From contig CAVOVX010000007.1 in NCBI GenBank assembly GCA_963699965.1, positions 14 to 64,013 of the forward strand: a stretch of DNA of 64,000 nucleotides, in the 5' to 3' direction. The stretch is from an uncultured Chloroflexia bacterium (GTDB taxonomy: Bacteria > Chloroflexota > Limnocylindria > Limnocylindrales > CSP1-4). Positions 1 through 64,000 of this stretch are shown here, one piece after another. Positions within the stretch are counted from its first letter, which is position 1. Each line of letters opens with the position of its first letter. A program made the translations under genes and the position numbers. The notes beneath the pieces are model-generated. The model had not been told where the DNA came from. It ran no database searches and saw only the letters and a program-made list of their open reading frames with translations.

Positions 1-338
1 ACCGCTCGCGACCTCCGTGGCGCAGGACCGCCCGCCCGCCGGCAGCCCGCACGTTCCGCACCCAATTCGAGTCCTCGCCGAGCATCGACACGAGGTAGCG
101 CTGGCCGCCGAGGTCGGCGACGACGAGCGGGTACGCGAGCGTCCGCCCGGTACGCCGCCCGGGCACCTCGAGGGTGACGAGGCGCGACGGCAACAGCCCG
201 GTCGCGTGGAGGACGGCCCCAGGCTCGGTTGAGCAGCCGCGCCAGGCGGTTCGGCCGACCGTCGGGATACATCCAGCGCTCGAGCCGTGCGCTCCGGTCG
301 CGCGGACGGTAGTCGGGGTATCGCTCGATGAGGCTCAC
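1..338 (-). CDS. F420H2-dependent nitroreductase family protein (DUF385/Ddn-like), N-terminal part; 3' end lies off the window; one frame break near 225
   Basis: Minus-strand translation from GTG at 338 gives VSLIERYPDYRPRDRSARLERWMYPDGRPNRLARLLNRAW. In another frame it continues LHATGLLPSRLVTLEVPGRRTGRTLAYPLVVADLGGQRYLVSMLGEDSNWVRNVRAAGGRAVLRHGG, which matches the DUF385 core as I remember it. Confidence 0.55.
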   Translation of the reverse strand, partial: MSLIERYPDYRPRDRSARLERWMYPDGRPNRLARLLNRAWGRPPRDRAVAVAPRHPRGARAAYRADARVPARRRRPRRPALPRVDARRGLELGAERAGCRRAGGPAPRRSRA

Positions 339-568
339 GTCACACCCCGACCGCTCGCAGGCGCTGCCCCACGGCGGCGCCGACAGACCGGGTGGCGCGG
401 CCGGGCAGGAACCGCGCGCCACGCTCGACAGTGTGCTCGAGGGCCGGAGCCGCCGGCCGTCGGTCCCTCCAGGTCAAGGCCGGCCGCCGAGAGCAGCAAC
501 TTCCGCGGCCGACTGACGACGAGCTCACTGGCCAGGCCAAACCAGGGTCGACGTGGTCAGGTTCGAGG

Positions 569-2329
569 TCAGCCGGGGCTGCCAGGTGTATTGAATGGCA
601 TCGGCTCTCGGATGGCCCGTTCCCGTTCGGATCCAGTCTCGCTGCCCACTTGCGCGCGGTAGCGGATCACTTGCTGCACGGCCGCCGAGCCCTCACCCAC
701 GGCCGCGGCGACGCGCTTGAACGAGCCGGAACGGACATCGCCCAGGGCGAAGACGCCCGGGATCGTCGTCTCATACGGGGAGCCGGAGTTGGCCCGGGCG
801 CCTGGACCGGTGGGCCGTCTTCGCCAGTCAGGACGAACCCCGGGTTGTCGCGGGCGAGCTCTGCTGGCAGCCAGTCGGTTCGTGGGACCGCGCCGATCAT
901 GACGAACAGACCGGCGACCGAGAGCTCGCGCGCCTCTCCGGACGTCCGATCGCGCACGACCACCCGGCGCAGCTGCTGGTCATCCCTCGCCTCGGCGATC
1001 TCGCTGTTCAGGTGGACCGTCACGTTGGGCAACGCCTCGACCTGTTCGACCAGGTAGTCCGAGGCGCCGTGCGCCAGTGTGCTGCCGCGAACGATGAGAT
1101 GGACGACACGGGCGTGGCGAGCCAGGTGGGCGGCGGCCTGGAGTGCCGAGTTCGGCTCCGCCGACGATCGCAACGTCGAGCGCCCCGGACATCGCCTGCG
1201 CGTCTCCTGCTGCATAGCCGTAGAACACGCCTCGGCCGATCAGGCGATCGACGCTGGGGACCTCGATTCGACGGTAGTCCACGCCGATCGCCAGAGATCA
1301 CGGACATCGGTCGTCACCTCGGGAACCGTCGTCCAACAGCACGACGTTCCGGCCTGCCGCCCGGCGAAGGCCTGGTCGCTCTTCGCCCAATTCGGCCAAC
1401 AGCGCCGAACGTGAGGGCCTGCGTCCAGGCGCGGCGCATCGTTCGGCGCCACTCACGCCGGCCGGGAACCAGAGGTAGTTCCTGATCATCGGGCTGGAGC
1501 TGGCCTGGCTGAACGTGTCGTTGATCAGGATGACGCGCATGCCCTCCGAGGCAGCGTTCACGGCGGCCAGAAGCCGGCGGGTCCCAGTCCGACGATCGCG
1601 ACGTCTTAGGTGGTTCAGCGCGTGTCACCCCGCGCCGACCATATCCGACACCTGGCCACCGTCGCCCCGGACAGGAACCTGCCGTCGGTCACCGCGACGA
1701 TAGGCAGCGGGCCATCGATCCCGCGCTCGGGCCAGGAATGTCCGGCCCTCGCGGCGTTCCCGCCACCGATCATGGAACCGGATAGGTCTGCCAGCGCTCA
1801 GCACCTCGCCCAACAGGGCGGATGTCGGGTCCCCACGCTCGCCGACGATGGTCATCGCGAGTCGCCGCGGCCGTTTTCGAAGGTCCAGTCGGCCAGGATG
1901 TCGCTGACGCGGCGAGCAATTGCTCATCGATCTCGCCCCACGGCAGATAGTCGAAGTGGTCGACCTCGCCCAGCGTTGACGATGCGCGATCGAGGGCATG
2001 ACCGAGTTGTCGCCGAAGTCGGCCAGGACAAGCCGTCGCGCCGTCGGGTAGATGTCGCGCGTGGTCGCCAGAAAGTCGGTCCCCGTCCCCGTGGTCAGAT
2101 GCTCGTTTGCCACGATCAGGGCGGCGTCAGCACCGGCGCCGCGCAATCGCCCGAGTTCGCTCCGGGCGGCCTCCGTGCCGCCGGGCACGACGACCTCGTA
2201 GTCGGATCCGAATCGTCGTCGAAGAGAATTGGCCGCGAATCCCCGCGTGGACTCCTGGTCATCGACGACGACCAGGACGGGGCGGCCACGACCAGCCGTC
2301 GCACGGTTGTCGCCATTGATCGACGTCAT
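569..2329 (-). pseudogene. Fused response regulator / thioredoxin-disulfide reductase family protein, frame broken at least 6 times in this sequence
   Basis: GGAGG lies 5 nt upstream of ATG 2329. Receiver-like N-terminus PVLVVVDDQESTRGFAANSLRRRFGSDYEVVV. TrxR-like blocks DVAIVGLGPAG, AAVNAASEGMRVILI, IRNYLWFPAGVSGAE, VDYRRIEVPSVDRLIGRGVFYG, NSALQAAAHLARHARVVHLIVRG and IPGVFALGDVRSGSFKRVAAAVGEGSAAVQQV are spread over all three minus frames. TGA stop at 569-571. Confidence 0.75.
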
Positions 2330-2613
2330 GGATGTCCTCCATTCCCTCGTCGACGCACTCTTGCGTCTCGAATGGAACGTCAGACCACGTTGCAAACGTC
2401 ACAACAAAGCGGCGGCAGGGCAGGGGTTTTGCGTGAGACTCACGCGGCGTGGCGATGCGCACCCTGCCATCGAACGCGACCCGGCCCAGATGAAGGCTCG
2501 TGCCGCCTACCTTGCGGCTGGCGGATCTGTCCCCGGATGCGGCCGCGCTCGCGGGCATTCGGCCGAGGACCGTGACGCGACCGCCGGGGATGTTCTTGTG
2601 AGACCCGGGCCGG

Positions 2614-2995
2614 TCAGGCCGGCATCGGCCTCGGCTGCCACAGCTCGATCTTCGTCCCTTCCGGGTCGAGGATGTGGGCGAAGCGGCCATTGGGCTCGTC
2701 GGGAAGAACGTTCGCCTCCACGCCATGCTCCGCGCAGCTCGCCAGGATGCCGTCGAGATCGTCGACCGCGAGATTGATCATGAAATCCTTGGTCGATGGC
2801 GCAAATAGGTGGTGTCGGCCTCGAACGCGCTGAACACCGTGGCCGGCGCCCGGATGGGCGGCCATCGCCTCGGGCCTAAGACGACGCCGCCCCAATCCTG
2901 CAATTCGAGGCCGATCACGTCGCGGTACCAGTTGTGAGCGTGCCAGGGTCCTTCGCCTTGAAGAACACGCCGCCAATTCCGAGAACTCTGGCCAT
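2614..2995 (-). pseudogene. VOC (glyoxalase/bleomycin-resistance/dioxygenase) family protein, at least 2 frame breaks
   Basis: GGAGGG RBS then ATG 2995. The sequence MARVLGIGGVFFKAKDPG..NWYRDVIGLELQDWGGVV..FMINLAVDDLDGILASCAEHGVEANVLPDEPNGRFAHILDPEGTKIELWQP was reconstructed across frames. Confidence 0.6.
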
Positions 2996-3194
2996 CTGAC
3001 CCTCCTGACCAGCTGAACATACCCGAGCGGCGGCCCGGAAGGAGAAGCAGACCTAATGCAACGCGATCTGCGAGCGGATCCCATTGCCTGGACCCGAGAT
3101 CGTCGGTGTCAGGCTGACCGCGGGCGACCTTACGCCTACTAGCAGCAAGGATCTCTGGTCGCGACGCCTAGACTTGGCGTCGTGACCGCCCTCG

Positions 3195-3753
3195 ATGACG
3201 CCCCGGAGGGTCGCGCTGAGATCGCGATACCTGGCGCGCGTGGTTGCAGGCGAACCACGCCGGCGCGACGGGCGTCTGGCTGGTGACCTGGCGCCGTCGA
3301 TCGGGGCGGATCGGGCTCGACTACGAGGCCGCGATCGAGGAGGCGCTCTGCTTCGGCTGGGTCGACAGCACCGGGGGCCGGGTAGACGACGAGCGCGGCA
3401 AACTGTATTCGCGCCACGCAAGCCGCGGAGTCCGTGGGCAGCATCAAACAAGGCGCGGGTCGAGCGATTGATAAGCGAGGGCCGGATGGAGCCGGCCGGG
3501 CTAGCGGCGATCGAGCGGGCGAAATCGAATGGTTCCTGGGAAGTTCCGACAGCGGCGAGCGCATGGAAGTGCCCATGGATGAGCCGCAGCCCTCAGGCGC
3601 GGCCGTCCGCCGCGTCCAACTTCGCCGCCTTCCGGCCGTCGGCGCGCAAGTCGCTGCTCGGCTGGGTGGCGCTGGCGGTCAAGCCGGAGACGCGCGCATC
3701 GCGGATCGCCGAGATCGCGGAGCAGCGGTCCGGAATCGGCGCGCGAGGGCTGA
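3195..3753 (+). pseudogene. YdeI/OmpD-associated family protein, at least 3 frame breaks; the 3' end is uncertain
   Basis: WRAWLQANHAGATGVWLVTWRRRSGRIGLDYEAAIEEALCFGWVDS, then FAPRKPRSPWAASNKARVERLISEGRMEPAGLAAIERAKSNGSWE, then FRPSARKSLLGWVALAVKPETRASRIAEIAEQ, each in a different plus frame. Confidence 0.5.
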
Positions 3754-4151
3754 CGTGGCGTCGCCCCGACCTGGCATATTCGCCCTCGGATCGCCGCCGG
3801 CCTCAAACTCGACCTCACAAGATCAACGATTGTCCAGTCGCTCCAGGAAGAGATCGTGGTCCGCGGGACAAGGTCGTCGCCTCGCGCTCGCCGTGCTGCA
3901 TAGCCCGGTCTCCGAGGACCTTGCGGCGGGTCGTGCCATCGACCGTGAGGTCGGCGTGGTCGCAGCGGTCCTAGTCGCCGGATCGGAGAAGGCAGCGGCC
4001 GCAGCCTCGGCCTGTCGCATTCGACCGGCAAGCACCACGTGGCGAATGCGCGGTCGAAGGTCGGCGCGACGACGACGGCGCAGCTCTGTGGATCCTCGCG
4101 GCGCGGCTACCGGAGCCGGAAGCACGCGCCGACGAACATCGATCGACGACT

Positions 4152-4642
4152 TCATGACCGTCCCGCGCTCGCGCCCAGGGTGACGAGAAGCTCGTCCAGT
4201 TGCTCGAGCGTCTCGGGCATCCCGGCCGTCGCCCCGGAGGCGATGGCACCGTCGAGAGCTTCCTTCGAGGGATAGAGGTCGTGCAGACCAGCAGCGTCTT
4301 GCCGCCCTTTTCCTCGAAGGTCACCGTGGTGACGGGCCCACCCTCATCCGCCTTCCTCGTTGGTCCAGACGAGGCGCGAGTGCGGCGTCACTTCGAGGTA
4401 CGTGCCGAAGAACGCCATGGGCTCGAGGCCTCGTGGCCGAACACGAGGCGGTACCTGCCCCCGACACGGACATCCATCTCGCAGGAAAGCAGGGACATGC
4501 CCAACGACTTCGGCACCCACCACCGCTTGAACAGCTCGGGCTTGGTCCACGCCTCGAACACGATGCGCGCCGGGCCGTTGAAGGTTCGCGTGACGACGAG
4601 CTCACGCTCGGACTTCCGTTCCACCGTCGTGCGGTTCTTCAT
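4152..4642 (-). pseudogene. SRPBCC (AHSA1/Aha1-like) family protein, 3 frame breaks
   Basis: MKNRTTVERKSERELVVTRTFNGPARIVFEAWTKPELFKRWWVPKSLGMSLLSCEMDVRVGGRYRLVFGHE / MAFFGTYLEVTPHSRLVWTNEEGG / ADEGGPVTTVTFEEKGGKTLLV / LHDLYPSKEALDGAIASGATAGMPETLEQLDELL. Sits immediately downstream of an ArsR gene, which is the classic pairing. Confidence 0.65.
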
Positions 4643-4652
4643 GGGGGTGGGC

Positions 4653-5018
4653 TCACTCTCTCTTCTTGCGTCCATCGACCTTCTCCTTCCGTTTCAGTTC
4701 CTCGACAACCTTGTCCAACTCGTCGAAGCGTGCGTCCCAGAGCTGGCGGTACTGCTCGATCCATGCCGTCTCTTCTTCGAGTCGGCGCGGGCCGAGCCGG
4801 CAAGTCCGCACGCGCCCGACCTTCTCCGTGGTGACGAGCTCGGCCTGCTCCAGGACGCCGACGTGCTTCCTCATGCCCGTGAGGGTCATGTGGAACGCTT
4901 GGGCCAGATCCGTGATCGAAGCGTCGGCACGTCCGAGCTGCTCCAGAACGCCGCGTCGGGTGGCGTCCGAGAGCGCGGCGAACGAGGCATCGAGTCGGCC
5001 GCTCGAATACTGAACCAT
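4653..5018 (-). CDS. ArsR/SmtB family transcriptional regulator (intact)
   Basis: MVQYSSGRLDASFAALSDATRRGVLEQLGRADASITDLAQAFHMTLTGMRKHVGVLEQAELVTTEKVGRVRTCRL is a winged-HTH ArsR pattern. The ORF extends to 5054, but the family-typical start is the ATG at 5018. Confidence 0.8.
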   Translation of the reverse strand: MVQYSSGRLDASFAALSDATRRGVLEQLGRADASITDLAQAFHMTLTGMRKHVGVLEQAELVTTEKVGRVRTCRLGPRRLEEETAWIEQYRQLWDARFDELDKVVEELKRKEKVDGRKKRE

Positions 5019-5030
5019 ACGGTTCAGTAT
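5007..5030. promoter_or_regulatory. Perfect 10-4-10 inverted repeat ATACTGAACC-ATAC-GGTTCAGTAT, candidate ArsR operator overlapping the ArsR start codon
   Basis: Read directly. The arms 5007-5016 and 5021-5030 are exact reverse complements. The ATG (cat at 5016-5018 on plus) straddles the end of the left arm and the spacer. Confidence 0.5.
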
Positions 5031-5138
5031 GCACCAACGAATCCGCGAATGCAAGGGGGCTCAACGAAGGCGGGGATGGCCGTCTCCGGGGACCCAAAGG
5101 GCCGCCGGTACGCCTCAGTCCGGCGGTGGGATCAGTAA

Positions 5139-5214
5139 TGGCGCGCCCGACAGGATTCGAACCTGCGACCTTCGGCTCCGGAGGCCGACGCTCTATCCAC
5201 TGAGCTACAGGCGC
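5139..5214 (-). tRNA. tRNA-Arg (anticodon CCG)
   Basis: The reverse complement folds as a cloverleaf. Acceptor GCGCCTG/CGGGCGC, D arm GCTC-AGTGGATA-GAGC, anticodon arm TCGGC-CTCCGGA-GCCGA, T arm GCAGG-TTCGAAT-CCTGT, then G-CCA. Confidence 0.9.
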
Positions 5215-5255
5215 GCGGACCGGCGATGATACCGGCTGATGAACGGGGAGTGCGG

Positions 5256-5699
5256 TCAGGTCGCGCGCCAGCGCTGCCGCTGAGGCCGCCCGTCGGCTCC
5301 GTACGTGGTGGAGAACGCCGACCCGATGCCGAGCTGGTACAGCAGGAACCGCTCGTCGCGCGGGAAGGCCGAGCCGGCGTTGGCCGCGGAGCGGCCATCC
5401 GGATCGTCGACACGCCGAGCGGTGCCCTCCACGCCGAACTCTCGCAGGTCCCATGGTCGGTCGCTCGTGGCCGTGGCGTGGAGCGCGTATCGCGGGTCAC
5501 GCTCGAGATCGCGGACCTTCGGTGAGGTGGCCTCCATGAACACGAACAGGCGCCCGACGGTGACCACGGGCCGGACGGGATGGAGGCGCGGCGACCCATC
5601 GGGCTTGAGGGTGGCCAGGTAGGCGACCTGATCGTGGAGCCGCTCGGCTCCGAACGCCGCCAGTTCGGGTGCCGCGTCGGCGAGGGCCTGCCAGCTCAT
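5256..5699 (-). CDS. Pyridoxamine 5'-phosphate oxidase family (FMN/F420-binding split-barrel) protein
   Basis: Intact 147-aa ORF. LATLKPDGSPRLHPVRPVVTVGRLFVFMEATSPKVRDLERDPRYALH is typical of the PPOX-class fold. Confidence 0.7.
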   Translation of the reverse strand: MSWQALADAAPELAAFGAERLHDQVAYLATLKPDGSPRLHPVRPVVTVGRLFVFMEATSPKVRDLERDPRYALHATATSDRPWDLREFGVEGTARRVDDPDGRSAANAGSAFPRDERFLLYQLGIGSAFSTTYGADGRPQRQRWRAT

Positions 5700-5713
5700 C
5701 GGCGGAGCCGTCC

Positions 5714-6648
5714 TCAGGCGATGGCTACGATGCCCCGCGGGTCGGCCGCCTCGACGTCGCGGAGCTGGGGCAGGACCCGGCTGCCCAGCAGTTCGATCAG
5801 CGCCGGGTCATTCGCCTCGGCGAAGTTGACGATGACGTGTGGACGCCCGCTTCGGCGAGGCGGCCGAACCGCTCGACGATCGCGTCCGGCGACTCTGGCG
5901 CACGGCTCCAGGCACCGGCGGTGCCGAGGCCGACGCCCTGCATGTTCGTCCGCTCGATCTCGGCGAAGTCGCGACCGACCGCGGCGCAGTGCTCGGCCAG
6001 GATCGCGTACTTCGCAGAGCTGGTCGGGGCCGCCGAACAGGTTCGAGGCGTCGGCGTACTGGGCGACGAGGCGAAGGGTCTTCTTCTCGCCGCCACCGCC
6101 GATGAGGATCGGCACCCGCGGCCGGGAGATCGACTGGGGGACGTTGAGGAGCCGGGTCGCGTGGAACTGGCGGCCGCGGAAGTCCTCCTCCGAGCCGCGC
6201 TCGCCCTGCCACATGCCGTGGGCGATCTGGAGCGTGTCCTCGAGCATCTCGAACCGGTCGGCTGTGCTCGGCCAGGGGAACCCGAGGCCCTCCGACTCGG
6301 CCTGGTTCCAGGCGGCGCCGATGCCGAGCCAGGCCCGGCCGCCGGAGAGGACGTCGAGGGTCGTCGCGGCCTTGACCCACAGCCCGGGGTTGCGGTAGTG
6401 GACGCCGCCGACCATCAGCCCGAGCCGGGCGCGTTGGCTGTGGGCGGCCATGAAGCCGAGCGTCGTCCAGCCCTCGAGCATCGGCTGCAGCTCTGAGCCA
6501 GGCGGGCCGATCTGCCAGAAGTGATCCATCACCCAGATGGAGTCGAAACCGACCTCGTCGGCGGTCCGACGGAGCGGGCGAGGGTCGGTCCGATCGCCTC
6601 CGGTCCGCCGGGCCAGGTGAACGAGTAGATCTGGAGTCCGAGCTTCAC
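5714..6648 (-). pseudogene. LLM-class (luciferase-like) F420-dependent oxidoreductase, 3 frame breaks
   Basis: VKLGLQIYSFTWPGGPEAIGPTLARS / DSIWVMDHFWQIGPPGSELQPMLEGWTTLGFMAAHSQRARLGLMVGGVHYRNPGLWVKAATTLDVLSGGRAWLGIGAAWNQAE...PILIGGGGEKKTLRLVAQYADASNLFGG. The GTG at 6648 overlaps the upstream stop (GTGA). Confidence 0.7.
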
Positions 6649-7616
6649 GACGTGGCTCCTTTCGCGTCGCCGCGCCAGGCGGCGGTGGCCCGATCGAGGG
6701 CCTCGATCTCGGCGGGGCTGAGCGAGAAGGCGAGGGCGCCGGCGTTGTCGGCCGCCTGGCGGCCGTTCTTGGCGCCCGGGATCGGCAGGACGAGCTCGTT
6801 CTCGATGAGCCAGCGGAGCGCGACCTGGGCCGGGCTCCGGCCGTGGGCGTCGCCGATCTCTCGGAGCAGCGCGACGACCGGGGTCGCGCCTCCCGCTCCT
6901 TGGCCGCGGAAGCGGGGCATGAAGCGGCGGAACCCGGAGGGCCTCGCCCCGGCCACGAACTTGCCGGTGAGGGCGCCGTTGGCCAGCGGCTGGTTGGCGA
7001 TGAGCGTGACCCCCAGCTCGCGGCAGGCGTCGAGGACGCCGTCGGTCTCGGGCTGGCGGTGGAGCAGCGAGTACTCGATCTGGTTCGAGGCGAGCGGGAT
7101 CCCGCGCTCGGCGAGCACCGCGTGGGCGAGTCGCATCTGGTCGGCCGAGTAGTTGCTGACGCCGACCGCCCGGACCTTGCCTTGCTCGACGGCGTCGGCC
7201 ATCAGGTTCATGAGCCGCGGGATCGAGACCCAGCGCGAGGGGTAGTGGTGCATGTACAGGTCGACGGTCGTCCGCTGGAGGAGCTCGAGGCTCCGCTCGA
7301 GCGCCCGGGGCATCGCGTCGGTCCGGGACAGCATGTTCGGCGGGAACTTCGTCGCGATGAGGACATCCCGCCCGTGGGCCAGCTCGCCGAGCCGGCGCTC
7401 GGAGGCGCCGGCGCCGTACATCTCGGCGGTGTCGAAGAGCGTCGCGCCGGCGGCGACGCTGGCGTCGAAGGCAAGCTGCTCCTCGTCGCGGCTCGCGGGG
7501 CCGCCACCGTAGGCGAGCTTCGCCGGGGTCCATCGGGCGCGGCCCGATGGGTCGCCCCAGGTCATGGCGCCGACGCCCAAACGAGGAACCGGAGGTCGCT
7601 CCTTCCGAGCGTCCAC
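6645..7616 (-). CDS. Aldo/keto reductase (intact)
   Basis: 323-aa ORF with LFDTAEMYGAGASERRLGE, IATKF, VDLYMHHYP, AVGVSNYS, SNQIEYSLL, LANGALTGKF and VALRWLI..LPIPGAKN. Confidence 0.85.
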   Translation of the reverse strand: MDARKERPPVPRLGVGAMTWGDPSGRARWTPAKLAYGGGPASRDEEQLAFDASVAAGATLFDTAEMYGAGASERRLGELAHGRDVLIATKFPPNMLSRTDAMPRALERSLELLQRTTVDLYMHHYPSRWVSIPRLMNLMADAVEQGKVRAVGVSNYSADQMRLAHAVLAERGIPLASNQIEYSLLHRQPETDGVLDACRELGVTLIANQPLANGALTGKFVAGARPSGFRRFMPRFRGQGAGGATPVVALLREIGDAHGRSPAQVALRWLIENELVLPIPGAKNGRQAADNAGALAFSLSPAEIEALDRATAAWRGDAKGATS

Positions 7617-7650
7617 GGTCGGTCATGGCTTGAGCATACGTCGGACTAGT

Positions 7651-7675
7651 CAATGATTGCAAGTGCCAACCATTG
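7651..7675. promoter_or_regulatory. Inverted repeat CAATGATTG-N7-CAACCATTG (8/9 match) in the AKR/MarR divergent region, candidate MarR operator
   Basis: Read directly in the 106-bp region between the AKR start (7616, minus) and the MarR start (7723, plus). Confidence 0.4.
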
Positions 7676-7722
7676 TCGTGTCGGATGAATGAGCAGGCCT
7701 TGCATCAGGGTAAGATGCGCGC

Positions 7723-8217
7723 ATGAGCGACACACCGACCGCGCGCGAGACCGCCGGTCTCGTCGACCTGATGTGGCTGGTCATGCGCCGCATCTGGGAC
7801 CACGCCGAGGAGCGCCTCGCCCCGTACTCGTTGAGCCTCAAGCACAACTGGGCACTCCATGCCCTCGACGAGCCGATGTCGATGAGCGCCCTCGCGGACC
7901 GACTCGGGATCGACGCGTCCTATGTCACGACGATTGCCGACCAGCTCGAGGAGCGCGGCCTCATCGAGCGCCAGCCGCACCGACCGATCGGCGCATCAAG
8001 AGCCTGGCCCTCACGGCGGAGGGGCGGCGACTCCGCGAGAAGCTCGCGGACGAGCTGTGGGTCGAGGTGCCGGTCCTCGATGCGCTCACGGCCGACGAAC
8101 GACGAGAGCTCTGGCGGCTACTCTCGCGGACCATCGACACGGCATCGGCGGACCAGCAGGGCCACGATGGGCGCGCCGATCGGCGCGACCACCGAGGGCC
8201 GCGGCGCCTCGTCGTGA
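7723..8217 (+). CDS. MarR family transcriptional regulator, one frame break near 7985; the 3' end is uncertain
   Basis: MSALADRLGIDASYVTTIADQLEERGLIERQPH, then in another frame PTDRRIKSLALTAEGRRLREKLADELWVEVPVLDALTADERRELWRLLS. Confidence 0.7.
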   Translation: MSDTPTARETAGLVDLMWLVMRRIWDHAEERLAPYSLSLKHNWALHALDEPMSMSALADRLGIDASYVTTIADQLEERGLIERQPHRPIGASRAWPSRRRGGDSARSSRTSCGSRCRSSMRSRPTNDESSGGYSRGPSTRHRRTSRATMGAPIGATTEGRGASS

Positions 8218-8231
8218 GCTCGACGCCGCTC

Positions 8232-8639
8232 CTAGCTCCCGGGCGGTTGGCATCGTCGGGCCCGAGCATGCTCGCGACCTGGATCAGGTTGCCGCAGGTG
8301 TCGTCGAAGACCGCGGTCACGACGACCCATCTCGGCCGGCTCCTGGACGAACCGGACGCCGGCCGACTTGAGCCGCTCGTAATCCTCGCGGGCATCGGCG
8401 ACGCCGAACGAGGTCCACGGAATGCCGTCGGCGACGAGCGCTTCCTTGAACGGTCGTGCAGCCGGATGGACGTCTGGCTCAGGGGAGCTCCGCCGTCTGG
8501 CTGTCGGGCGAAACGACCGTGAGCCACCGGTATTCGCCGGCGGGACGTCGGTCTTCTTCTGGAAGCCGAGCGTGTTCGTGTAGAACTGGAGTGCCTTCTC
8601 CTGGTCGTCGACGAGGACGCTGGCCGTCGTAATCCGCAT
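8232..8639 (-). pseudogene. VOC/glyoxalase family protein, several frame breaks
   Basis: MRITTASVLVDDQEKALQFYTNTLGFQKKTDVP / AGEYRWLTVVSPDSQTAEL / EPDVHPAARPFKEALVADGIPWTSFGVADAREDYERLKSAGVRFVQEPAEMG / VVTAVFDDTCGNLIQVASML. Confidence 0.55.
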
Positions 8640-8644
8640 GTCTT

Positions 8645-8922
8645 CGCTCCTCTCCGTCGAGCCATCGGTCGGCAAGGTGCCGGAGCGGCTCGCGTCGATC
8701 GAATGGAACTTGTAGCGGCCTTCGCGGCGGGTCGGATCAGGCCCGCCGACTCGAGGAAGTCGAGATGCTGGGAGATCGCCTGGCGGGTCGATGCCAGGCC
8801 ATGGTTGGTGATCAATCGCGAGCAGAGCTCGAAGAGTGTCCGGTCGTCGCGTTCGGCAGCTCGTCGAGGATCGTCCGGCGGGCTGGCTCGGCAAGGCATC
8901 TGAACACGTCCTCGTCGCCCAC
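8645..8922 (-). pseudogene. ArsR/SmtB family transcriptional regulator, several frame breaks. The boundary with the downstream VOC gene is unclear and the two may be fused.
   Basis: From GTG 8922: VGDEDVFRCLAEPARRTILDEL / ERDDRTLFELCSRLITNHGLASTRQAISQHLDFLESAGLIR / TRREGRYKFHSI / REPLRHLADRWL. Confidence 0.5.
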
Positions 8923-8931
8923 CGACCCAGA

Positions 8932-8955
8932 ATATGCAAGTCAGGACTTGCATAT
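8932..8955. promoter_or_regulatory. Perfect 11-2-11 palindrome ATATGCAAGTC-AG-GACTTGCATAT, candidate operator of the adjacent ArsR regulator
   Basis: Read directly. It lies 10 nt upstream of the proposed ArsR GTG (8922, minus) and about 120 nt upstream of the Gfo/Idh/MocA gene start (9074, plus). Confidence 0.5.
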
Positions 8956-9001
8956 CAAGTTCCCCCACCCTCGCCTCGGCGTGGTCCTTTGTCGTCCGTT
9001 G

Positions 9002-9015
9002 CGCAACCGATTTCT
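9002..9015. promoter_or_regulatory. Weaker copy (11/14, inverted orientation) of the LacI-type operator: CGCAACCGATTTCT, preceded by TTGCGCAA
   Basis: The reverse complement reads AGAAATCGGTTGCG and shares the AATCGGTTGC core with sites B and C. It lies 59 nt upstream of ATG 9074. Confidence 0.35.
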
Positions 9016-9073
9016 GGCGCACGTCCGGTTCGACTACGATCGGTCGCGACGAGCGCTTGACCGCGGAGGACAG

Positions 9074-10089
9074 ATGGCATCCCGGATCGGCCTGGCGATC
9101 ATTGGCGCCGGGCGGATGGGTCGCAACCACGCTCGGTTGATCGCGGCCGGCGTGCCCGAGCTGTCGATCGTCGCGATCGGCGACGTCGACGGCGCCGCAG
9201 CCGACCGTCTGGCCGACGAGATCGGGAGCGCGACGGGCTTCGCCGACCCGCTCGCCGCGATCGCGGCGCCGGGCGTCGACGCCGTGCTCATCGCAGTCTC
9301 TTCCGACCAGCATCGGCACGTCGTGGAGGCCGCCGCGGCCGCGGGCCGGGACATCCTGTGCGAGAAGCCGCTGGCGCTGACCTCGCGGGCACGGAGCGCG
9401 ATCGCGGCCGCGGAGCGGGCCGGGGTCCGCCTCCAGGTGGGGCTCATGCGGCGCTGGGACCCGGACTACGTCCGGGCGCGTGCCCGGATCGCGGCCGGCG
9501 ACCTCGGACGGCTGTTGCTCTTCACGCCGCTGCAGTACGACAGGGACCCTCCACCGCTCGCGATCCTCGACCCGGCGGTAGCGGCGGGATCATGCTCGAC
9601 ATGGGCATCCACGAGTTCGACCTAGCTCGGTTGCTGATGGGCGCCGAGGTCGTCGAGGTCCAGGCAACCGGCTCGATCGTCCAGGCCCCGAGACCGCCGC
9701 GTTCGGGGACGTCGACACCGCCGTGGTGAGCCTCCGGTTCGCCTCGGGCGCGATCGGGACCGTCGAGATGAGCCGCGGCGACGACGTACGGCGAGGACGT
9801 CCGGACGGAGGTCCACGGCACCGACGGGAGCGCGTTCATCGGCGGCCTGCCGATCGCTGGCGGGTCGGCGATCGGCCGGGAGGGCGGTATCAGCTGGGAT
9901 GCGACGTCGCCGTCGATGCCGCGCTTCGCCCCGGCTTACATCGACCAGGCACGCGCCTTCGGCCGGTCGATCCAGAACGATGAGCCGGTAAGCCCCTCCG
10001 GCGCCGATGGCCGCGCAGCCTTCGTCATCGCGATGGCTGCCTCGCGCGCCCTGCAGGAGGCGGGGACCGTGGCCGTTGACGTGGTGTAG
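9074..10089 (+). pseudogene. Gfo/Idh/MocA family oxidoreductase (inositol dehydrogenase-like), at least 4 frame breaks
   Basis: GGAGGA RBS then ATG 9074. MASRIGLAIIGAGRMGRNHARLIAAG...DAVLIAVSSDQHRHVVEAAAAAGRDILCEKPLALT / GGIMLDMGIHEFDLARLLMG / VVSLRFASGAIGTVEMSR / YGEDVRTEVHGTDGSAFIGG...ADGRAAFVIAMAASRALQEAGTVAVDVV, stop TAG at 10087. Confidence 0.7.
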
Positions 10090-10100
10090 CATCTCGTAGT

Positions 10101-10114
10101 TGCAAACGGTTGCA
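10101..10114. promoter_or_regulatory. LacI-type operator site A: TGCAAACGGTTGCA
   Basis: Fits the TGnAAnCGnTTnCA pattern exactly. It lies 25 nt upstream of the P450 GTG (10140), with GGAGGG at 10128-10133. Confidence 0.65.
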
Positions 10115-10139
10115 CGATCCACGACCGGAGGGCCACAGT

Positions 10140-11333
10140 GTGGCAACTCTCGATTCGCTGATGTCACCGGAGGCGCCGGTCCGGTGGGACCCGCTCCGGG
10201 TGGTCGACGATCCGTATCCGACCTATCGCCGGCTTCGCAACGAAGCACCCCTTTATCGGGACGAGGAGCGAGCGATCTGGGCTCTATCCCGCTTCGACGA
10301 CGTCCAGGCCGCGGCGCGGGACTGGAAGACGTTCTCGAGCAGCGAAGGCAACGATCACGACGACGGACACCAGCTGTTCGAGCCGGCGGGTGACGTCGCC
10401 GGGATCGATCCGCCCGACCACACGCGCTTACGCAAGGCCCTTCACAGTGCCTTCAGCCCGTCGGAGATCAGAGCCAGGTTCGAGCCGTCGGCTCGCCTCA
10501 AGGCGAGGAGCCTGATCGACGCGTTCGCCGATCTCGGCCGGGCCGATCTGGCGCGTGACCTGGCCAGGCCGCTCCCCGGCGCGATGGTCTGCACGTGGCT
10601 CGGCTTCCCGGAGGACGACCATCCGCAGCTGCTGGACTGGTTCGGGCACTTGCTCGACCGCGTGCCCGGCGAGCATGGGCTGCCGGCGTCCGCACTCGAA
10701 GCCCGAGACCGGATGCGCGCCTACGTCGAGGCAGCGGCGGCTGAGCGTCGGGTCGCGCCCCGCGCCGATCTGTTGACGGTGCTCGTCCAGGCCCAAGCCG
10801 ACGGCGCCATCAGCGGGGATGAAGTGCTCGGCTGCTCGCTGCTCCTCTTCCTGGCTGGCATCACGACCACATCTGGGCTGATCTCGAATTCGCTCCTTCA
10901 CCTCGACCGATTCCCCGACCAGCGCGAGCTCATGCGTCTCGAACCGGAGCGCATTCCGGCCGCGATCGAGGAGCTCCTTCGCTTCGAGGCGCCAATCCAG
11001 ACCCTGATCCGGACGACCTCGAAGGAGGTCGAGATGCATGGGACGATCATTCCCAGGGGTGCCCACGTGAGCCTCATCTGGGCGTCAGCGAACCGCGACG
11101 AGCGACGCTGGACGGATCCGGATCGGCTCGACATCGGGCGTGCGCCGGAGCGGCACGTCGCCTTCGGCGAAGGGATCCACCACTGCATCGGAGCGCCGCT
11201 CGCGCGCCTCGAGGCCCGGATCGCCTTCGAGGAGCTGTTCGCGCGGATCCCGACGTATGCCGTCACTGGACCGATCAGACGGGTCAGCACACCGACCGAT
11301 CGCGCCCTGGAGAGCCTGCCCGTGGAGTTCTGA
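10140..11333 (+). CDS. Cytochrome P450 (intact)
   Basis: Heme-binding loop FGEGIHHCIGAPLARLE, ExxR in EELLRFEAP, I-helix-like LLLFLAGITTTSG, N-terminal YPTYRRLRNEAPLYRDEE. The start is taken as the GTG 6 nt after GGAGGG. Confidence 0.9.
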   Translation: MATLDSLMSPEAPVRWDPLRVVDDPYPTYRRLRNEAPLYRDEERAIWALSRFDDVQAAARDWKTFSSSEGNDHDDGHQLFEPAGDVAGIDPPDHTRLRKALHSAFSPSEIRARFEPSARLKARSLIDAFADLGRADLARDLARPLPGAMVCTWLGFPEDDHPQLLDWFGHLLDRVPGEHGLPASALEARDRMRAYVEAAAAERRVAPRADLLTVLVQAQADGAISGDEVLGCSLLLFLAGITTTSGLISNSLLHLDRFPDQRELMRLEPERIPAAIEELLRFEAPIQTLIRTTSKEVEMHGTIIPRGAHVSLIWASANRDERRWTDPDRLDIGRAPERHVAFGEGIHHCIGAPLARLEARIAFEELFARIPTYAVTGPIRRVSTPTDRALESLPVEF

Positions 11334-11349
11334 GCGGACCGCCGCTCGC

Positions 11350-12216
11350 TCAGGCGGTCGTCGACGCGCCTTCCAGGAGCCCTCGGATCTGCTCGAACAT
11401 GAAGCGCGACGACTCCACGGCGCGCTCTTCCCAGGCGAAGACACAGCTCGTCAGGATCCCATCGAAGCCGACTCGCCGGAGCGCGTCGAAGCAGGCCACG
11501 AAGTCCACCTCGCCCTGGCCGATGTCGAGGTGCTGGTGGACGCGGGCCGGCGATCCGGGCGGGTTCACGATGTAGCGGTTGCCCGACGACGCCCGGTGGT
11601 TGAGCACGTCGGCGACGTGGACCTGGGTCAGGACGGGTGCGGCATAGTCGATCATCGCCCCGATGTCGTCGCCCAGGTAATAGGTGTGCGGCGCACAGAA
11701 CACGTAGCCGACGATCGGTGAGTCGATCCCTCGGACCAGGTCGACCGCCTCGGTGTTGCGCTCGATGAAGTCGTCCGGATGGGCCTCCAGGTTCAGCCGG
11801 ATCCCTTCCCGCTCGAAGATCGGCAGCAGCTCGTCCATCGAGCGCCAGAACTGCGCCTCGCTCCGGGCGGCCTGCTCCGGGCGACCGTTGAACTCGGAGT
11901 TCATGACCCCGCAGCCGACGTCGGCGGCGAGCTGGATCGCCCGCTTCCAGTAGCCGACGGCGGCCAGCCGCTCGTCTTCGTCCGGGCTCGACCAGCGGTA
12001 GAGGGGCAGGATCGACGCCAGCTCCATCCCCGTGTCGCGGAGCGCCGCCCGGAACTCCGCGACCTTGGCCCGATCCGCGCGCGGGTGCGTGAAGAACGGG
12101 ATGAAGTCAGGTCGTGGCGAGAGCTCGATCGAGTCGTAGCCGATGTCGGCTGCGATCCGACAGACCTCGGCGAACGGACGGTCGCGGAGCATGTACGGAT
12201 CGAGGGCGATCTTCAC
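11350..12216 (-). CDS. Sugar phosphate isomerase/epimerase (xylose isomerase-like TIM barrel), intact
   Basis: 288-aa ORF with IGYDSIELSP, MNSEFNGRP, RLNLEAHPDDF and HVHVADV..HLDIGQGEVDF. The start lies 2 nt downstream of the stop of the upstream large gene. Confidence 0.85.
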   Translation of the reverse strand: MKIALDPYMLRDRPFAEVCRIAADIGYDSIELSPRPDFIPFFTHPRADRAKVAEFRAALRDTGMELASILPLYRWSSPDEDERLAAVGYWKRAIQLAADVGCGVMNSEFNGRPEQAARSEAQFWRSMDELLPIFEREGIRLNLEAHPDDFIERNTEAVDLVRGIDSPIVGYVFCAPHTYYLGDDIGAMIDYAAPVLTQVHVADVLNHRASSGNRYIVNPPGSPARVHQHLDIGQGEVDFVACFDALRRVGFDGILTSCVFAWEERAVESSRFMFEQIRGLLEGASTTA

Positions 12217-12217
12217 G

Positions 12218-14823
12218 TCACGAGCTCTCCCGTTTGGCCGTACCGATCCGCCTGCGGAGGTCGGCTCCGCTCGCCGCGATCCGGTCCACCATCCGGGTCC
12301 GCTGAGCCGGGTCCGCGATGGTGGCCATGGAGTCCAGCCATCGTACGGTGCCGTCGATGACCGCGAGGATCGCCTCGGCGTCCGACGTGACGCACAGCGG
12401 CCGGTCGACGACCTCCACGTAGACCGGCGACGTATGGGCGGCCATGCTCGTGTTGTAGGCCGACCGGATCTCGTAGTCGCTGCGCGACCTGGCCGCGATC
12501 CAGGACCCCGCCGCGATGGAGATCTCGGCGGCGAGCTGGAGGTCGTCCGTCGCCCGGTCGACCGTTCGCTCGGCCACGACGCGACCGTTCACGACGAGCT
12601 CGACGGACCGGATGATCGATTGGGCCGCTCGAGCCCGGGCGTGCACGGTGAGCCGGCCGCCGCCCGCGGGCAGGACCAGGACGTCGCCGGGTTCGTGCCC
12701 ATCGACCGACAGCGCCAGCATCGGACCGGAGGTCGCAAACGTCCGTCCGGCACGAACCGCCGCGGACCAGGCGGCGAACGTCGCCGCCGCGTCGGGATCG
12801 AGCCGGGCGTAGGTCCGGATGGCGCCGACCGGCATCTCGGCCGACATCTTGTCGGTCCCACCCAGGACCGGCACCCGGTAGCCGCAATTGAGGAAGCGGT
12901 ACCACTCGCTGATCGACGGGTTGTCGAGGCCAGGAGCGAACGTCTGCATCTCGACGGCGTCGATCCGGCCGGCCACGATCTCGGCAGCGATCTCGGCGAA
13001 CGGCAACGGGAAGTGCGCCCCGACGACGAGGCCGCCCTCGGCGTGGCAGCGGTCCGCCCAGTCGCCGAGCAGCTCGGTGACGGCTCCCCCGATCCGGCCC
13101 TCGGGCCCGCCGCCCGAGGCGAGCGGAACGGTGGGCCGGCGCGCTCCGAGCAGGGCGAGATGGCCGAGCACGTTCTGGCGGTTCTCGGTCCCGACGATGA
13201 CGATGTGACGACCGTCGGGATCGGCCTGTGAGCCCCAGGCGAGGTCGGTGACGTTGGTGAACTCGTCGCCCAGCTGGGTCGCCAGCAGGTGGACGAACAC
13301 GACGTCCTCGGCGGCCGCCTGGAGGAGCGCCGTCGAGGGGGCCAGGAAGTGGACATGGGAGTCCGCGGAGCGCCAGCCGTCCGGCCGCAGATCGATCGCT
13401 CGCTCGAGCGCGACCGTGACGTCACGAGTCCCCGGCTCGACGACCAGCGTGCGACGCACAGGGCGGTGATCGAACCCCTTCACGACCTCGATCGCCACCT
13501 CGCCCAGCGGCAGGTCGATCGAGAACGCGCCGGGCACGTACGCGTAGGTGTCACCTCCGAGGATCAACCCGGCGCCAGAGTCCTCCAGGAGCCCCGGATT
13601 GATCTCCTCGCGGTGACCGAGCGGCGGCAGGTAGCGCCCGTCCGCGGCCACGAACCGCACCCGGGACGGCGTTGGCGCGTCGTCGGCCAGGATCCGGACG
13701 TCGACCCGGACCTCGGGCGTCGGCAGCGGACGGATCGTGATCCCGCCGTCCGGGCTCGTCGTCCGGGAGCCGAGCCCGGCGACCGCGACCTCCCAGTCGC
13801 CGAACGTCAGCCGCGCGTCGGGCGCTGCAGCGACGTCGAGGACTGTTCGCGCTGATCCGCCAGCTCGATTGGAGCCGTCGCGGGTGAGTGGCTCCGCGGA
13901 TCCCCAGCCGACCGGTCCACGGTCCGGGCCGTCGTCCGACCCGCGCGGCAGCGGGAGCGGTCGGGCCCCGATGGCGACCCCCAGGTCCACCTCGGGCAGG
14001 CCGTCTGCCGGGCCTTCGACCAGGAGCTGCCGGCGTGGCTCCAGGACGAGCGGGTCCGCGGTGCCCGCGAAGAGGGTCAGCGCCGCAAGGACGACCGCCG
14101 TGCCCGGACGGCCTCCGCCGAGCGGCACGAGACGCAGCTCGACCGGATCGCCATCGCCCAGCGGGATGGCGTGGAGCCAGTAGGTCGCGTCGTCGTCCGC
14201 GGTCGGGACGAAGTCGGCGATGCCCACCTGGGCAGCGCCCCACGAGCCGGGCAGCATCGCGAGCAGCCCGGCCTGGCCGGCGGCGACGCGGCGGCCCGGT
14301 TCCTGCCGTGGATGTGGGCCACGCCAGTCGAGCGTCTCGTCCGCCCGGTGACCGATCGCCGCGAACGGGATGAACCCCCAGCCGATGATCCCGTCTGCGA
14401 TCTCGAATTGACGGCGGATCTCGACGGCTCGGGTCGTGCCATCGGCGAACGTGATCGCGTACCGGGCGAGCCGCTCGCCGGTCGGCAGGACCCAGCCCAC
14501 GGGTGTTTCGGACGCTCGCTTCCCCGCGGCATCGCGCCAGCTGTCCGCGAAGTGGGCCACCACGAGGTGGCTGGCTCGGCCCTGACCCCGGAGGTCGATC
14601 GTCAGCTCGTCATCGAGGAGCAGCCAGCGCCGTCCCGCAGCCCGTCGTCCGAGCTCGAACGGGAGGCCCCGGAACACGACGGGGCCGTCGGGCAGCCGCG
14701 CCAGGGCGGACCGGTACGCGGATCGAGCCGTTCGCCCAATTCGGCATCGGACGCGTTCCACGCCGCCGACAGGTCCACCGGACGCGCCAGAGGCGTCGCG
14801 ATGCGGCCTCGCCCGATGGCCAT
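12218..14823 (-). CDS. Large (about 868 aa) uncharacterised protein, paralog 1. N-terminal half unknown; C-terminal metal-dependent hydrolase-like domain. One frame break near 14720.
   Basis: ATG 14823 (MAIGRGRIATPLARPVDLSAAWNASDAEL), then the 898-aa ORF frame. Motifs ADSHVHF, GTENRQNVLGHLALLG, VVGAHFPLP and GGTDKMS give an HxH...H...H...D pattern. About 50-70% identical to the gene at 27013-29588. Confidence 0.7.
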
Positions 14824-14879
14824 GGCTGCGACCCTCCCGACCGATATTGACGCGAGGAGAGTTGCGATGATACCTTCGT

Positions 14880-14893
14880 TGCAATCGGTTGCG
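14880..14893. promoter_or_regulatory. LacI-type operator site B: TGCAATCGGTTGCG, in the 83-bp divergent region
   Basis: 13 nt upstream of the iolD ATG (14907, RBS AAGGAGGG) and 56 nt upstream of the divergent large gene (14823). Overlaps the palindromic octamer TTGCGCAA (14889-14896). Confidence 0.65.
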
Positions 14894-14906
14894 CAAGGAG
14901 GGATCG

Positions 14907-16797
14907 ATGGACACCGTCCGGCTGACCGTGGGTCAGGCCATCGTCCGCTTCATGGCCAACCAGTACGCCGAACGAGACGGCCGCGAACAGCGCTTCATCG
15001 CCGGGGTCTGGGGCATCTTCGGGCACGGCAACGTCGCCGGCTTCGGCCAGGCCCTCGAGGAGCTCGGGGACGCCGAGGACATGCCCTACTACCGGCCCCA
15101 GAACGAGCAGGCCCAGGTCCATCTGGCGGCCGCGTTCGCGCGGCACAACAACCGCCTCCGGACATACGCCTGCACCTCGTCCGTCGGCCCGGGCGCGATG
15201 AACATGATCACCGGGGCTGCCGGCGGCGACCGTCAACCGGATCCCGGTGCTGCTCCTGCCGAGCGACTACTTCGCCAACCGGACGCCGGATCCCGTCCTC
15301 CAGCAGATCGAGCATCCGACCGAGCGCGACTTCGAGCGCCAACGACGCGTTCCGCCCGGTCTCCCGGTTCTTCGATCGGATCTCGCGTCCCGAGCAGCTG
15401 ATCGCCTCGCTGCCGGCGGCGTTTCGCGTGCTCACCGATCCGGCCGACACCGGGGCGGTCACGATCTCGCTGCCCGAGGACGTCCAGTCCGAGGCGTTCG
15501 ACTGGCCCGAGCGGTTCTTCGAGCGGCGGGTCTGGCGAGTTCGCCGACCGTTGCCTGAAGCGGCCGACGTGGCCGACGCGGTTCGCCTGATCCGGGCGTC
15601 GACGGCACCGGTGATCGTCGTCGGCGGGGGCGTGATCTACTCCGAGGCGACCGAGGCGCTGTCGGCGTTGGCGACGCAGTTCGGGATCCCGGTGGTCGAG
15701 ACGCAGGCTGGCAAGGGCGCCCTGCCCTGGAACCATCCAATGAATGCCGGCCCGGCGGGGACCAACGGCGGTCTGGCCGCCAACCGGCTCGCCCGCGACG
15801 CGGACCTGGTCATCTGCGTCGGGACGCGGATGGGCGACTTCGTGACCGCCTCACGCACGACGTTCCAGCACCCCGAGGCGAGGTTCATCGGCATCAACAT
15901 CGCGCCGATGGACGCCCACAAGCTGCGCGCGGTCCCGGTCGTGGCCGATGCCCGCGAGGCCCTGCGCGCGCTCGAGCGTGAGCTGGCGGCCGCCGGCTAC
16001 GCGGGGACCGCCGAACCGTATCGGCGGCGCGTCGCGGGGCTCAAGATGGAGTGGGACGACATCGTCACCAGCCTGCGAACGCGTGGATGGCGCTCCGGGC
16101 GATCTCGGCCAGGCCGAGGTCATCGGGATCGTGAACGACGTCGTGGGCGGTCACGCGACCGTGATCTGCGCCGCGGGCAGCCTGCCTGGTGACCTGCTCC
16201 GGCTGTGGCGACCCGAGGACCCCAAGGCCTACCACGTCGAATACGGCTTCTCGTGCATGGGCTACGAGATCGTGGCCGGGCTGGGCGTCCGGCTGGCCGA
16301 CCCGGATCGCGAGGTCGTCGTGATGGTCGGCGATGGCTCGTACCTGATGTTGAACTCCGAGATCGTCACCGCGGTCGCCGAGGGCCTCAAGCTCACGATC
16401 GTGGTCCTCGACAACCACGGGTTCCAGTGCATCCTCGCGCTCCAGCGGCTGGTCGGCGTGCCGGACTTCGGCAACGAGCTCCGCTTCCGCGACCGGTCGC
16501 GCAACCGGCTGACGGGCCCATACGTCCCGATCGACTTTCGGAAGCACGCCGAGGCGATGGGGGCCCTGGCGCCTCCAGGCGAACACGGCCGACGAGCTGC
16601 GCGCGGCGCTCGCCACGGCGCGCGCCGCCGATCGGATCGCGGTGATCGCGGTGCCCACCGAGCCGGAGAAGCGCGTCCCCGGCTTCGAATCGTGGTGGGA
16701 CGTCCCGGTGGCCGGTGCGAGCGAACAGGCCTCCGTCCGCGGCGCCCGGACGGCCTATGACGAGAAACGCCGCGAGCAGCGGACGGACATCCAGTAG
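14907..16797 (+). pseudogene. iolD: 3D-(3,5/4)-trihydroxycyclohexane-1,2-dione acylhydrolase IolD (ThDP enzyme), at least 4 frame breaks
   Basis: MDTVRLTVGQAIVRFMANQY...GIFGHGNVAGFGQALEE / [28 protein letters not shown] / [19 protein letters not shown]...VIVVGGGVIYS...ETQAGKGALPWNHP / GYEIVAGLGV..VVVMVGDGSYLMLNSEIVTA...LDNHGF / ...EKRVPGFESWWDVPVA, stop TAG at 16795. Confidence 0.85.
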
Positions 16798-16810
16798 ACA
16801 GGAGAAGCCC

Positions 16811-18049
16811 ATGCCTGGTCCCGGGATCGAGCTCATCGGTGCCGAAGAGACGGCCGAGGTCATGGAGGTGCTGCAGAGTGGCTACCTGAGTCGCTACGGC
16901 CCCTCGGACGATCCACGGTTCGGCGCCAAGGTGCATCACATCGAGCAGACGATCGCCGGCCTGACCGGCGTCCGCTATGGGCTCGGTCTCCACGGTGGTG
17001 GGTCGGCGGCGCTCTGGATCACGCTGCTCAGCCTCGGGGTGGGTGCCGGCGACGAGGTGATCGTGCCCGGCTTCACCTATGTCGCCTCGATCTCGGCGAT
17101 CGTCTACACCGGCGCGACGCCGATCCTGGCGGAGATCGACCAGACCTTTGATCTCGACCCGGCCGACGTCGAAGCCAAGATCACCCCTCGGACAGCAGCC
17201 ATCCTCGTCGTCCACATGCTCGGCGCCCCGGCCCGGATCAACGAGTTGAAGGCGATCGCCGACCGGCACGGGATCCCTCTCGTCGAGGACTGCGCCCAGG
17301 CGTTCGGGGCGACCTACGAAGGGCGGGGCGTCGGCGGGTTCGGGACGGCGGGGACGTTCAGCTTCAACGAGTTCAAGACGATCACGTGCGGCGACGGCGG
17401 GATGATCGTCACCGATGACGAGACGCTGTACGAGCGATGCTTCGCGATGCACGATCAGGGTCATGCTCCTGACCGGCTCGAGTCGAAGTACGCTCCGAGG
17501 CCATTCCTGGGCATGAACTTCCGGATGACGGAGCTGTCCGGCGCCGTCCTTCTCGGCCAGGTTCGGAAGCTGGACCTGATCACCTCGCACCTGCGGGCCA
17601 ACAAGGCGATCATCAAGGACATGCTCGAGGAGGTCCCGACGATCGGTTTCCGGACCCTGACCGATCCGGAAGGCGACCTCGCGACACACCTCGTGGTGGT
17701 GCTCCCGTCTGCGGAGATCGCCGCGAATGTCGCCGAGGAGGTGGGCTCCAAGCCCCTGTCCGAGTCGGGCTGGCATACCTACAGCCGGATGAACCACCTG
17801 CTCGAGAAGCGGACGATCACCGGCAAGGGCTGCCCATTCGACTGCGCCGACCCGAGCCATCCGCACGGCGACTATCGGGCAGGCATGCTGCCCCAGACCG
17901 ACGCTCTCCTGGAGCGCTCGCTGAGCATCGGGATCGGGGTGAGCGATCCCAACCTCGCGCCGTTCGGCCTCCGGATGCGCGACGGGGAAGCCGAGGCCAG
18001 GCAGGTCGGGGCCACCTTCCGCGATGCCGTGATCAAGCACCGGGCGTGA
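16811..18049 (+). CDS. DegT/DnrJ/EryC1/StrS family PLP aminotransferase (intact); candidate inosose/inosamine aminotransferase
   Basis: 412-aa ORF with a GGAGAAG RBS. GGGSAALWITLLSLGVGAGDEVIVPGFTYVAS, LVEDCAQAFGA, and FSFNEFKTITCGDGGMIV (lysine motif). Lies between iolD and iolC. Confidence 0.85.
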   Translation: MPGPGIELIGAEETAEVMEVLQSGYLSRYGPSDDPRFGAKVHHIEQTIAGLTGVRYGLGLHGGGSAALWITLLSLGVGAGDEVIVPGFTYVASISAIVYTGATPILAEIDQTFDLDPADVEAKITPRTAAILVVHMLGAPARINELKAIADRHGIPLVEDCAQAFGATYEGRGVGGFGTAGTFSFNEFKTITCGDGGMIVTDDETLYERCFAMHDQGHAPDRLESKYAPRPFLGMNFRMTELSGAVLLGQVRKLDLITSHLRANKAIIKDMLEEVPTIGFRTLTDPEGDLATHLVVVLPSAEIAANVAEEVGSKPLSESGWHTYSRMNHLLEKRTITGKGCPFDCADPSHPHGDYRAGMLPQTDALLERSLSIGIGVSDPNLAPFGLRMRDGEAEARQVGATFRDAVIKHRA

Positions 18050-18065
18050 CCGTCGGCGGCGCGCC

Positions 18066-19029
18066 ATGATCCAGGCTGTCGTGGTCGGCCGGGTCGGCGT
18101 CGACTTCACGCCAACGACGCCTCGGACGACCCTGGCCGCGGCCGAATCGTTCAGCCGGGCGGTCGGCGGCTTTGCCGGGAACATCGCGACCGGTCTGGCC
18201 CGACTCGGCATCCGCGCGGCGGTCGTGTCGGCCGTTGGCGACGATGGTCACGGCGATCACGTCCGAGGATTCCTCGAAGGCGAGGGCGTCGACGTCGGCC
18301 ACATCGTCACCCGGGCCGGTTCCAGGACCCAGGTGGCCTTCTTCGAGACCTGGCCGCCGGACCGCTTCCCGGTGACCTTCTACCGGCCGTCGCCGGCCCC
18401 GGAGACGCGGCTCACGGTCGCCGATCTGCCGGCGGCCATGCTCGAGGTCGCGCCGCTCGTGGTCCTTTCAGGAGCCCTGTTCGCCGAACAGCCGGCCAGG
18501 TCGATGGCGCTTGCGCTCCTCGACGTCCGACGAGCGTCGCGGGACCGGCGACGCGTCTCGACGACGATCCTCGATCTCGACTGGCGACCGACCCTGTGGC
18601 CCGACCCGAGTGAGGCGCCCACGTTGATGGAACGCGCGGCACGGCTAAGCGACATCGTCATCGGCAGCAGCGAGGAGTTCGCGGCCGCCGGCCTGCGACC
18701 CGAGACCGGCTCGGGCGGCGGACCTGACCTGGTCGTCCTCAAGCACGGATCCGATGGCGTTTCGCTGGTGACCGATGGCGAGCGGCGCTCGCTGCCCGGA
18801 AATCGACGTGGAGGTCGTGTGCGCCACCGGTGCTGGCGATGCACTCGCGGCCGCCTTCGCCGCCGGCCTCCTGAACGGCCTCGACCCGCTCGTCGCCGTC
18901 GAGCGTGGCAACGCCGCGGGAGCCATCGTCGCGACGAGGCTGATGTGCAGCACCGCGATGCCGACGCCCGCCGAGATCGACCGACTGCTCGCCGACCAGG
19001 TGGTCGAGTCGCACGGAGCCAGGCCGTGA
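18066..19029 (+). CDS. iolC: 5-dehydro-2-deoxygluconokinase IolC (PfkB family), one frame break near 18795
   Basis: MIQAVVVGRVGVDFTP..FSRAVGGFAGNIATGLARLG...DLDWRPTLW..., then in another frame EIDVEVVCATGAGDALAAAFAAGLL..GNAAGAIVATRLMCSTAMPT. The TGA at 19027 overlaps the iolB GTG. Confidence 0.8.
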
Positions 19030-19952
19030 CGGCCGCCGACGAACGAGCCGCTCCGGTCATCCATCCGGCCAAGCTGCCGCAGCGCCAGCCACCCGAGTCG
19101 CTTCACGTCCGCCCGGATCCCGACGGGGTCGTCGCGACTGACCCCGTCCGCGCCGGGTGGCGCTACCTGTCCTTCCGGGCGTTCGCGCTCGACGCGGATG
19201 AGATCGTGCTGCTCGACCGCCCGGAGCAGGAGGCGGCGATTGTCACGATCTCGGGCGGCGGCGTCGAGGTCGCACTCGACGACGGTGCCCGCCTCCAGCT
19301 GACCGGGCGACCCACGGTGTTCGAGGGCATGCCGTGGACGGCCTACGTCCCCGCCGGCACGACCGCCCGGATCGTCGGCCGACCGCTCCCGGGGCGACGC
19401 GCGGTCGTCGCGGTCGCCCAGGCGCCGCTCAGCGGCCGGCCGATCGGGAAGCTGCGCCCCGAGATCGTCCGACCCGAAGACGTGGAGATCGAGATCCGGG
19501 GCGCCGGCAACGCCACCCGCCAGGTCAACAACATCATGATGCCCGACTTCGCGGCCGATCGGCTCCTCATCTGCGAGGTGTTCACGCCGTCGGGCAACTG
19601 GTCCGGTTGGCCGCCTCACAAGCACGACATCGACGATCCGCCGCGGGAGGCCGTGCTCGAGGAGACCTACTTCTACCAGCTGAGCCGTCCCGAGGGCTGG
19701 GCAATCCAGCGGGTCTACCACCGCGATGGGTCGGGCGATCGGATGATCGTCGTCCGCCATGGCGACCTGGTGATCGTCGACCAGGGGTACCACCCATTCG
19801 CTGCCACCCAGGGCTACGACGCCTACTACCTCAACGCCCTGGCGGGTGATCGCCGGACCATGGCCAACACGGACGACCCCGACCTCGCCTGGGTCCGTTC
19901 GCTGTGGCCGGCGATGGCGCCGGATCCGCGGCTTCCGCTGGTCCACCCGTGA
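19026..19952 (+). CDS. iolB: 5-deoxy-glucuronate isomerase IolB (intact)
   Basis: GWRYLSFRAF, EIRGAGNATRQVNNI, LLICEVFTPSGNWSGWPPHKHD, EETYFYQL, VVRHGDLVIVDQGYHPFAATQGYDAYYLNALAG. Confidence 0.85.
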   Translation: MTAADERAAPVIHPAKLPQRQPPESLHVRPDPDGVVATDPVRAGWRYLSFRAFALDADEIVLLDRPEQEAAIVTISGGGVEVALDDGARLQLTGRPTVFEGMPWTAYVPAGTTARIVGRPLPGRRAVVAVAQAPLSGRPIGKLRPEIVRPEDVEIEIRGAGNATRQVNNIMMPDFAADRLLICEVFTPSGNWSGWPPHKHDIDDPPREAVLEETYFYQLSRPEGWAIQRVYHRDGSGDRMIVVRHGDLVIVDQGYHPFAATQGYDAYYLNALAGDRRTMANTDDPDLAWVRSLWPAMAPDPRLPLVHP

Positions 19953-20947
19953 CGCCGGCGTCCGGCGCGGCTGGCGGTCGATCGACTGCGACCGCTGCGC
20001 CGAGCAGCGTCGCCGCAGCAGCGGTTGGCCGGCAGCGCCGGCTGCTCCGGCTCGGCGGCCAGCGCGGCGTCATCGCCGGGATCGCGATCGATCACCGCGA
20101 CAGCCTGCGAGTGATGCTCGACCGACGGGGCTCGACCGGCCTCGGGACGGCCGAGCTCCGCTCGTTGAAGCTCGCCCTGACCCGAGCCCTGGCCCCGGCC
20201 GCGACCGCCGTCATGCTCGACGAAGAGCTCGGCGGGCTGGCGCTCGAGGCGGGCGCCGTGCCGGCCACGGTCGCGTTGATCATGCCGCTCGAAGCCCAGG
20301 GCTACGAGACGACCGGCGACGGGCCGGCGACCACGCTGCTGGACGACTTCTCGCCGGCCGCCGCGCTTCGCTACGGCGCGGACGCGTGCAAGTTGCTCCT
20401 CCCGTACCGGATCGACGATGCCGGCGCGGCCGCCGGGCAGGAGGCGCTGGTCAGCTCGACGGCCGCTGCCTGTCACGAGCACGGCCTGCCACTCGTCATC
20501 GAACCTGTCGCCTACCGCCGGACCGGTGAGACCGAGGCAGCCTACCGCCGCTCGTATCCGCAGCTCGTGGTCGGTGCCGTGGAGCGACTCCAGCCGCTGG
20601 GCGCCGATCTGCTCAAGCTGCCGTTTCCCGTGCTGGACCTCGAGACGGCCCCCGAGTCGGTCGCCGTCGATGCCTGCCACGCGCTCGGTGCTGCCTGCCG
20701 GGACACGCCCTGGGCCCTCCTCGGGGCCGGCGCTGACGCCGACACGTTCGTCGAGCAGATACGATTCGCCGGCAGCGCCGGGGCGTCCGGCTTCCTGGCT
20801 GGCCGCGGCATCTGGGGCGCGGCGCTGAACGCCGATCCGGCAGAGGCCGAGCGGATCGCGATCGAGACCTGCCGGCCCGCCCTCGAACGATGCCGCGCGG
20901 TCGCCGAACGGTTCGCGAGGCCCCTGGGCGGGGCCCCGTTCGGCTGA
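19949..20947 (+). CDS. Class I aldolase (LacD/YihT-like); candidate functional replacement for the DKGP aldolase IolJ
   Basis: The GTG overlaps the iolB stop (GTGA). IAGIAIDHRDSLRVML, GADACKLLLPYRIDD, LPLVIEPVAY, GADLLKLPFP, GASGFLAGRGIWG. The ORF track starts it at 19904. Confidence 0.65.
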   Translation: MTPASGAAGGRSTATAAPSSVAAAAVGRQRRLLRLGGQRGVIAGIAIDHRDSLRVMLDRRGSTGLGTAELRSLKLALTRALAPAATAVMLDEELGGLALEAGAVPATVALIMPLEAQGYETTGDGPATTLLDDFSPAAALRYGADACKLLLPYRIDDAGAAAGQEALVSSTAAACHEHGLPLVIEPVAYRRTGETEAAYRRSYPQLVVGAVERLQPLGADLLKLPFPVLDLETAPESVAVDACHALGAACRDTPWALLGAGADADTFVEQIRFAGSAGASGFLAGRGIWGAALNADPAEAERIAIETCRPALERCRAVAERFARPLGGAPFG

Positions 20948-20973
20948 CAACGGAACTCCGTCAGGAGCGGTCG

Positions 20974-21816
20974 ATGCAGCTCGTCTACAACTCCAACTCG
21001 ACGATGCACCTCCCCGTGCTCATGCAGATCCGGGTCGCCCGGGAGACCGGCTGGGACGGGGTCTTCCTCCGAGCGGAGCACATCCGTCGGTACCTCGCCC
21101 AGGGCTACGAGGCGGCGAGCCTGCGCACGGCCCTGGCCGGCCTGGGCCCGCTGAATCTCGGGGCACTGCCCGACGTCGAACGCTGGCGACCTGCCGAGCA
21201 TGCGGCCATGCTCCGCGAGGCGGCCGGCCTCACCGAGCTGGCCGCGGAGATCGGCGCGTCGTACGTCCAGCTGCTGACCGGACCCGTGGCGCCGGGCGGG
21301 GCGTACAGCGGACCCTCGAGCCTGTCCGACGCCGAGCTCATCAAGGTGACCGCCCGGGCGGTTCGCTCGGTGGCCGACCTGGGCGGCCCGGCCGGCCTGC
21401 GCTACTACCTCGAGCCGGTTGCCTGGACGCCGCTGTCGACCATCGCCCAGGCGGTCCGGGTGATCGACGCCGCTGAGCGCGACAACGTCGGGCTGGTGCT
21501 GGACTTCTGGCATCTCTGGCAGCGAGGCACCACCCCGGACGGCATCGCCCGTCTCGATCCCCGGATCATCTTTGGCGTCGACCTCGGGGACTCCCTGGGA
21601 CCGCCGGGCGCCGGCACGGCCGACCAGCGGAGCCGGTGCGTCTGGCCCGGCGATGGTGACATCCCGCTCCGCGAGTGGGTCGCCGCGGTCCGCTCGACCG
21701 GCTTCGACGGCTGGTGGGACAACGAGCTCTACAGCCCGCTCCACTGGGAGTCTGCTGACCCGTTTGCCGTCGGAGCGGGCTTGCTCGAGGTGCTCCGGAC
21801 GTTGCTGCGGGACTGA
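20974..21816 (+). CDS. Sugar phosphate isomerase/epimerase (xylose isomerase-like TIM barrel), intact
   Basis: MQLVYNSNSTM..., YVQLLTGP, RYYLEPVAWTP, GLVLDFWHLW, PGDGDIPLREWVAAVRSTGFDGWWDNELY. Confidence 0.8.
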   Translation: MQLVYNSNSTMHLPVLMQIRVARETGWDGVFLRAEHIRRYLAQGYEAASLRTALAGLGPLNLGALPDVERWRPAEHAAMLREAAGLTELAAEIGASYVQLLTGPVAPGGAYSGPSSLSDAELIKVTARAVRSVADLGGPAGLRYYLEPVAWTPLSTIAQAVRVIDAAERDNVGLVLDFWHLWQRGTTPDGIARLDPRIIFGVDLGDSLGPPGAGTADQRSRCVWPGDGDIPLREWVAAVRSTGFDGWWDNELYSPLHWESADPFAVGAGLLEVLRTLLRD

Positions 21817-21863
21817 CCCGCGGTTCACAATGTTGACGTTGCGCAGGGCCGATGCTACGGTTG

Positions 21864-21877
21864 CGCAATCGGTTGCA
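21864..21877. promoter_or_regulatory. LacI-type operator site C: CGCAATCGGTTGCA, upstream of the lacI-family gene
   Basis: Preceded by TTGCGCAA (21861-21868) and followed by AAGGGG, then GTG 21887 / ATG 21899 of a short ORF. Confidence 0.6.
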
Positions 21878-22070
21878 GCACAAGGGGTGCGGTCCACGAT
21901 GCGTGCTTCTCCGCGCGATTTCGCTGCGGTCGAGGTCGCGTGGTCGGACGACCCGCGCTGCCATCGCGGCGGGTCGCCGCACCTGGCCCGCCAGCGGTCC
22001 GAGCTGGGCACCGGCGAAGATCGGCCCGACCGCGCCGTGCGCGTCGCGGTCTAGGCGGAGCCGCCGGCCC

Positions 22071-23153
22071 GTGCCATCCAGCGACGGCCAGCGCCGGACC
22101 GACGGTCAACACCGGACGGGCGGCCCGCGTCGTCGGATCCTCCTCAAGGATGTCGCCCAGCGAGCGAACGTCTCGGGCTCGACCGCGTCGCGGGCCCTGG
22201 CCGACGACAAGCGGATCAGCGCTGCCACCCGGCAGCTGGTCAAGGCCGCCGCCGCCGAGCTGCACTACGTGCCGGATGCGACGGCCCGCAGCCTTCGGGT
22301 CCGGCGGACTCGGACGCTGGGTCTCCTCCTGCCCGACCTGCGCGACCCGGTCCACGGCCAGGTCGCGTCGGCGTTCGAGCAGGAGGCGCGCCAGCAGGGG
22401 TACGTCGTGATGGTCGTGGCTGGCGAACGCGACCTCGCGCGCGAGCGGCTCGCCTTGAGGGCCTTTGCCGAGCACGGGACCGATGGGGTTGCGGTCGTGT
22501 CCGGCGTGTTGCCGCCGAACGAGCTGCGCGAGCGGGTCGATCCCGACCGGCTCGTCCTCGTCTGGCCCGACCATCGGAGCCTGCCTCGACACGCTGGCCC
22601 TAACGTCCCGGGCGTCATCCAGACCGATGACGCGAGCGGCGTGCGGGCTGCGGTTGACCACCTGGTCGACAGCGGCTGCCGGCGGGTCGCCTATGCCGAG
22701 AGCGGGCGGCGCGCCTCGAACACGATCCGAGCCGAGACCGTCGCCGCGACCCTCCGCGATCGAGGCATCCGCGCTCCGCTGCGCAGGTTCCCCGCCCCGG
22801 TCGATTCGTGGCGGGCACCCGCGGCGCTCGCTGCGGAGATCGCTGCGGACCCCCCCGAGGCCCTCGTCTGCTACGACGACCAGCTCGCGCTCGGGCTCAT
22901 GGACGCGCTCCGTGGCCTGGGCGTCCGGATCCCCGACGACATGGGCATCGTCGGGTTCGACGGGATCCCCTTTGCCGCCATCTCGAACCCCCGGCTGACG
23001 ACCGTGGTGGTTCCGTCGGCGGAGATGGGCCGGGCTGCGGCGTCGTCGGCGATCCAGGCCGTACACGACGGCCGGCTGCCGGACGGCGTGCTGTTGCCGG
23101 TCGAGATGGTCGTCCGCGAGAGTACCCGGGTCGTGTCCGTGAGCCGTCCATGA
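22071..23153 (+). CDS. LacI family transcriptional regulator (intact core; start uncertain)
   Basis: HTH ILLKDVAQRANVSGSTASRALADDKRISAATRQLVKAAAAELHYVPDATARSLR, then a periplasmic-binding-fold effector domain. The start is taken as the in-frame GTG at 22071 with GGAG upstream. The ORF track opens at 21852. Confidence 0.85.
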   Translation: MPSSDGQRRTDGQHRTGGPRRRILLKDVAQRANVSGSTASRALADDKRISAATRQLVKAAAAELHYVPDATARSLRVRRTRTLGLLLPDLRDPVHGQVASAFEQEARQQGYVVMVVAGERDLARERLALRAFAEHGTDGVAVVSGVLPPNELRERVDPDRLVLVWPDHRSLPRHAGPNVPGVIQTDDASGVRAAVDHLVDSGCRRVAYAESGRRASNTIRAETVAATLRDRGIRAPLRRFPAPVDSWRAPAALAAEIAADPPEALVCYDDQLALGLMDALRGLGVRIPDDMGIVGFDGIPFAAISNPRLTTVVVPSAEMGRAAASSAIQAVHDGRLPDGVLLPVEMVVRESTRVVSVSRP

Positions 23154-23208
23154 TCGTCGACCGCCGGCCGCGGATGCCGACCGAGCTCCGCCTCGCCCGG
23201 TCGTTCCG

Positions 23209-24106
23209 TTGCCGCTGACACCGGATGGGGGCGTCGACCCCGGGGTCGACCTGGCCGACCTCGCCCGGCGCGGCCGGCTGCTCGTGATCGACTCGGTCGC
23301 GCACAGCGGTGCCGGGCACATCGGCGGCCCGCTATCCGCGATGGACCTCCTCGTCGCGCTCTACTTCAGGGTCCTGCGCATTCGTCCGGACGCACCCGAC
23401 TGGCCTGACCGCGATCGGTTCATCCTGTCGAAGGGCCACTCCGCGATCGGACTCTACGTGGTCATGGCCCTGCGCGGCTACTTCCCGGTCGAGGAGCTCG
23501 CGACCTTCGATGCGGGTGACAGCCGGCTGCAGGGGCACCCCGACATGACGCGGCTACCTGGGCTCGAGGCATCGACGGGTTCGCTCGGCCAGGGCCTCGC
23601 CGTCGGGCTCGGGATCGCCCTCGGAGCCCGCCTGCGCGGGCTCGGGTTCCACACGTTCGTGATGCTCGGCGACGGCGAGACCCAGGAAGGGATGGTCTGG
23701 GAGAGCGTGATGGTCGCGGCCAAGTACGGGCTCGGCAATCTCACCGCGATCGTCGACTGCAACGGCCTCCAGCAGTACGGCTGGCCGCCGGTGCCGGGCG
23801 AGGATGCGCGCGGCGACCGACGCGACCCGCTCGCCGGGACCCGCCTCCGCGACGCCCTCGAAGCCTTCGGCTGGCGGGTCCTGGAGATCGACGGGCACGA
23901 CCATGAGGCGATCGTGGCCGCCTGCGAGGACGCTCGCGGCGCTGGCCGGGCCGGCCGGCCGACGGCGATCCTGGCGGCAACCGTCAAGGGGCGGGGATTG
24001 TCGTTCACGGAGGGTCGCACCGAGTGGCACGCGCGCGTGGCGACGGCCGACGACGTTGCGGCGGCCCGAGTCGGAGCTCGGTCTCGCCGAGGACGCCGGG
24101 TCGTGA
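23209..24106 (+). CDS. Transketolase, N-terminal (ThDP pyrophosphate-binding) section. As written it is fused to the C-terminal section; a 1-nt shift near 24065 restores a stop at 24104.
   Basis: HSGAGHIGGPLSAMDLLVALYF, ILSKGHSAIGLYV, RLQGHPD, STGSLGQGLAVGLG, MLGDGETQEGMVWES, DCNGLQQ. The alternative frame ends ...ELGLAEDAGS-TGA. Confidence 0.75.
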
Positions 24107-25071
24107 CCCGCCCGATGCGTGACGCGTGGGCGGAGACCCTGCGCGAGCTGGCCGTCGACAACCCCGACCTGCTCGTCCTCGACGGCGACCTCGCCTCGTC
24201 GACCCGAGCCGATCGGTTCGCCGCCGCCCATCCGGACCGGTTCCTGCAGATGGGCATCGCCGAGCAGAACCTGGTCGGGGTGGCGGCCGGCCTGGCGACC
24301 CTGGGTTACGTTCCGTGGCTGTCGTCGTTCGCCGTGTTCTTCACCCATCGCGCGATCGACCCGATCAGGATGCTCGTCGCCCAGACCCATGCCAACGTCA
24401 AGATCGGTGCGGCGTACACGGGCCTCCTGACCGGCTTCACCGGGAAGACACACCAGGACGTCGAGGACCTCGCGATCATGCGGGCGATGCCGGGCATGAC
24501 GGTCATCGCCCCGTGCGATGCAAGCGAGTGCGTGGCGGCCGTGAGATGGGCGACCGAGACCCAGGGACCGGTCTATCTCCGCCTGGCGCGCGATGCGGGC
24601 CCGGACGTCTTCGACGACGCCTACCGGTTCGAGCCGAGCCGGGTCATCCGATTGCGCACCGGGTCCGACGTCCTGTTGGTCTCGACCGGTGTCCAGACGA
24701 CGCGGACCCTCGAGGCGGCCGCGATCCTCGCGTCGAGGGGGATCTCGGCCGGCGTCCTCCACGTCCCCTGCCTGAAACCGGTCGATGCGGACGCGATCGC
24801 CGAGGCGGGACGCGGCGTCCCGCTCGTCGTCACGACCGAGGAGCACACGGTCCTGGGCGGTCTCGGCGGGCTGGTCGCCGAGATCCTCGGCGAGCGCGCG
24901 CCGCGCCGGCTCGCGCGGATCGGGATCGCCGACACCTGGGGCGAATCGGCCCCAAACGCCTTCCTGCTCGACCGGCACGGGCTGTCGGCGGAGCGCGTCG
25001 CGGAGCGCGTGGCGCTCGAGCTGTCGCAGGTCGAGCTCGTCGAGGGTGCCGCAAGCGAGTCCGGACGATAG
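24103..25071 (+). CDS. Transketolase, C-terminal (pyrimidine-binding plus C-terminal domain) section
   Basis: GTG 24103 (overlapping the TGA) or ATG 24115. MRDAWAETLRELA, RFLQMGIAEQNLVGVAAGLA, GKTHQDVEDLAIMRAMPGMTVIAPCD, VTTEEHTVLGGLGG. Confidence 0.75.
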   Translation: MTRPMRDAWAETLRELAVDNPDLLVLDGDLASSTRADRFAAAHPDRFLQMGIAEQNLVGVAAGLATLGYVPWLSSFAVFFTHRAIDPIRMLVAQTHANVKIGAAYTGLLTGFTGKTHQDVEDLAIMRAMPGMTVIAPCDASECVAAVRWATETQGPVYLRLARDAGPDVFDDAYRFEPSRVIRLRTGSDVLLVSTGVQTTRTLEAAAILASRGISAGVLHVPCLKPVDADAIAEAGRGVPLVVTTEEHTVLGGLGGLVAEILGERAPRRLARIGIADTWGESAPNAFLLDRHGLSAERVAERVALELSQVELVEGAASESGR

Positions 25072-25087
25072 CGGTCGAGGAGATCAG

Positions 25088-26132
25088 ATGAGCGGATTCA
25101 GGGTGAAGAACCCGAGCAGCATCGGCGTCGCGTTCCTCGGCGTCGGACGGATCGGAACGTCCCACCTCCGGACGCTGGCCGGGATCGGCAACGCCCGGAT
25201 CGTCGTCGTCGCAGACCTGGATCCCTCGGAAGCCGAGCGCGGGCGGGAGATCGGGCGCGCCGAGCGGGCCACCGCCGATGCCCTCGACGCGATCGGCGAC
25301 CCGGCCGTCGAGGCCGTCGTCATCGCGACGCCGACCAGCACGCACGCGGGCCTCATCGAGGCGGCGCTGCGCGCCGGCAAGGCGATCTGGAGCGAGAAGC
25401 CGATCGCCCTCGACCTCGCCGAGACGACTCGCGTCGTCGAGCTCTGGCGCGAGACCGGCCTGCCGGTCCAGATGGGGTTCATGCGCCGGTTCGACCCTGG
25501 CTACGTTCGGGCCAAGGAGCTCATCGAGTCGGGGGAGCTGGGCCGCGTGGAGCAGTTCCGTGCCTATTCACGCGACACCTACCCGCCGCCGCCCAAGTTC
25601 ATCCGCGACAGCGGCGGGTCGTTCCTCGACATGAGCGTCCACGACTTCGACCTGGCCCGGTTCCTCGTCGGCGAGGTCGAGGAGGTGTCCGCCTGGGGCA
25701 GCAACATCATCGACAAGCGGTTCGAGGAAGGCGGCGACGTGGATACCGCGGTGACCATGCTCCGCTTCCGCAACGGTGCCCTCGGGGTGGTCGAGATGTC
25801 GCGCCGCTCCGCGTGGGGGTACGACATCCGGACCGAGGTCGCCGGCGCGCTCGGGCAAGGTCGTCGTCGAGGCCGCCCACAAGACGCCGCTGACCTGGTC
25901 GCGTCGGTTCGGCTTCGAGGGCGATCACTACGAGAACTTCCCCGATCGGTTCGAGGTCGCCTACCGGCTCGAGTTCGAGGCGTTCTTCCGAACCCTGGCC
26001 GAAGGCGGCACGCCGACGCCCGGGCCCGAGGAGGCCCTCGAGACGCTCCGACTCGCCCTCGCCGCCAAGCGGAGCTGGCTGGAAGGGCGGCCGGTCCGGG
26101 TCGACGAGGTCGCGGCCGGGGTGGATCGATGA
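25088..26132 (+). CDS. Gfo/Idh/MocA family oxidoreductase (inositol 2-dehydrogenase-like), one frame break near 25855
   Basis: IGVAFLGVGRIGTSHLRTL, AVVIATPTSTHAGLIEAALRAGKAIWSEKPIAL, GGSFLDMSVHDFDLARFLVG, then VVVEAAHKTPL...YRLEFEAFFRTLAEGGTPTPGPEEAL. Confidence 0.75.
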
Positions 26133-26967
26133 GCCCCGCCGTGACCCGCCACCTGCGCCCCAGGGGCAGTCTGGGGACGCATCCTCGAGATCACGCCGGA
26201 GAGCATCGGCTGGCGATACCTGTCGTTCCGGGTGCGTCGCCCTGGGACCCGGCGAGACGGTCGATGCCGACACGGGTGAGACCGAGGTCGCGCTGGTCCC
26301 GCTCGGCGGTTCCGGCTCGTTCACGTTCGGGGGCGCGACGTACCCGATCTCCCGCCGGGACGTGTTCAGCGAGAAGCCGCACGTCCTCTACCTGCCGCCG
26401 CGATCGGCGTTTGCGATCCGCGCCGAGGAGGCGTTCGAGGTCGCGATCGGGGCGGCTCCGGCCGTCGGTCGTTATCCCGCCCGCCTGTACCTGCCGGGCG
26501 AGCTGCCGAGCTTCGTCCGCGGCGGCGCCAACGTGAGCCCGCGGGGTGACCGCGACCCTCGATCCCGGGTTCCCGTCAGAGCGGCTCATCGCCTACGAGA
26601 TCCTCACCCCGAGCGGCAACTGGTCGAGCTTTCCGCCACATCGCCACGACGGTCGGTTCGGGACGACCTACCACGAGGAGACCTACTACTACCGGCTCTC
26701 ACCACGCGATGGCTTCGCGATCCAGCGCCTGTACACCCGCGACACCGAGCTCGACGTCTCGATTGCGGCGGCCGACGGCGACCTGGTGCTCGTCCACGAG
26801 GGCTATCCATACGGTCGCGACGGCGCCGGGGACAAACGCCTACTACCTCAACTTCCTCGCCGGTGACTCCAAGCCCGTGGTCCAGCTCAACGACCCGGCC
26901 TACGACTGGATCGTCGAGGACTGGGCAGGGCGGCCGATCGGCGATTCCGCTCGAACCGGCGACCTGA
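26129..26967 (+). pseudogene. Second IolB-like 5-deoxy-glucuronate isomerase paralog, at least 5 frame breaks
   Basis: The ATG overlaps the upstream stop (ATGA). ILEITPESIGWRYLSFRV / GETEVALVPLGGSGSFTFGG..DVFSEKPHVLYLPP / ERLIAYEILTPSGNWSSFPPHRHD..EETYYYRL..VLVHEGYP / GTNAYYLNFLAGD...DWAGRP / AIPLEPAT stop at 26965. Confidence 0.7.
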
Positions 26968-27012
26968 CCCGGGTTGCCGAGGGTGCGCGCCCCCGGCCGG
27001 GCCGGACCCGAG

Positions 27013-29588
27013 TCACCGGTCCAATCCACTGCGGCGACGGCGGAACGTCTCGAGGCTGGCGTCGAAGAAGCGCACCATCCGGGCGCGATCGGCCGGCTCC
27101 TGCACGGCCGCCAGCTCGGCGACCCAGGTCCTGGCGCCGGCGATGACCTGCTCGACCACGTCGCCTCCGCCGCCGGCGCGACGAGCGGCCGATCCTCGAC
27201 CTCGACGTAGACCGGCGACGTATGGGCCGCCATCGACGTCGCGAAGGCAGACCGGATCTCGGCCGGCTTCGCGACCGGGCGGCGATCCAGGCGCCGGCCG
27301 CGATCTCGACGGTCTCGTGGAGCGTCAGCTCGGCGGCGTCGGGCGAGCTCGTGGCCGCGACGACCCGCCCGTTGACGACCAGCTCCAGGTCGCTGAGCAC
27401 GGCCTGGGCGGCCCGCGCCCGGGCCACGACCTCGAGCCGGCCGCTCGATCGCAGCCGGATCACGTCGCCTGGCTCGTGGCCCTCGACCGTCAGCTCGAGG
27501 ATCGGACCCGAGGTGACGAAGGTCCGACCCGCTCGGACGGCCGACGCCCACGATTCGAACGTGAGCGGGCCGTCAATCTGAAGGTGACCGTAGGTGCGGA
27601 CCGCCCCGATCGGGACCTCGGCCGACATCTTGTCGGTCCCGGCCACCACCGGGAGCCGGTAGCCGAGGTTGAGGAAGCGGTACCACTCGAGCACGGACGG
27701 GTCGTCGAGCCCGGGCGCCAGCGCCTGCGTCTCGATCGCGTCGATCTTGCCGGCGACGATGTCGGCGGCGATCTCCGCGTAGGGCAGCGGGAAGTGGGCC
27801 GCGACGACGAGCCCCCCGGCCGCCCGGCAGCGATCCGCCCAGTCGGCCAGCAGGACGCCCAGGGCGCCGCCCAGCCGGCCCTCGGGCGGACCGCGCTGGC
27901 GAACGGGATCACCGGCCGGTGAGCGCCGAGCAGGGCCAGGTGGCCGAGCATGTTCTGGCGGTTCTCGGTCCCGACGACCACCATCCGGCGACCCGATGGG
28001 TCGGCCATCGAGCCCCACGGCAGGTCGGTCACGTTCGTGTACAGGTCGCCCCACTGGGCGGCGAGCAGGTTCACGAGGTCGACGTCCTCGGCCGCCGCCT
28101 GGAGGAGGGCGGTCGAGGGCGCCAGGAAGTGGACGTGGCTGTCGGCGGTGACCCAGCGCCCGCCGTGCAGGTCGATCGTCCGGTCGAGCGGGAGCTCGAG
28201 GTGGCCGGTCGACCGGTCGACCTCGATCCTGCTGCGATGCGGTGCCCGGTCGAACCCGCCGACGACCTCGACCTCGACCGCGCCGACCGGCAGCTCGATC
28301 GCGAACCGGCCCGGGACGTAGGCATAGGCCGACGATCCCAGGATGAGATCGCCACCGGTGTCCTCGTAGAACCCCGGGTTGACCTCGTCGCGATGGCCGA
28401 CCGGCGGCAGGTAGCGACCGTCGGCGGCGGTGAACCGGACCCGGCCGGGCACGCGTTCGCCGGTCGTGCCGTCCACGATCTCCACCTCGACCGGCACCCG
28501 CGCCGGCCGGAGGACCTCGATCGATCGCCGGCGGCCGGGGTCGTACAGCGGCGCTCCCGCCAGGAGGTCCGGCCCGGGGACGTCCCAATCGTCCAGGGTC
28601 AAGATCGCGTCGGGTGACAGCGCGAGGTCGACGAGGCTGGATCCGGGTCTCGCCGCCTCTGGATCGGCACGGGCCGTTCCCCATCCGACGATCTCCCCGC
28701 CTGGCTCGCCGGCCGGCAACGGCGCCGGGGCGGGCAGGGTACGGATGATCGTGCCGAGGTCGACATCCGGCGGACGCCCGTCGAGGCCGCCGATCCGGAC
28801 CTGGAGCCGCGGACCACGGGCGAGCGGGTTGGCGGATCCGCGGAACAGGGTCACCGCCGCCACGATCAGGTCGCTCCCCGGCCGGCCGCCGGCCAGTGGT
28901 TCAAGCCGGAGGGCGACCGGTTCGGAACCGGCGTCGAGCTCGATCGCGTGGAGCCACAGCAGGGCATCGTCGGTTGGGCTCGGGACGTAGTCGGACATGC
29001 CCACCTGGTTTCCGCCGTACGTTCCCGGCATGATGGTCAGGGACCCGGACTGACCGGTCGCGGCGTAGCGGCCGGGTCCCTGGGCGGCATGCGGCCCGCG
29101 CCAGTCGAGGATCTCGTTCTCCAGGTGCGGGATCGCGGCAAACGCGCCCGAGCCCCAGCCGAGGATGCCGTCGTTGACCTCGAACCGGCGCCGGATGATC
29201 CGGCTCGTCGTCCGTCCCGTCCGGTCGACGATCGTGTAGCGGGCGAGCGGCTCGCCGACCGGGACGACGTGCCCGACCGCCAGCCCGGCCGGTCTCGCTC
29301 CCAGCATCGTCCCGCCACGCATCGCACAGGTGGGCCACGACGACGTGGCTGGCGGCCCGCCAGCCGGCAGGTCGACGGCTGTCGTCTCCGTCGAGGAGGA
29401 TCCAGCGCTCGGCGTCCGGCGTCCGGTCCGAGCTCGAACGGCAGGCCGTGGAAGACGCGGCGCCCGGCTGGCAGGCGAGCCAGCGCCGGCCCGTACTGGG
29501 CGTGGAACCGGGCAGCGACCTGCCGCTCGGTTGCGTTCCGAACGGGACCGAGATCGACCGTCCTGGCGAGCGGGCTCGCGCGTCCCAT
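27013..29588 (-). pseudogene. Large (about 858 aa) uncharacterised protein, paralog 2, same architecture as 12218-14823; at least 5 frame breaks
   Basis: MGRASPLARTVDLGPVRNATERQV..RLPAGRRVFHGLPFELG / ERWILLDGDD..VVAHLCDAWRDDAG / ...RVRFTAADGRYLPPVGHRDEVNPG..ADSHVHFLAPSTALLQAAAED..GTENRQNMLGHLALLG / VVAAHFPLPYAEI..AGTDKMSAE / SMAAHTSPVYVEVEDRPL / VVEQVIAGARTWVAEL..FRRRRSGLDR stop at 27013. Confidence 0.7.
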
Positions 29589-29654
29589 CAGGCTCGCTTC
29601 GGGCGCTCGGAGCGAGCTCTGTATTGACGCGTCATGGGCCGGACGCTAGCATCG

Positions 29655-29668
29655 TACAAACGGTTGCA
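29655..29668. promoter_or_regulatory. LacI-type operator site D: TACAAACGGTTGCA, in the 95-bp divergent region
   Basis: 12 nt upstream of GTG 29681 / ATG 29684 (RBS AAGAGGG) and 66 nt upstream of the divergent large gene start (29588). TAGCAT at 29647-29652 is a possible -10. Confidence 0.6.
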
Positions 29669-29683
29669 CAAGAGGGTGCCGTG

Positions 29684-30928
29684 ATGCTCGCCTCCTGTCC
29701 GACGTCCCCGTCCGACGAGACGGGGACGCGGCGACGCGTCGGTCTCGATCAGCGCGATCCGGCTACCGCGGAGAACGGCTGGCGGTGGCCCTGGCCAGCC
29801 GGCCGACGGCGTGTGCGAGCGGCTCGACAGGGCTCGGACTTGGCTGAGTCGACACCCGCCATCGAGTTGCGCCACGTCACGAAACGCTACGGCGATACGG
29901 TGGCCCTCGACGACGTGTCGATGGACATCGAGCCCGGCGAGTTCTTCTGCCTCCTCGGGCCGTCCGGCTGCGGCAAGACGACGACCCTCAACCTCATCGG
30001 CGGGTTCATCCCGATGTCATCGGGCGAGCTGCGGATCGAGGGCCGGAAGGTCAACGACCTGCCGCCCCACAGGCGCAACGTCAACACCGTCTTCCAGAAC
30101 TACGCCCTGTTCCCCCACATGACGGTCGCCCAGAACGTCGCGTTCGGGTTGCGCATGGAGAAGCTGCCGACCGCGGAGATCGCCGTCGGACCGGCGAGTA
30201 CCTCGACCTCGTCGGGCTCGGCGGCTTCAACCGGCGGATGCCGTCCGAGATGTCCGGCGGCCAGCAGCAGCGCGTCGCGCTGGCCCGCGCCCTGGCCAAG
30301 CGTCCGGCCGTGCTGCTGCTCGACGAGCCGCTCGGTGCGCTCGACCTCAAGCTCCGCAAGCAGATGCAGACGGAGCTGTCGCGGATCCATCGCCAGGTGG
30401 GCACGACGTTCGTGTTCGTGACCCACGACCAGGAGGAGGCCCTCTCGATGGCGACCCGCATCGCGATCATGTCGGGCGGCAACGTCAGCCAGACCGGCAC
30501 CCCGCGCGAGGTCTACGATCATCCGGTCGACCGGTTCGTGGCCAGACTTCGTGGGCGAGACGAATTTCGTCTCGGGCGCGGTCACGACGGAGGACGGCCG
30601 GCGGATCTTCGCGATCCCGGGACGAGGCCGGGTCGGCGGCCCCGACCGGCTCGCCCGATGGGCCGGCGACGATCATGGTCCGGCCCGAGTACGTCGTGCT
30701 GCGACCGGCCGGCGGACCCGACCCGGAGCCGGGGATCCCCGGCCGGATCGCCAACGTCGCCTTCCTCGGCGACCACACTCGGATCACCCTGACGACGGAT
30801 GCCGGCGACATCGTTGCGGTCCGTCCCCACGGCACGAATGGTCGAATCGACTCACCTGGAGGAGGAGCATGGGGGAGGAGGTGTGCGTATGGTGGCCCGC
30901 GGACGACGCCGCATTGATCGACGACTGA
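29684..30928 (+). pseudogene. ABC transporter ATP-binding protein, PotA (spermidine/putrescine) type, at least 4 frame breaks. The true start could be TTG near 29841.
   Basis: [70 protein letters not shown] / [44 protein letters not shown] / [10 protein letters not shown] / [23 protein letters not shown]. Confidence 0.75.
29703..29728 (+). other. Perfect 10-bp stem / 6-nt loop hairpin CGTCCCCGTC-CGACGA-GACGGGGACG, in the transporter leader or in an N-terminal extension
   Basis: Read directly. It is followed by the self-complementary CGACGCGTCG (29733-29742). Confidence 0.3.
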
Positions 30929-30964
30929 CGCAGGTCCGACACGCGGACGATGGAAGGGACTGGA

Positions 30965-32160
30965 ATGACTGATCCGACGCGCGATATCAGCCGACGGGAC
31001 TTCCTCAGAGTGGTGGGAGCGGCCGGGGCAGTCGGTCGGGCTCGGCGGCATCGTCGCCGCCTGCTCGACGGCGGCCAGCAGCTCGGCACCTGCGGCCCCC
31101 AGCGCTGCGGCGGCTTCGGCCGCGGCGACCAGCGCCGCCGCCTCCCCGTCGGCGGCACGCAGCAGCGCCGACCGGCACGTTCAACTGGATGACCTGGGGC
31201 GACCACTGGTACCAGGCCCAGGTCGACGACATCGCCAGCCGCGAACAACATCAAGGTCAACAGCACGCTCTTCAGCGACAACATCGACGCGCTACACGAA
31301 GCTCAAGGAGGTCGGCGGGCAGCTCGACATGGTGTCGGGCGATGCGCTGTGGGTGCCCCACTACTTCGAGTCTGGGCTGATCGAGGCCTGGGACATCAAC
31401 TCGCTGGCGGTCGCCAAGCAGCTCTACTCGATCGCCCGGTCGTTCCCGATCTGGACGAAGCCGGAGGGCTACCTCGGCTACCCGTTCGGCTGGTCGCCCG
31501 TCCAGGTCTACTACGACCCGGCCAAGGTCTCGCCGGCGCCCGATTCCTGGGAGGTCCTCCTCGACCCGAAGTACAAGAAGCGGGTCGTCGTCGAGGACCA
31601 GCCGGTCGAGATCATGGCCTACATGGGCAAGCTCACCGGAGCGAAGAACGCCTACAGCATGACCCCCGAGGAGATCGCCAAGGCCAAGGAAGCCGCTCAA
31701 GCAGCTCAAGCCGAACGTCCTCACGCTGGCCAACCAGGCCACCGACACCATCGCCATGCTCAAGACCGGGGAGGCCTGGATCGCCACCGGCAACCTCGGC
31801 ACGGAGGCGCGGGTCAAGGACCAGGGCGGCCCGGACCTCAAGGTCTTCACCCCCAAGGAGGGGACCATCGGCTGGATGGACTCCGAGATGATCGTCAAGG
31901 GCGGCGCCAACAAGAAGCTCATCATGCCGTTCCTCGAGCTGGCCGAGCAGGCCGAGTACATCGCCGCCAACTTCCTGCTCAACGGCCGGCCGCTGTTCAA
32001 CGAGGCGGCCTACAAGATCCTGGTCAACCAGGGCCAGCAGGAACGAGCCGACCGGTTCCTGTACAACAAGCCCGAGACGGTCCAGACGATGGACCTCAAG
32101 GGCCCGGGCACCTCGACCCAGGCCGTCGATCGACGCCTTCAACGAGGTGTTCGGCGCTAG
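30965..32160 (+). pseudogene. ABC transporter substrate-binding lipoprotein, PotD/PotF (polyamine) type, with Tat signal; at least 4 frame breaks
   Basis: MTDPTRDISRRDFLRVVGAAGAVG / GGIVAACSTAAS (lipobox) / MTWGDHWYQAQVDDIA / YTKLKEVGGQLDMVSGDALWVPHYFESGLIEAWD...GYPFGWSPVQVYYD / IAMLKTGEAWIATGNLG..GTIGWMDSEMIVKGGANKK. Confidence 0.7.
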
Positions 32161-32186
32161 CCGATCGGCCGGGATCGGACTCAGGC

Positions 32187-33115
32187 ATGACGACCGAGAT
32201 CCGCCGGCGGGGCCGATGAGGCTCCGCTCGCCGGGATCGCGCGTCGGGGCTCGGCGCGCGACTGGGTCGGGCCGCTCCGTTCCTGCCGGGCCTCGCTCAT
32301 GCTGGTCGTCCTGTTCCTCGTCCCGATGGCGATCATGTTCGTCTTCAGCTTCTGGCGGACGAACGACGAACTTCGACGTCGTCCGCGACGTGGAACCTCG
32401 ACAACTACGTCAGGTTCTTCAACCAGCCCGACCTACGTCCGGACGTTCCTCAAGACGCTGGTCATGGGCGGCGCTGGTGACCGCTCGCCGGCCTGGCGCA
32501 TCGCGCTCGCCGTTCACCTACTTCCTCGTCCGCTACGTCAGCCGGCGCTGGCAGCGCGTCGTCCTGCTGGCGGTCATCGTCCCGTTCTGGACGAGCTACC
32601 TGCTGCGGGTCTACGCGTGGCAGGCGATCCTCGGTGAGACGGGCGCGCTCAACCAGTCCTCATGGGCCTCGGCCTCATCGAGGAGCCGTCGACGCTGTTC
32701 GTCTACAACGACGTCGGGGTCTTCATCGTGCTCGTGTACGTCTACTTCCCGTTCGCGGCGCTGGCCCTCTACGCGGCGCTCGAGAAGTTCGACTTCACCC
32801 AGCTCAACGCCGCCCAGGACCTGGGCGCGCGACCCGGACCAGGCGTTCCGGCACATCCTGCTGCCGCAGATCCGGACCGGGATCATCACCGCCTGCATCT
32901 TCGTGTTCATCCCGATCCTCGGCGAGTTCCTGACGCCCGACCCTGGTCGGCGGGGCCCAGGGCATCCTGATCGCGAACCTCATCGTCAACTTCTTCCGAC
33001 AGGCGCCAGATCCCGAGGGCGCCGCCCTGGCGATCGTCATCGCCGCGTTCGTCACGATCGTGCTCATCGTCTTCCGGCGATCCTGCGGGTCGAGGACGTG
33101 GTGGCCCGTGGCTAG
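32187..33115 (+). pseudogene. ABC transporter permease (PotB-like), at least 5 frame breaks
   Basis: MLVVLFLVPMAIMFVFSFW / NYVRFF / YVRTFLKTLVM / FLVRYVSRRWQRVVLLAVIVPFWTSYLLRVYAWQAILGETGALN / MGLGLIEEPSTLFVYNDVGVFIVLVYVYFPFAALALYAALEKFDFTQLNAAQDLGA / AFRHILLPQIRTGIITACIFVFIPILGEFLTP. Confidence 0.65.
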
Positions 33116-33138
33116 GCGGATCGAGCCCGCTCGAGACG

Positions 33139-33965
33139 ATGCCGGTCAGCCCGTACGCGCGGCTGACGCGCGGCCTGCTCGCGGTCCTGGCCGGCGCGAT
33201 CCTGGCGTTCCTCTACCTGCCGATCGCGTTCCTCATCCTGTTCTCGTTCGAGAAGGCGGACACGCCGGGCTTCCCGATCACCGGCCTGACCCTGCACTGG
33301 TACGAGGTGATGCTCGCCGACAGCGCCGATCCACTCGGCGCTGCTCAACTCGGTGCGCGGTGGCGATCGTCGTGGCGATCCTGGCGACGGTCATCGGGAC
33401 GATGGCCGCGTTCGCCGCTCGTGCGCGGCGGCATCCGCTTCGCCGGCACCGGCCCGGCTCGCTGTTCACCCTGCCGATCATGATCCCGGGCGTGCTGCAT
33501 CGGGATCGGCCTGCTGATCTTCTTCCGACGCGCGCTGGGGCTCCCGCTCGGGCTGCACACGGTCGTCGCCGGCCACCTCGTGTTCACGACGCCGTTCGTC
33601 GTGCTCATCGTGGCGGCCCGGCTGCAGGGCTTCGACCGACGCCTCGAGTGGGCGGCCGCCGACCTCGGGGCGAGACCGGGCCAGACCCTCCGCCACATCG
33701 TCCTGCCGCTCATCGCGCCGGCGATCATCGCCGGCGCGCTGCTCAGCGTGACCCTCTCGATCGACGAGTTCGTCATCACCTTCTTCACGATCGGGCCGCA
33801 GCTGACCCTGCCGCATCTACATCTACACGCAGATCAAGTTCGGGGTCACCCCCGAGGTCAACGCGGTGGCGACGGTCATCCTCGTCGCCACGCTCGGCGG
33901 CGTTCGCCATCGGCACGCTCCTGCTGAGCGGCGGGCGTCGCTTCCGCCGACAAGGGTCGGGATGA
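33139..33965 (+). pseudogene. ABC transporter permease (PotC-like), at least 4 frame breaks
   Basis: LAVLAGAILAFLYLPIAFLILFSFEKADTPGFPITGLTLHWYEVML / LNSVRVAIVVAILATVIGTMAAFA / FTLPIMIPGV / VVAGHLVFTTPFVVLIVAARLQGFDRRLEWAAADLGARPGQTLRHIVLPLIAPAIIAGALLSVTLSIDEFVITFFTIGP. Confidence 0.65.
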
Positions 33966-34017
33966 GTCCGATCGACGGGCCGGCTGCCGGTCGGCGCCGG
34001 CCGGATCGGTCCGGATC

Positions 34018-35052
34018 GTGACCGCGCCGACCGGAACGCCGCTAGTCCGTGGCGGGTTGCTCGGGCCGCGGCCGGATCCGAGCGAGCCGATCCGGATCGG
34101 TTTCCAGATCTGGGAACAGGCCGTCGCCTGGCCCGAACTGATGGCGGCCGGCGAGCGAATCGAGGCACTAGGGTTCGCCAGCCTGTTCGCCAACGATCAC
34201 TTCATGCCGATCCTGGGCGATGCTGACGGCCCGGTCGTCGGATCCGCCGGCTCCGTCTTCGAGGGCTGGCTGACGCTCGCGGCCTGGGCCGCTCGCACGA
34301 CCCGGGTGCCGCTCGGGATCCTGGTCTAGCTCGGTCAGCTACCGCAACGTCGGGCTGACGGTCAAGATGGCGACTACGCTCGATCACGCCAGCAACGGCC
34401 GGGCGATGCTCGGCCTGGGCGCCGGCTGGCACGCGCCCGAGCACTGGGCGTTCGGCTACGACCTGCTCTCGTTGGGCGATCGGGTGAGCCGCTTCGACGA
34501 GGCCAGCCGGGTCGCCCGGGGCCTGCTCGATGGCGAGTCGGTGACGTTCGATGGGCGCTGGGTTCGCGCTGCCGGCATGCGCAACGACCCCCGCCGGTCC
34601 AGGCGCGGATGCCGTTGCTGATCGGCGGCGAGCGGCGAGACGACGGACGCTGCGGATCGTCGCCCGCGACGCCGACATCTGGAACGGCGAGGGCGACCCG
34701 GCGACGTACGCTCACAAGTCCGCGCGTGCTGGACCGGCACTGCGCCGAGCTCGGTCGCGACCCGCTCGCGATCCGGCGGACCGTCGGCGTGCCACCGGTC
34801 TGCATCCGGGCGACGCGCGAGGCGGCCGTGGACGCGCTGGCGGCGACCTTCGAGCGCAACGGGAGCAGTCCCGCCGCCGCGCGCGCCTGGGCGGCGAGCT
34901 CCCCGCTCGCCGACTCGCGGGACGCCGTGGTGCGGCTGTTCCGCGCCTGGCACGCGGCCGGTGCCGAGGAGGCGATCATCGACCAGCCGTCGCCGCTCGA
35001 CGACGAGACGATCGAGCTCCTGGCCGGCTCCGTTCGAGAGCGTCTCGGGTGA
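34018..35052 (+). pseudogene. LLM-class F420-dependent oxidoreductase, at least 3 frame breaks
   Basis: IRIGFQIWEQAVAWPELMAAGERIEALGFASLFANDHFMP..EGWLTLAAWAARTTRVPLGILV / VSYRNVGLTVKMATTLDHASNGRAMLGLGAGWHAPEHWAFGY / MPLLIGG / ..LDRHCAELGRDPLAIRRTVG. Confidence 0.65.
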
Positions 35053-35081
35053 TGGCCGTGTCGAACTGGAGGTCCTGACCG

Positions 35082-36085
35082 ATGCGCGCCGCAGTCTACG
35101 AGGGCGAGGGCCGGCTCGTCGTGCGCGACGTGCCCGATCCGACGCCGGGTCCCGACGAGGTGCTGATCGAGGTCGAGGCGTGCGGCGTGTGCGGCTCGGA
35201 CGTCCAGATCATCAACGTCCCGCCGGGCCACCCATCGACCCCGCCCGTCATCATCGGCCACGAGTTCGTCGGCTGGGTCCGGGCGGCCGGATCGGCCGTC
35301 CGTGACGCCCCGATCGGGGCGCGGGTCGTCGTCGATCCCGATCCGAAGTGCGGCGCCTGCGAACCGTGCCGCGCGGGTCGACCGGCGAACTGCACGAACA
35401 TCGTGGCCCTCGGCGTCTATCGCGACGGGGCGCTGGCCGCGCTACGTTACCGCCCCGGCCAACAGCGTGTACGCCATCTCGCCCGAGGTTCCCACCGAGC
35501 TGGCGGCCCTGGTCGAGCCGCTGTCGTGCGTCGTCAACGGGACGAACCGGGCGGCGATCCGGCCGGGCGAATCGGCGGTCGTGTTCGGAGCGGGAGCCAT
35601 CGGCTGCCTGTTCAGTGCGGTGTTCCGCGCGGCCGGCGCGGGGCGGATCGTCGCCGTCGAGCCGAGCGCCCAGCGCGCCCCGGTCGCCCTGGCCGTCGGG
35701 GCCGACTACGTCCTGACGCCCGACGAGTGGACGGCCCGCCGCGCCGAGCTCCTGCCGAGCGGAGCGGACGTCGTGGTCGACGCGGTCGGCAGCGTCCTGC
35801 CCGACGCGATCTCGGCCGCCGGCATGGGCGCCCGGGTCGTGGTCTTCGGGATGAACGGGACGGCCCGCCCGCAGGTCCACCAGGTCGAGATCGTCGAGAA
35901 GGGTCTGACGATCCTCGGCTCGTACATCTCGAACTTCACGTTCCCCGCCGCGATCCGACTCGTCGAGAGCGGCAAGCTCGAACCTCGCTCCGCTGATCAG
36001 CGCGACGATCCCGCTCGAGGACACCCTCGCCGGGATCGCCCGGATCCGATCGGGCGAGGCAGTCAAGATCGTCATCAAGCCGTAG
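35082..36085 (+). pseudogene. Zinc-dependent alcohol/polyol dehydrogenase (MDR family), 2 frame breaks
   Basis: GGAGG RBS. MRAAVYEGEGRLVVRDVPDPTPGPDEVLIEVEACGVCGSDV..IIGHEFVG..DPDPKCGACEPCRAGRPANC / EPLSCVVNG..AVVFGAGAIGCL..VVVDAVG / LAPLISATIPLEDTLAGIARIRSGEAVKIVIKP stop at 36083. Confidence 0.7.
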
Positions 36086-36107
36086 TCGCGTCCCTGGAGG
36101 AACCCCG

Positions 36108-37033
36108 ATGCCCCCGCCCTGCGGGTCGCCAGCGCCCCGGTCTCATTCGGTGTCGACGAGATCATGTTGGACGACGCCTGGATGCCGGCCCCGGACGACA
36201 TGCTCGACTGGATGGTCGACATCGGGTTCGAGGGCACCGAGCTCGGCACTCCCGGTTACCTCGGCGACGCGAGGCAGGTCAACGAGCGCCTGTCGTCGCG
36301 CGGCCTGGAGTTCGTCGGTTCGTTCATGCCCCAGCACTTCAGCCGCGCGGAGAAGGCCGACGAGGATCGCGCCTGGCTGCGCGACAACCTCCGCCTGATG
36401 AAGGAGGGCTCGCCGGCCGGCTCGCGGCCGTTCGCGATCCTGTCCGACCAGTTCGACGAACCCGACCGCCGGGCCTTCTCGGGGCGGATCCCGGACCATC
36501 CCGAGACGTGGCTGTCCGCGACTCGGTTCGACACGCTCATCGACAATCTCCACCGGGCGGCCGAGATCTGCCGGGCCGAGGGGCTCGAGCCGGTTCTCCA
36601 TCCCCACGCCGGGACCTACGTTGAGACGGCGGACGAGATCGCCCGGGTCATGGACCGGATCGACCCGTCGCTCATCGGCCTCTGCCTCGACACCGGCCAC
36701 TTCCGGTTCGGTGGCGCCGATCCGGCCACCTCCGTCCATGATTACCACGAGCTCGTTCGGCACGTCCACATCAAGGACTGTCGGACCTCGGTCATGGATG
36801 ACGTCAAGCGAGAGGGCAAGGGTCTCGACGAGGCGCTCCGCCGAGGCGTGTTCTGTCCCTTGGGCGAGGGCGACGCCGGGATTGACGCCGTCATCGAGGC
36901 GCTGCGAGCGCACGACTACACGGGCTGGCTCGTGATCGAGCAGGACCAGGCCCTTCGATCGTCGGATACGCCCCAATCGGTCATCGCCGGGCAGCGAGGC
37001 AATCGCGAGTACCTGCGCCGGCTCGGGATCTGA
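36108..37033 (+). CDS. Xylose isomerase-like TIM-barrel protein, IolE (inosose dehydratase)-like; one frame break directly after the ATG
   Basis: GGAGGAA RBS then ATG 36108, then LRVASAPVSFGVDEIMLDDAWMP...GFEGTELGTPGY...LHPHAGTYVET..GLCLDTGHFRFGG..HVHIKDC..GWLVIEQD. Confidence 0.7.
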
Positions 37034-37097
37034 CCGCGCTGGCCGGCGGCCGACGATCGGTTCGGCGGCCAACGGGTCAGCCCGTCGCGACCTGCGG

Positions 37098-38477
37098 TCA
37101 GAGCACGTCCCGATACTCCTGGAGGAACGACGCCGTGGCCTCGACCAACTGGTCGACGTCGTCCTCGGTATGGGCACCGGTCAGGAACCCCCGGATCATG
37201 TAGTGCGGGTGGACGTAGATCCCCCGCTCGAGGAGCCAGTCCCGGTAGCCGCGCTGGACGGGGTGGTTCTTGTCCATCGCGAACCGGGCGAAGTCCCGGA
37301 AGCGTCGGATCGGCTCGTCGGTGAAGTAGATCGTCCAGACCCCGGCGATCGCGCGGACCTGTGCCCGCGCGCCGGTCTCATCGATGGCGGCCTGGATGCC
37401 CGAGGTCAGCCGATCACCGAGCCGGGCCAGGTGCTCGTGGATCGTTCCCTCGAGCACGATCCGCGTCACTTCGAGCGCGACCGCACAGTTCAGCACCTGG
37501 CCGGCGAACGTCCCGGCGAACAGGACGTCGCCCTTGGGGCCGAGGTGGTCCATGACGTCGGCTCGGCCGGCGAGCACCGAGATCGGGAAGCCGTTGCCGA
37601 TGGCCTTGCCCATCGTCGTGAGATCGGGCGTCACCCCATACCGGCCCTGAGCTCCGCCGGGACCGTGGCGGAAGCCGGTGATGACCTCATCGAAGATGAG
37701 GAGCGAGCCGGACGCCGTGCACGCCTCGCGCAGCGTCTCGAGGAAGCCAGGCTCGGGCATGACCGCACCGGCGTTGTGGAAGACGGGCTCCAGGATGACC
37801 GCCGCGATCGTCTCGCCGTCCTCGGCGAGAAGCTCCCGGACACCGGCCGAATCGTTGTACTCGCGGACCTCGACGAGGTCCCGGATGGCAGCCGGGATCC
37901 CGGCCGACGCGGCGATCGGCGTGGGTACCCCGCCGCCCTCGTCCGTCGCGAAGTGATGGCTCCACGCCACGTAGTCGTGCCAGCCGTGGTAGTTGCCCTC
38001 GAATTTCAGGATCCGTTCCCGCCCGGTGAAGCCGCGGGCCAGGCGGATCGCGTGGTAGGTCGCCTCGGTGCCCGTGCAGCTGAACACCACCCGCTCCGCG
38101 GACGGGATCATCGCGATGAGCCGCTCGGCAAGCTCCACCTCGAGCGGATTGGCCGTCGAGAACGACACGCCGTGCTCGTCCATCGCCCGGCGAACGGCGG
38201 CATTGATCCGCGCGTCGTTGTGCCCCAGCAGGACCGCCCCAAACGACGAGTGGAAGTCGATGAACTCGTTGCCGTCGACATCCCAGATCCGCGACCCCTG
38301 GGCACGGGTCATGAACAGGGGATAGGGGCTCGCGCTCCGTCCTTCGCCCTGGACGCCGCCAGGTGACACGGCAGTCGCCCGGGCAAAGAGCTTCTCGGAC
38401 TCCGTCGTCGTGACGGGCCAGCCCGACGCCGCCGGTCGGGTGGCCGCTCCACTTCGGGTCGGGTCGACGGTCGTCAC
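37098..38477 (-). CDS. Class III (aspartate aminotransferase superfamily, GSA-aminomutase-like) PLP aminotransferase, intact
   Basis: 459-aa ORF with GSRIWDVDGNEFIDFHSSFGAVLLGH, VVFSCTGTEATYHAIRLAR, ILEPVFHNAG, LLIFDEVITGFRHG and DLTTMGKAIGNGFP (PLP lysine). Confidence 0.85.
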   Translation of the reverse strand: MTTVDPTRSGAATRPAASGWPVTTTESEKLFARATAVSPGGVQGEGRSASPYPLFMTRAQGSRIWDVDGNEFIDFHSSFGAVLLGHNDARINAAVRRAMDEHGVSFSTANPLEVELAERLIAMIPSAERVVFSCTGTEATYHAIRLARGFTGRERILKFEGNYHGWHDYVAWSHHFATDEGGGVPTPIAASAGIPAAIRDLVEVREYNDSAGVRELLAEDGETIAAVILEPVFHNAGAVMPEPGFLETLREACTASGSLLIFDEVITGFRHGPGGAQGRYGVTPDLTTMGKAIGNGFPISVLAGRADVMDHLGPKGDVLFAGTFAGQVLNCAVALEVTRIVLEGTIHEHLARLGDRLTSGIQAAIDETGARAQVRAIAGVWTIYFTDEPIRRFRDFARFAMDKNHPVQRGYRDWLLERGIYVHPHYMIRGFLTGAHTEDDVDQLVEATASFLQEYRDVL

Positions 38478-38497
38478 GGTGCCTCCAATCCTCGATG

Positions 38498-39688
38498 TCA
38501 GAGCCCGGCGGGCAGCACGACTGCCGTGCGGGTGCCGCTCGCTGCCGCCTCGTACAGCGCGTCGAGGACGGCGCTGTCACGAACGCCATCCGAGAAGTCG
38601 GCGGAGCCCGGCCGGCCGCCCGCGATGGCGTCGACGAACTCGGCCCACATTGCGCACTCCTGGCCGAGCCAGCCGATCGACGTTCCATCGGTGCCGGCGA
38701 TGAGCAGCTCAGGCGCGCCCGGGTGGGCGGGGTTCACGAGGACCCGCCGGAAGCCGAACGTGAACGGGTCGCCGGGCAGGCAGACCCGGAACTCATCCGG
38801 TCGCTCGAGGTCCCAGTCCGCGGATCCGCGCGAGCCGAACACCTCGAGCTGGAGCGAGATCCGCTTGCCGATCGCGACGCGGCTCGCCTCGAGCACCCCA
38901 TAGGCGCCGCTCTCGAAGGTCACGAGCGCCGCCGCCGCGTCCTCGACGTCGACCGGTCCGGTCTCGCCCCGGCCCGATCGGGCGGCGTCGCCGCCGCGGT
39001 TGCCGACCGCATCGGCGCCGGGGAGCGGTCGCTCGGCGATGAACGTCGCCGCCAATGCCTGCACGGTCACGATCTCCCCGACCAGGAATCGGGCGCAATC
39101 GACGAGGTGATACCCGGTGTCGATCGCGATCCCGCCACCGGCGAACCGCTTCTGGAATCGCCACAGGAGCGGAACGTCTGGATCGGCGGCGTAGTCGAGC
39201 ATGAAGGCTGCCCGGATGCTGCGGATCGTTCCGAGCTCGCCCTCGCGGATGAGCCGCTCGATGGCGCGGACGGCGGGCGACCAGCGATAGCCCGCCCCGA
39301 GGCCGTGGAACACCCGCGCCGCTCGACAGGCACGAAGCATCAGGGCGGCGTCCTCGGCCGACTCGGCCATCGGCTTCTCACACACGATGTGCTTCCCGGC
39401 GGCGGCGGCGGCGAGCACGATGTCGCGGTTCAGGGCGGGCGGCAGGCAGACGACGACGAGATCGATATCGGCCGCGGCGATGACCGCATCGGCGTCGTCG
39501 GCGACCCGCTCGTAGCCGAAACGATCGGCCAGGCTGGTCGCGAGGCCCCGGTTCACGTCGGCCACCGCGACGAGGCGCGGTCGACGTGGGAGCTGCCGGT
39601 AGAGGGCCGCGAGGTTTGCCAGGGCCGCGCTGTGCGCACCGGCCATCGTGCCGGCCCCGATCATCCCGATCCGCAGCTCGTCGGTCAT
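38498..39688 (-). CDS. Gfo/Idh/MocA family oxidoreductase, intact
   Basis: 396-aa ORF with LRIGMIGAGTMAGAHSAAL, DLVVVCLPPALNRDIVLAAAAAGKHIVCEKPMA and GGIAIDTGYHLVDCARFLVG. Confidence 0.85.
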   Translation of the reverse strand: MTDELRIGMIGAGTMAGAHSAALANLAALYRQLPRRPRLVAVADVNRGLATSLADRFGYERVADDADAVIAAADIDLVVVCLPPALNRDIVLAAAAAGKHIVCEKPMAESAEDAALMLRACRAARVFHGLGAGYRWSPAVRAIERLIREGELGTIRSIRAAFMLDYAADPDVPLLWRFQKRFAGGGIAIDTGYHLVDCARFLVGEIVTVQALAATFIAERPLPGADAVGNRGGDAARSGRGETGPVDVEDAAAALVTFESGAYGVLEASRVAIGKRISLQLEVFGSRGSADWDLERPDEFRVCLPGDPFTFGFRRVLVNPAHPGAPELLIAGTDGTSIGWLGQECAMWAEFVDAIAGGRPGSADFSDGVRDSAVLDALYEAAASGTRTAVVLPAGL

Positions 39689-39806
39689 CGAAGCTCCAGA
39701 TCCGTGCGTCGGCCAGGTTGACCGGGCCAGAGCGTATCAAATGCGGGAACGATTGCACACGCCCCGGCTGGACGCTGGCCGGAGGCAGGTCGCCGAGAGG
39801 CGACCG

Positions 39807-40733
39807 TCAGGCGATCAGGGGCCGGATGAAGGCGGCGGCCTCCTCGACGCCTTCCACCGCGGGCTGATACGGATCCTCGTTCTCGATCGAGAGCGGGCCG
39901 TCGTAGCCCACCGACCGAAGAGCGGCGATGAACGAAGACCACCACGTTCGGTCATGGATGCGACCGACGGTTCGGAAGACCCACGCCCGATCGCGAGCGT
40001 CGCCAAACGCCGTCGTATCGAGCACGCCCGCCAGCGCCAGGCGATCGGGCTGCAGGCCGGTGTCCTTGAGGTGGACGTGCTGGATGGCCGTCCCGAGGGC
40101 CGCGATCGCGGCCAGCGGGTCCATCTGCTGCCAGAACAGGTGCGACGGGTCCATGTTCGCGCCGATGACCGGGCCGACGGCCTCGCGCATCCGACGCAGG
40201 GTCGGGACGTTGAACACGAGGTGGAGGGGATGGAGCTCGAAGGCGATCTGCTTGACCCCGCACGCGGTGGCGTGGGCCGCCATGTCCTGCCAGAAGGGGA
40301 TCGCCGCGTCCCACTGGCGGGCCTGGAGGGCGACGGCGTCGGCGGGCCAGGGGTAGAACACCCAGTCGACCGTGGTGGCACCCGGTCCGTCACCGGGCGT
40401 GCCGGACATCGAGACGACCGTTTCGACGCCGAGCTCACCGGCTAGCCGGATCGTGTCCCGGATGATCCGCTCCTGGGCGGGCCCGTGGGCCGGATGGAGC
40501 GGCCAGGCGGAGCAGTTGAGGGCCGCGATGCGCAGCCCGCGGGTCGCGAATGCACTGGCGAACGCCGTCCGCTTGCCCCGGTCGCCCAGGAGCACTCCGA
40601 GCTCGAGGTGGGGCGCCGAGGACTGGCCACCGCCGGCGATCTCGATCGAGCCGCAGCCGATCCGCGCCGCGAGGTCGAGGGCGGCCTCGAACGACAGCTC
40701 GGCCACCGAGTCCGTGTACAGGCACAGGTCCAA
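39807..40733 (-). CDS. Sugar phosphate isomerase/epimerase (xylose isomerase-like TIM barrel), intact
   Basis: 308-aa ORF with GCGSIEIAGGG, IAFELHPLHLV, GANMDPSHLFWQ, HVHLKD and GYDGPLSIENED. Confidence 0.85.
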   Translation of the reverse strand: MDLCLYTDSVAELSFEAALDLAARIGCGSIEIAGGGQSSAPHLELGVLLGDRGKRTAFASAFATRGLRIAALNCSAWPLHPAHGPAQERIIRDTIRLAGELGVETVVSMSGTPGDGPGATTVDWVFYPWPADAVALQARQWDAAIPFWQDMAAHATACGVKQIAFELHPLHLVFNVPTLRRMREAVGPVIGANMDPSHLFWQQMDPLAAIAALGTAIQHVHLKDTGLQPDRLALAGVLDTTAFGDARDRAWVFRTVGRIHDRTWWSSFIAALRSVGYDGPLSIENEDPYQPAVEGVEEAAAFIRPLIA

Positions 40734-40804
40734 GGCATGACTCCGTCTACGGGGCGCTGGCCGACCCGACGCGCGGCCCGTTCAGCCGGGGCAGCGCTCG
40801 GGCA

Positions 40805-41905
40805 TCAGGACCGGAGGTCCGGGTTGGGCAGGACGGCGTCGCCGACCTGGTGGAGGAGCTCGTGGTACGAGGCGATGAAGGCCCGGAGCGTGCGGACGGT
40901 CGGCGGGAATCCGTCGAACTCGTCGACAGTCAGTCCATCCGGTTCATAGGCCCGCACGAAGTCGGGAAAGTGGCGGGCCAGCTCGCCGACGATCGCCGGG
41001 TCGACCGGTTCGTCCATGCGCGGGCGAACCTCCACGTCGGAGGCGTTGAAGCGGCGTTGCCAGACGGACGGCAGGGTGACGATGACGTCGCCGCCGATGA
41101 GCTGGCTCCAGTGGTAGTGGTGGCGGATCGCAGCGCCGAGCAGCCGCGCCCGGAGGCCGCGCGTCCGGAAGATTTCGTACGCCCGCTTGAACACCGCGAC
41201 CCCCGACCAGGGCAGGGCGACCGGATCGACGACGATCCCGTCGCGCTCGGTCTGGACCCGGAGCCAGTCCTCGATCCGGCCCATCATGATCGTGATGACC
41301 GGACCCATCCGGTCCACCGGCAGGCCCTCGTTCTGGCGCCGCTGGAGGCCACGCTCGACGGCCTCGGCCGCCGCGACGGCCTGGCTGACGCTGAAGCTCA
41401 CGGTGCAGTTGACGCTCACCCCGCGATAGGTCGCCTCTTCCATGACCGCGATCCCGACCGAGGTCGCCGGGAACTTCACCACGATGTTCGGGGCGAGCCC
41501 GTCGAACCGGACGCCCTGGGCGAGCATCTGGTCGGGCGTTCGCCAGAAGGTCGGGTTCGTCTGGACCGACAATCGACCCTGGCGCCCCTCGAACCGATCG
41601 AATGCAGGGAGCAGGAGCGGAGCGGCCCGGACCGACATCGCCTCCACGATCGCCCAGGCCAGATCGACTTCGGTCCACCCGGGATGCTCCGTCGCCAGGC
41701 CCGCCGTCACGGCCCGCCAGTACGCCGGATCCGCCTTCCAGACGTCGTGGACGATCGTCGGATTGGCCGTCGCGCCGACCGCACCGTTCGCGATCGCGTA
41801 CTCCAGCTCGTCGACGGCGCACGAATCGTTCCAGATGTCCGTTGCGGTCTCGGCCACCGTTCGGGCTAACGGGCTGAGCGCGGTCGTGTCCACCTGGCTA
41901 CCCAT
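40805..41905 (-). CDS. tal: Transaldolase family protein, intact
   Basis: 366-aa ORF with DIWNDSC, GATANPTIV, GRLSVQTNP, NIVVKFPATSVGI (Schiff-base lysine context) and GVSVNCTVSFS. Confidence 0.8.
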   Translation of the reverse strand: MGSQVDTTALSPLARTVAETATDIWNDSCAVDELEYAIANGAVGATANPTIVHDVWKADPAYWRAVTAGLATEHPGWTEVDLAWAIVEAMSVRAAPLLLPAFDRFEGRQGRLSVQTNPTFWRTPDQMLAQGVRFDGLAPNIVVKFPATSVGIAVMEEATYRGVSVNCTVSFSVSQAVAAAEAVERGLQRRQNEGLPVDRMGPVITIMMGRIEDWLRVQTERDGIVVDPVALPWSGVAVFKRAYEIFRTRGLRARLLGAAIRHHYHWSQLIGGDVIVTLPSVWQRRFNASDVEVRPRMDEPVDPAIVGELARHFPDFVRAYEPDGLTVDEFDGFPPTVRTLRAFIASYHELLHQVGDAVLPNPDLRS

Positions 41906-42203
41906 CGACCGACACGAGAATCGGCCCGGCGTCGGTCTCCATCTCGATGTGCTGACGAACGCCTGCAGCCGCGAGCCAGTCGCGGAACCGTTCCGCCCCC
42001 GGCGTGCCCTGGTCGGCCAATTCCCATTCGGCGACGGCGATGGTCGTTCGCGGTCCCGCGCGCATCAGCCGATAGCGGACGAACCCGGGTTGCGCTCGGA
42101 ACACCGTGCTGCCGTCCCGGGCGATGAGCTCCACGAGGTCACGGCCCGCCTCGCTGTCCAGGTCGACATCCCAGGTCGCACGCGTCGTGCGCAGGTACCT
42201 CAT
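41898..42203 (-). CDS. Small ABM/Dabb-fold (antibiotic biosynthesis monooxygenase-like) protein; first gene of the minus-strand operon
   Basis: 101-aa ORF whose end overlaps the transaldolase start by 8 nt. GFVRYRLMRAGPRTTIAVAEWELADQ is reminiscent of the ABM fold; the assignment is weak. Confidence 0.45.
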   Translation of the reverse strand: MRYLRTTRATWDVDLDSEAGRDLVELIARDGSTVFRAQPGFVRYRLMRAGPRTTIAVAEWELADQGTPGAERFRDWLAAAGVRQHIEMETDAGPILVSVDG

Positions 42204-42245
42204 GTCGCATTCTAGGCTCGGCGCGATGGCTCAGAGAGGCGCGCG

Positions 42246-42695
42246 TCAGCGAGCGCGACCCTCGCCCAGGGTGGCGACCGACCTGGCGATCCGCCGCTGG
42301 CGCGTCTCGTCGGTCTTGGCGCCCTCGACCTGGAGGACGTGCCATTGCCGGTTGCTGTACGACAGGCCGTCAAACGTGCGCCTGGCTGGAGGCTCGGCGT
42401 CGAGCGCCGCCGCGAAGTCAGCCGGCACGGTCACCTCGCGCGGTGCGCTATCGAGCTCGATGTCGACGTCGACCTCGTCGCCGCCGGCGACACCGGCTCC
42501 GGCCCGGTGCTGGGCGCTCACGCCGACCCAGAACTCGCCGCCCATCACGGCGATCGTGTTGCGATAGGTGTAGCCCTTGATCGTCACCCGGACCGGTGGG
42601 CGCTTGCCCGCCCCGAGTCCCTCGACGATCTCGTCAGGCACCCGGATCCCGGTGGCCGTGCCGTCGCTCTGATGGATGGTCGTGCGGAATCGCAT
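42246..42695 (-). CDS. DUF1905 plus YdeI/OmpD-associated domain protein
   Basis: GAGGAG RBS. MRFRTTIHQSDGTATGIRVPDEIVEGLGAGKRPPVRVTIKGYTYRNTIAVMGGEFWVGVS...FDGLSYSNRQWHVLQVEGAKTDETRQRRIARSV. Confidence 0.65.
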   Translation of the reverse strand: MRFRTTIHQSDGTATGIRVPDEIVEGLGAGKRPPVRVTIKGYTYRNTIAVMGGEFWVGVSAQHRAGAGVAGGDEVDVDIELDSAPREVTVPADFAAALDAEPPARRTFDGLSYSNRQWHVLQVEGAKTDETRQRRIARSVATLGEGRAR

Positions 42696-42788
42696 CGTGC
42701 CGCTCCTCGAGGTCGTGGTCCGTGTCAAGGGATCGAACACCAGATTGGCGCGGTCGTCTTGCACCTTAGCGGGGTGCGACAGTAGTCG

Positions 42789-43367
42789 ATGAAGCGCATT
42801 GGCCGCTTCGCGCATCTGGTAGACATGAGCGGGATCGCACCGAGTGCGGCGATCGAGCGGTCGGACGTCGAGCTGGCGGCCGAGGGTGACGAGAACGCCT
42901 TCGCCCGGCTCGTCGCGGTGCACCACGCCGACATGGCGCGGGTCGCGTACGTCGTCACCGGCGATGGCGCTCTGGCCGAGGACGCCGTCCAGTCGGCCTG
43001 GGTCATCGCCTGGGAGAAGCTCCCGTCGCTTCGGGATCCGCTGCGCGTCCGCTCGTGGCTCCTTTCGATCGTCGTCAACGAGGCCCGCCAGATCGTTCGT
43101 CGTCGGCGGCGGGTCACGATCGTCGAGATCGACTCGGAGCTCACGGCCGCCCAACAAGCCGACCCGGCCACCACGATCGCCCGCCTGGATCTCGTCCGGG
43201 CGCTCGGGCAGATCTCTCCAGACGATCGCGCTCTCCTCGCGCTCCGCTACGTCATGGGCCTCGATGCGGCCGAGCTCGGGGAGCTGACCGGTCGATCGGC
43301 CTCCGGAACCCGGGCCCGCCTGTCCCGGCTCACGGCTCGTCTCCGACAGGAGCTCGGCCATGATTGA
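42789..43367 (+). CDS. ECF-type RNA polymerase sigma-70 family factor
   Basis: FARLVAVHHADMARVAYVVTGDGALAEDAVQSAWVIAWEKL (region 2) and LGQISPDDRALLALRYVMGLDAAELGELTGRSASGTRARLSRL (region 4). The start could instead be ATG 42825. Confidence 0.85.
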   Translation: MKRIGRFAHLVDMSGIAPSAAIERSDVELAAEGDENAFARLVAVHHADMARVAYVVTGDGALAEDAVQSAWVIAWEKLPSLRDPLRVRSWLLSIVVNEARQIVRRRRRVTIVEIDSELTAAQQADPATTIARLDLVRALGQISPDDRALLALRYVMGLDAAELGELTGRSASGTRARLSRLTARLRQELGHD

Positions 43368-44502
43368 GCGCAACGCCTTCGACCGCCGCCTCGCGGACGC
43401 CCTGCTCGACTACGCATTGGAGGCTCCGACTGAGATCGATCCGCTCGATCTCGCTCGGTCCGTGGCGCGCAGCCATCCGAGGACGTCGGGCTGGTCGCGG
43501 ATCGTCCGAGGCCATCCGCTGCTGGCCTGGGCTGTTCTCGGCACGATCCTCCTGCTCGCCTCGATGCTCGCGCTCGCTGTCGTGGGTGCGGTCTGGAAGC
43601 ACGCCGATCCCGTCACGATCGACCAGCGGATGCTCGTGAGCGACGAGTTGTACGGAGACTGGCAATCCGAGATTCCGGCTGCCGGATTGACCGTGCCGGC
43701 CGGCCGCTACCGAATGAACCTCGGTGCCGTCCCGCTCATCAGCGGCCCAGACAACCTTCCCCTCGAGTGGGTCGGCCGCGTGACCAGGTTCTCGTCAATC
43801 GGACCTGGAGCCTGGGAGCTGGAAGTCATGTCGCAGGGGTCGTGCGGCGACGGGCGGTACGTCGTTCGCCGCTACGGCGACGGGCTGCGCTTCACCGACC
43901 CGATCGACACCTGCCAAGGTCGCGCCGCGATCCTGGTTGGCGCGTTGATCTGGTCTCGTCCGGAAGCACGAGTGCCCCTGACCGCCGGCGAGATCTATGG
44001 GTCGTGGACGTTTCCGGAGCCGTTCCACTTCATCATGCCCGCGATCCAGGCCATCATGGATCCCGACGATCAGCATGGGGTCCTGCACGTCCAGCACGGC
44101 TGTTGCTGGGTGATGACGTTCCTCGACGACGTCCAGCTACGCCTCGACGATTGCGATCCGACCCGGACCCTGCCTGACGTTCCCGCAACGCCCGAGGCCG
44201 TTGGTGAGTGGCTGCGGTCGAGCCCAGGAATGATCGTCTCCGACCCGGTCGCGATCACTGTCGACGGTCGGACCGCGCTCCGCTTTGACGTGCGGCGCAC
44301 GACAACGTCATGCCATCAGCCCGCGACTCCAGTCCAGGTCCCAAACCTGATGCTGGGGGACGGCAATTCGTCCTCCAGCCAGATCTTCGCCATTCCGACG
44401 GACGACGACGTGATCCTCCTCGTGGCCTGGGCAGACCGAGGCAGCCGCTCCGACGTCGAACGCGCGGCCGACCAGATCGTCCGCTCCATGACCTTCGACT
44501 AG
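43360..44502 (+). CDS. Putative anti-sigma factor / membrane sensor: one transmembrane helix and a Cys-containing extracytoplasmic domain
   Basis: The ATG overlaps the sigma stop (ATGA). Short cytoplasmic N-terminus, TM helix LLAWAVLGTILLLASMLALAVVGAV, about 300 aa outside. No HxxxCxxC zinc motif seen. Confidence 0.5.
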   Translation: MIERNAFDRRLADALLDYALEAPTEIDPLDLARSVARSHPRTSGWSRIVRGHPLLAWAVLGTILLLASMLALAVVGAVWKHADPVTIDQRMLVSDELYGDWQSEIPAAGLTVPAGRYRMNLGAVPLISGPDNLPLEWVGRVTRFSSIGPGAWELEVMSQGSCGDGRYVVRRYGDGLRFTDPIDTCQGRAAILVGALIWSRPEARVPLTAGEIYGSWTFPEPFHFIMPAIQAIMDPDDQHGVLHVQHGCCWVMTFLDDVQLRLDDCDPTRTLPDVPATPEAVGEWLRSSPGMIVSDPVAITVDGRTALRFDVRRTTTSCHQPATPVQVPNLMLGDGNSSSSQIFAIPTDDDVILLVAWADRGSRSDVERAADQIVRSMTFD

Positions 44503-44512
44503 GGACTGTGAG

Positions 44513-45286
44513 GTGACCCTCATGAACACGTCGGGCCGGATCTCGCTGGGTGGAGCCGCGCTTGTCACGGCGATCGTCGTGATCGCGTGCTCGTCCAGCG
44601 AGGCCGTGACGAGCCCTCCAGGAACTGCGCCCCTCGCCGGCCCAGCCTCGTCCGGCAGCCCATCACCGACTCCGACGAGTCCACGACCGACTTCGACGCC
44701 GCTGGCACTCCCGAACGATGCGCCGGTCGCGCCCGGGTCGTACATCCTGGCCGCTGACAACCCCAACGGCGTGGCGCCGCTCCGGATCGCGTTCGACGTA
44801 CCGGCGGAGGGCTGGGACTCGTGGGGTCCCGGGATCAGCAAGGACGGCGGCGGGCTCGTTGGGATCGGCTTCCTGGCAGTCGCGAACCTGTACAAGGACC
44901 CATGCCATCGGAACCAAGGGCGGCTCGACCCAGCGGTGGGTCGAGCCGTAGCCGATCTGGCCGCCGCCCTGGCGAGCCAGCCGGGGATCAGGTCAACGAC
45001 GCCGACCGAGGTTACCCTCGGCGGGTATCCGGGACGCTACGTCGAGCTGAGGGTTGACCCGCCTGTCGCCTTTGCGGATTGCGACGACGACTTCTTCAGC
45101 GCCGGCTGGATCACGACCGGGGGCGACAGCGTGCCCGTGCTCGATCCGGGGCAGGTCTCCGGGTTCTGGATCCTCGACGTCGCGGGGACGAGGCTCGTCG
45201 TGACCACCTTCCATCAGCCTGCGGCATCCGAGCGTGACCGAGCCGAGCTCCAACAGGTGCTGGACTCCATCCGCATCGAGCCCTGA
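44513..45286 (+). CDS. Lipoprotein of unknown function, sharing a domain with 43360-44502 and 46541-48049
   Basis: Signal peptide plus lipobox AALVTAIVVIACSSS, Pro/Ser/Thr-rich linker, then AFDVPAEGWDSW...VTLGGYPGRYVELRV...WILDVAGTRLVVTTFHQPAASERDRAELQQVLDSIRIEP. Confidence 0.55.
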   Translation: MTLMNTSGRISLGGAALVTAIVVIACSSSEAVTSPPGTAPLAGPASSGSPSPTPTSPRPTSTPLALPNDAPVAPGSYILAADNPNGVAPLRIAFDVPAEGWDSWGPGISKDGGGLVGIGFLAVANLYKDPCHRNQGRLDPAVGRAVADLAAALASQPGIRSTTPTEVTLGGYPGRYVELRVDPPVAFADCDDDFFSAGWITTGGDSVPVLDPGQVSGFWILDVAGTRLVVTTFHQPAASERDRAELQQVLDSIRIEP

Positions 45287-45322
45287 GGGCAGCGTCCCCC
45301 AGCCCTGACGTCGTCAGCCCGT

Positions 45323-46444
45323 TCAGCTGGCGGGGGCGAACCGAACCGCGTGGATCTTGGAGTCGGCCGCGACGAAGTCCAGCAGCCGCTCGCCCTCCTC
45401 GGACAGCTCGGCGCGCGTCCTGGCCGTCAACCGATCGAGCGGCTCGATCTCGAGCGTGGCCGAGCCCTTCTCCCGAGCGATCCGCCAGAACCCAGCGACG
45501 AACCCGTCGACGAGGACCGTCGGTCGGCCGAGGCTCGTGACGACCAGGTTGCGGTGCTCGTCCGGGATGATCCTCGACCGGTCGGCGTAGGCCACGAGGA
45601 CGTTGTCGAATTCGGGCAGGAACCGGATCGGGACCGCCGCGTCCGGGTCGGGCAGCGGTCCGTCCGGGACGTCGAGCAGCTCACGGCCGCGCTCGTCGCG
45701 GAACGTTCGCAGGCGCGGCCGCAGGCGTTCGACCATATCGCGCACGCCGTTGAGTCCCGACCACGCGCGGATGTCCGCGATCGAGGCGGGACCGAACGCG
45801 GCCAGGTAGCGTTCGATCGCCCGATCCGGAGCTGGGTCGGGGTCGAGCGGCCGACCGAGCCATGACTCGAGCGTGGTCAGCGCAGCTGGCCCCGACTCCT
45901 TCCACAGGCCACGCGGCGGCACCTGGACGAGTGGGACGAGGTAGCTGATCGAATAGGCCATCGATCCGGGATCCCGATCCGGCCAGCGCTCTCCGAGCAG
46001 GCGAGCGAGCTCGGCACGAGTGCGCGGCCGGTCGGCGAGGATCTCCCGGCCGACGGCCAGCAGCAGCTCGAGGTTCATCCCGGCAACCGGCCGGGCGAAT
46101 GGGCTGCCGGTGTAGAAGCCGCGCTCCATCGCCGCCTGCATGACCGGCCGGAGGGCAAAACTGTCCCGTGCCGTGACGAGATGGAGGGTCGCCCGCATCA
46201 GGCCCATTCGCACGGCGCGCCGGTCCGCAATGGCCCCGGACAGCTCGTCGGGACGGAAGTCGACGAGGCGTGACCAAAGCCCGACGTAGGGTGCCCGGGG
46301 TACCTGGGCCTGCATCCCCACGAGGTGCTCGACCGCCTGGAGGGCGTCCAGCTCCTGGCGTCGGACCAGCAGCTGCCTCTGGAGCAGGGCTCGATTGAGC
46401 GCGCGCGCGGTCAGGACGGTGGTAGATGAATCGACGATCGTCAC
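45323..46444 (-). CDS. Winged-helix DNA-binding domain protein (YcaQ/DUF1006 family, interstrand-crosslink glycosylase-like)
   Basis: 373-aa intact ORF with [55 protein letters not shown] and [18 protein letters not shown]. Confidence 0.7.
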
Positions 46445-46540
46445 CCCCTGATGGTGGCACGACCGACGGTCAGGAGCTGACCGGAATCAAGGACCGGCTG
46501 TGCACCGCGCCGGAGCAGGTTCGGAGCGATCCCGGGGCGC

Positions 46541-48049
46541 TTGGCGTCGAACGCGGCGACCGCGTGGCCTGCAGCGGCCAGCCAAGTCGGCGGCGCGTAT
46601 CATGCAGCCACCTCGCTGGTGAGTGCGTTGACCGGACCGTCGTCCACGGGACCCTTGACCCACGGTTTCCTGTTCGCCGACCTGCGCGGGTACACCGCGT
46701 ACGCCGAGCAACGCGGCGACGCGGCGGCGGCCGATCTGCTGGATCGGTATCGCGTCCTGGTCCGCAACGTGGTCGCCCAGACCGGCGGCGCCGAGATCAG
46801 GACCGAAGGCGATAGCTTCTATGTGGTCTTCCCGTCGGCGTCCCGAGCGGTCGCGGGCGGTCTCGCGATCGTGGCGGCCGCGCACGAAGCGACCGCCGCC
46901 GACCCGACCCACTCAATCGAGGTTGGGATCGGTATCCACGCCGGTGAGGCCGAGGAGCGGCCCGATGGCTACGTTGGCTCCGCGGTCAATCTCGCCGCCC
47001 GCGTATGCTCGGTGGCTCAGCCAGGCGAGGTCCTGGTGACCGAAACGGTCCGCGTCCTGACTCGGACTAGCGGCCGGTATCGATTTACCGCCCGCGGCAA
47101 GCCGACGCTGAAGGGCATCGTCGAGCCGGTCGCCCTGTTCCGGGTCGATCCGATGGGTGAGGCCGCGCACGGGGCACGACCGAGGACGCTGCCACGAGTT
47201 CGCATCGTCAGCGCCGGCGCACTCTTGCTCGCGAGCGCGCTCGTCTTCGTTGGCGTCGCCTTCGTCGCCCGTGGGAGCTCCAGGGCGACGCCGCCTCCAG
47301 GCCCCTCGACGGGGGCCGGAGCAGGAGCGGCCCTGAGCCCATCAGCGAGCTCACTCAAGACCGGATCCTCGCCGCTTCCGTTGATTGGCGGACAGAACGA
47401 GCCGGGGACCCATTGCTCGACGACCTTCAAGCCGACGGTCTGCCTCACGCTCCCAGAGGGATGGTCCGTGATCTCCGAACTGGCCAGCGAGATCCTGATC
47501 AGCGACGAGCCGGCAGTCCTGGATCAGTATCAGGGGGGTGCGCTCACGGGGGGCCGGATCTATCGGGCGCCCGAGATGGGCAAGCACTGGAAGTCGATCA
47601 CGATCTCGCGGCCGTCCTTCTCGGTTGTTCCGTGCTCGAGCTACCCGCCGGCTGGGCCCGGATCCTTGCGCGCGCCCGTCACGGTCCCGATCGGGTCGAC
47701 GCGGGAGGCATTCGCGGCTCAGCTGCGAGACCGCCCGGGATTGCAGGTCAGTGCAACGGTTCCGTCTCAGCTCGGCGCCAACGATGCCTTCGTCGTCGAC
47801 GTTTCGCTGATCAGGTCGTGCGGCGCCGTCCCGATCGTGTACCTCGACTGGTTCGGCCCCTGCTCGTGTCCGGATGGGCTTCCCGACTATGCTGGTTTTG
47901 CTGCGGTCACGGGTGCCACGAGCCGTCTGTTCATGTTGGATCACGAGAACCAGACCATCGTGATCGCCGCCACGGCTCCGACCAGCGCGTTCCCTACCTA
48001 CGTCGAGACCGCCAAGGCGGTCCTGTCGTCGCTCACGTTCGCACCCTGA
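46541..48049 (+). CDS. Membrane-anchored class III adenylate/guanylate cyclase with an uncharacterised extracytoplasmic C-terminal domain
   Basis: GFLFADLRGYTAYAE, IRTEGDSFYVVF, GIGIHAGEAE..GSAVNLAARV, TLKGIVEPVALFRV, then TM helix AGALLLASALVFVGVAFV and about 250 aa of Cys-containing domain. The exact start is uncertain. Confidence 0.75.
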   Translation: MASNAATAWPAAASQVGGAYHAATSLVSALTGPSSTGPLTHGFLFADLRGYTAYAEQRGDAAAADLLDRYRVLVRNVVAQTGGAEIRTEGDSFYVVFPSASRAVAGGLAIVAAAHEATAADPTHSIEVGIGIHAGEAEERPDGYVGSAVNLAARVCSVAQPGEVLVTETVRVLTRTSGRYRFTARGKPTLKGIVEPVALFRVDPMGEAAHGARPRTLPRVRIVSAGALLLASALVFVGVAFVARGSSRATPPPGPSTGAGAGAALSPSASSLKTGSSPLPLIGGQNEPGTHCSTTFKPTVCLTLPEGWSVISELASEILISDEPAVLDQYQGGALTGGRIYRAPEMGKHWKSITISRPSFSVVPCSSYPPAGPGSLRAPVTVPIGSTREAFAAQLRDRPGLQVSATVPSQLGANDAFVVDVSLIRSCGAVPIVYLDWFGPCSCPDGLPDYAGFAAVTGATSRLFMLDHENQTIVIAATAPTSAFPTYVETAKAVLSSLTFAP

Positions 48050-48097
48050 TCCGGCGTTCGACGAGCCGCCTCATGGCTCCCGCCAGCGCAGCAGAGA

Positions 48098-48370
48098 CTT
48101 GGTCCGGGGCCCCCGAAAAGGTTCGGAGCGGTCTCCCGAGGGAAACCGCTCCGATGCTGTCCCGGTGAAGGTGTCCGCCGAAACGGACTCTTCTGCCACG
48201 CCACAAAGGCATCTATCACGTCGGCTGCACCGACTACCCTGACCCTACCTACCCATGACCTTGAAGCTGGGGCAGCAGGCTGCACAAGCAGCACCCTTAC
48301 TGTACCGATTGGAGAGCCCGAATCCAAGGGTTTTGTCAGGTTCTGCGGTGAAAATTCCTTAACCTAACCG
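48098..48370. ncRNA. Candidate structured non-coding RNA or long structured 3' UTR; family not identified
   Basis: 350-bp gap between convergent genes. My hand counts of three 60-nt lines give 48-60% GC against about 70% around it. Local hairpins at 48124-48153, 48173-48188, 48220-48234 and 48279-48292. Possible long-range pairing 48098-48126 with 48318-48328. No credible ORF. Confidence 0.25.
48116..48153 (-). terminator. Terminator-like hairpin on the minus strand: CGGAGCGGT..ACCGCTCCG followed by AACC-TTTT
   Basis: 9-bp GC-rich stem (48124-48132 / 48145-48153) with further inner pairs. A four-T run lies 4 nt downstream on the minus strand. The tail is weak. Confidence 0.35.
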
Positions 48371-48400
48371 GCGTCACAGCCAGCCGTCCGCGCGAGCGGA

Positions 48401-48892
48401 TCAATCGTCCGTGATCGTCACGCCGGTGATCGCGACCGGCTGGTCGGGCAGGTCGCGCGAGTTGCGCGGAGCGGACACGATCTTGTCGACGACGTCCATG
48501 CCCTTGGTCACCTGGCCGAACAGGGTGTAGTTCTTGGGCAGCCTCCCGGTCAGGTCGTCGGTGCAGACGAAGAACTGGCTGCCGTTCGTGTTCGGGCCCG
48601 AGTTGGCCATCGCCAGCGCTCCGCGGACGTAGTCGCCCTTGACCGGTTCGTCCTCGAACTTGTAGCCCGGCCCGCCGGTCCCGACCCGACCGGCGTTGAG
48701 CGACGACTTCTTGCCGTGCTCCCCGTCGCCGCCCTGGATGACGAACCCCGGGATCACCCGGTGGAAGATCACGTCGTCGTAGAAGCCCTTCTGGGCGAGG
48801 TCCACGAAGTTCTGGGCGGCCTTCGGGGCGCTGTCGGTGAACAGGTCGACCTCGATGTCGCCAAGCTCGGTCGTGATGATCGCGTGGGTCAC
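48401..48892 (-). CDS. Peptidyl-prolyl cis-trans isomerase, cyclophilin type (cytoplasmic)
   Basis: 163-aa ORF with FHRVIPGFVIQGGD, GGPGYKFEDE, GALAMANSGPNTNGSQFFV and FGQVTKGMDVVDKI. Confidence 0.9.
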   Translation of the reverse strand: MTHAIITTELGDIEVDLFTDSAPKAAQNFVDLAQKGFYDDVIFHRVIPGFVIQGGDGEHGKKSSLNAGRVGTGGPGYKFEDEPVKGDYVRGALAMANSGPNTNGSQFFVCTDDLTGRLPKNYTLFGQVTKGMDVVDKIVSAPRNSRDLPDQPVAITGVTITDD

Positions 48893-48928
48893 GGGTGCTC
48901 CTCTCTTGGGCTGGGCCGGCGCGGCCCG

Positions 48929-49710
48929 CTACTGGCTGACGGTGACCTTGGTCATCGGGACCGGGTCGATCGCGGCGTTGCCCGCGGCCTCACCGGCGTT
49001 CGGCATGGCTGCGATCGCGTCGACGACCTCCATCCCCTCGGTCACCTTGCCGACGATCTGGTAGGTGTTGTACGAGGCCAGGATGTCACCAGCCTGATCG
49101 TCGAGCACGATGAAGAACTGCGACCCGACGGAGTCCGGGGCGTCCGTCCGGGCCATCGCCACCACGCCACGGCCGTACTTGGCGGTGACCTCCTCGTCCT
49201 TGATCGTGTAGCCAGGGCCACCCTGACCGGCCTTCCCGGAGTCGGCCAGCTTGCCGTCGGCGCCGATCCGGCCGAACTCACCGTCCCCGCCCTGGATCAC
49301 GAAGCCAGGGACGAGACGGTGGAAGACGACACCGTCGTACCAGCCACACTCGGCGAGCGCGACGATGTTGCCGGCGGCGATCGGCGACAGCGCCCCGTCG
49401 ATCTCGATGACGATCGGGCCCTTGGACGTGTCGATCGTGAGGTCCGCTTCTGGCCCGCCGGGAGCGGAGCGGGCTGGCTCTTCGGGCAGTCGGACAGGTC
49501 GACCGAGGCGCCCGGTGCGGCCGAGCCCTGAGCCCCGGCCGAGCCCGGTGCCGAGGAGGTCGACGGGGCCGTGCTGAGCGGCGTGGTCGCAGCGGACGAT
49601 GGAGTGGCCGAGCCGGCGCCCGCTCCGGTGCACCCGGCGACGAGCAGAACAACAGCGGCCAGCGTGCCGAGCGGCAGTGGGACGAGACGCAGGGATGGAC
49701 GACGGGTCAT
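48929..49710 (-). CDS. Cyclophilin-type peptidyl-prolyl isomerase lipoprotein, one frame break near 49470
   Basis: MTRRPSLRLVPLPLGTLAAVVLLVAGCTGAG (lipobox), Ser/Ala/Pro-rich linker, then in another frame IDTSKGPIVIEIDG..FHRLVPGFVIQGGDG..GVVAMARTDAPDSVGSQFFIV..VGKVTEGMEVVDAI. Confidence 0.75.
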
Positions 49711-50408
49711 GCGGCGGCCTCCAGGGCGGCGGGGAAGTCGATGGCTCCGGACAGGAGCGATTCTCCGAGGATGAGGCCGGCCACGCCCGCATCGCGGATG
49801 CGCGAGATCGTGGCCGGGTCGCTGGCTCCGCCGGCGACGAGGATCTCGGCATCGTACGACCGAACGAGCCGAGCCAGCAGATCGAGGTCCGGACCGGACC
49901 GGCCGTGGCCGAGGACGAGTCGCCGGACGCCGTGCCCGACGAGCTCGGTGACGAGCGTCTCGAGCGTCGGTGGGGTGGCCCGCTTCCAGGGGAAGGCCGT
50001 CAGCCGCTCGGGGCGCGGATCGAGACCGACCGCCAGCCAGTCGCCGGCGACCTCGAGACATGCCCGCAGGCGGTCCGGGTCCTCGACGATCGACATCGCC
50101 AGCACGGCCCGGGTTGCTCCCGCGGCGAAGGCGAGCCGGATCCCGTCGGCGCTCTCCAGCCCCCCGGCAACCTGGAGCGGGACGGCCACCCTGGCTGCGA
50201 CCGAGCCGATCGCCTCGAGGTTCACCGGCTCACCGGCCCGGGCCCCATCGAAGTCGACCAGGTGGATGATCCGGGCGCCCTGCTCGACGAACCGCGCCGC
50301 GATCCGCTCCGGCCGGTCGGTCGGTGTGCCGACGCCGGCCGAGGCCCCCGGCCACGAGACGACTCGCGAGCGCCCGCTCTCGAGGTCGATCGCCGGGATG
50401 ATCTGCAC
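49707..50408 (-). CDS. HisA/HisF family TIM-barrel protein (ProFAR isomerase-like)
   Basis: 233-aa ORF with MQIIPAIDLESGRSRVV, IIHLVDFDGA, VPLQVAGGLES, VGLDPRP and ILVAGGASD. Its end overlaps the next start (ATGA). Confidence 0.7.
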   Translation of the reverse strand: MQIIPAIDLESGRSRVVSWPGASAGVGTPTDRPERIAARFVEQGARIIHLVDFDGARAGEPVNLEAIGSVAARVAVPLQVAGGLESADGIRLAFAAGATRAVLAMSIVEDPDRLRACLEVAGDWLAVGLDPRPERLTAFPWKRATPPTLETLVTELVGHGVRRLVLGHGRSGPDLDLLARLVRSYDAEILVAGGASDPATISRIRDAGVAGLILGESLLSGAIDFPAALEAAA

Positions 50409-50417
50409 CGGCGACGG

Positions 50418-52152
50418 TCAGCGCGCGGCGGCGCGATCGGCGCCCGATCCGCCGCCGAGCTGGGCCGCGCCGCCTTCGCCGGCCAGGAGCCTGCGCTGGA
50501 AGCTGATCGGCAGGCTGCCGTTGCGAAGGAGGGCATCGTGGAACCGGCGGAGCGAGAACCCGGCGCCGAGCCGGGCCGACTCGTCGGCACGGAGCTGGAG
50601 CAGGAGCACCTTCCCGAGCAGGTAGCTCAGCTGGTACGTCGGCGTGTAGGTGTAACGGAGGATCTCGGCCCGGGCGTTCGGCTCCTCGAAGCTCGTCTGG
50701 TCGACCATGAACCGGATCGCGTCCTCGACCCCGATCTCGCCCCGGTGCATCCGCACGTCGAGGATGATCCGGCACGCCCGCCAGATCGCGTCGGTGTACA
50801 TGTTCAGGCGGAAGTTCGGGGCGTCGTCGAAGCCCTGCTCGCGCATCATCTGCTCGGAGTACATGCCCCAGCCCTCGACGAACTCGGGAGCGTTCGTGAG
50901 CGCCCGGGTCAGGCTGGGGTGCTTCCCGGCGACCGACAGCTGGAGGTGGTGGCCGGGATACGCCTCGTGGATGCTCGTGTTGCTGATCGAGCTGTAGTTG
51001 TGCTCGCGCATCGCGTTCGGGTCGTCGCCGACCGACGGCGTGACGATGTAGATCCCGCTCGGGTTCGCGTCGAACTTGGGCGGGTCGAAGTACGCCGCGA
51101 ACGGGATGACGTTGCGGATGTACTCGGGGGTCGGGATGACCTCGATCCGTTCGTCGTCGGGGACGGTCACGATGTCGCGATCGATGAGGTGCTGGCGGGC
51201 CCGGAACATGACGTCCCGATAGGCGTCGAGCGCGGCCGCGAAGGTCGCCGGATGGTCGCTCTTGATTCGGCCCACGACTGTCGGCTCGTCGACGGATGGA
51301 TCGATCTCCCTGGCCGCTGCGACCCGGGCCGCCCGGTTCAGCTCGAGCTGCTCGAGACCGACCTCGAGGATGTCGTCCGCGTCGAGGCTGTCGAACGCGC
51401 GCAGGCCGACGAGCTCGTCGTAGCGCTCGCCACCGAGCGCCCAATCGTCGGTCCCCCCGGCCAGCGTGCTCTCGAGCCAGGTCCGATAGTCGATGACGGC
51501 GGCCCGCGCCCCGTCGGCAGCGGCCCGCAGCCGGCGCAGGTCAGCCGGCCCGAGGATGCCCTCGCCGGCCGCGACGACCTCGTCGAACAGGGTCGGGATC
51601 TCGCCGGCGGTCTCGATCTCGATCGCCTGCCAGAGGCGGACCTGGGGGACGACCGCCCGGCTGCGCGAGGCGTCGAGGAAGGCCGGGGTCGCCTCGAGCC
51701 GGCTGGCGATCGCATCGAGCCGCTCGTCGAGCGGGGCGAAGTCACGGGCAAACAGCGCGAACAGCGGATCGCCGACGCCGTCGAGCGCAGTCGACCGGCG
51801 TTCCCAGACCCGGACGACGTCGGTGTCGAAGATGTCCCGGCGGACGTTGTGGATCTCGAGATCGCGCTCGAACCGGGCCTCGGCCGACAGCCCGGCCGGA
51901 TCGAGCGCCTCGATCGAGAGCGAGATGGGCGCGGTCGGCGGCGACCTCGCCGAGCACGGCATCGCGCTCCCCGTTGGCCAGCCGGTGGTCCTCCGAGTGG
52001 ATCCCCACGAACGTGGCGAAGTCCGGGTGATCGCGGACGATCCGCCGGAAGCGGTCCTCGACGAGACCGTAGAACCGGTCGTCGAGCGGGCCCCGGTCGG
52101 CAGCCGGTCCGGGCCTGGTGAGCGCGATCTCGTCGAGCGTCTGGCGGGTCAC
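50418..52152 (-). CDS. DUF885 family protein (putative metallopeptidase-like), one frame break near 51930
   Basis: GGGGAGGA RBS then GTG 52152. DDRFYGLVEDRFRRIVRDHPDFATFVGIH, then the 514-aa frame with IHEAYPGHHLQL, FVEGWGMYSEQMM, and RYTYTPTYQLSYLLG. Confidence 0.8.
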
Positions 52153-52189
52153 GTCGGTCCTCCCCGACGGCCGGTCCGGCAACCGAACG

Positions 52190-53297
52190 TCACTGTGCCC
52201 CGGCGGTGGCCGGTGCCGTCTCGCGCAGGACGGCGGCCACGGCCGCCAGGGTCGTCTCGATGTCGGTCGCGTCGATCCCGTAGTGGGTCACCGCGCGGAC
52301 CTGACCGTGCGGATATTCCACCATCAGCACGTTCCGCGCACGGAGCGCCTCGAGGAACGCGGCCCGGTCGCGGGCAACCCGGAAGACCACGAAGTTCGTC
52401 CGGACGCGAGCCGGATCGAGGGGGCCCGGATCGGGCTGGGTGATGCCGCCGGCCGACAGGATCCCGTCGAGCTCGGCCAGGCCGTCGGCCAGCCGGCGGG
52501 CGTTGGCATGGTCCTCGGCGAGGCGCTCGATCATCCCGGCCGGGCCGGGTCGCAGGGCGAGCAGCCCCGGGTGCGGCGAGGACCCCGGCCTGGCGCATGC
52601 CGCCGCCGACGAGCTTGCGCCCGCGGCGCGCTCGCCAGATGACGTCGCGGCTCCCGACGACGACCGAGCCGACCGGACAGGCGAGGCCCTTGCTCAGGCA
52701 GAACGTGACCGTGTCGGCCGGGGCGGCCAGCTCGGTCGGCGTGACCCCGAGCGCGACGACGGCGTTGAAGAACCGGGCACCGTCGACGTGGAGCGGAACC
52801 GCGTGGCGATGGGCCACCCCCGCGACCTCGGCGGTGTACCCGACCGACAGCGGCTGGCCCATCGAATGGGCGTGGGTGTTCTCGATCGCGACCAGGCCGC
52901 TGATCGGCTCGTGCGGGTCGCCCGGGTCGCGGAAGGCATCGTCGATCTCGGCCGGGTCGATGGTCCCGTCCGGCCGCTCGCGCAGGGTCCGAACGCTCGT
53001 CCCGACGATGACCGCGTGACCGGCCGCCTCGTCGAGCACGACGTGGCTGCTCGCTGCCGCGATCGTCTCCTGGCCCCGGGCGAGGTGGGCCAGCTGGGCG
53101 ACGAGGTTGCCCTGGGTCCCGCTCGTCACGAACAGGCCGGCTTCCTTGCCGAGCAGCTCGGCCGCCCGCTCCTCGAGCGCGTTGACCGTGGGATCGTCGC
53201 CGAACACGTCGTCGCCGACCTCGGCTGCGGCCATCGCCCGACGCATCTCGTCGGTCGGCTTCGTGACGGTGTCCGAGCGCAGATCGATCCGGTCCAT
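52190..53297 (-). CDS. ltaE: Low-specificity threonine aldolase / beta-eliminating lyase family, one frame break near 52555
   Basis: MDRIDLRSDTVTKPTDEMRRAMAAAEVGDDVFGDDPTVNALE, SGTQGNLVA, LVAIENTH, HVDGARFFNA, FCLSKGLACPVGS, then MIERLAEDHANARRLADGL. Confidence 0.8.
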
Positions 53298-53377
53298 GGG
53301 GGACCGAGTATAGGTCGCCGGCCGGTCAACCAAGGACAACCGGGGTGCCACCTGCTATCCTCCGCATTCGCCGCACT

Positions 53378-53454
53378 GGACCCGTGGTGTAGCGGCCCAA
53401 CATGCCAGCCTGTCACGCTGGAGATCGCCGGTTCGAATCCGGTCGGGTCCGCCA
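53378..53454 (+). tRNA. tRNA-Asp (anticodon GUC)
   Basis: Acceptor GGACCCG/CGGGTCC, anticodon arm CCAGC-CTGTCAC-GCTGG with GTC at 53412-53414, T arm GCCGG-TTCGAAT-CCGGT, then G-CCA. Confidence 0.9.
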
Positions 53455-53469
53455 TCGACGCTTCTACCC

Positions 53470-53506
53470 AACGCCCCGTCCCCCGCCCGGACGGGGCGTT
53501 CTTCAT
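53470..53506 (+). terminator. Intrinsic terminator after tRNA-Asp
   Basis: Perfect 12-bp stem AACGCCCCGTCC / GGACGGGGCGTT with a 7-nt loop, followed by CTTC. Confidence 0.6.
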
Positions 53507-53548
53507 GGTCGGGCCGACCAGAACCCGTCCTTCTGGCAGACTCCACCA

Positions 53549-55243
53549 GTGACCCCGCCACGTCGCCGACCGCGCACGCACGCCCACCGCCTCGTCGAGG
53601 GCACGCGGCGCCCGACGGTCGGTCCGGTCGCGATCGCCGTGGGAGTCGTCGCGGTCCTCGCCGTCGCCGTCATCCTGCTGGCCGGTCCGAGCTCGGCGCC
53701 GAGCGCCTCCCCGCAGCCGAGCGGCTCGGTCGCCGCGGCTTCGCAGGTGGCGGTCGGATCGCCCGCTCCGTCGGTCGCGCCGGTCGGCTCGCCGGTCGCC
53801 AGCCCCTCGGCGGGCTCGTCAGGCGGCGGCGCGGCCGCCGTCCCGATCGTCCCGGTCGTCGACTTCCGGTCGACCGAAGGGTCGGTCAAGGCGTCCGACG
53901 TGACGGCCACGCTCGGCACGGGCTCGGGTCGGTACGAGGCCCTCGAGCTCATCGCCGACGACGCCGATCGGATCCTCGCCGCGCTCGGCGCCTCGCGGCC
54001 GGCGACCGCCAGCCGATTGATCCTGGCCAAGGACGCGTCGACGCTGGCCAGGGACCTGGCCAAGCACCGGAACCGGCTCGCGTTCCTTCGAGCGGACCAG
54101 GTGACCCCGGCCGTCCGGGCCCTCGCCTGGGGCGCCAGGAGCCTGTTCGGGGTCGATCGCGTGTCCAAGGCGTCCGACTGGCCGCTCAAGGCCGAGCTGC
54201 CGAGCTCGGACGGTGCCGCGGCCTTCGATCCGGCCGCCACCTGGACGATCGTGGCCGCCGGCGACATCATGCTCGACCGCGGCGTGGCCAAGGTCGTCAA
54301 GCTCCAGGGCAAGGGCTCCGACTTCCCGTTCAACGGCGGCTCGGCGACGATCACCGGCAGGACCTGCTGCTCCGCCCTCCACAACCCGGTCCCGGTGACC
54401 CGCCGAACTGGAGGAGCCGGCGCCGTGCGCGACCTCCTGACGTCGGCCGACCTGACCGTGGCCAACTTCGAGAACCCGGCTCCGGACGCCTTCCGGTACC
54501 ACACCCAGGGCACGGTCTTCTCGGCCGATCCCAAGCTCATCGCCGGTCTCAAGAAGGCCGGCTTCGACGTCGTCTCGATCGGGAACAACCACATCCGGGA
54601 CGCCGGCGCCAAGGGGATCCTCGACACGATCAAGAACCTCAAGAAGTACGGGATCAAGTCGACCGGTGCCGGCGCGAACCTGGCCGCCGCCCGGAAGCCG
54701 GCCGTCGTCGAGACCCACGGCCAGAAGGTCGCGATCCTCGGCTACGACACGATCGCCAAGTACTACGCCGCGGGGCCGTCGACCGCGGGCAGCGCCCAGC
54801 TGTCGAAGTCGGTCGTGCGAGCGGACATCAAGAAGGCCCGGGCCGCCGGCGCCGACGTCGTCATCGTCTACCCGCACTGGGGCACCGAGTACACGCCGAG
54901 GCCGTTCGCCGCCCAGCAGGCGCTGGCCCGGGCGATCATCGATGCCGGCGCCGACATGGTGATCGGCAACCACGCCCACTGGGTCGGGGCGATGGAGGTC
55001 TACAAGGGCCGTCCGATCTGGTACGCGCTCGGCAACTTCGTGTTCGACCAGGACTGGTCTGAGCCGACGATGGAGGGGATCACGCTCGAGCTGACGTTCA
55101 GCGGCGCCGACCTGGTCCAGGCCCGGATGCGGCCCCACGTGATCCTCGACAAGTCCCAGCCGAACTTCATGGACCCGGCCGGCACCGGCCGGGTCGTGAT
55201 GGGCCAGCTCTACGACGCCTCGAAGCGGTTCCTGCCCTGGTAG
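53549..55243 (+). CDS. CapA family protein (poly-gamma-glutamate capsule synthesis-like metallophosphoesterase), membrane anchored
   Basis: GTG 53549. TM helix VAIAVGVVAVLAVAVILLAG, Ala/Ser/Pro linker, IVAAGDIMLDRG, ADLTVANFENP, VVSIGNNHIRDAG, VIVYPHWGTEY, MVIGNHAHW. Confidence 0.75.
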   Translation: MTPPRRRPRTHAHRLVEGTRRPTVGPVAIAVGVVAVLAVAVILLAGPSSAPSASPQPSGSVAAASQVAVGSPAPSVAPVGSPVASPSAGSSGGGAAAVPIVPVVDFRSTEGSVKASDVTATLGTGSGRYEALELIADDADRILAALGASRPATASRLILAKDASTLARDLAKHRNRLAFLRADQVTPAVRALAWGARSLFGVDRVSKASDWPLKAELPSSDGAAAFDPAATWTIVAAGDIMLDRGVAKVVKLQGKGSDFPFNGGSATITGRTCCSALHNPVPVTRRTGGAGAVRDLLTSADLTVANFENPAPDAFRYHTQGTVFSADPKLIAGLKKAGFDVVSIGNNHIRDAGAKGILDTIKNLKKYGIKSTGAGANLAAARKPAVVETHGQKVAILGYDTIAKYYAAGPSTAGSAQLSKSVVRADIKKARAAGADVVIVYPHWGTEYTPRPFAAQQALARAIIDAGADMVIGNHAHWVGAMEVYKGRPIWYALGNFVFDQDWSEPTMEGITLELTFSGADLVQARMRPHVILDKSQPNFMDPAGTGRVVMGQLYDASKRFLPW

Positions 55244-55277
55244 CCCTCGGCTAGCGTTCTGCGCGAGCGCGATCTGA

Positions 55278-55297
55278 GCCGTCGGGCGAGCGACGGC
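55278..55297. terminator. Hairpin GCCGTCG-GGCGAG-CGACGGC between convergent genes
   Basis: 7-bp stem read directly, with no U-tract. Weak evidence. Confidence 0.3.
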
Positions 55298-55302
55298 GTC
55301 GG

Positions 55303-56247
55303 TCAGCCGAGCTCGGCGAACAGGCTCGTCTCGGGGAGCAGCGGCTCGAACCGGCTCTCGCGCAGGATGAAGGTCTCGGTCGACCACCAGCGGCGCCAGC
55401 CGTCCAGCCCAAACAGGATGAACGGCGACTGGTCGCTGATCTGGGTCACGTGCTCGCGCATGGCGGCCCACTTCGCATCGACGTAGGGTTCCACGTCGAC
55501 CCGGGTCGTGATCGCGTCGTCCGGCACGAGCAGCTTCGCCATGTACTCCTCGTGCTCGGCGATCTGTTCGGGCGTGGCGTCCTCGGGCGGCATCCAGAAC
55601 GAGCGCTGGCCGAGCGCCTCAAGTGCCTCGTTCATCGCGTTGCGGACGGACGCCGGAAAGGCCTGCTCGTAGAGCTTCGACGGAGCCCATGGGGCGAGAC
55701 CGCCGTCGGCCTCGGCCAAACCCGTCCCACCGTGCTCCGGGGCGAGCTGCCCGGCGTAGCGGGCCGGGTCGCCTGCTCGCTCGTACGCTCCGACGGCCAC
55801 GAGGTGGGTCCGGATGTGGTCGGGGTGACCGTAGCCACCGAACGCGTTGTAGGTGGTCACGACGTCCGGGCGATGGCGCCGGATCAGCCAGACGAGCCGG
55901 CCGATCGCCTCGTCGAGGTCGGCCTGCCAGAAGGCCCGTGGGTCGATGTTGCCGGCGGTCCCCATCATCCCCGAGTCGCGGTAGCCGAGGTTCTCCCACT
56001 CGGTCACCCCGAGGTGGGCCATCGCCCGCTCGAGCTCGCCGGCCCGGATCTCGCCGAGCCGGCGGTGGTTGTCGGGCGTGTCGAGGTCCGGCACGACGAT
56101 CTCGCCGAGCTCGCCACGGGTGCAGGTCACCAGGACCACCCGGTGGCCTTCGGCGACGGCCTTGGCCATCGTCCCGCCGGTGCCGATCGCTTCGTCGTCG
56201 GGGTGGGCGTGGACGGTCATCAGGGTCGGGGGTCGTGGGTCAGCCAT
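55303..56247 (-). CDS. PIG-L/LmbE family deacetylase-amidase, Mca/MshB (mycothiol conjugate amidase)-like
   Basis: MADPRPPTLMTVHAHPDDEAIGTGGTMAK, VVLVTCTRGELGEI, YRDSGMMG, GGYGHPDHIRTH. The ORF track extends to 56433; the family-typical start is ATG 56247. Confidence 0.7.
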   Translation of the reverse strand: MADPRPPTLMTVHAHPDDEAIGTGGTMAKAVAEGHRVVLVTCTRGELGEIVVPDLDTPDNHRRLGEIRAGELERAMAHLGVTEWENLGYRDSGMMGTAGNIDPRAFWQADLDEAIGRLVWLIRRHRPDVVTTYNAFGGYGHPDHIRTHLVAVGAYERAGDPARYAGQLAPEHGGTGLAEADGGLAPWAPSKLYEQAFPASVRNAMNEALEALGQRSFWMPPEDATPEQIAEHEEYMAKLLVPDDAITTRVDVEPYVDAKWAAMREHVTQISDQSPFILFGLDGWRRWWSTETFILRESRFEPLLPETSLFAELG

Positions 56248-56308
56248 GGTGGCATCGTACCCGGGCTCGTCCGAGCGGGCCGGCGCGGCTACCATCGGCG
56301 GCGTGCCC

Positions 56309-57566
56309 ATGCTTGACCACGCCAGCCATCCACCCGGTCCCCTCGCGGGGATCGTCGTCGCCGACTGCTCGACGGTGCTGGCCGGCCCGTACTGCACGAT
56401 GCTCCTCGCCGACCTCGGGGCGGATGTCGTCAAGGTCGAGCCGCCTGACGGCGACGGGACCAGGGCCTGGGGGCCGCCGTGGGTCGGAGCGGGGCGGCTG
56501 GGCCCCGACGATCCAGGCGTGGCCGCCTACTACCTCGCGGTCAACCGGAACAAGCGCTCGATCCGCCTCGACCTCAAGACCGAGCCGGGACGGGCCATCC
56601 TGCGGCGTCTGCTCGCCCGGGCGGACGTCCTCGTCGAGAACTTCCGGGTCGGCGGCTTCTCCGGGCTCGGCTTCGGCGACGACGTCCTCGAGACCATCAA
56701 TCCGCGACTCGTCCACCTCGCGATCAGCGGTTACGGACCGACCGGTCCCGAGGCCGCCAAGCCCGGCTACGACTTCGTGATCCAGGCGGCCGCCGGGTTG
56801 ATGTCGATCACCGGCGGCGCCGGACGAAGCCGGCGGTGAGCCGACCAAGGTCGGCGTCGCGATCGCCGATATCGTCACCGGGCTCCACGGGGCCGTCGCG
56901 GTGCTCGCCGCGCTGTCCGGCCGGGATCGTGCTGGTGCGCCGGGCGCGGGCCGCGGGCAGCGGATCGACGTCTCGATCCTCGAATCGACCCTGGCGGTTC
57001 TCGTGAACCAGGCCCAGAACGCGTTCGCCACCGGCGTCGCGCCGACGCGGCGCGGGAACGCCCATCCGAACATCGTCCCGTACGAGACCTTCGCCACGGC
57101 CGACGGCCAGATCGCGGTCGCCGTCGGCTCGGAGCGCCAGTGGTCGCGGTTCTGCGCGGCGCTCGGGCTGGGGTCGCTGGCGACGGATCCGCGCTTCGCG
57201 TCGAATGCCGGGCGAGTCGCCAATCGTGAAGCCCTGCGATCCCTGCTCGCTGCGCGCCTGTCGGTCGAGTCGTCCTCGACCTGGCTCCGCCGGCTCGAGG
57301 CCGCCGAGGTCCCGTGCGCGCCGATCAACGACGTGCTGGCCGCGCTGACGAGCCCCCAGGCGCTGGCCCGGAACATGGTCGTCGACGTCGACCATCCGGG
57401 CCTCGGGCCGATCCGGCAGGTCGGCGTTCCGGCCAAGCTCGCAGCCACTCCGGCCACGATCCGGTCCGCGCCGCCGCTGCTCGGCGAGCAGACCGACGAA
57501 GTCCTCGCCGAGCTCGGCTACGACCGGGACGAAGTCGCCAGCCTGCGAGCGGCCGGGGTCATCTGA
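56309..57566 (+). CDS. CaiB/BaiF family CoA transferase, one frame break near 56830
   Basis: LAGIVVADCSTVLAGPYCTMLLADLGADVVKVEPPDGDGTRAWGPP, YYLAVNRNKRSIRLDLK, DVLVENFRVGG, GYDFVIQAAAGLMSITG, then VGVAIADIVTGLHGAVAVLAAL..NAHPNIVPYETF. Confidence 0.8.
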
Positions 57567-57579
57567 TCCGGGTGGCCGG

Positions 57580-58354
57580 TCAGAGCTCCTGGTGACGGAA
57601 GGAGAGCCAGGAGCCCAGCCCGGCGAGCACGATGAGACCGATGCTCCCGGCGATCGCCGTGGCCAGCTCGCCGCTGGCCAGGCCCTCGATCCGGTCCGTC
57701 GCCAGGGCAAGCGCCGGGCCGTCGAGCCCCGGTGGCAGGAATCGGCCCGACGACCGGGATCGCCGAGATCACCGACAGGCCGATGAGCGCCGTCACGCCG
57801 ATCACCGCGGCGGCCGCGGCCGAGTCGAAGACGGTCGAGGCCAGGAACGTGATCGCCGCCCAGCTGGCCAGCCCGAGCCACAAGAGAAGCGCGAGACTGG
57901 CCCAGCCGCCGATCGGCTCGGGCTCGAACAGGATCGTCGTGTAGATCCAGCCCACGACGACCGCGACCAGCGTGGCCAGCGCGAGGACGAACCCGAGGCT
58001 GAGCAGCTTGGCGCCGAGGAAGGCTCCGCGGCCGACCGGGTTGGTCAGGATGAATCCGGCCGTCCCTCGCTCCTTCTCGCTCGATACCGCGCCCATCGCC
58101 AGGACGATCGCCGCGAAGGCCCCGAGCTGGCCGAGGTTCTTCTGGAGCTGGAGCACGGCATCGGCCGGCGTCGGAGTGGGGATCGGCACGGTCAGCTGGT
58201 CGCCGAGCGCGGCCTTGACGATCTCGGGGAGGTAGCGGGCAGTGAGCGGCGACAGGATTCCGATCACCGCGAACATGACGAGGACGGCCGGCAGGCGGCG
58301 CGATCGCCACGCCTCGCGGAGCTCCTTGCGAACGAGGATCGAGAGCCCGCTCAT
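57580..58354 (-). CDS. ABC-2 type transporter permease, one frame break near 57740
   Basis: MSGLSILVRKELREAWRSRRLPAVLVMFAVIGILSPLTARYLPEI plus five or more further hydrophobic segments. The C-terminus was reconstructed as ...LIVLAGLGSWLSFRHQEL with stop at 57580. Confidence 0.65.
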
Positions 58355-59694
58355 GCGGCGGACTCAGTCGGTCGTGCGCCGGTCAGCTGGAGGAAGACGT
58401 CCTCGAGCGTGGGCCGGACCCGCTCCACGCCGGCCACGGCAAGGCCGGCCGCGACGATCGCCGGCAGCAGCTCGCTTGCCGCCCGTCGCGGGTCGTTGAC
58501 GGTCACCCGGATCAGCCCCAGCTCGACGCTCACGTCGGTCGCCCAGCTCGTCGCCCTGAGGGTGGCGACGAGTCGCTCGACGGCCTCGGTCTGGCCGCGT
58601 TCGGGCTCGACCCGGTAGATCGGCAGGGCGTAGCGGTCGAGCAGCTCGGCGAGCGGGCCCTCGGTGACGAGCCGGCCGTGGTCAAGGATCGCGATCCGGT
58701 CGCAGATCCGCTCCACGTCGGCCAGGACATGGGTCGAGAAGAGAACGGTCGCGGAGCCGCGCAGCTCGGAGATGAGGGCCAGCAGGTCGCGCCGCCCCTC
58801 CGGGTCGAGGGAGCTGACCGGCTCGTCGAGGATGAGGACCGGCGGTCGATGGACGAGCGCCTGGGCGATCCCGAGCCGCTGGCGCATCCCACCCGAGTAT
58901 GTGCCGATCCGCCGATCCGCCGCCTCGGCCAGGCCGACCCGGCGGAGCACCTCGTCGACGCGTGCGGCGAGGGCCGCCCCGGTCAGGCCGTGGAGCTCGC
59001 CGACGAGCCCGACCAGCTCGCGGCCGGTCGACCAGCCGTAGTAGCGCGGGTCCTGGTCGAGGAACCCGATCCGCCGGGTCAGCTCGGCGCCTCCGAGCGC
59101 GATTCCGGCGACACTGGCCGAGCCGGTCGTCGCCCGGGCGAGGCCGACGAGGAGGCGCAGCGTGGTGGTCTTGCCCGCACCGTTGGGACCGAGCAGTCCG
59201 AAGACGGATCCCTGCGGAACCTCGAGATCGAGCCGGTCGAGGGCCAGGACGCCGCCCGGGTAGCGCTTGGTCAGCCCGTGACTTTCGATGGCGAGCGGTC
59301 CCGGCTCACGGGTCACCGGGAGCGCCGCCCTGGCCGCCGTCGGCGGGACGGCGAGCGGCGTCGGGATAGCCGCCTCCGTGGAACCAGCATCGACGAGAGG
59401 CGCGACCAGCGCCGGCGGGGCCACTGGAGCCGTGGGCTCCGCGACCGCGGGCGCCGCCGTGGGCCAGCTCCGCGGTTCGGGCTCGGCGTCGCCCTCTTGG
59501 CGACCGATGACGAGGTAGAGGATCGGTCCGATGAGCGAGACGAGCAGGATGATCAGGCCCCACATCAGCCGGCTCTCACCGCGCACCCGTCGGCCCGGCC
59601 GAGTCAGGTCCCAGAGCGCCCAGATCGCGAGGCCGATCTCGAGGAGGACGAGCGGCGCCAGCAGGGCGATCAGGCCTGGATCGACTCCGGTCAT
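58351..59694 (-). CDS. ABC transporter ATP-binding protein with an N-terminal PLDc_N-type two-helix membrane domain
   Basis: MTGVDPGLIALLAPLVLLEIGLAIWALWDLTRPGRRVRGESRLMWGLIILLVSLIGPILYLVIGR, Ala/Pro linker, then GLLGPNGAGKTT, SGGMRQRLGIAQAL, and VLILDEP. ATGA overlaps at both ends. Confidence 0.8.
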   Translation of the reverse strand: MTGVDPGLIALLAPLVLLEIGLAIWALWDLTRPGRRVRGESRLMWGLIILLVSLIGPILYLVIGRQEGDAEPEPRSWPTAAPAVAEPTAPVAPPALVAPLVDAGSTEAAIPTPLAVPPTAARAALPVTREPGPLAIESHGLTKRYPGGVLALDRLDLEVPQGSVFGLLGPNGAGKTTTLRLLVGLARATTGSASVAGIALGGAELTRRIGFLDQDPRYYGWSTGRELVGLVGELHGLTGAALAARVDEVLRRVGLAEAADRRIGTYSGGMRQRLGIAQALVHRPPVLILDEPVSSLDPEGRRDLLALISELRGSATVLFSTHVLADVERICDRIAILDHGRLVTEGPLAELLDRYALPIYRVEPERGQTEAVERLVATLRATSWATDVSVELGLIRVTVNDPRRAASELLPAIVAAGLAVAGVERVRPTLEDVFLQLTGARPTESAA

Positions 59695-60368
59695 GTCCGT
59701 TCGCCGATCTTGAGCTTGGCCGGATCGGCCTTCCAGACCTGGTAGGAATAGACGAAGGAGACGACCAGGACGACGACGATCCCGCCGATCAGCACCGCGA
59801 CGAACGCGGTCGTCCCGCCGACCACGCCGGCGACGATCGTGGCTAGCCCGAGCAGCACGAAGAGGCGGCCGACGAGGCGGTGGGTCTTGTTCCACGAGAG
59901 ATCGCTCGACAACGTCCACGGGGTCCGGACCCCGAACATGAAATTGCTCCGGACCTTGCCCAGGACGTTGCCGATGACGATCAGCAGCAGTCCGGTTGCC
60001 ACGCTCAGGATGAGATTGATGTCGAGCGGCGAGCCAACCGCGGCCAGGACCACCATCAGCTGGAGCGCGACCATCAGGACGAGCAGCGCGACGCAGACCT
60101 GGACGTACGCTGGCCCCGACTGGGCGAGGTTCTGGGCCCGGGGCTCGAAGCGCGGCAGGTAGTAGAGCAGGGCTCCAAGGAAGACGGTCAGGACGGGGGT
60201 CAGGAGCAGGGCCAGCTCCTTCGAAGCGAAGCCGTCCGGTTGCCCGTCGATCCCCCAGTGGATCGGGACCCGGGCTGCGGGCGGGATCTGCGTCCAGGCC
60301 CAGGCCGCCAGGCCGAGCATCGCCCCGACCGCGACGACGCCCGCGACCGCAACTGGACGAAGGTTCAT
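59691..60368 (-). CDS. sdpI: SdpI family membrane protein (DUF1648 plus SdpI immunity-like domain)
   Basis: 225 aa. VPIHWGIDGQPDGFASKE, NFMFGVRTPWTLSSDLSWNKTHRLVGRLF, and multiple TM segments. Confidence 0.75.
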   Translation of the reverse strand: MNLRPVAVAGVVAVGAMLGLAAWAWTQIPPAARVPIHWGIDGQPDGFASKELALLLTPVLTVFLGALLYYLPRFEPRAQNLAQSGPAYVQVCVALLVLMVALQLMVVLAAVGSPLDINLILSVATGLLLIVIGNVLGKVRSNFMFGVRTPWTLSSDLSWNKTHRLVGRLFVLLGLATIVAGVVGGTTAFVAVLIGGIVVVLVVSFVYSYQVWKADPAKLKIGERT

Positions 60369-60658
60369 CGATCGGACCTCCCCGGATCGAGCTTGAACGC
60401 ATCCATCAGCGCCATCATCGCTTCCTCGAGGACGGACAGGTTGAGTCGGTAGGTGATCGTCGAGCCGTGGCGGTCGGCCTGGACGAGGCCGGCAGCCTTG
60501 AGGACCGCGAAGTGACCGGACATCGTCGGCGCCGCCAGCTCGAACTCCGCGGCGAGCTCCCCCGCTGTCATGTCGCCCTCTCGAAGGAGGGCCAGGACGC
60601 GTCTCCGGGTCGGATCGGACAGCGCCCGATAGACCTTGTTCATCGTTTCGTCGACCAC
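60365..60658 (-). CDS. sdpR: SdpR-type autorepressor (ArsR family)
   Basis: MNKVYRALSDPTRRRVLALLREGDMTAGELAAEFELAAPTMSGHFAVLKAAGLVQADRHGSTITYRLN. The start is GTG 60658 or ATG 60643. Confidence 0.8.
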   Translation of the reverse strand: MVDETMNKVYRALSDPTRRRVLALLREGDMTAGELAAEFELAAPTMSGHFAVLKAAGLVQADRHGSTITYRLNLSVLEEAMMALMDAFKLDPGRSDR

Positions 60659-60659
60659 C

Positions 60660-60681
60660 TAATTTGGCAAACGACAAATTA
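60660..60681. promoter_or_regulatory. Inverted repeat TAATTTG-N8-CAAATTA directly upstream of sdpR, candidate SdpR operator
   Basis: Read directly. It is an AT-rich island in a GC-rich region. Confidence 0.45.
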
Positions 60682-60860
60682 GCGCTCGGCATGGTTTACC
60701 GTCAAGCGATTCTCGCTGGGCGGCGGCAGCCCCGGTGGCCGGTCAGATCCGTGCACCGATGCACGGACTGCGGGGTTGAGGCCGACCTACCGCTGCTAGA
60801 CTCGGTCAACCGGGATCCCCGTGGCCGCCGCGCCGGCCCTCGACGGAGGCACGAACGCCG

Positions 60861-61682
60861 ATGACCGACGATCGCGAGCGCTGGGCCGTCATCCTCGGCG
60901 CGTCGTCCGGGATGGGGGAGGCGACCGCCAGGGCGCTGGCCGGGGCGGGCTATCGGATCTTCGGCGTCCACCTCGACTTCCGGGCCGGCCTCGCCCACGT
61001 CGACGAGGTCAAGGCAGCGATCGAGGCTGCCGGCTCCGAGGCGCTGTACATCAATATGAACGCGGCCGACGACGAGAAGCGCGCGAGCGCCCTGGCCACG
61101 CTCCGGGCGCGGTTCGATCGGTCGACGACCGAAGGCCGCCACTCGTACGTGCGGGTCGTGATGCACTCGCTCGCGTTCGGCTCGCTCGTGCCGTTCATCG
61201 CCGACGACCCGAAGGAAGCGGTCGATCGCAAGAAGATGGAGATGACCCAGGACGTCATGGCGAACAGCCTCGTCTACTGGGTCCAGGATCTCTACCGGGG
61301 CGGGTTCCTCGAGCAGGGCTCGAAGATCTTCTCGATGACGTCCGAGGGCTCGAGCCGCGTCGTTCCCTCGTACGGCGTCGTCTCGTCGGCCAAGGCGGCG
61401 CTCGAGTCCCACACCCGACAGCTGGCGATGGAGCTGGCCCGAACCGGCAGGGGGATCACGGCCAACACGATCCGGGCCGGCGTGACGGTGACCCCGGCGC
61501 TGCTCAAGATCCCCGAGCACGAGCTGATGATCGAGATCACGAAGAAGCGCAACCCGACCGGGCGGATGACCACCCCGCAGGACGTCGCAGCCACGATCGT
61601 GGCGCTGAGCGGCGAGGGCGTCGATTTCATCAACGGCGAGACCATCGGGGTCGACGGCGGCGAGTTCATCACCGGCTCGTGA
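60861..61682 (+). CDS. SDR family oxidoreductase (enoyl-ACP reductase-like)
   Basis: 273-aa ORF with AVILGASSGMGEATARALAGAGYRIFGV, YGVVSSAKAALES (YxxxK) and ITANTIRAGVTVTPA. Confidence 0.8.
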   Translation: MTDDRERWAVILGASSGMGEATARALAGAGYRIFGVHLDFRAGLAHVDEVKAAIEAAGSEALYINMNAADDEKRASALATLRARFDRSTTEGRHSYVRVVMHSLAFGSLVPFIADDPKEAVDRKKMEMTQDVMANSLVYWVQDLYRGGFLEQGSKIFSMTSEGSSRVVPSYGVVSSAKAALESHTRQLAMELARTGRGITANTIRAGVTVTPALLKIPEHELMIEITKKRNPTGRMTTPQDVAATIVALSGEGVDFINGETIGVDGGEFITGS

Positions 61683-61689
61683 CCGCCCG

Positions 61690-62667
61690 GTGAGCGGCGG
61701 CCGCGTCGTCGTCGTCGGCTCGGTCAACGTCGACCTGGTCATCCGCGGCGAGCGACTGCCGTCGCCCGGCGAGACGGTGACTGGCGACGCATTTGAGCAG
61801 CACCACGGAGGCAAGGGCGGCAATCAGGCGGTCGCTGCCGCCCGGCTCGGTCGTCCGGTCTTGTTCGTCGGGGCGGTCGGCAACGACGATTTCGGGGCCG
61901 ATGAGCGAACTGCGCTGGCCGCCGAGGGCGTCGACGTCTCGTTCCTCGCGACGCTCGAGGGCAGCCCGACCGGCGTGGCCCTCATCCTCGTCGACCGGCG
62001 TGGCGAGAACCTCATCTCGGTCGCGCCCGGTGCCAACGCCAGGGTCGCGCCGGAGTGGGTCGGGTCGTCGCTCGAGCGGATCGGGATCCGGGCCGGCGAC
62101 ATCCTGCTCGTCTGTCACGAGCTGCCGACGGCAACGGTCGGCGCAGCGCTTCGCGCGGGGCGGACGGGCGGCGCGCGGACCGTGCTGAACCCGGCACCTG
62201 CGGACGGCCTCGATCGAACAGTGCTGGCCTTCGCCGACGTCATCAGCCCCAACCAGGGCGAGCTGCTGACGCTTGCGGCCACCGACGCGCGGCGCTCGGG
62301 CCGGCTCTCGAGCGCGGGTTCTGCCGCGGCCGCGGACGTCGCCCGGGCAGCCGCGTCGCTCCTCGAGACGTCGGCGGTGGGCCCCGGCGTTCGGGAGGCG
62401 GTGGCCGTCACGCTCGGACCGGCCGGCGCTCTCCTGGTCACGCCCGACGCGACCGTCGACGTGCCGTCGTTCCAGGTCGAGGCGGTCGACAGCACCGGCG
62501 CCGGGGACGCATTCAACGGCGCCCTGGCCGCAGGACTGGCCGAGGGACGCGAGATCCACGAAGCCGTCCGTCGGGCGGTGGTCGCCGGTGCCCTCGCCAC
62601 GACGAAGGCCGGAGCGCGCGAGGGCCTTCCGACGACGCTCGAGCTCGAGGCCGCGCTAGCCCGCTGA
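61690..62667 (+). CDS. rbsK: Ribokinase (PfkB family)
   Basis: VVVVGSVNVDLVIR..LPSPGETV, HGGKGGNQAVAAARLG, VLNPAP, DSTGAGDAFNGALAAGLA. Confidence 0.85.
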   Translation: MSGGRVVVVGSVNVDLVIRGERLPSPGETVTGDAFEQHHGGKGGNQAVAAARLGRPVLFVGAVGNDDFGADERTALAAEGVDVSFLATLEGSPTGVALILVDRRGENLISVAPGANARVAPEWVGSSLERIGIRAGDILLVCHELPTATVGAALRAGRTGGARTVLNPAPADGLDRTVLAFADVISPNQGELLTLAATDARRSGRLSSAGSAAAADVARAAASLLETSAVGPGVREAVAVTLGPAGALLVTPDATVDVPSFQVEAVDSTGAGDAFNGALAAGLAEGREIHEAVRRAVVAGALATTKAGAREGLPTTLELEAALAR

Positions 62668-62699
62668 CGACCGAACCGGCTTGCCGGTCGGCGGGCGGG

Positions 62700-63698
62700 T
62701 CAAGCCTCGGCGGCCAACCAGGTCGTCCTCGCCCGGGCGGCCGCGGTCATCTCCACCCGGCCGTCGTCGAGGACCCACCAGGCCGCGAGGCCGCGCGCCC
62801 GGGCCGTAGTGGCGATCCCCGCTGCCCCGCACAGGAACAGGCTCTTCGACCAGACCTCGGCCCAGGCCGGATCCGGGCCGGCGACCGTGACCGCCAGCAG
62901 GCCGGCCCCACCGGGCTCGCCGGTTCGCGGATCGACGAGATGGTGGACCGCTCGACCGTCCGGGCCGGTCCAGCGATGGACGAGGATCGACGAGGTGGCC
63001 AGCGCGCCGCTCGGGACCGCGACCGTCGCGACCGGTTCGCCGCCTCCCTCCGGATCCTCGATCGCGATGATCCACGGCCCGCCCTGCGGCGCCGGACCGC
63101 CGGCCACCAGGTCGCCACCAGCCTCGAGCAGAGCCCCGCCCTCCGCATCGACGATGCGGGCCCGCTCGAGGCGCCGCCAGGCCCAGCGCAGCGCGAGGCC
63201 CTTGCCGATCCCACCGAGATCGACCGGCTGGGCGAGCGCAACTGCCGTCGACCGCGGATCGACGGCCAGCCAGCGTCGCTCCCAGCCGGGTCGGGCGCCA
63301 GCTCCCCGGAGCAGATCGGCAGGCAGGGCATCAGGTCCAGCGTCGGGCCCGGGCTCGAGCCCGACGCCTTCGTAGCCGAGCCGCTCGAGATCCGCCACGA
63401 CCCGGGCGTCGAACAGCCCGTCCGTGATCCGGCCGGCCCGGTCGGCCGCGACCAGCGCGCGCGTCAGCCGTCGATCGACGCAGATCCGGCGCCCACTGCC
63501 GGCGGCACGGTTGATCCTCGTCAGATCGCTCGACTCCCGGAACCGCGACATCGCCTGCTCGGCGAGCTCGAACTCATCCGAAACCGCGCGCCACGCGTCG
63601 GCGGCGGCCCCCTCGGCGGCGCCGACGATCGTCAGCCGGAGCGGCGAGCCCATCGCCCGGCGCTCGAAGCGTTCGCCGGCGTCGAACGAGCCGGTCAT
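62700..63698 (-). CDS. apbE: FAD:protein FMN transferase (ApbE family)
   Basis: MTGSFDAGERFERRAMGSPLRLTI, MSRFRESSDLTRINRAAG, DLGGIGKGLAL, ALATSSI, HHLVDPRTGEP. The ORF track extends to 63971 through an Arg-rich, non-coding-looking extension. Confidence 0.8.
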   Translation of the reverse strand: MTGSFDAGERFERRAMGSPLRLTIVGAAEGAAADAWRAVSDEFELAEQAMSRFRESSDLTRINRAAGSGRRICVDRRLTRALVAADRAGRITDGLFDARVVADLERLGYEGVGLEPGPDAGPDALPADLLRGAGARPGWERRWLAVDPRSTAVALAQPVDLGGIGKGLALRWAWRRLERARIVDAEGGALLEAGGDLVAGGPAPQGGPWIIAIEDPEGGGEPVATVAVPSGALATSSILVHRWTGPDGRAVHHLVDPRTGEPGGAGLLAVTVAGPDPAWAEVWSKSLFLCGAAGIATTARARGLAAWWVLDDGRVEMTAAARARTTWLAAEA

Positions 63699-63762
63699 GG
63701 CCGCGGGTCTCCGCGCCGGCCATCGATCGGGCCGTCCGCGGGCCGGAGTCGTGGCCGGTCGG

Positions 63763-64000
63763 TCAGTGGCCGGATGCTCCGGTCGAGCCGTTGGAGGCCG
63801 GCTTGGACGCACGTGGGGCGCTGCGCGACACGCTCGGCATGCGAACCGACGGTGCGACCCACGAGGCACTCCCCTCGACCTTCGAGACCTGGCCGGCAAG
63901 CTTCCCGAGCCGGTCCTCCAACCGGGCGAGCCGGTCGGTGATGTCCGAGTATGCGGCCGCCGTCGTGCCATACGTCGCTCCGGCGGAGGTGAGCCGTGCC
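63763..64000 (-). CDS. Partial ORF (C-terminal 79 aa) of a hypothetical protein with a short coiled-coil-like segment; 5' end off the window
   Basis: ...YSDITDRLARLEDRLGKLAGQVSKVEGSASWVAPSVRMPSVSRSAPRASKPASNGSTGASGH, stop at 63763. No family recognised. Confidence 0.3.
   Translation of the reverse strand, partial: ARLTSAGATYGTTAAAYSDITDRLARLEDRLGKLAGQVSKVEGSASWVAPSVRMPSVSRSAPRASKPASNGSTGASGH

Follow-up and report, generated by a model that had tools for sequence, protein, structure and literature searches.

A conserved CG-centred palindrome marks the promoters of an inositol/aminocyclitol-type gene cluster and suggests local control by a LacI-family regulator in an uncultured soil Chloroflexota bacterium

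The window analyzed here, a 64,000-nt stretch of DNA from an uncultured soil Chloroflexota bacterium, carries a gene cluster for inositol or aminocyclitol breakdown with a recurring palindrome at its promoters. Its relevant features are given below; putative operators were scored with a weight matrix trained on related loci and genomes only, the window being left out.

8232-8939, minus strand: VOC/glyoxalase-family gene
9002-9015, minus strand: probable fifth, weaker operator, AGAAATCGGTTGCG (18.2 bits)
9074-11333, plus strand: frameshifted Gfo/Idh/MocA dehydrogenase gene (9074-10089), then cytochrome P450 (10140-11333)
10101-10114, plus strand: putative operator A, TGCAAACGGTTGCA (21.6 bits), 25 nt ahead of the P450 gene (GTG 10140)
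11350-14823, minus strand: unit presumably driven from the B region, comprising large paralog 1 (12218-14823), with a C-terminal CehA/McbA metallohydrolase domain (NF038032, 148 bits), and a TIM-barrel gene beside it (11350-12216, minus strand)
14847-14876, plus strand: iolD promoter, -35 TTGACG (14847-14852), 18-nt spacer, TG-extended -10 TACCTT (14871-14876)
14867-14896, minus strand: candidate large paralog 1 promoter, -35 TTGCGC (14896-14891), 18-nt spacer, -10 TATCAT (14872-14867)
14880-14893, plus strand: putative operator B, TGCAATCGGTTGCG (27.8 bits)
14908-21816, plus strand: B operon (Pfam, NCBIfam and tblastn mapping), with iolD (14908 to about 16797, frameshifted here), a DegT-type aminotransferase (16811-18049), iolC and iolB (18066-19952, run together here through a frameshift), a LacD-type aldolase (ORF 19904-20947) and a xylose-isomerase-like TIM barrel (20974-21816)
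21833-21861, plus strand: lacI promoter, -35 TTGACG (21833-21838), 17-nt spacer, TGC-extended -10 TACGGT (21856-21861)
21864-21877, plus strand: putative operator C, CGCAATCGGTTGCA (26.1 bits), ahead of lacI and its leader sORF
21899-22054, plus strand: leader sORF (MRASPRDF..., 51 codons) that separates operator C from lacI
22071-23153, plus strand: LacI-family regulator gene (360 aa; helix-turn-helix and periplasmic-binding-protein-like domain)
23209-26960, plus strand: rest of the C operon, with a transketolase whose N and C halves are joined here through a 1-nt indel at 24073, an iolG-like dehydrogenase (25088 to about 26120; IolG model 337 bits versus a cutoff of 355) and a second KduI/IolB-family gene (about 26130-26960, frameshifted)
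27000-29588, minus strand: large paralog 2, of about 860 aa and frameshifted in this window (end approximate), with a CehA/McbA metallohydrolase C-terminal domain
29624-29652, plus strand: ABC-operon promoter, TTGACG-17-TAGCAT
29643-29671, minus strand: candidate large paralog 2 promoter, -35 TTGTGC (29671-29666), 17-nt spacer, TG-extended -10 TAGCGT (29648-29643)
29655-29668, plus strand: putative operator D, TACAAACGGTTGCA (28.6 bits)
29682-37033, plus strand: D operon (several genes frameshifted in the window), with a leader ORF or N-terminal extension from 29682, a PotA-type ATPase (potA subfamily, 358 bits; conserved start at about 29828), a PotD-like SBP_bac_6 binding protein followed by two permeases to about 33965, a luciferase-like monooxygenase (34018-35052), a Zn-ADH (35082 to about 36100) and an IolE-like TIM barrel (36164-37033; IolE model 161 bits, below cutoff)

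It is of note that a 94%-identical relative is free of the 1-nt frameshifts seen in many genes of the window. The B operon genes are intact in two related loci (L161/L162), and the orthologs in a third (L002) score 904 bits for IolD, 260 for IolB and 258 for IolC with the NCBIfam models. The regulator at 22071-23153 is the only LacI-family gene in the window; it carries the Pfam domains LacI, Peripla_BP_1 and Peripla_BP_3, matched no NCBIfam equivalog, and has E. coli PurR as its closest solved structure (E = 8e-28).

The preliminary description had reported four strong copies of a 14-bp LacI-type palindrome, and their positions and sequences all proved correct. Within the 64 kb of this genome on which the counts rest, TGCAAWCGGTTGCA occurs four times with at most one mismatch (at 10101, 14880, 21864 and 29655) against a chance expectation of 0.2, all four copies being intergenic and on the same strand as the downstream operon. 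With up to two mismatches there are five matches in four places versus 0.19 expected, a number reached in none of 100 shuffled windows, and the looser LacI pattern TGNAANCGNTTNCA finds the same four places at one mismatch or fewer (0.20 expected). The matrix scores of 21.6 to 28.6 bits compare with a mean maximum of 10.2 bits in shuffled windows. The palindrome is even with a central CG; across 48 distinct sites its core AAWCGGTTGC is invariant and the full form is TGCAAnCGnTTGCA. A weaker inverted copy had also been proposed at 9002-9015, between the VOC/glyoxalase-family gene and the Gfo/Idh/MocA gene that precedes the P450, and its minus-strand score of 18.2 bits makes it probably a real operator. 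On the other hand, the half-site proposed at 39744-39757 is noise, its 8.4-8.7 bits being a score at which 2.2 hits per shuffle are to be expected. The octamer TTGCGCAA, which had been noticed at three of the sites, occurs exactly three times (8999, 14889 and 21861; 0.2 expected) and is only the outer flank of the 9002 site, B and C; operators D and A lack it.

The strong sites lie close to the predicted starts of transcription. Operator B begins 3 nt past the iolD -10 and operator D 2 nt past that of the ABC operon, whose promoter was the sole promoter-like match of a consensus scan of 22100-36200. Operator A has a likely -10 nearby (TAGCAT, 10087-10092) and no well-spaced -35, the latter counting against the main reading. 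A start codon was said to follow each site by 12-26 nt with a GGAGG-like RBS in between, and this is roughly the case, with 25 nt at A, 14 nt at B, a GTG at 9 nt and an ATG at 21 nt at C, and 13 or 16 nt at D; however, the first starts after C and D open short leader ORFs and not lacI (GTG 22071) or the ABC ATPase (about 29828). The leader sORF stops 16 nt ahead of the lacI GTG. Among relatives its start and first codons, (M/V)RA(S/G), are conserved at lengths from 6 to 55 codons, and in the closest relative, in which the sequence of operator A is identical, an in-frame 93-nt deletion leaves start and stop in place. The short divergent regions described around B and D were borne out: the former spans 84 nt from the start of large paralog 1 on the minus strand (14823) to the iolD ATG (14908), and the latter 93 nt from that of large paralog 2 (29588, also minus strand) to the importer operon. 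Operator B falls in the -35/spacer of the candidate paralog 1 promoter, which we propose because of its sequence, the invariant GATGATA and GCGCAA blocks and the 84-nt intergenic geometry. The candidate paralog 2 promoter, suggested by its sequence and the conserved block, overlaps operator D.

This arrangement recurs in about 40 genomes or loci of Candidatus Limnocylindrales (Chloroflexota) with regulators 63-95% identical, in which the motif is found at three orthologous promoters, those of iolD, lacI and the PotABCD-type ABC importer, beginning 2-5 nt past a conserved TTGACG-17/18-TAnnnT promoter whose geometry is kept while spacers diverge. For example, the fetched loci contain 33 copies of the operator B 14-mer, about 25 of which are of the B type, upstream of iolD orthologs; TTGAC lies 33 nt ahead of the site in 23/24, and the block TTGACG...GATGATACC.TC..TGCAAT is conserved among 24 unique orthologous sequences. 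The lacI ortholog has a counterpart of operator C in about 40 loci (TTGACN-17/18-TACGGT in 32/39 sites, TGC ahead of the -10 in 33/39, gap to the site 2-5 nt). There are 30 unique orthologous D-type copies of nnnAAACGGTTGCA, with a nearly invariant promoter block in these 30 orthologs, and the downstream gene order is repeated in many related loci. A large paralog starts divergently within 200 nt of 23/24 B-type and 27/31 D-type sites. The motif also precedes about a third of the P450 orthologs (12/37 with readable upstream sequence), 30-70 nt upstream of the gene and in both orientations, which fits a symmetric dimer, and one locus (L080) has TTGACG-18-TAGCGT and then TGCAATCGATTAGG upstream of a fused gfo-P450 operon. 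In 795 kb of related loci, the same loci on which the matrix was trained, hits of at least 16 bits occur only at promoters of this cluster: 93/96 are on the operon strand with TTGAC at most 42 nt upstream, and the remaining three are promoter-proximal too, just upstream of lacI. More distant regulators (30-47% identity, from Ilumatobacteraceae, Rhizobiaceae, Mesorhizobium and Arsukibacterium) also have GCAAnCGnTTGC sites ahead of their own genes. In more distant relatives the operator is followed by the aminotransferase and then by lacI.

We therefore consider it likely, on the strength of comparative sequence analysis, that the LacI-family transcription factor encoded at 22071-23153 uses the palindromes as its operators, and that the cluster is a well-supported but ordinary sugar-type regulon. 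As family knowledge suggests, a dimer would contact each palindrome, centred on CG, with its N-terminal helix-turn-helix and its hinge helices. Judged from its position 2-5 nt past the -10 hexamer, the operator would cover roughly +1 to +16, and therefore the bound protein should block RNA polymerase, acting as a repressor rather than an activator. Without inducer, the regulator would repress its own gene along with five or six transcription units. The targets would include the operon in which it lies (leader sORF, lacI, transketolase, iolG, iolB2), as the operator ahead of lacI implies; the operon for iolD, aminotransferase, iolC, iolB, aldolase and TIM barrel; the PotABCD-type importer operon, probably on through the monooxygenase, ADH and IolE-like genes; and the P450 gene, probably with the preceding Gfo gene. 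At B and D a single operator probably serves both divergent promoters, including those of the CehA/McbA-type hydrolase genes, since in intergenic regions of only 84 and 93 nt the bound dimer should also overlap both hydrolase promoters. A cyclitol-derived ligand in the sugar-binding domain would release the repressor; an aminocyclitol or its catabolite is a reasonable guess because of the tightly linked aminotransferase and polyamine-type importer. The local LacI/GalR-type regulon of the preliminary description, with C ahead of the only lacI and autoregulation implied, is thus supported in every computational test run. The single control unit it drew is too small, the ABC operon very probably continuing through the monooxygenase, Zn-ADH and IolE-like gene to 37033, and the lacI-transketolase operon also holds iolG and the second iolB/KduI gene. 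Further sites may exist elsewhere in the genome, or the regulator may have a more global role.

Some features are at odds with this reading and bear on the alternatives. The operators could be real but recognized by a different LacI-family protein whose gene lies elsewhere in the genome, either a cre/CcpA-like global regulator or a paralog, with the local lacI just one of its targets; the generic cre/LacI pattern TGNAANCGNTTNCA does accommodate the motif, and the genome is seen over 64 kb. Some relatives (L030, L033, L035 and L037) even have a second LacI paralog, 53-57% identical, behind the same motif, where the assignment of paralog to site is ambiguous and counts against the main reading. 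We regard this explanation as unlikely, since the motif accompanies lacI orthologs in about 40 genomes, and likewise distant ones at 30-47% identity, is confined to promoters of this cluster in 795 kb of related DNA, and is accompanied by a single LacI gene in the window. Also counted against control by the local LacI protein are the degenerate left half-sites of D-type copies and, at B, C and D, an asymmetric centre (WCGG) in one fixed orientation to transcription, which recognition by a symmetric dimer would not need. This fixed orientation of the asymmetric 4-nt centre, together with a position downstream of the -10 and hence in the transcript, would suit a 5-bp hairpin at the 5' end before the RBS that acts on mRNA stability or translation. 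Such an RNA-level role is nevertheless very improbable: none of five pairs shows compensatory change among the 48 distinct sites, covariation does not reach the shuffle mean, pairing is broken by one-sided changes such as those in D-type left halves, the hairpin is unused in minimum free energy folds of the four 5' regions (z-scores -1.3 to +0.8), and P450-associated sites occur in both orientations. Given the lack of compensatory changes and of any Rfam match, the behaviour of the palindrome is that of a protein operator. A promoter cassette duplicated inside the cluster, its palindrome functionless, would explain why B, C and D share TTGACG and similar extended -10 boxes, but hardly why spacers and flanks diverged between orthologs while AAWCGGTTGC stayed invariant in 48 distinct sites, or why the motif precedes lacI in distant phyla with unrelated promoters, and can be all but dismissed.

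The proposed operator recognition by the local LacI protein is also in agreement with known systems. PurR, the best structural homolog (e.g. 1jh9/2pua) at only about 25% identity, aligns over the helix-turn-helix and hinge regions. It needs a corepressor (purines) and controls biosynthesis, whereas the catabolic context here suggests an inducer-released repressor. In PurR a leucine from the hinge helix inserts into the central CpG step, and its operator ACGCAAACGTTTGCGT has what we take to be the same GCAA-CG-TTGC core as the window motif. Regulons of LacI-family IolR proteins with CG-centred palindromes have been described before: in the comparative genomics study by Ravcheev et al. 2014 (PMC4052901), sites of this family are typically even and have CG at the centre, and inositol use is controlled by seven LacI orthologous groups under the name IolR. 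As in those regulons, the regulator lies inside an inositol catabolic cluster with its own site at the regulator gene, and the promoter-region operators are even and CG-centred, a likeness of general form. Unlike them, the present cluster also includes an aminotransferase, a P450, a PotABCD-type importer, CehA/McbA hydrolases and a transketolase; Candidatus Limnocylindrales lies outside that study, which treats Chloroflexi as one taxonomic group and, in the text consulted, names only Chloroflexus. Bacillus subtilis IolQ (DegA), a LacI-family repressor of the cyclitol dehydrogenase gene iolX, binds from +4 to +30 of iolX (PMC5504672), just downstream of the transcription start as here, at a CG-centred imperfect palindrome, AGAAARCGCTTKCK, whose half-site differs from that of the window motif. 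IolQ controls one main promoter and does not bind the yisR-iolQ promoter region (PMC5504672), whereas here at least five promoters, including that of the regulator, carry the site. FixV-type LacI regulators of Mesorhizobium and Rhizobium, which adjoin the mocDEF genes for catabolism of rhizopine (3-O-methyl-scyllo-inosamine), likewise link a LacI/GalR-family regulator to TIM-barrel 'epimerase' genes and inosamine-type cyclitol catabolism, although FixV is reported as a nifA2 activator (PMC3538637) and so differs from the repressor proposed here. No moc genes were identified beside the Mesorhizobium homologs of the window LacI (39-40% identity; L067, L068), whose own genes are preceded by TGCAAGCGGTTGCG-type sites.

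The preliminary description placed four strong copies of a palindromic operator at 10101, 14880, 21864 and 29655 (sites A, B, C and D, before the P450 gene, iolD, lacI and the ABC importer operon), and all four are present exactly as reported. A search with TGCAAWCGGTTGCA allowing up to two mismatches finds these four places, all on the + strand (0.19 expected), a count reached in none of 100 shuffles, and the generic LacI pattern TGNAANCGNTTNCA with at most one mismatch finds the same four in a window of 70.5% G+C. With a weight matrix built from related genomes alone, and thus independent of the window, D scores 28.6, B 27.8, C 26.1 and A 21.6 bits, and the inverted copy at 9002-9015 scores 18.2 bits, far above the mean best score of 10.2 bits in shuffled windows. 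All operator sites are intergenic and lie, above chance, in promoter regions of presumed target genes. The supposed half-site at 39744-39757 scores 8.4-8.7 bits, a level reached 2.2 times per shuffle, and was rejected as noise. With CG at its center, the operator is a palindrome of even length, TGCAA-W-CG-G-TTGCA; its core AAWCGGTTGC (columns A6, A7, C9, G10, G11, T12, T13 and G14) is invariant in 48 distinct sites, its flanks vary, and its ±2 positions are asymmetric, as the LacI family pattern allows. The octamer TTGCGCAA, described as overlapping or abutting three of the sites, does occur in three copies (8999, 14889 and 21861); found only as the outer flank of three sites, it was rejected as an independent element, and at B it may also serve the divergent promoter as a −35-like hexamer. 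Assigned with Pfam and NCBIfam, the genes around the sites form the following units.

9074-11333, + strand: upstream pair, with a Gfo/Idh/MocA gene (9074-10089), site A and the P450 gene (10140-11333)
11350-14823, minus strand: unit left of B, with the large paralog 1 (12218-14823) and a TIM barrel gene (11350-12216)
14908-21816, + strand: B operon, with iolD, a DegT-type aminotransferase, iolC, iolB, a LacD-type aldolase and a TIM barrel gene
21899 to about 26960, + strand: C operon, with a 51-codon leader ORF, lacI, transketolase, an iolG-like gene and a second KduI/IolB gene
about 27000-29588, minus strand: unit left of D, the large paralog 2
29682-37033 (whole operon), + strand: D operon, first part, with a PotA-type ATPase, a PotD-like binding protein and two permeases
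within 29682-37033, + strand: D operon, remainder, with a luciferase-like monooxygenase, a Zn-ADH and an IolE-like gene

The operons are longer than first stated, and the complete D-operon gene order is repeated downstream of D in many relatives. The window carries probable frameshift artefacts. Many genes are broken (iolD, iolC/iolB, both Gfo genes, paralog 2 and all four ABC genes), the frameshifted stretches being 9074-10089, 14908-16797, 18066-19952, 24073, 25088-26960, 27000-29588 and 29682-36100, and the apparent transketolase fusion (620 aa) arises from a single 1-nt indel at 24073. Pseudogenization is disfavored by the intact genes in a close relative (contig L161/L162, 93-95% identical), which are intact in the short-read MAG L002 as well, and by the differences being isolated 1-nt indels with no accumulation of stops; the frameshifts are more likely assembly errors, probably of long-read origin. 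They leave the operator sites untouched. As an exception, the Gfo gene before the P450 gene is split in L161 too.

An alignment of the regulator was used to scan one genome per species and yielded 79 loci, which were then compared for the motif. In about 40 Limnocylindrales loci whose regulators are 63-95% identical, it occupies three orthologous positions and keeps site-specific variants, TGCAATCGGTTGCG before iolD, [C/T]GCAATCGGTTGCn before lacI and nnnAAACGGTTGCA before the ABC ATPase; sites are kept at orthologous genes where the orthologous regulator is present, as expected of a regulog, which supports the proposal that they define a regulon. Across 795 kb of related loci, 93 of the 96 matrix matches of at least 16 bits share the strand of the operon and have TTGAC at most 42 nt upstream, the other three, directly before lacI, are promoter-proximal too, and coding DNA has no match; the matrix was trained on those very loci, and the informative part is that there are no matches elsewhere. 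More distant regulator orthologs (30-47% identity), from Ilumatobacteraceae, other Chloroflexia, Rhizobiaceae, Mesorhizobium and Arsukibacterium, have GCAAnCGnTTGC sites before their own genes, and in still more distant relatives the gene order is operator, aminotransferase and lacI, with the aminotransferase directly between the other two (L028 8696-9961, L034 1800-3060, L020 14158 and L039 8684).

The sites are embedded in a recurrent promoter architecture, TTGACG-17/18-TAnnnT, and begin 2-5 nt past the conserved −10 box, so that the operators would span roughly +1 to +16, where steric repressors classically bind. Among relatives, the block at iolD (B-type) reads TTGACG, 17-18 nt, GATGATACC.TC, the site, CAAGGAG and the iolD ATG, the block at lacI (C-type) reads TTGACN-17/18-(TGC)TACGGT with the site after 2-5 nt, and the block at the ABC ATPase (D-type) reads GTATTGACGggcCATgggcCgGACGCTAGCATCG, the site and CAAGAGGG. 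A consensus promoter scan independently calls the D promoter, TTGACG-17-TAGCAT at 29624-29652, and does not call the B and C promoters, which have weaker −10 boxes and are supported by conservation. In contrast to the spacers of the B and C promoters, that of the D promoter (17 nt, GGCCATGGnCCGGACGC, 29630-29646; D-type sites in L001-L071) is nearly as conserved as the hexamers. The cause may be overlap with the divergent promoter or 5′ UTR of paralog 2, or binding of a second factor. The start of a divergent large paralog gene lies at most 200 nt from 23 of 24 B-type and 27 of 31 D-type sites, and the intergenic regions in the window measure 84 nt (B) and 93 nt (D), so that the paralog promoters must overlap the forward promoter and operator; plausible candidates for these reverse promoters, read by eye, are TTGCGC-18-TATCAT (B) and TTGTGC-17-TAGCGT (D). 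At each of the two divergent regions, a single operator would then shut two overlapping back-to-back promoters.

Start codons do follow the sites closely, as first noted, but those after C and D open leader ORFs. The ORF between operator C and lacI (21899-22054) keeps its start and first codons, (M/V)RA(S/G), in most relatives, ranges from 6 to 55 codons, overlaps the TTG start of lacI with its stop in some genomes and, in the closest relative, carries a 93-nt in-frame deletion that retains both start and stop; translational coupling of lacI to the leader peptide is suggested. After operator D (29682-29830 in the window), an RBS and start codon are found in all relatives and open an ORF of 8-54 codons whose sequence is not conserved and which often ends near the ATPase start; in the window it reads in frame into the ATPase, and the RNA fold of this 186-nt leader is no better than shuffles (z = −0.72).

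Because the sites lie where they would be transcribed, with the orientation of B, C and D fixed and an asymmetric center (WCGG), they might instead be read as an RNA hairpin or riboswitch. This reading was rejected, as none of the five pairs has changed in a compensatory way, covariation falls short of the shuffle mean, one-sided changes break the pairing, predicted folds of the four 5′ regions lack the hairpin and do not exceed shuffles in stability, and the P450-associated sites occur in both orientations; an Rfam search of 8800-30200 gave no match. Protein recognition of the conserved bases would explain the site data, and the fixed orientation of B, C and D is most simply the inheritance of entire promoter-operator modules. 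The motif also fits the cre pattern. Global cre/CcpA control would be marked by many sites scattered among catabolic operons of unrelated function, to which CcpA binds together with HPr-Ser-P; in the window and the 795 kb of related DNA, the motif is confined to this cluster.

The protein presumed to act at these operators, the product of 22071-23153, combines an N-terminal HTH of LacI type with an effector domain resembling periplasmic binding proteins (Pfam PF00356, PF00532 and PF13377), and aligns full-length to the structures of PurR, RbsR and CcpA, of which PurR is the nearest; an NCBIfam search found no equivalog that fits it. The PurR operator has a GCAA-CG-TTGC core in common with that of the window. 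As the preliminary description held, this is the only LacI-family gene in the window; hundreds of close homologs exist (best 95% identical), and the named ones come from Chloroflexota/Candidatus Limnocylindrales MAGs. The great majority of LacI-family sites are even palindromes centered on CG, and seven LacI orthologous groups named IolR are already known to control inositol use (PMC4052901); IolQ of B. subtilis is an experimentally characterized LacI-family repressor of a cyclitol dehydrogenase gene that binds iolX from +4 to +30 (PMC5504672). With minor corrections, the interpretation first given is supported: the system is most probably a local LacI-family repressor whose CG-centered operators overlie the transcription starts in a cyclitol catabolic island. 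Rhizobial FixV-type LacI regulators adjoin genes of rhizopine (O-methyl-inosamine) catabolism (PMC3538637), and Mesorhizobium homologs of the window's regulator (39-40% identity) have similar sites. The search for a link to FixV/moc gave no support for orthology to FixV, the best plasmid matches being generic LacI genes, 35% identical, beside glycosidases; Pfam on the neighbors of the Mesorhizobium homolog, where the choice of ORFs was possibly poor, was uninformative. L030 and L035 (same MAG), L033 and L037 have a second LacI paralog (53-57% identity) with the TGCAATCGGTTGCG site before it as well, and in these genomes two regulators may share one operator type.

The proposed membership of the P450 gene is backed by its metagenomic orthologs, 12 of 37 of which (about a third of those with readable upstream DNA) carry a TGCAAnCGnTTGCA-type site of at least 14 bits, with weaker copies (11-14 bits) in six more. 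These sites lie 30-70 nt upstream, just past a TAGCAT or TACGAT −10 box, in either orientation, and in two loci (L021 and L071) the P450 gene has its own site inside the same cluster. In L080, the Gfo and P450 genes overlap and a promoter with a weaker site precedes Gfo, matching the weak 9002 site of the window. The latter is adjoined by genes for a MarR-family regulator (7723-8217, +) and a VOC/glyoxalase-family protein (8232-8939, minus).

As in an IolR-type regulon, the presumed targets belong to myo-inositol catabolism (reference set iolG, E, D, B, C, J); the aldolase in the B operon is LacD-type, not IolJ. The L002 orthologs of IolD (904 bits, cutoff 715) and IolB (260, cutoff 205) score above the NCBIfam cutoffs, whereas IolC (258 versus 300), IolG (337 versus 355) and the IolE-like protein (161 versus 290) fall just below or below. 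A cyclitol is the likely substrate, given canonical iolD, iolB and iolC and iolG-like and iolE-like genes, and the tightly linked DegT-family aminotransferase, polyamine-type importer, P450 and two cytoplasmic CehA/McbA-type hydrolases suggest an amino- or otherwise modified one. For the effector, an amino-cyclitol is hinted at by the aminotransferase and the PotD-type binding protein. Within the cluster, the DegT-type aminotransferase (16811-18049) shows the highest conservation, with 93% identity between the window and L002, and its best solved homolog is the Kdo8N transaminase KdnA (5k8b, 5e-78), not an inosose aminotransferase; 2-deoxy-scyllo-inosose aminotransferases match it near 1e-45. 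The two paralogs (12218-14823 and about 27000-29588, both minus) are about 860 aa each and lack a signal peptide; the C-terminal CehA/McbA (PHP-like) metallohydrolase domain is their sole assigned part, the N-terminal ~480 aa being beta-sandwich-rich and without family assignment. Among the matches listed, all homologs are from close relatives, the named ones from Chloroflexota/Limnocylindrales. A Foldseek search of the PDB with an AlphaFold2 model of one paralog (P0121, mean pLDDT 68) gave no meaningful fold match; the TM scores, to GH2 enzymes and complement C3, were only about 0.1.

It is conceivable, though we consider it rather unlikely, that the regulon controls an undescribed catabolic route for an amino-cyclitol or conjugated cyclitol in Limnocylindria. 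The substrate would be taken up through the polyamine-type (PotABCD-like) importer, released or deprotected by the two CehA/McbA-type metallohydrolases and the P450, deaminated by the KdnA-like aminotransferase, the most tightly linked gene of the regulator in distant relatives, and passed to the IolE/D/B/C pathway, with a transketolase step; the ligand of the LacI protein would be the amino-cyclitol or a product of it. No new regulatory mechanism is involved, as LacI-family repressors of inositol catabolism with CG-centered palindromes are well described. The main interest is a conserved, well-defined regulon, and the unassigned enzymes that it groups, in an uncultured lineage of soil bacteria: Limnocylindria are an abundant uncultured soil class, and Candidatus Limnocylindrales are widespread soil Chloroflexota without a cultured model. 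The operator, promoter architecture and probable repressor provide a clean, testable regulatory map of a conserved catabolic island, and the association places two large CehA/McbA-type hydrolases, a P450, a KdnA-like aminotransferase and a split transketolase in cyclitol metabolism. With its effector identified, the operator-repressor pair could be built into a biosensor.

Beyond the D operon, a second cyclitol- or sugar-like gene set (37098-41905, minus) has no operator; it encodes a TIM barrel protein, a transaldolase, a class-III aminotransferase resembling glutamate-1-semialdehyde aminomutase, and a Gfo/Idh/MocA dehydrogenase whose best model, levoglucosan dehydrogenase, is matched below cutoff. 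An AlkZ-like DNA glycosylase gene lies farther downstream (45323-46444, minus).

Follow-up and report, generated by a model that had tools for sequence, protein, structure and literature searches.

The window analysed here is a stretch of 64,000 nucleotides, and the locus lies between positions 9074 and 42203 of it. The DNA comes from a bacterium of the Chloroflexota (Limnocylindrales-type) and not from an actinomycete. Every gene family that an earlier note on this DNA had listed there was found with Pfam and NCBIfam profiles. The absences reported in the note also hold, and no aldehyde dehydrogenase (iolA), class II aldolase, GntR/RpiR regulator or RbsB-type binding protein was detected in any window ORF scanned. 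Several of the genes listed as whole, however, are conceptual read-throughs across frame breaks. The locus carries at least 24 single-base frame changes, densest at 25-36 kb, which hit IolD (four breaks), IolC, both IolG-like genes, the second IolB, both large paralogs, the whole transporter, the luciferase-like oxidoreductase and the Zn-dependent alcohol dehydrogenase. With so many breaks, it is not safe to treat this copy as working in its sequenced form, and if the breaks are real it may be non-functional.

IolD (3D-(3,5/4)-trihydroxycyclohexane-1,2-dione hydrolase) is encoded at 14907..16797 on the plus strand. Its orthologue in L001, a relative with 94% identity, scored 897 bits on TIGR04377 (cut-off 715), and IolD of a more distant clade scored 829 bits, also above that equivalog cut-off. 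IolB (5-deoxy-glucuronate isomerase; 19026..19952, plus strand) reached 272 bits on TIGR04378, and a second IolB at about 26140..26940 (plus strand, at least two frame breaks) reached 222 bits; both copies, like IolD, exceed the curated NCBIfam equivalog cut-off, here 205. The IolC-like PfkB kinase (18066..19029, plus strand, one frame break at ~18800) scored 260 bits on TIGR04382 and so falls short of its equivalog cut-off of 300; the two IolG-like proteins and the most IolE-like barrel likewise stay below theirs. A DeoC/LacD-type class I aldolase at 20114..20947 on the plus strand (Pfam DeoC; PRK12858, 154 bits against a cut-off of 184) occupies the IolJ position.

Three dehydrogenases belong to the Gfo/Idh/MocA family by Pfam. 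Two are IolG-like and on the plus strand, at 9074..10086 (275 bits on TIGR04380 against 355, with frame breaks) and at 25088..26126 (336 bits against 355 after frame correction, one frame break). The third, at 38498..39688 on the minus strand, is levoglucosan-dehydrogenase-like (NF052479, 302 bits against 650). Four TIM barrels match Pfam AP_endonuc_2. TIM barrel 1 (11350..12216, minus strand, 172 bits) lies directly 3' of hydrolase A, with which it is probably co-translated, and has neither an equivalog nor a close PDB relative. TIM barrel 2 (20974..21816, plus strand) is the last gene of the iol operon and has no IolE profile match. TIM barrel 3 (36110..37033, plus strand) is the most IolE-like of the four, with 161 bits on TIGR04379 against a cut-off of 290, and its counterpart in the more distant clade scored 171 bits. 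An IolE-like gene is thus present as claimed earlier, although the best candidate is this sub-threshold barrel and not the one in the iol operon. TIM barrel 4 (39807..40733, minus strand) forms with the third dehydrogenase a pair that resembles the levoglucosan or 3-keto-glycoside dehydrogenase and TIM-barrel eliminase pairs. The Zn-dependent alcohol dehydrogenase (35070..36085, plus strand; ADH_N and ADH_zinc_N, two frame breaks) has IolM, scyllo-inosose 3-dehydrogenase, as its best NCBIfam match (194 bits against a cut-off of 450). The luciferase-like (F420-type) oxidoreductase at 34030..35030 (plus strand, Pfam Bac_luciferase, frame breaks) has F420-dependent subfamilies as its top NCBIfam matches, below cut-off.

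Two aminotransferases are present. The DegT/DnrJ/EryC1-family gene (16811..18049, plus strand; Pfam, 270 bits) is intact, lies inside the iol operon, is 99% identical to that of L001 and keeps the Schiff-base catalytic lysine in the motif SFNEFK. The class-III enzyme at 37098..38477 on the minus strand (Pfam Aminotran_3, with PDB matches) belongs to the glutamate-1-semialdehyde aminomutase-like subfamily (PRK00062, 404 bits against 398). The two had been described as being of different fold types; they do differ in family, PF01041 and PF00202, but both are PLP fold type I. The closest solved relative of DegT is KdnA (264 bits), which aminates the terminal aldehyde of a sugar acid, whereas the scyllo-inosose and 2-deoxy-scyllo-inosose aminotransferases scored 128-158 bits. 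DegT could therefore act on a downstream aldehyde acid rather than on an inosose.

The two large paralogs, unknown to the earlier note, are both present and can now be narrowed to metallohydrolases with a CehA/McbA-type domain. Hydrolase A, cytoplasmic and ~868 aa long, is encoded at 12218..14823 (minus strand, one frame break near 14720), and hydrolase B at 27034..29353 (minus strand, four frame breaks). Paralog B is 56% identical over 755 aa to P0001, an orthologue of hydrolase A, and 78% identical to its own orthologue in L041. Residues 483-804 of P0001 match NF038032 with 149.6 bits (cut-off 80). No Pfam match and no PDB sequence match was found for the ~860-aa protein; its AF2 model has a pLDDT of 88, a fold search returned matches to isolated domains only, and no close relative of it has been characterised. 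The domain contains a D-x-H-x-H motif and invariant Glu, His and Asp residues, presumably a set comparable to the metal ligands in PHP-type enzymes, mostly phosphoesterases.

A PotABCD-type ABC importer is encoded at 29840..33900 on the plus strand, with many frame breaks, and was read from conceptual translations: the ATPase at 29840-30850, the SBP_bac_6 binding protein at 31060-32160 and two permeases at 32230-33900. Intact orthologues occur in L002 and L041, and the intact binding-protein orthologue carries a Tat/lipoprotein signal. The binding protein matches PotD best, with scores of 62 and 49-54 bits where the cut-off is 582. Although only distantly related to PotD, it keeps the main amine-contact residues: W34, E171, W255 and D257 are conserved, E36 is replaced by D and D168 by Q.

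The transketolase is present as a family (Transketolase_N, Transket_pyr and Transketolase_C) but is not one gene as had been listed. The 620-aa ORF at 23209..25071 (plus strand) consists of TktN and, from about 24150, TktC, which a 1-nt insertion at 24073, seen by comparison with L001, has joined into one frame; L001 and L087 carry tktN and tktC as distinct genes. In L087 the genes iolD-tktN-tktC-iolB-degT-lacI-potA overlap and no kinase or aldolase lies within 10 kb, an arrangement found in seven species. A transaldolase/FSA-family protein (40805..41905, minus strand; TAL_FSA) has counterparts inside or adjoining the iolD operon in L014, L023, L016 and L036. The remaining genes are a cytochrome P450 at 10161..11333 (plus strand, Pfam p450, 94% identical to its L001 orthologue) and a 101-aa ORF at 41898..42203 (minus strand) that has no Pfam or NCBIfam match and is absent from every related locus; its membership in the system is doubtful.

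A LacI-family repressor (22071..23153, plus strand; Pfam LacI and Peripla_BP_1/3) had been omitted from the earlier gene list. The 14-bp palindrome TGCAAyCGnTTGyA occurs in the promoter gaps as four core sites and a weaker fifth. All five belong to the locus, whereas chance alone would give 0.12 sites in the window. The weak copy (8999..9015), upstream of the first IolG-like gene, has 2 mismatches to the 17-mer TTGCGCAACCGATTGCA and 3 to the 14-bp core. The predicted operator TGCAACCGTTTGCA at 10101..10114, between the first IolG-like gene and the P450 gene, has no mismatch; an operator lies upstream of P450 in 6 related loci. In the divergent promoter gap of hydrolase A and iolD, the operator at 14880..14893, which matches the 17-mer exactly, overlaps a TTGCGC-N18-TATCAT promoter-like element, and this block is conserved across 31 aligned intergenic regions. 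The copy at 21864..21877 (1 mismatch) precedes the LacI gene, a position also occupied in L001, L031, L018 and L041, and predicts autoregulation. The last (29655..29668, minus strand, 0 mismatches) lies in the divergent gap of hydrolase B and the transporter operon, as in L041 and L009. A half operator is found at 39744, and the minus-strand block at 37.1-42.2 kb is without a full site in the window. Across 81 related loci the palindrome was found 107 times, against 0-3 in shuffles, with 106 copies in the 400 nt that precede cluster genes (58 for hydrolase A, 32 for IolD, 30 for LacI and 22 for DegT). We regard it as a putative LacI-type operator common to the operons of the locus, which would therefore form one regulon.

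Conservation around the large hydrolases was compared in 35 loci of a closer clade (identity >=60%, loci >=12 kb) and 18 loci of a more distant clade. IolD lies near the hydrolase in 32/35 and 14/18 of them, DegT in 34/35 and 13/18, and LacI in 30/35 and 18/18. TIM barrel 1 accompanies the hydrolase in 30 of the 35 closer loci at 76-93% identity, TIM barrel 4 in 16/35 and 8/18, and the Pot-type importer genes in 15-17 of the 18 more distant ones. The importer, LacI, dehydrogenase and TIM-barrel genes thus travel with the large hydrolase across related loci, and the conserved system comprises the Iol core, amine-removing enzymes, an amine-type importer and the two large hydrolases. Neighbourhood analysis of the paralogs and aminotransferases, the test proposed in the earlier note, therefore favours a single system in two Chloroflexota clades, and orthologous loci consistently lacking the iol genes were not what was found. 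Its suggestion that an amine-bearing or O-methylated cyclitol is degraded fares unevenly: the amine remains plausible, but O-demethylation is weakened as part of the pathway and is at most an accessory trait, because P450 lies near the hydrolase in just 6 of the 35 closer-clade loci.

Could the genes have come together by chance, so that the aminotransferase, P450, transporter and pentose-phosphate genes have nothing to do with the iol operon next to them? Gene order varies between species, and near the hydrolase in the closer clade P450 occurs in 6, the transaldolase in 4, the class-III aminotransferase in 3 and the 101-aa ORF in none of 35 loci. For the core set this is contradicted by conservation across two clades and by a shared operator far above chance and nearly confined to promoter gaps of cluster genes; start and stop codons also overlap in L087. 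Fortuitous adjacency is therefore extremely improbable. That the copy is decaying, with real frame breaks and a pathway being lost, would fit the density of breaks and the relative L002/L009, in which iolC, iolB, the aldolase gene and the TIM barrel are gone and just a 96-aa IolD remnant is left. But in each piece, once corrected for frame, third codon positions carry the bulk of the substitutions against the 94%-identical relative (7/12/77 by codon position in IolD, 23/21/111 in hydrolase A), which points to selection on the locus genes. The insertions are isolated single bases, genes that have no part in the locus are broken too (at 1-4.3 kb and 51.9-60.3 kb), and related long-read MAG contigs are broken similarly in different genes. 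The frame breaks are probably assembly errors, and decay is quite improbable.

The other readings concern the substrate and direction of the pathway. The hydrolases may be PHP-type phosphoesterases or otherwise cleave a cyclitol conjugate that is phosphorylated or glycosylated, such as inositol phosphate, a glycerophosphoinositol-type head group or glucosaminyl-inositol; any amine would then belong to the conjugated partner instead of the ring. Their putative metal ligands, the inclusion of sugar-phosphate binding proteins in the SBP_bac_6 family and the levoglucosan-type gene pair are in line with this. We nevertheless consider it unlikely, since PotD's key acidic and aromatic contacts are kept, both aminotransferases count within the conserved set (DegT 34/35, class-III 3/35) and no locus gene has a phosphatase-family or glycoside-hydrolase-family match among Pfam profiles. 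An ordinary inositol regulon for several isomers, with an amine-free substrate, would explain why the locus has two IolB genes and three dehydrogenases of IolG-like or LGDH-like type, much as multi-isomer inositol loci do. Its aminotransferases would replace the missing IolA by converting malonate semialdehyde or a 4-carbon transketolase product to beta-alanine-type amino acids; iolA is absent from every related locus examined as well, and KdnA acts on the terminal aldehyde of a sugar that bears a carboxyl group. However, iolA is frequently encoded apart from iol clusters (PMC9430895). An amino acid as catabolic end product would also waste carbon and nitrogen, the importer is polyamine-type and not sugar-type, and DegT of the more distant clade stays beside upper-pathway genes (IolD, a Gfo dehydrogenase and an IolE-like barrel), while no gene of the lower pathway is found up to 10 kb away. 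We judge this reading rather improbable. A biosynthetic cluster for an aminocyclitol or amino sugar (for instance for a cell-envelope component or solute), in which DegT and the dehydrogenases would work towards synthesis, would draw on the known toolkit of DegT-family, Gfo-family and Zn-ADH enzymes, and the PDB matches of DegT include 2-deoxy-scyllo-inosose aminotransferases. It is very improbable, given that ring-opening IolD, IolB, IolC and the aldolase are catabolic, that genes for an importer and for a LacI-type repressor are among the conserved ones, and that Pfam revealed no cyclase, glycosyltransferase or exporter among the locus genes.

The best reading, though unproven, is thus that an amine-bearing cyclitol is broken down by way of the Iol pathway. 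An amine-bearing substrate, as proposed earlier, is plausible from the DegT lysine, the position of DegT in the iol operon and the kept PotD residues, and such a cyclitol is probably the substrate; the likeness of DegT to KdnA counts against this. In the pathway that we propose, the Pot-type importer would take up a cationic cyclitol derivative via its lipoprotein binding protein, and one or both cytoplasmic metallohydrolases would free the (amino)cyclitol from a conjugate, which is the least certain step. DegT would replace the amine by a keto function and so yield an inosose; a second amine may be removed in the same way by the class-III aminotransferase, and the IolG-like dehydrogenases would give the inosose from hydroxyl-only cyclitols. 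A TIM-barrel dehydratase (IolE-like barrel 3, or barrel 1) would form the 1,2-dione, IolD would open the ring and IolB would isomerise the product to 5-dehydro-2-deoxy-gluconate. This would be cleaved classically by the IolC kinase and class I aldolase or, as a new alternative, by the split transketolase acting directly, an enzyme accompanied by an IolB copy of its own; the transaldolase may give a third cleavage route. P450 would be accessory for a subset of substrates, e.g. O-methylated ones.

We hold it about as likely as not that, as this scheme has it, the 9.0-42.2 kb region of this uncultured soil Chloroflexota (Limnocylindrales-type) works as one catabolic regulon under repressor control, with the inositol (Iol) pathway as its base. 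Transketolases need donors with a D-threo ketose configuration, which 5-dehydro-2-deoxy-D-gluconate offers. Relatives with the split transketolase in place of IolC and the aldolase suggest that this enzyme may constitute an undescribed lower branch of the Iol pathway, which we put forward as a new proposal.

Because the GC content of the window is about 70%, raw ORF lists were unusable. Genes were recovered with a frame-aware HMM on codon-position GC (7-state), hand-inspected translations and Pfam and NCBIfam profile searches, and later gene models were made by comparison with intact orthologues. A strict third-position GC filter and a greedy variant were dropped for gene calling, the locus having come out fragmented. 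Every gene family named in the earlier note was recovered within 9074-42203. The absences it had listed held as well: no Aldedh-family gene (iolA), class II aldolase, GntR/RpiR regulator or RbsB-type binding protein was detected in any ORF scanned across the window. A LacI-family regulator that it had not mentioned is encoded at 22071-23153 and contains LacI and Peripla_BP domains (Pfam). The boundaries it had drawn are reasonable, since the genes outside them are unrelated: an aldo/keto reductase, an LLM, a PNPOx-like protein, a glyoxalase-like protein and a tRNA-Arg upstream, and YdeI-like and AlkZ-like genes, an adenylate cyclase, cyclophilins and others downstream. The sole Rfam and ARAGORN matches in the window are tRNA-Arg(CCG) (5139-5214, minus strand) and tRNA-Asp(GTC) (53378-53454, plus strand). 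At 60861-62667 (plus strand), a gene for a short-chain dehydrogenase precedes another PfkB sugar kinase, with 30% identity to IolC; the pair has the look of a sugar-acid module in its own right.

Comparison with intact orthologues showed at least 24 frame changes within the locus. Alignment with the 94%-identical relative L001 located isolated 1-nt insertions at 15224, 15330, 16082, 16570, 18800 and 24073, among others. The IolD copy in the window carries four frame breaks. The 620-aa 'transketolase' ORF at 23209-25071 is an artefact in which the insertion at 24073 has joined the TktN and TktC genes; these are separate and overlapping in L001 and in another relative, L087. Substitutions between the window and L001 fall overwhelmingly at third codon positions in every frame-corrected piece (codon positions 1/2/3: IolD 7/12/77, hydrolase A 23/21/111, DegT 3/2/49). 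Frame shifts also hit genes outside the locus, at 1-4350, 51900-53300 and 58380-60350; among those broken at 1-4.3 kb are VOC- and SRPBCC-like fragments and a gene resembling a response regulator/thioredoxin reductase. As such genes are also broken, the indel problem is window-wide, which is typical of long-read assemblies. Related long-read MAG contigs contain breaks too, but in other genes. Third-position substitutions, isolated indels and breaks in unrelated genes and in related MAGs together indicate that the frame breaks are most likely assembly errors, and real, very recent decay of the locus is highly improbable. Without frame correction half of the pathway would read as pseudogenes or fused genes. 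Long-read MAG sequence of this sort has many single-base indels and calls for caution in gene calling.

The locus contains a core of inositol-pathway genes. IolD is a TPP-dependent ring-opening hydrolase, IolB a 5-deoxy-glucuronate isomerase, IolC a 5-dehydro-2-deoxygluconokinase, IolE an inosose dehydratase and IolG an inositol 2-dehydrogenase. An intact orthologue of the window IolD (94-97% identical) passed the TIGR04377 equivalog cut-off with 897 bits (cut-off 715), and both IolB copies passed TIGR04378 (first copy 272 and second copy 222 bits, cut-off 205). The other members stayed under their cut-offs. The IolC-like kinase had its best match in TIGR04382 (260 bits, cut-off 300), and frame-corrected translations of the two IolG-like genes had theirs in TIGR04380 (336 and 275 bits, cut-off 355). 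The IolE profile was the best match of TIM barrel 3 (36110-37033, plus strand), at 161 bits (cut-off 290), and gave no match to TIM barrels 1 (11350-12216, minus strand), 2 (20974-21816, plus strand) and 4 (39807-40733, minus strand). The best match of Gfo3 (38498-39688), one of three Gfo/Idh/MocA genes, was levoglucosan dehydrogenase (302 bits, cut-off 650). The aldolase is a DeoC/LacD class I enzyme in place of the class II IolJ.

The locus shares true IolD and IolB, IolC-, IolG- and IolE-like genes and predicted control by a repressor with the iol systems of Bacillus subtilis and Salmonella (IolG-E-D-B-C-J-A). It differs from them in having no IolA, class II IolJ or IolR, with a LacI protein and the class I aldolase instead; in a Pot-type rather than sugar-type importer; in a DegT gene inside the operon; and in two large metallohydrolases, a split transketolase and a transaldolase. 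The Zn-ADH recalls the IolM/IolN/IolO variant of Thermotoga maritima, its best profile match being IolM (scyllo-inosose 3-dehydrogenase; 194 bits, far under the cut-off of 450). TIM barrel 1 has a weak IolO match of 33 bits against a cut-off of 300, and, unlike in that variant, the IolD/IolB route is clearly present here. A published survey defined an iol cluster by at least three of iolB, C, D and E in one locus, with IolJ and IolA outside the core-gene set (PMC9430895). By this definition the locus counts as an Iol cluster, and it would work like one.

Synteny was analyzed with the large hydrolase as anchor in 80 species-level loci with 10-kb flanks, onto which 27 window proteins were mapped. 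The relatives of this protein are all from Chloroflexota, mostly 'Candidatus Limnocylindrales' and long-read soil MAGs, so that an actinomycete origin, as the 70% GC content might suggest, was rejected. In the closer clade (hydrolase identity of 60% or more, loci of 12 kb or longer, n=35; presence within 10 kb), IolD was found near the hydrolase in 32/35 loci, DegT in 34/35, and LacI and TIM barrel 1 each in 30/35, while IolC, IolB, the aldolase and TIM barrel 2 each occurred in 20-22/35. The more distant clade (hydrolase 45-59% identical) has LacI in 18/18, the four transporter genes in 15-17/18, IolD in 14/18 and DegT and Zn-ADH in 13/18 each. Its IolD passed the equivalog cut-off (829 bits against 715), and the adjoining TIM barrel is IolE-like (171 bits). 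The earlier note had reckoned that orthologous loci consistently without iol genes would indicate fortuitous adjacency. With iol genes accompanying the hydrolase in both clades, the adjacency is not fortuitous. One relative, with a hydrolase 79% identical (L002/L009), is the exception: iolC, iolB, the aldolase and the TIM-barrel genes are missing, and all that is left of IolD is a 96-aa remnant between DegT and hydrolase A (L002/L009 8399-10000). DegT, LacI and the two hydrolases are retained there, as are importer and operators. In the most distant clade (hydrolase about 39% identical; L068-L082 and L084, 8917-12499), the hydrolase keeps a single partner, a Gfo/Idh/MocA gene directly upstream, and the pair lies among housekeeping genes. 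This lone partner hints that what the hydrolase acts on may be such a dehydrogenase's substrate or its product.

The 31 aligned divergent iolD/hydrolase promoter gaps contain a near-invariant block, CTCCTTGCGCAACCGATTGCA..GAAGGTATCATCG. A LacI-type palindrome inside this block overlaps a promoter-like element, TTGCGC-N18-TATCAT, which fits repression by promoter occlusion. A conserved CGTCAA box follows the element at 14860-14910 and in the aligned gaps of 30 related loci. The predicted operator sequence for the LacI protein is TGCAACCGATTGCA. With up to 3 mismatches to the 17-mer, five sites were found in the window against 0.12 expected, a count reached by 0/100 shuffles. Four are core sites of the form TGCAAyCGnTTGyA, at 10101 (between Gfo1 and the P450), 14880 (hydrolase A/iolD gap), 21864 (upstream of lacI) and 29655 (hydrolase B/potA gap); the weaker fifth is at 8999, upstream of Gfo1 (9074-10086). 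The 14-bp core occurs 107 times in 81 related loci, against 0-3 in shuffles, and 106 of the 107 sites are at most 400 nt upstream of mapped cluster genes: hydrolase A (58), IolD (32), LacI (30), DegT (22), TIM barrel 3 (10), TIM barrel 4 (9), P450 (6), Gfo3 (4) and PotA (3). No sites were found in the clade with hydrolases about 39% identical. A LacI-type protein together with predicted operators, palindromes with a central CG in promoter regions, is what a LacI regulon should show. Since promoter gaps across the locus share this operator, direct sequence evidence makes both of its halves one predicted regulon. The only weakly linked part in the window is the block of minus-strand genes between 37.1 and 42.2 kb, which comprises the class-III aminotransferase, Gfo3, TIM barrel 4 and the transaldolase and has just a half site, at 39744. 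It is syntenic with the core in six related loci (L016, L036, L047-L049 and L057) and operator-linked in L021 and L035.

Hydrolase A (12218-14823, minus strand) and hydrolase B (27034-29353, minus strand) are 56% identical to each other. They belong to a family of about 830-870 aa that is seen almost exclusively in Chloroflexota; of the candidates that a single search scored, 2,463 were relatives at E ≤0.001. There was no Pfam match even at E ≤10, no PDB sequence match in a profile search with E up to 1, and no signal peptide. The NCBIfam CehA/McbA domain NF038032 matched residues 483-804 of P0001, an intact hydrolase A orthologue, with 149.6 bits, above the cut-off of 80. The invariant residues D488-x-H490-x-H492, E547, H555, H604, D658 and H797 (P0001 numbering) are consistent with a predicted multi-metal hydrolase. 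An AF2 model from 69 diverse sequences (pLDDT 88; an earlier model from 16 close sequences was poor, pLDDT 56.6) has about 480 residues of beta-rich N-terminal domains, an alpha/beta catalytic domain, a beta-sandwich and a helical C-terminal tail. Foldseek searches of the PDB gave no whole-protein analogue and no match to the catalytic domain in the top 50. Isolated domains matched AziU3/U2 (7wuw) and Ig-like or GH2 beta-sandwiches. AziU3/U2, from azinomycin biosynthesis, was the best structural match of the P0001 model (E 2.4e-5, TM 0.62 on target), at 14% identity and over part of the non-catalytic region. The proteins have a metallohydrolase domain of about 315 residues in common with the CehA/McbA carbaryl (carbamate) hydrolases. 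They differ from these in being cytoplasmic, about 860 aa long and encoded among cyclitol genes, and they are not expected to act on pesticides. No gene has the operator in front of it more often than hydrolase A, which lies directly upstream of TIM barrel 1, one base apart; from this context, it probably acts at the entry of the pathway.

The four PotABCD-type components of the importer, an ABC_tran protein with TOBE_2, an SBP_bac_6 protein and two BPD_transp_1 proteins, were identified in intact orthologues; the importer genes of the window are conceptual translations. The binding protein is a Tat-signal lipoprotein in the intact orthologue. Intact copies of its gene occur in L041 (7419-8372, minus strand) and L002 (401 aa). 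It is not a PotD or PotF equivalent (PotD profile 62 bits against 582, PotF 28 against 636) and gave about 49-54 bits against PotD structures. The importer is thus no PotABCD orthologue, and its binding protein is not an ordinary PotD. In the alignment with PotD, W34, E171, W255 and D257 are kept, E36 is replaced by D and D168 by Q. E171, W255 and D257 weigh most in spermidine binding by PotD. With these main contact residues kept, an amine ligand is plausible on sequence grounds. About 13 kb downstream of the locus, at 55303-56433 (minus strand), there is a gene of the PIG-L/LmbE family (GlcNAc-PI de-N-acetylase family), which takes in the GlcNAc-inositol deacetylase MshB and the mycothiol amidase Mca; it could be relevant to a glucosaminyl-inositol substrate.

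The two aminotransferases, DegT (16811-18049, plus strand) and the class-III enzyme (37098-38477, minus strand), had been assigned to different fold types. Both are of PLP fold type I, and it is their families that differ. The class-III enzyme falls in the glutamate-semialdehyde-aminomutase-like subfamily. DegT carries the Schiff-base lysine motif SFNEFK, and it is therefore a predicted transaminase; a role as a ColD/E1-type dehydratase replacing IolE was ruled out by this catalytic lysine. StsC and BtrS/BtrR, glutamine:scyllo-inosose and 2-deoxy-scyllo-inosose aminotransferases that act on free inososes and not on nucleotide sugars, likewise belong to the DegT/DnrJ/EryC1 family with a catalytic lysine. 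DegT differs from them in the proposed direction, deamination, and in being nearer in sequence to KdnA (5k8b), its nearest solved relative (264 bits), than to the inosose aminotransferases (5w70, 7b0d and 2c7t; 128-158 bits). The homologue search with DegT gave only relatives of at least 80% identity, from the same clade. On plasmids, DegT has matches of about 41% identity; these are in a biosynthetic cluster unrelated to the locus and in an Embleya record that lacks annotation and has no iol genes nearby.

The resemblance to KdnA and the lack of iolA would suit an explanation in which the aminotransferases act on downstream aldehyde acids and the substrate bears no amine. In the more distant clade, DegT stays with IolD, a Gfo dehydrogenase and the IolE-like barrel, and no lower-pathway genes were found within 10 kb. 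This association argues that DegT acts on the ring, and action on the downstream aldehydes is unlikely. The O-demethylation that the earlier note had combined with deamination lost ground: it depends on the P450, which is near the hydrolase in only 6/35 loci of the closer clade.

The window transketolase sits with the second IolG-like gene (Gfo2, 25088-26126) and the second IolB, behind lacI. In seven species, iolD-tktN-tktC-iolB-degT-lacI-potA form a tightly packed operon, with no kinase or aldolase within 10 kb; in L087, gene coordinates show overlapping start and stop codons. In four other loci (L016, L036, L050 and L053), the partner of the transaldolase is a divergent IolB/KduI-like gene, the third of its kind, with 37-40% identity to IolB. 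From this pairing, each putative cleavage module seems to bring its own isomerase. The product of IolB, 5-dehydro-2-deoxy-D-gluconate, has a CH2OH-CO-CHOH-CHOH head of D-threo configuration, as donors of transketolase and transaldolase need. Transketolase would convert 5-dehydro-2-deoxy-gluconate to xylulose-5-phosphate and 3-hydroxy-4-oxobutanoate, and transaldolase would convert it to fructose-6-phosphate and malonate semialdehyde; both cleavage routes would be free of ATP. A precedent exists in sulfo-TK and sulfo-TAL, in which cluster-borne TK/TAL enzymes cut a 6-substituted ketose without phosphorylation, and bifurcated use of TK and TAL is documented in these sulfoquinovose pathways (PMC9594981, PMC11659671). 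Those systems resemble the present one in being catabolic clusters with their own transketolase and/or transaldolase. They differ in the substrate, which here would be 5-dehydro-2-deoxy-gluconate from ring-opened inositol, and the sequences give no sign that the enzymes are orthologous to those of the sulfoquinovose pathways. No inositol branch of this type turned up in a literature search on transketolase with iolB.

The rhizopine (3-O-methyl-scyllo-inosamine) moc systems of Sinorhizobium and Rhizobium take up a decorated cyclitol, strip it and feed the Iol pathway. The Gfo/Idh/MocA (MocA) and TIM-barrel (MocC) families are both present here, a likeness at the family level. The Pfam matches of the locus include no MocB-type (RbsB-like) binding protein, MocDEF oxygenase/ferredoxin or MocR, and the sole Peripla_BP matches are those of the effector domain of the LacI regulator. 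Since MocB, MocDEF and MocR are all absent, the locus is no moc system; it also differs in having a P450 in some loci instead of MocDEF and in belonging to a different phylum.

In the proposed pathway, a cationic cyclitol derivative would be imported and the metallohydrolase(s) would release an (amino)cyclitol by hydrolysis. DegT would then deaminate it to an inosose, with the class-III enzyme serving for a second amine, or the IolG-like enzymes would oxidise it. A TIM-barrel enzyme would dehydrate the inosose, IolD would open the ring, IolB would isomerise the product, and the resulting ketose would be cleaved. By our own reasoning, oxidation of 2-deoxy-scyllo-inosose at the carbon beside the ketone should yield precisely the substrate of IolD, and deoxy-aminocyclitols could therefore bypass IolE. 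The best-supported reading is that an amine-bearing cyclitol is deaminated and fed into the Iol pathway by a system with no characterised counterpart, a reading to which we give about an even chance. A more far-reaching version is tentative and carries clearly less weight: an undescribed system in which a new hydrolase family opens a cationic cyclitol conjugate, DegT deaminates, and a kinase-free 'Iol-TK' branch with a split transketolase, in some species also a transaldolase, replaces IolC/IolJ. The locus joins to the textbook pathway a regulator and an operator that are new to it, a new family of hydrolases, an embedded aminotransferase and possibly a new cleavage branch, in a lineage for which soil and freshwater MAGs are almost the only source. 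No description of the system was found in the literature on aminocyclitol and inosamine catabolism, Limnocylindria with inositol, and 2-deoxystreptamine degradation.

The relatives of the window are soil and freshwater MAGs of Limnocylindrales-type Chloroflexota, which are abundant and uncultured, with substrate preferences largely unknown. The conserved regulon, with its predicted operator and no fewer than 20 genes, suggests that these bacteria use cyclitol derivatives, in all probability aminated ones, as a nutrient. It places a large uncharacterised metallohydrolase family in a defined metabolic context and suggests undescribed transketolase/transaldolase alternatives for the lower inositol pathway. 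If the undescribed system is real, an uncultured soil lineage that ranks among the most abundant would have both an enzyme family and a variant of a textbook pathway that are new.

Follow-up and report, generated by a model that had tools for sequence, protein, structure and literature searches.

A CehA/McbA-family metallohydrolase with a family-specific N-terminal module, encoded beside the inositol catabolic genes of Limnocylindrales-type Chloroflexota

INTRODUCTION

The characterized relatives of the protein described here, McbA of Pseudomonas sp. XWY-1/C5pp and CehA of Rhizobium sp. AC100, are carbaryl hydrolases. We know of no natural function for any member of the CehA/McbA family, and to our knowledge the only members that have been studied are recently recruited pesticide hydrolases. 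Mutagenesis of McbA identified His467, His477, and His504 as essential (PMC8292978). McbA is encoded on a xenobiotic-catabolic plasmid, next to IS6100 and Tn3 elements, whereas the gene analyzed here belongs to the chromosome and to an inositol cluster under predicted LacI control; a synthetic pesticide is certainly not the substrate of its product. A second point of comparison is provided by the PHP enzymes, whose metal ligands include an N-terminal HxH motif and a C-terminal DxH motif. Most characterized PHP enzymes are phosphoesterases with multi-metal sites built from His, Asp, and Glu.

[quoted passage not shown] Also relevant is a rhizobial aminotransferase of the DegT family, MosB. This enzyme interconverts scyllo-inosose and scyllo-inosamine, and inosamine is thus formed from inosose by an aminotransferase (PMC6668481). 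In this study, we analyzed a gene in a 64,000-nucleotide stretch of DNA (the window) from an uncultured member of the Limnocylindrales-type Chloroflexota, bacteria that are abundant in soil and freshwater and remain uncultured. Literature searches that combined the family name with inositol, or inosamine catabolism with iolD, returned nothing on this protein.

RESULTS

Reading frame and paralogs

The metallohydrolase gene, paralog 1 of the window, runs from 12218 to 14823 on the minus strand, with its ATG at 14821-14823 and its stop codon at 12218-12220. A ribosome-binding site (GGGAGGG, 14832-14838) lies just ahead of the ATG, and the GC3 of the ORF is 0.87. As sequenced, the ATG and the long ORF are in different frames, and the gene is read in two frames joined by a 1-nt deletion: at 14717..14720 (minus strand), a CCC run at codon 35 (Pro) is one C short relative to L001, the locus that encodes the intact 868-aa homolog P0001. 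We used P0001, which is 93% identical, as the reference for frame repair, and putting the missing base back near 14719 yields a protein of 868 aa. An earlier note on this DNA, made from the sequence alone, had described a protein of about 868 aa that was almost intact; that figure was exact, and every motif it quoted (RLPDGPVVFRGLPFELG, RRQFEIADGIIGWG, LDWRGPH, YWLHAI, RVRFVAADGRYLPP, AYVPGAFSIDLPLGEVAIEVVKGFDHRP, ADSHVHF, GHLALLG, GAHFPLP, and GGTDKMS) is found in the translation. An 898-aa ORF that starts from GTG 14914 is an artifact and would overlap the start of iolD. The ORF is not a chance one because it has 411 homologs at E ≤ 0.001, the best 120 of which all have E = 0.

The true paralog 2 was located by tblastn at about 27034-29500 on the minus strand. 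An 840-aa ORF at 49599-52121 on the plus strand, which we also considered as a candidate for paralog 2, shows no similarity and is an Arg/Gly/Asp-rich antisense ORF. Paralog 2 and the members of a third subfamily are divergent from PotA/PotB/PotD-like importers, ABC systems of the polyamine type, and the third subfamily is accompanied by an IolD paralog, a GFO oxidoreductase, and DegT.

Catalytic core and family assignment

The CehA/McbA-family, PHP-like part of the protein spans aa ~345 to 805. It matches the NCBIfam profile NF038032 (CehA_McbA_metalo) over all of its positions (1-315 of 315) with 148.3 bits (E = 3.2e-43), against a curated cutoff of 80 bits; seven distant full-length members likewise match above the cutoff, with the domain placed alike. 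Identity to McbA is 27% over 460 aa (aa 345-805; E = 4e-25). This core opens with a linker and beta-sandwich (aa 346-480; 13385..13789, minus strand) that includes RVRFVAADGRYLPP...VVKGFDHRP and is common to McbA; the beta-sandwich-like stretch noticed earlier is indeed predicted with confidence as a beta-sandwich, at aa 387-473 of P0001. The PHP-like catalytic barrel follows (aa 481-700; 12725..13384, minus strand), in which D488, H490, H492, E506, D527, E547, R549, H555, H604, E611, D622, E625, D658, and R670 are invariant and K659 is nearly so. What had been taken for a 150-aa tail has two parts. The first is a beta-sandwich (aa ~701-806; 12407..12724, minus strand) that completes the CehA/McbA (NF038032) domain at its C-terminal end and carries the invariant His797 in AAHTSP; the second is a helical hairpin of about 60 aa (aa 807-868, with helices at 813-832 and 839-865; 12221..12406, minus strand) beyond the McbA alignment.

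McbA and CehA share with this protein the beta-sandwich, the PHP-like barrel, and the C-terminal beta-sandwich, as well as the HxH motif, two Glu, two His, the Asp, and the His of HTSP. McbA His467 and His504 align with the invariant H555 (LGH) and H604 (AHFP), and the HxH, E506, E547, D658, and H797 positions are conserved between the two proteins. McbA His477, in contrast, is not conserved; the aligned residue is Thr565 in P0001 and varies across the family, and His477 is probably specific to McbA rather than family-defining. The predicted metal ligands (HxH, E, E, H, H, D, and H) do not vary among 56 orthologs, nor among 23 members with identities as low as 33%. Loss of these ligands in orthologs had been named as a ground for giving up the earlier interpretation, as had confident homology of the whole protein to a characterized family unrelated to cyclitols; the ligands are retained, and homology to the carbaryl hydrolases is partial and distant only.

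At the level of structure, the sole confident domain-level match of the catalytic part in Foldseek is the PHP domain of EndoQ (5zb8 and 7k30; probability 1.0), with about 245 aligned columns, although the TM-score on the target is only 0.37 to 0.39 and the rmsd about 5 Å. The likeness appears to take in the barrel fold, together with the N-terminal HxH and the spaced Glu, His, and Asp ligands, but it does not extend to sequence: Pfam PHP (PF02811) does not match the protein even at E ≤ 1, and searches of the PDB with the single sequence, a 56-member profile, or the catalytic domain alone gave chance-level NSF matches only. The PHP-type motifs differ as well. H490 and H492 form an invariant HxH, but K and M, instead of xH, come after the invariant D658; H797, in the following beta-sandwich, may substitute for the His of DxH. 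The earlier note had weighed an amidohydrolase against a PHP/CehA-McbA-like enzyme without deciding; the profile, the McbA homology, and the EndoQ match all favor the latter. We rejected the amidohydrolase reading, since such an enzyme appears neither in the Pfam results nor among the top 50 Foldseek matches in the PDB. GH2 glucuronidase matches of the full model in Foldseek (TM-score of about 0.1) were set aside as a likeness in domain order only. By its sequence the protein belongs to the CehA/McbA family (PHP-like), and it is predicted to be a metal-dependent hydrolase. Its N-terminus reads without a hydrophobic signal-like stretch, and the enzyme would be cytoplasmic.

The N-terminal module

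The first 345 residues (13790..14823, minus strand) form a beta-rich, jelly-roll-like module that is specific to the family. Neither the whole protein (at E ≤ 1) nor any of 15 N-terminal modules matched a Pfam family, the PDB gave no match by sequence, and Foldseek with the N-terminal model found nothing in the PDB at E ≤ 0.001. The best hit, AziU2-U3 (8gs1; E = 0.016), was followed by generic jelly-rolls and is too weak for any assignment. Unlike the core, the module is unrelated to the corresponding part of McbA (profile comparison with hhalign, probability 0.6%). The 480 or so unrecognized N-terminal residues of the earlier note thus shrink to aa 1-345, since aa 345-480 are common to McbA. 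The best-conserved segment of the module is aa 138-211 (RRRFEIxDGxxGWG...HR...DWRGPH; 14192..14413, minus strand), for which AlphaFold2 confidence is very low in both models. Among 1.84 billion representatives, the module occurs in 190 clusters and is confined to a fixed architecture of ~850 aa. We regard it as a candidate new domain family.

Gene neighborhood and operator

Directly after the metallohydrolase gene lies a gene for a xylose-isomerase-like TIM-barrel protein (AP_endonuc_2, 288 aa; 11350..12216, minus strand), whose GTG start is 1 nt past the stop codon and whose ribosome-binding site sits within the 3' end of the metallohydrolase gene. The protein weakly matches the AP_endonuc_2-type phosphodiesterase CbiR. 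The same gene order is seen at 25 of 27 ortholog loci in Limnocylindrales-type Chloroflexota, and no terminator-like site was found between the two genes. From this arrangement, the genes are probably co-transcribed and translationally coupled; the earlier claim of co-transcription is plausible.

On the other side, iolD (14907..16794, plus strand) is divergent from the metallohydrolase gene and is the first gene of an iolD-DegT-iolC-iolB-aldolase-iolE operon. Its product is identified by TIGR04377 (897 bits against a cutoff of 715); in the window, the gene is broken by four 1-nt insertions. Divergent iolD is found at 25 of 28 loci counted at the species level in Limnocylindrales-type Chloroflexota, a DegT aminotransferase gene lies within 10 kb at 27/31 ortholog loci and 16/26 paralog-type loci, and a LacI-family gene is present in the cluster at nearly all loci. 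The lacI gene of the window spans about 22083-23126.

Between the ATG of the metallohydrolase gene (14823) and that of iolD (14907) lies an 18-bp block, TGCAATCGGTTGCGCAAG (14880..14897, given as the plus strand), which is invariant in 17 species and has the palindromic form of a LacI-family operator. The window holds four operator-like sites (10101, 14880, 21864, and 29655): this block and similar sites ahead of the P450 gene, of lacI, and of paralog 2. The proposal that the gene diverges from iolD across an operator is supported by the invariant block, and the pairing of repressor with operator and the co-regulation of the two sides are predicted from its conservation. A simple sigma-70 consensus scan of 11200-15000 found no promoter, so hexamers spotted by eye in the intergenic region are only suggestions.

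The linkage to iol genes and DegT is confined to Limnocylindrales-type Chloroflexota, so the substrate may differ across the family. DegT is near none of the 23 loci whose proteins are below 44% identity, and the neighbors of distant members are transporters (MFS and RhaT-like), LacI regulators, GFO/IDH/MocA oxidoreductases, and AP_endonuc_2 genes. A homolog on a Mesorhizobium plasmid is flanked by a PotD-like ABC system and a gamma-glutamylpolyamine-synthetase-like gene. A tblastn comparison of DegT with plasmids gave generic DegT matches only (31 to 42% identity), which do not narrow the substrate.

DISCUSSION

The protein combines a beta-rich module of ~345 aa with the beta-sandwich, barrel, and beta-sandwich core of the carbaryl hydrolases, and it is encoded within an iol cluster. 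We propose, with confidence that is about evenly poised, that it acts in the cytoplasm, where it would hydrolyze and so unmask an imported cyclitol conjugate bearing an amine. The gene would be transcribed together with the TIM-barrel gene from a promoter region common to the divergent iolD operon, and because that region has a single LacI-type operator, a LacI-family repressor would turn on both sides together. The enzyme would cut an ester-, carbamate-, or amide-type bond in a conjugate such as an N-substituted inosamine or an aminosugar-inositol. The freed (amino)cyclitol might then be adjusted by the TIM-barrel enzyme and converted by the DegT aminotransferase to a keto-inositol, which IolE, IolD, IolB, IolC, and the aldolase would degrade. 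The DegT linkage, the polyamine-type importers, and the setting of the Mesorhizobium homolog share an amine theme that appears to support this role. All of the context evidence agrees with the earlier suggestion that a cyclitol conjugate may be released or modified, and none of it points to a particular bond.

The moc locus is comparable in its dehydrogenase of the GFO/IDH/MocA type, its IolE/MocC-like AP_endonuc_2 protein, its oxygenase (a P450 in our cluster), its aminotransferase, and its dependence on the iol pathway. The moc locus differs in that it has no known CehA/McbA-like hydrolase, its regulator MocR is of the GntR/aminotransferase type and not of the LacI family, and its binding protein is sugar-type rather than PotD-like. 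The moc organisms are Alphaproteobacteria, in contrast to the Chloroflexota studied here.

Several observations run against the role that we propose. The only characterized relatives, at 27% identity, act on synthetic aryl N-methylcarbamates; an essential His of McbA is replaced by Thr565; the iol/DegT linkage belongs to one lineage; the copy in the window is frameshifted; and since PHP-fold enzymes are mostly phosphoesterases, the bond could be a phosphoester. A PHP-type phosphoesterase that, by dephosphorylation or by cleavage of a phosphodiester, supplies the iol pathway with free inositol from an inositol phosphate, a glycerophosphoinositol, or a cyclic inositol phosphate is an unlikely alternative. 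It would suit the EndoQ-like fold and the activity of most characterized PHP enzymes, the invariant R549 and R670 and nearly invariant K659 that flank the ligands, the weak CbiR match of the partner, and the adjoining iolD. However, neither the Pfam PHP profile nor the C-terminal DxH is matched, the associated importers are of the polyamine type and not the phosphate-ester type, no phosphate-metabolism genes were seen nearby, and the conserved DegT aminotransferase would be left without a role. Moreover, the sole characterized homologs are carbamate esterases rather than phosphoesterases (PMC8292978). The substrate could instead be some other imported small molecule, with the enzyme acting as a broad hydrolase of sugar or amine derivatives and the iol neighborhood being specific to this lineage. 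Members at 33 to 40% identity do occur in quite different settings: some have only an MFS transporter or only a GFO oxidoreductase as neighbor, whereas others lie by a RhaT-like transporter, an aldo-keto reductase, and two AP_endonuc_2 genes, or by a glutamine-synthetase-like gene and a PotD-like ABC system. Neither DegT nor iolD is near any of the 23 distant loci. We nevertheless consider a broad hydrolase quite unlikely, given that in the clade of the window the divergent iolD is kept at 25 of 28 loci and has an invariant operator in common with the metallohydrolase gene, that operator-like sites of one type are found at both paralogs, and that genes for an IolD paralog, DegT, and a GFO oxidoreductase recur beside the third subfamily.

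The frameshift raises the further question of whether the copy in the window is a decaying pseudogene without function in its source organism. With the deletion at codon 35, a ribosome that starts at the ATG would meet a stop after about 73 codons, and paralog 2 has at least four frame changes. On the other hand, iolD (four indels) and iolC (one indel) are broken too, yet their proteins are 92 to 97% identical to those of L001, which indicates assembly noise and not selective decay; even in L001, iolG is split. Outside its single indel, the metallohydrolase is 93% identical to its intact 868-aa homolog, with every catalytic residue present. Decay is thus very improbable, and the frameshift is most likely an assembly error.

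A conserved chromosomal subfamily within an inositol/aminotransferase regulon is a place to seek both the natural function of the CehA/McbA family and the origin of the pesticide hydrolases. It is possible, if doubtful, that the ~850-aa architecture is a natural form, of ancestral type, within the family that gave rise by recruitment to the carbaryl and carbofuran hydrolases, and that it performs an initial step, as yet undescribed, by which soil Chloroflexota break down natural cyclitol conjugates that bear an amine. Candidate substrates would then be rhizopine-type N-substituted inosamines or aminosugar-inositols such as mycothiol-derived GlcN-inositol, and the N-terminal module, including the unmodeled segment at aa 138-211, might recognize the substrate or shut the active site. 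More broadly, the locus hints at what may be an undescribed route for the catabolism of (amino)cyclitol conjugates in Limnocylindrales-type Chloroflexota.

Results

The product of the 868-aa gene at 12218-14823 (-), paralog 1 of the window, is a CehA/McbA-family, PHP-like metallohydrolase and not an amidohydrolase. A Pfam search with the protein gave no match at E ≤ 1, and the one domain found was NCBIfam NF038032 (CehA_McbA_metalo), whose full 315-position profile matches residues 483-804 of the 868-aa numbering at 148.3 bits (cut-off 80). Plasmid sequences searched by tblastn yielded McbA of Pseudomonas sp. XWY-1, an experimentally studied carbaryl hydrolase, and BLASTP aligned its residues 230-695 with residues 345-805 of P0001, the closest homolog of the target (27% identity, E 4e-25). 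His467, His477 and His504 of McbA, which lie in a predicted PHP-like domain, are reported in a review to be crucial for hydrolysis (PMC8292978). His467 aligns with H555 of P0001, His504 with H604, and His477 with a Thr at a variable position. The target and McbA also have the DxHxH, AE(D/G), (T/Q)E, (T/S)D and HTSP motifs in common. Over 56 orthologs and 23 members reaching down to 33% identity, D488, H490, H492, E506, D527, E547, R549, H555, H604, E611, D622, E625, D658, R670 and H797 are invariant, and K659 is nearly so. Because the predicted ligand residues are invariant in orthologs and distant members alike, the loss of predicted metal ligands contemplated in the earlier note was not found.

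The AlphaFold2 model of P0001 (pLDDT 78.6, pTM 0.77) comprises a beta-rich N-terminal module (residues 13-137 and 216-289) interrupted by a segment without placement (140-211), two more beta units (326-380 and 387-473), an alpha/beta barrel (484-700), a beta-sandwich (702-805) and two long helices (813-865). In the PDB, the catalytic part has only one confident domain-level match, to the endonuclease Q PHP domain, with a probability of 1.0 and a TM-score on the target of only 0.37-0.39. There was no amidohydrolase among the best 50 PDB structure matches listed for this model, its matches to GH2 glucuronidases (TM-score ~0.1) are not meaningful, and a sequence search of PDB chains with the target gave no match. 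Of the two assignments between which the earlier note could not decide, the CehA/McbA, PHP-like one is thus supported by NF038032, McbA and the fold-level resemblance to endonuclease Q, and the amidohydrolase one by neither the Pfam profiles nor the best 50 structure matches.

The gene is a long ORF on the - strand ending at 12218, with a GC3 of 0.87 and a codon bias in line with a genome of 70% G+C. A GGGAGGG sequence (14832-14838) lies upstream of ATG 14823, which is not in frame with the long ORF. P0001 is intact, 868 aa long and 93% identical, with the N-terminus MAIGQGRIATPLARPVDLSAAWNASDAELGKRLDPAYRPALARLPDG; in the window, residues 1-34 and AYRSALARLPDG... are encoded in different frames. 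DNA alignment with L001, the contig that encodes P0001, shows that a CCC run near 14717-14720 is short of one C in the window. Once this base is put back the frame is 868 aa long and contains every motif quoted in the earlier note, whose coordinates, length and description of the gene as almost intact were therefore correct. The 898-aa ORF from GTG 14914 is an artefact. The frameshift is probably technical in origin, and it is improbable that this copy is a pseudogene: compared with L001, iolD carries four 1-nt insertions and iolC one (~18800), and their protein identity is still 92-97% despite these indels; paralog 2 has at least four frame changes, and iolG is split in L001 itself. Over the ~13 kb between 9001 and 21918, 17 indels with lengths not divisible by three separate the window from the 93%-identical L001. 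The window has the appearance of a noisy assembly, probably of long reads, and any frameshift in it therefore calls for caution. The transketolase gene at 23209-25071 (+) has its N-terminal, pyrimidine-binding and C-terminal domains in one 620-aa ORF, which in L001 is divided into genes of 311 and 318 aa; either a further indel or a true difference may account for this.

The N-terminal region described earlier as ~480 unrecognised residues proved shorter: residues 345-480 have a counterpart in McbA, so the truly unrecognised part is aa 1-345. In 15 members this region had no Pfam match, and hhalign did not relate it to the N-terminus of McbA (probability 0.6%). For its separate model (pLDDT 70), no fold match in the PDB reached E ≤ 0.001; AziU2-U3 came closest (E 0.016), ahead of generic jelly-rolls. 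A full HMMER scan found the module in only 190 of 1.84 billion cluster representatives at E ≤ 0.001. All full-length matches were 825-900 aa long with the module at the N-terminus, and in seven distant members of the set NF038032 matched in full and in the same place. It is a small family with a fixed architecture. The best-conserved stretch, RRRFEIxDGxxGWG...F.A..HR...DWRGPH (aa 138-211; window 14192-14413, -), with R138, G145, W149, G150, H159 and W167 among its invariant residues, is the sole part that AlphaFold2 leaves unplaced in both models (pLDDT ~30). As a guess, it may serve in oligomer contacts or as a lid over the active site.

The target is followed by an AP_endonuc_2 TIM-barrel gene (11350-12216, -), whose GTG start lies 1 nt past the target's TGA and whose RBS, GGGAGAG, sits within the target's 3' end; no terminator-like site was found between them. 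Divergent from this pair and on the + strand are iolD (14907-16794; in L001, TIGR04377 at 897 bits, cut-off 715), a DegT/DnrJ/EryC1-family (DegT) aminotransferase gene (16811-18049), iolC and then iolB (18066-19949), a DeoC/LacD-type aldolase gene (20114-20944), an iolE-like gene (20974-21813) and a LacI-family regulator gene (~22083-23126). Beyond the transketolase gene come a GFO oxidoreductase gene (within ORF 24785-26536, +), paralog 2 (~27034-29500, -) and a PotA/PotD/PotB-like ABC importer (29843-33106, +). A P450 gene (10200-11330, +), just 3' of an iolG-like gene (~8.9-10.09 kb, +), is convergent with the hydrolase/TIM-barrel pair; as a guess, its product might demethylate O-methyl-inositols.

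The 85-bp region between the target and iolD holds, on the target strand, an 18-bp block, CTTGCGCAACCGATTGCA, without a single change across 17 species with protein identities of just 60-93%. It matches GCAAnCGnTTGC, the LacI-family half-palindrome. Similar sites with two or three mismatches precede the P450 gene (LacI-type, 10101-10114, TGCAAACGGTTGCA) and lacI (21864) and lie between paralog 2 and the ABC importer (29655-29668, TACAAACGGTTGCA). The whole window contains 12 matches to the pattern versus 6 expected by chance, a count not striking in itself, and it is the positions of the sites that carry the weight. The operator control proposed in the earlier note, through a putative LacI-type operator, is thus well supported on comparative grounds.

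We surveyed the neighborhoods of 76 loci from GTDB species representatives and 4 metagenome contigs, in classes of ≥59% (n=31), 44-59% (paralog types; n=26) and <44% (n=23) identity to the target. In the first class, iolD is adjacent and divergent in 25 of the 28 loci with sufficient upstream sequence, the TIM-barrel gene lies immediately 3' in 25/27, and DegT is within 10 kb in 27/31. DegT is equally close in 16 of the 26 paralog-type loci and near none of the 23 most distant ones. In L028 (GTDB MAG CAVPRZ010000009.1, 18940-21900), the TIM-barrel gene appears to be directly divergent from iolD, without a paralog-1 hydrolase between them, and a hydrolase of paralog-2 type lies beyond lacI; the hydrolase/TIM-barrel pairing is therefore strong and not obligatory.

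Paralog 2 shares 52-65% identity with the target and 72-79% with proteins of three homolog loci (L028, L029 and L065), and it is divergent from the polyamine-type ABC importer. A third Limnocylindrales subfamily (L042) is likewise divergent from a PotA/PotB/PotD-like polyamine-type importer, and its hydrolase gene is followed by SDR, IolD-paralog, GFO oxidoreductase and DegT genes. The target's architecture also occurs, at 32-34% identity, on large plasmids of root-nodule rhizobia. The full-length homolog on Mesorhizobium sp. AR10 plasmid pMspAR10a (11887-14574) neighbors a PotD-like ABC system, a D-amino-acid-dehydrogenase-like flavoenzyme, a serine hydrolase and a gamma-glutamylputrescine-synthetase-like (glutamine-synthetase-like) gene; that on Bradyrhizobium sp. 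4 plasmid p4_1 (11656-14292) adjoins an MFS transporter and a LacI regulator. An MFS transporter adjoins a Dehalococcoidia MAG member, and a LacI regulator, two AP_endonuc_2 genes, a RhaT-like transporter and an aldo-keto reductase adjoin an Acidobacteriota MAG member. GFO oxidoreductase alone is found beside 7/24 distant loci. The 840-aa ORF at 49599-52121 (+), examined as a candidate for paralog 2, has no similarity to the target; it is Arg/Gly/Asp-rich and looks like a spurious antisense ORF, and high-GC3 ORFs occupy the - strand there (49707-50417 and 50418-52148).

Discussion

Proteins of this kind already carry the RefSeq name "CehA/McbA family metallohydrolase," and the catalytic family is therefore known. 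What is new is the fixed architecture, in which the 345 N-terminal residues form a module without matches, the predicted cytoplasmic location and chromosomal setting, and the tight integration in an inositol/aminotransferase regulon of an uncultured Chloroflexota lineage. We consider the identity of the target and its membership in this regulon highly likely.

A DegT gene between iolD and iolC is uncommon for iol operons. The best solved relative of its product is KdnA (5k8b, E 5e-78), which acts on a free and not a nucleotide sugar. The DegT family also includes MosB. This rhizobial aminotransferase interconverts scyllo-inosose and scyllo-inosamine (PMC6668481). DegT in the iol operon, the Pot-like importers and the Mesorhizobium locus point to an amine-bearing compound. 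The target's N-terminus has no signal-like hydrophobic stretch, and we infer as a common denominator a cytoplasmic hydrolase whose substrate is a small compound taken up from outside and resembling a sugar, a cyclitol or an amine.

The comparisons establish family membership, ligand conservation, synteny and the conserved operator. In the model we favor on this basis, release of a LacI-family repressor from the shared operator would allow the hydrolase/TIM-barrel pair and the iolD operon to be expressed together. A metal-activated water in the PHP-like site would then hydrolyse an amine-bearing cyclitol conjugate at an ester, carbamate or amide bond, and the freed product would be converted by DegT transamination to a keto-inositol and passed to IolE, IolD, IolB, IolC and the aldolase. 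Within this model, the type of bond and the class of substrate are tentative. A phosphoesterase acting on inositol phosphates would also suit an iol setting, and with an aminotransferase gene inside the operon we find it unlikely. That the enzyme is a hydrolase without an intrinsic cyclitol link would agree with the DegT-free neighborhoods of the most distant members; given the divergent iolD next to nearly all close relatives, we hold this to be quite unlikely. Literature searches found no characterised member of the target's subfamily. The target is, from its sequence and context, a good candidate for revealing the natural function of the family behind the carbamate-pesticide hydrolases.
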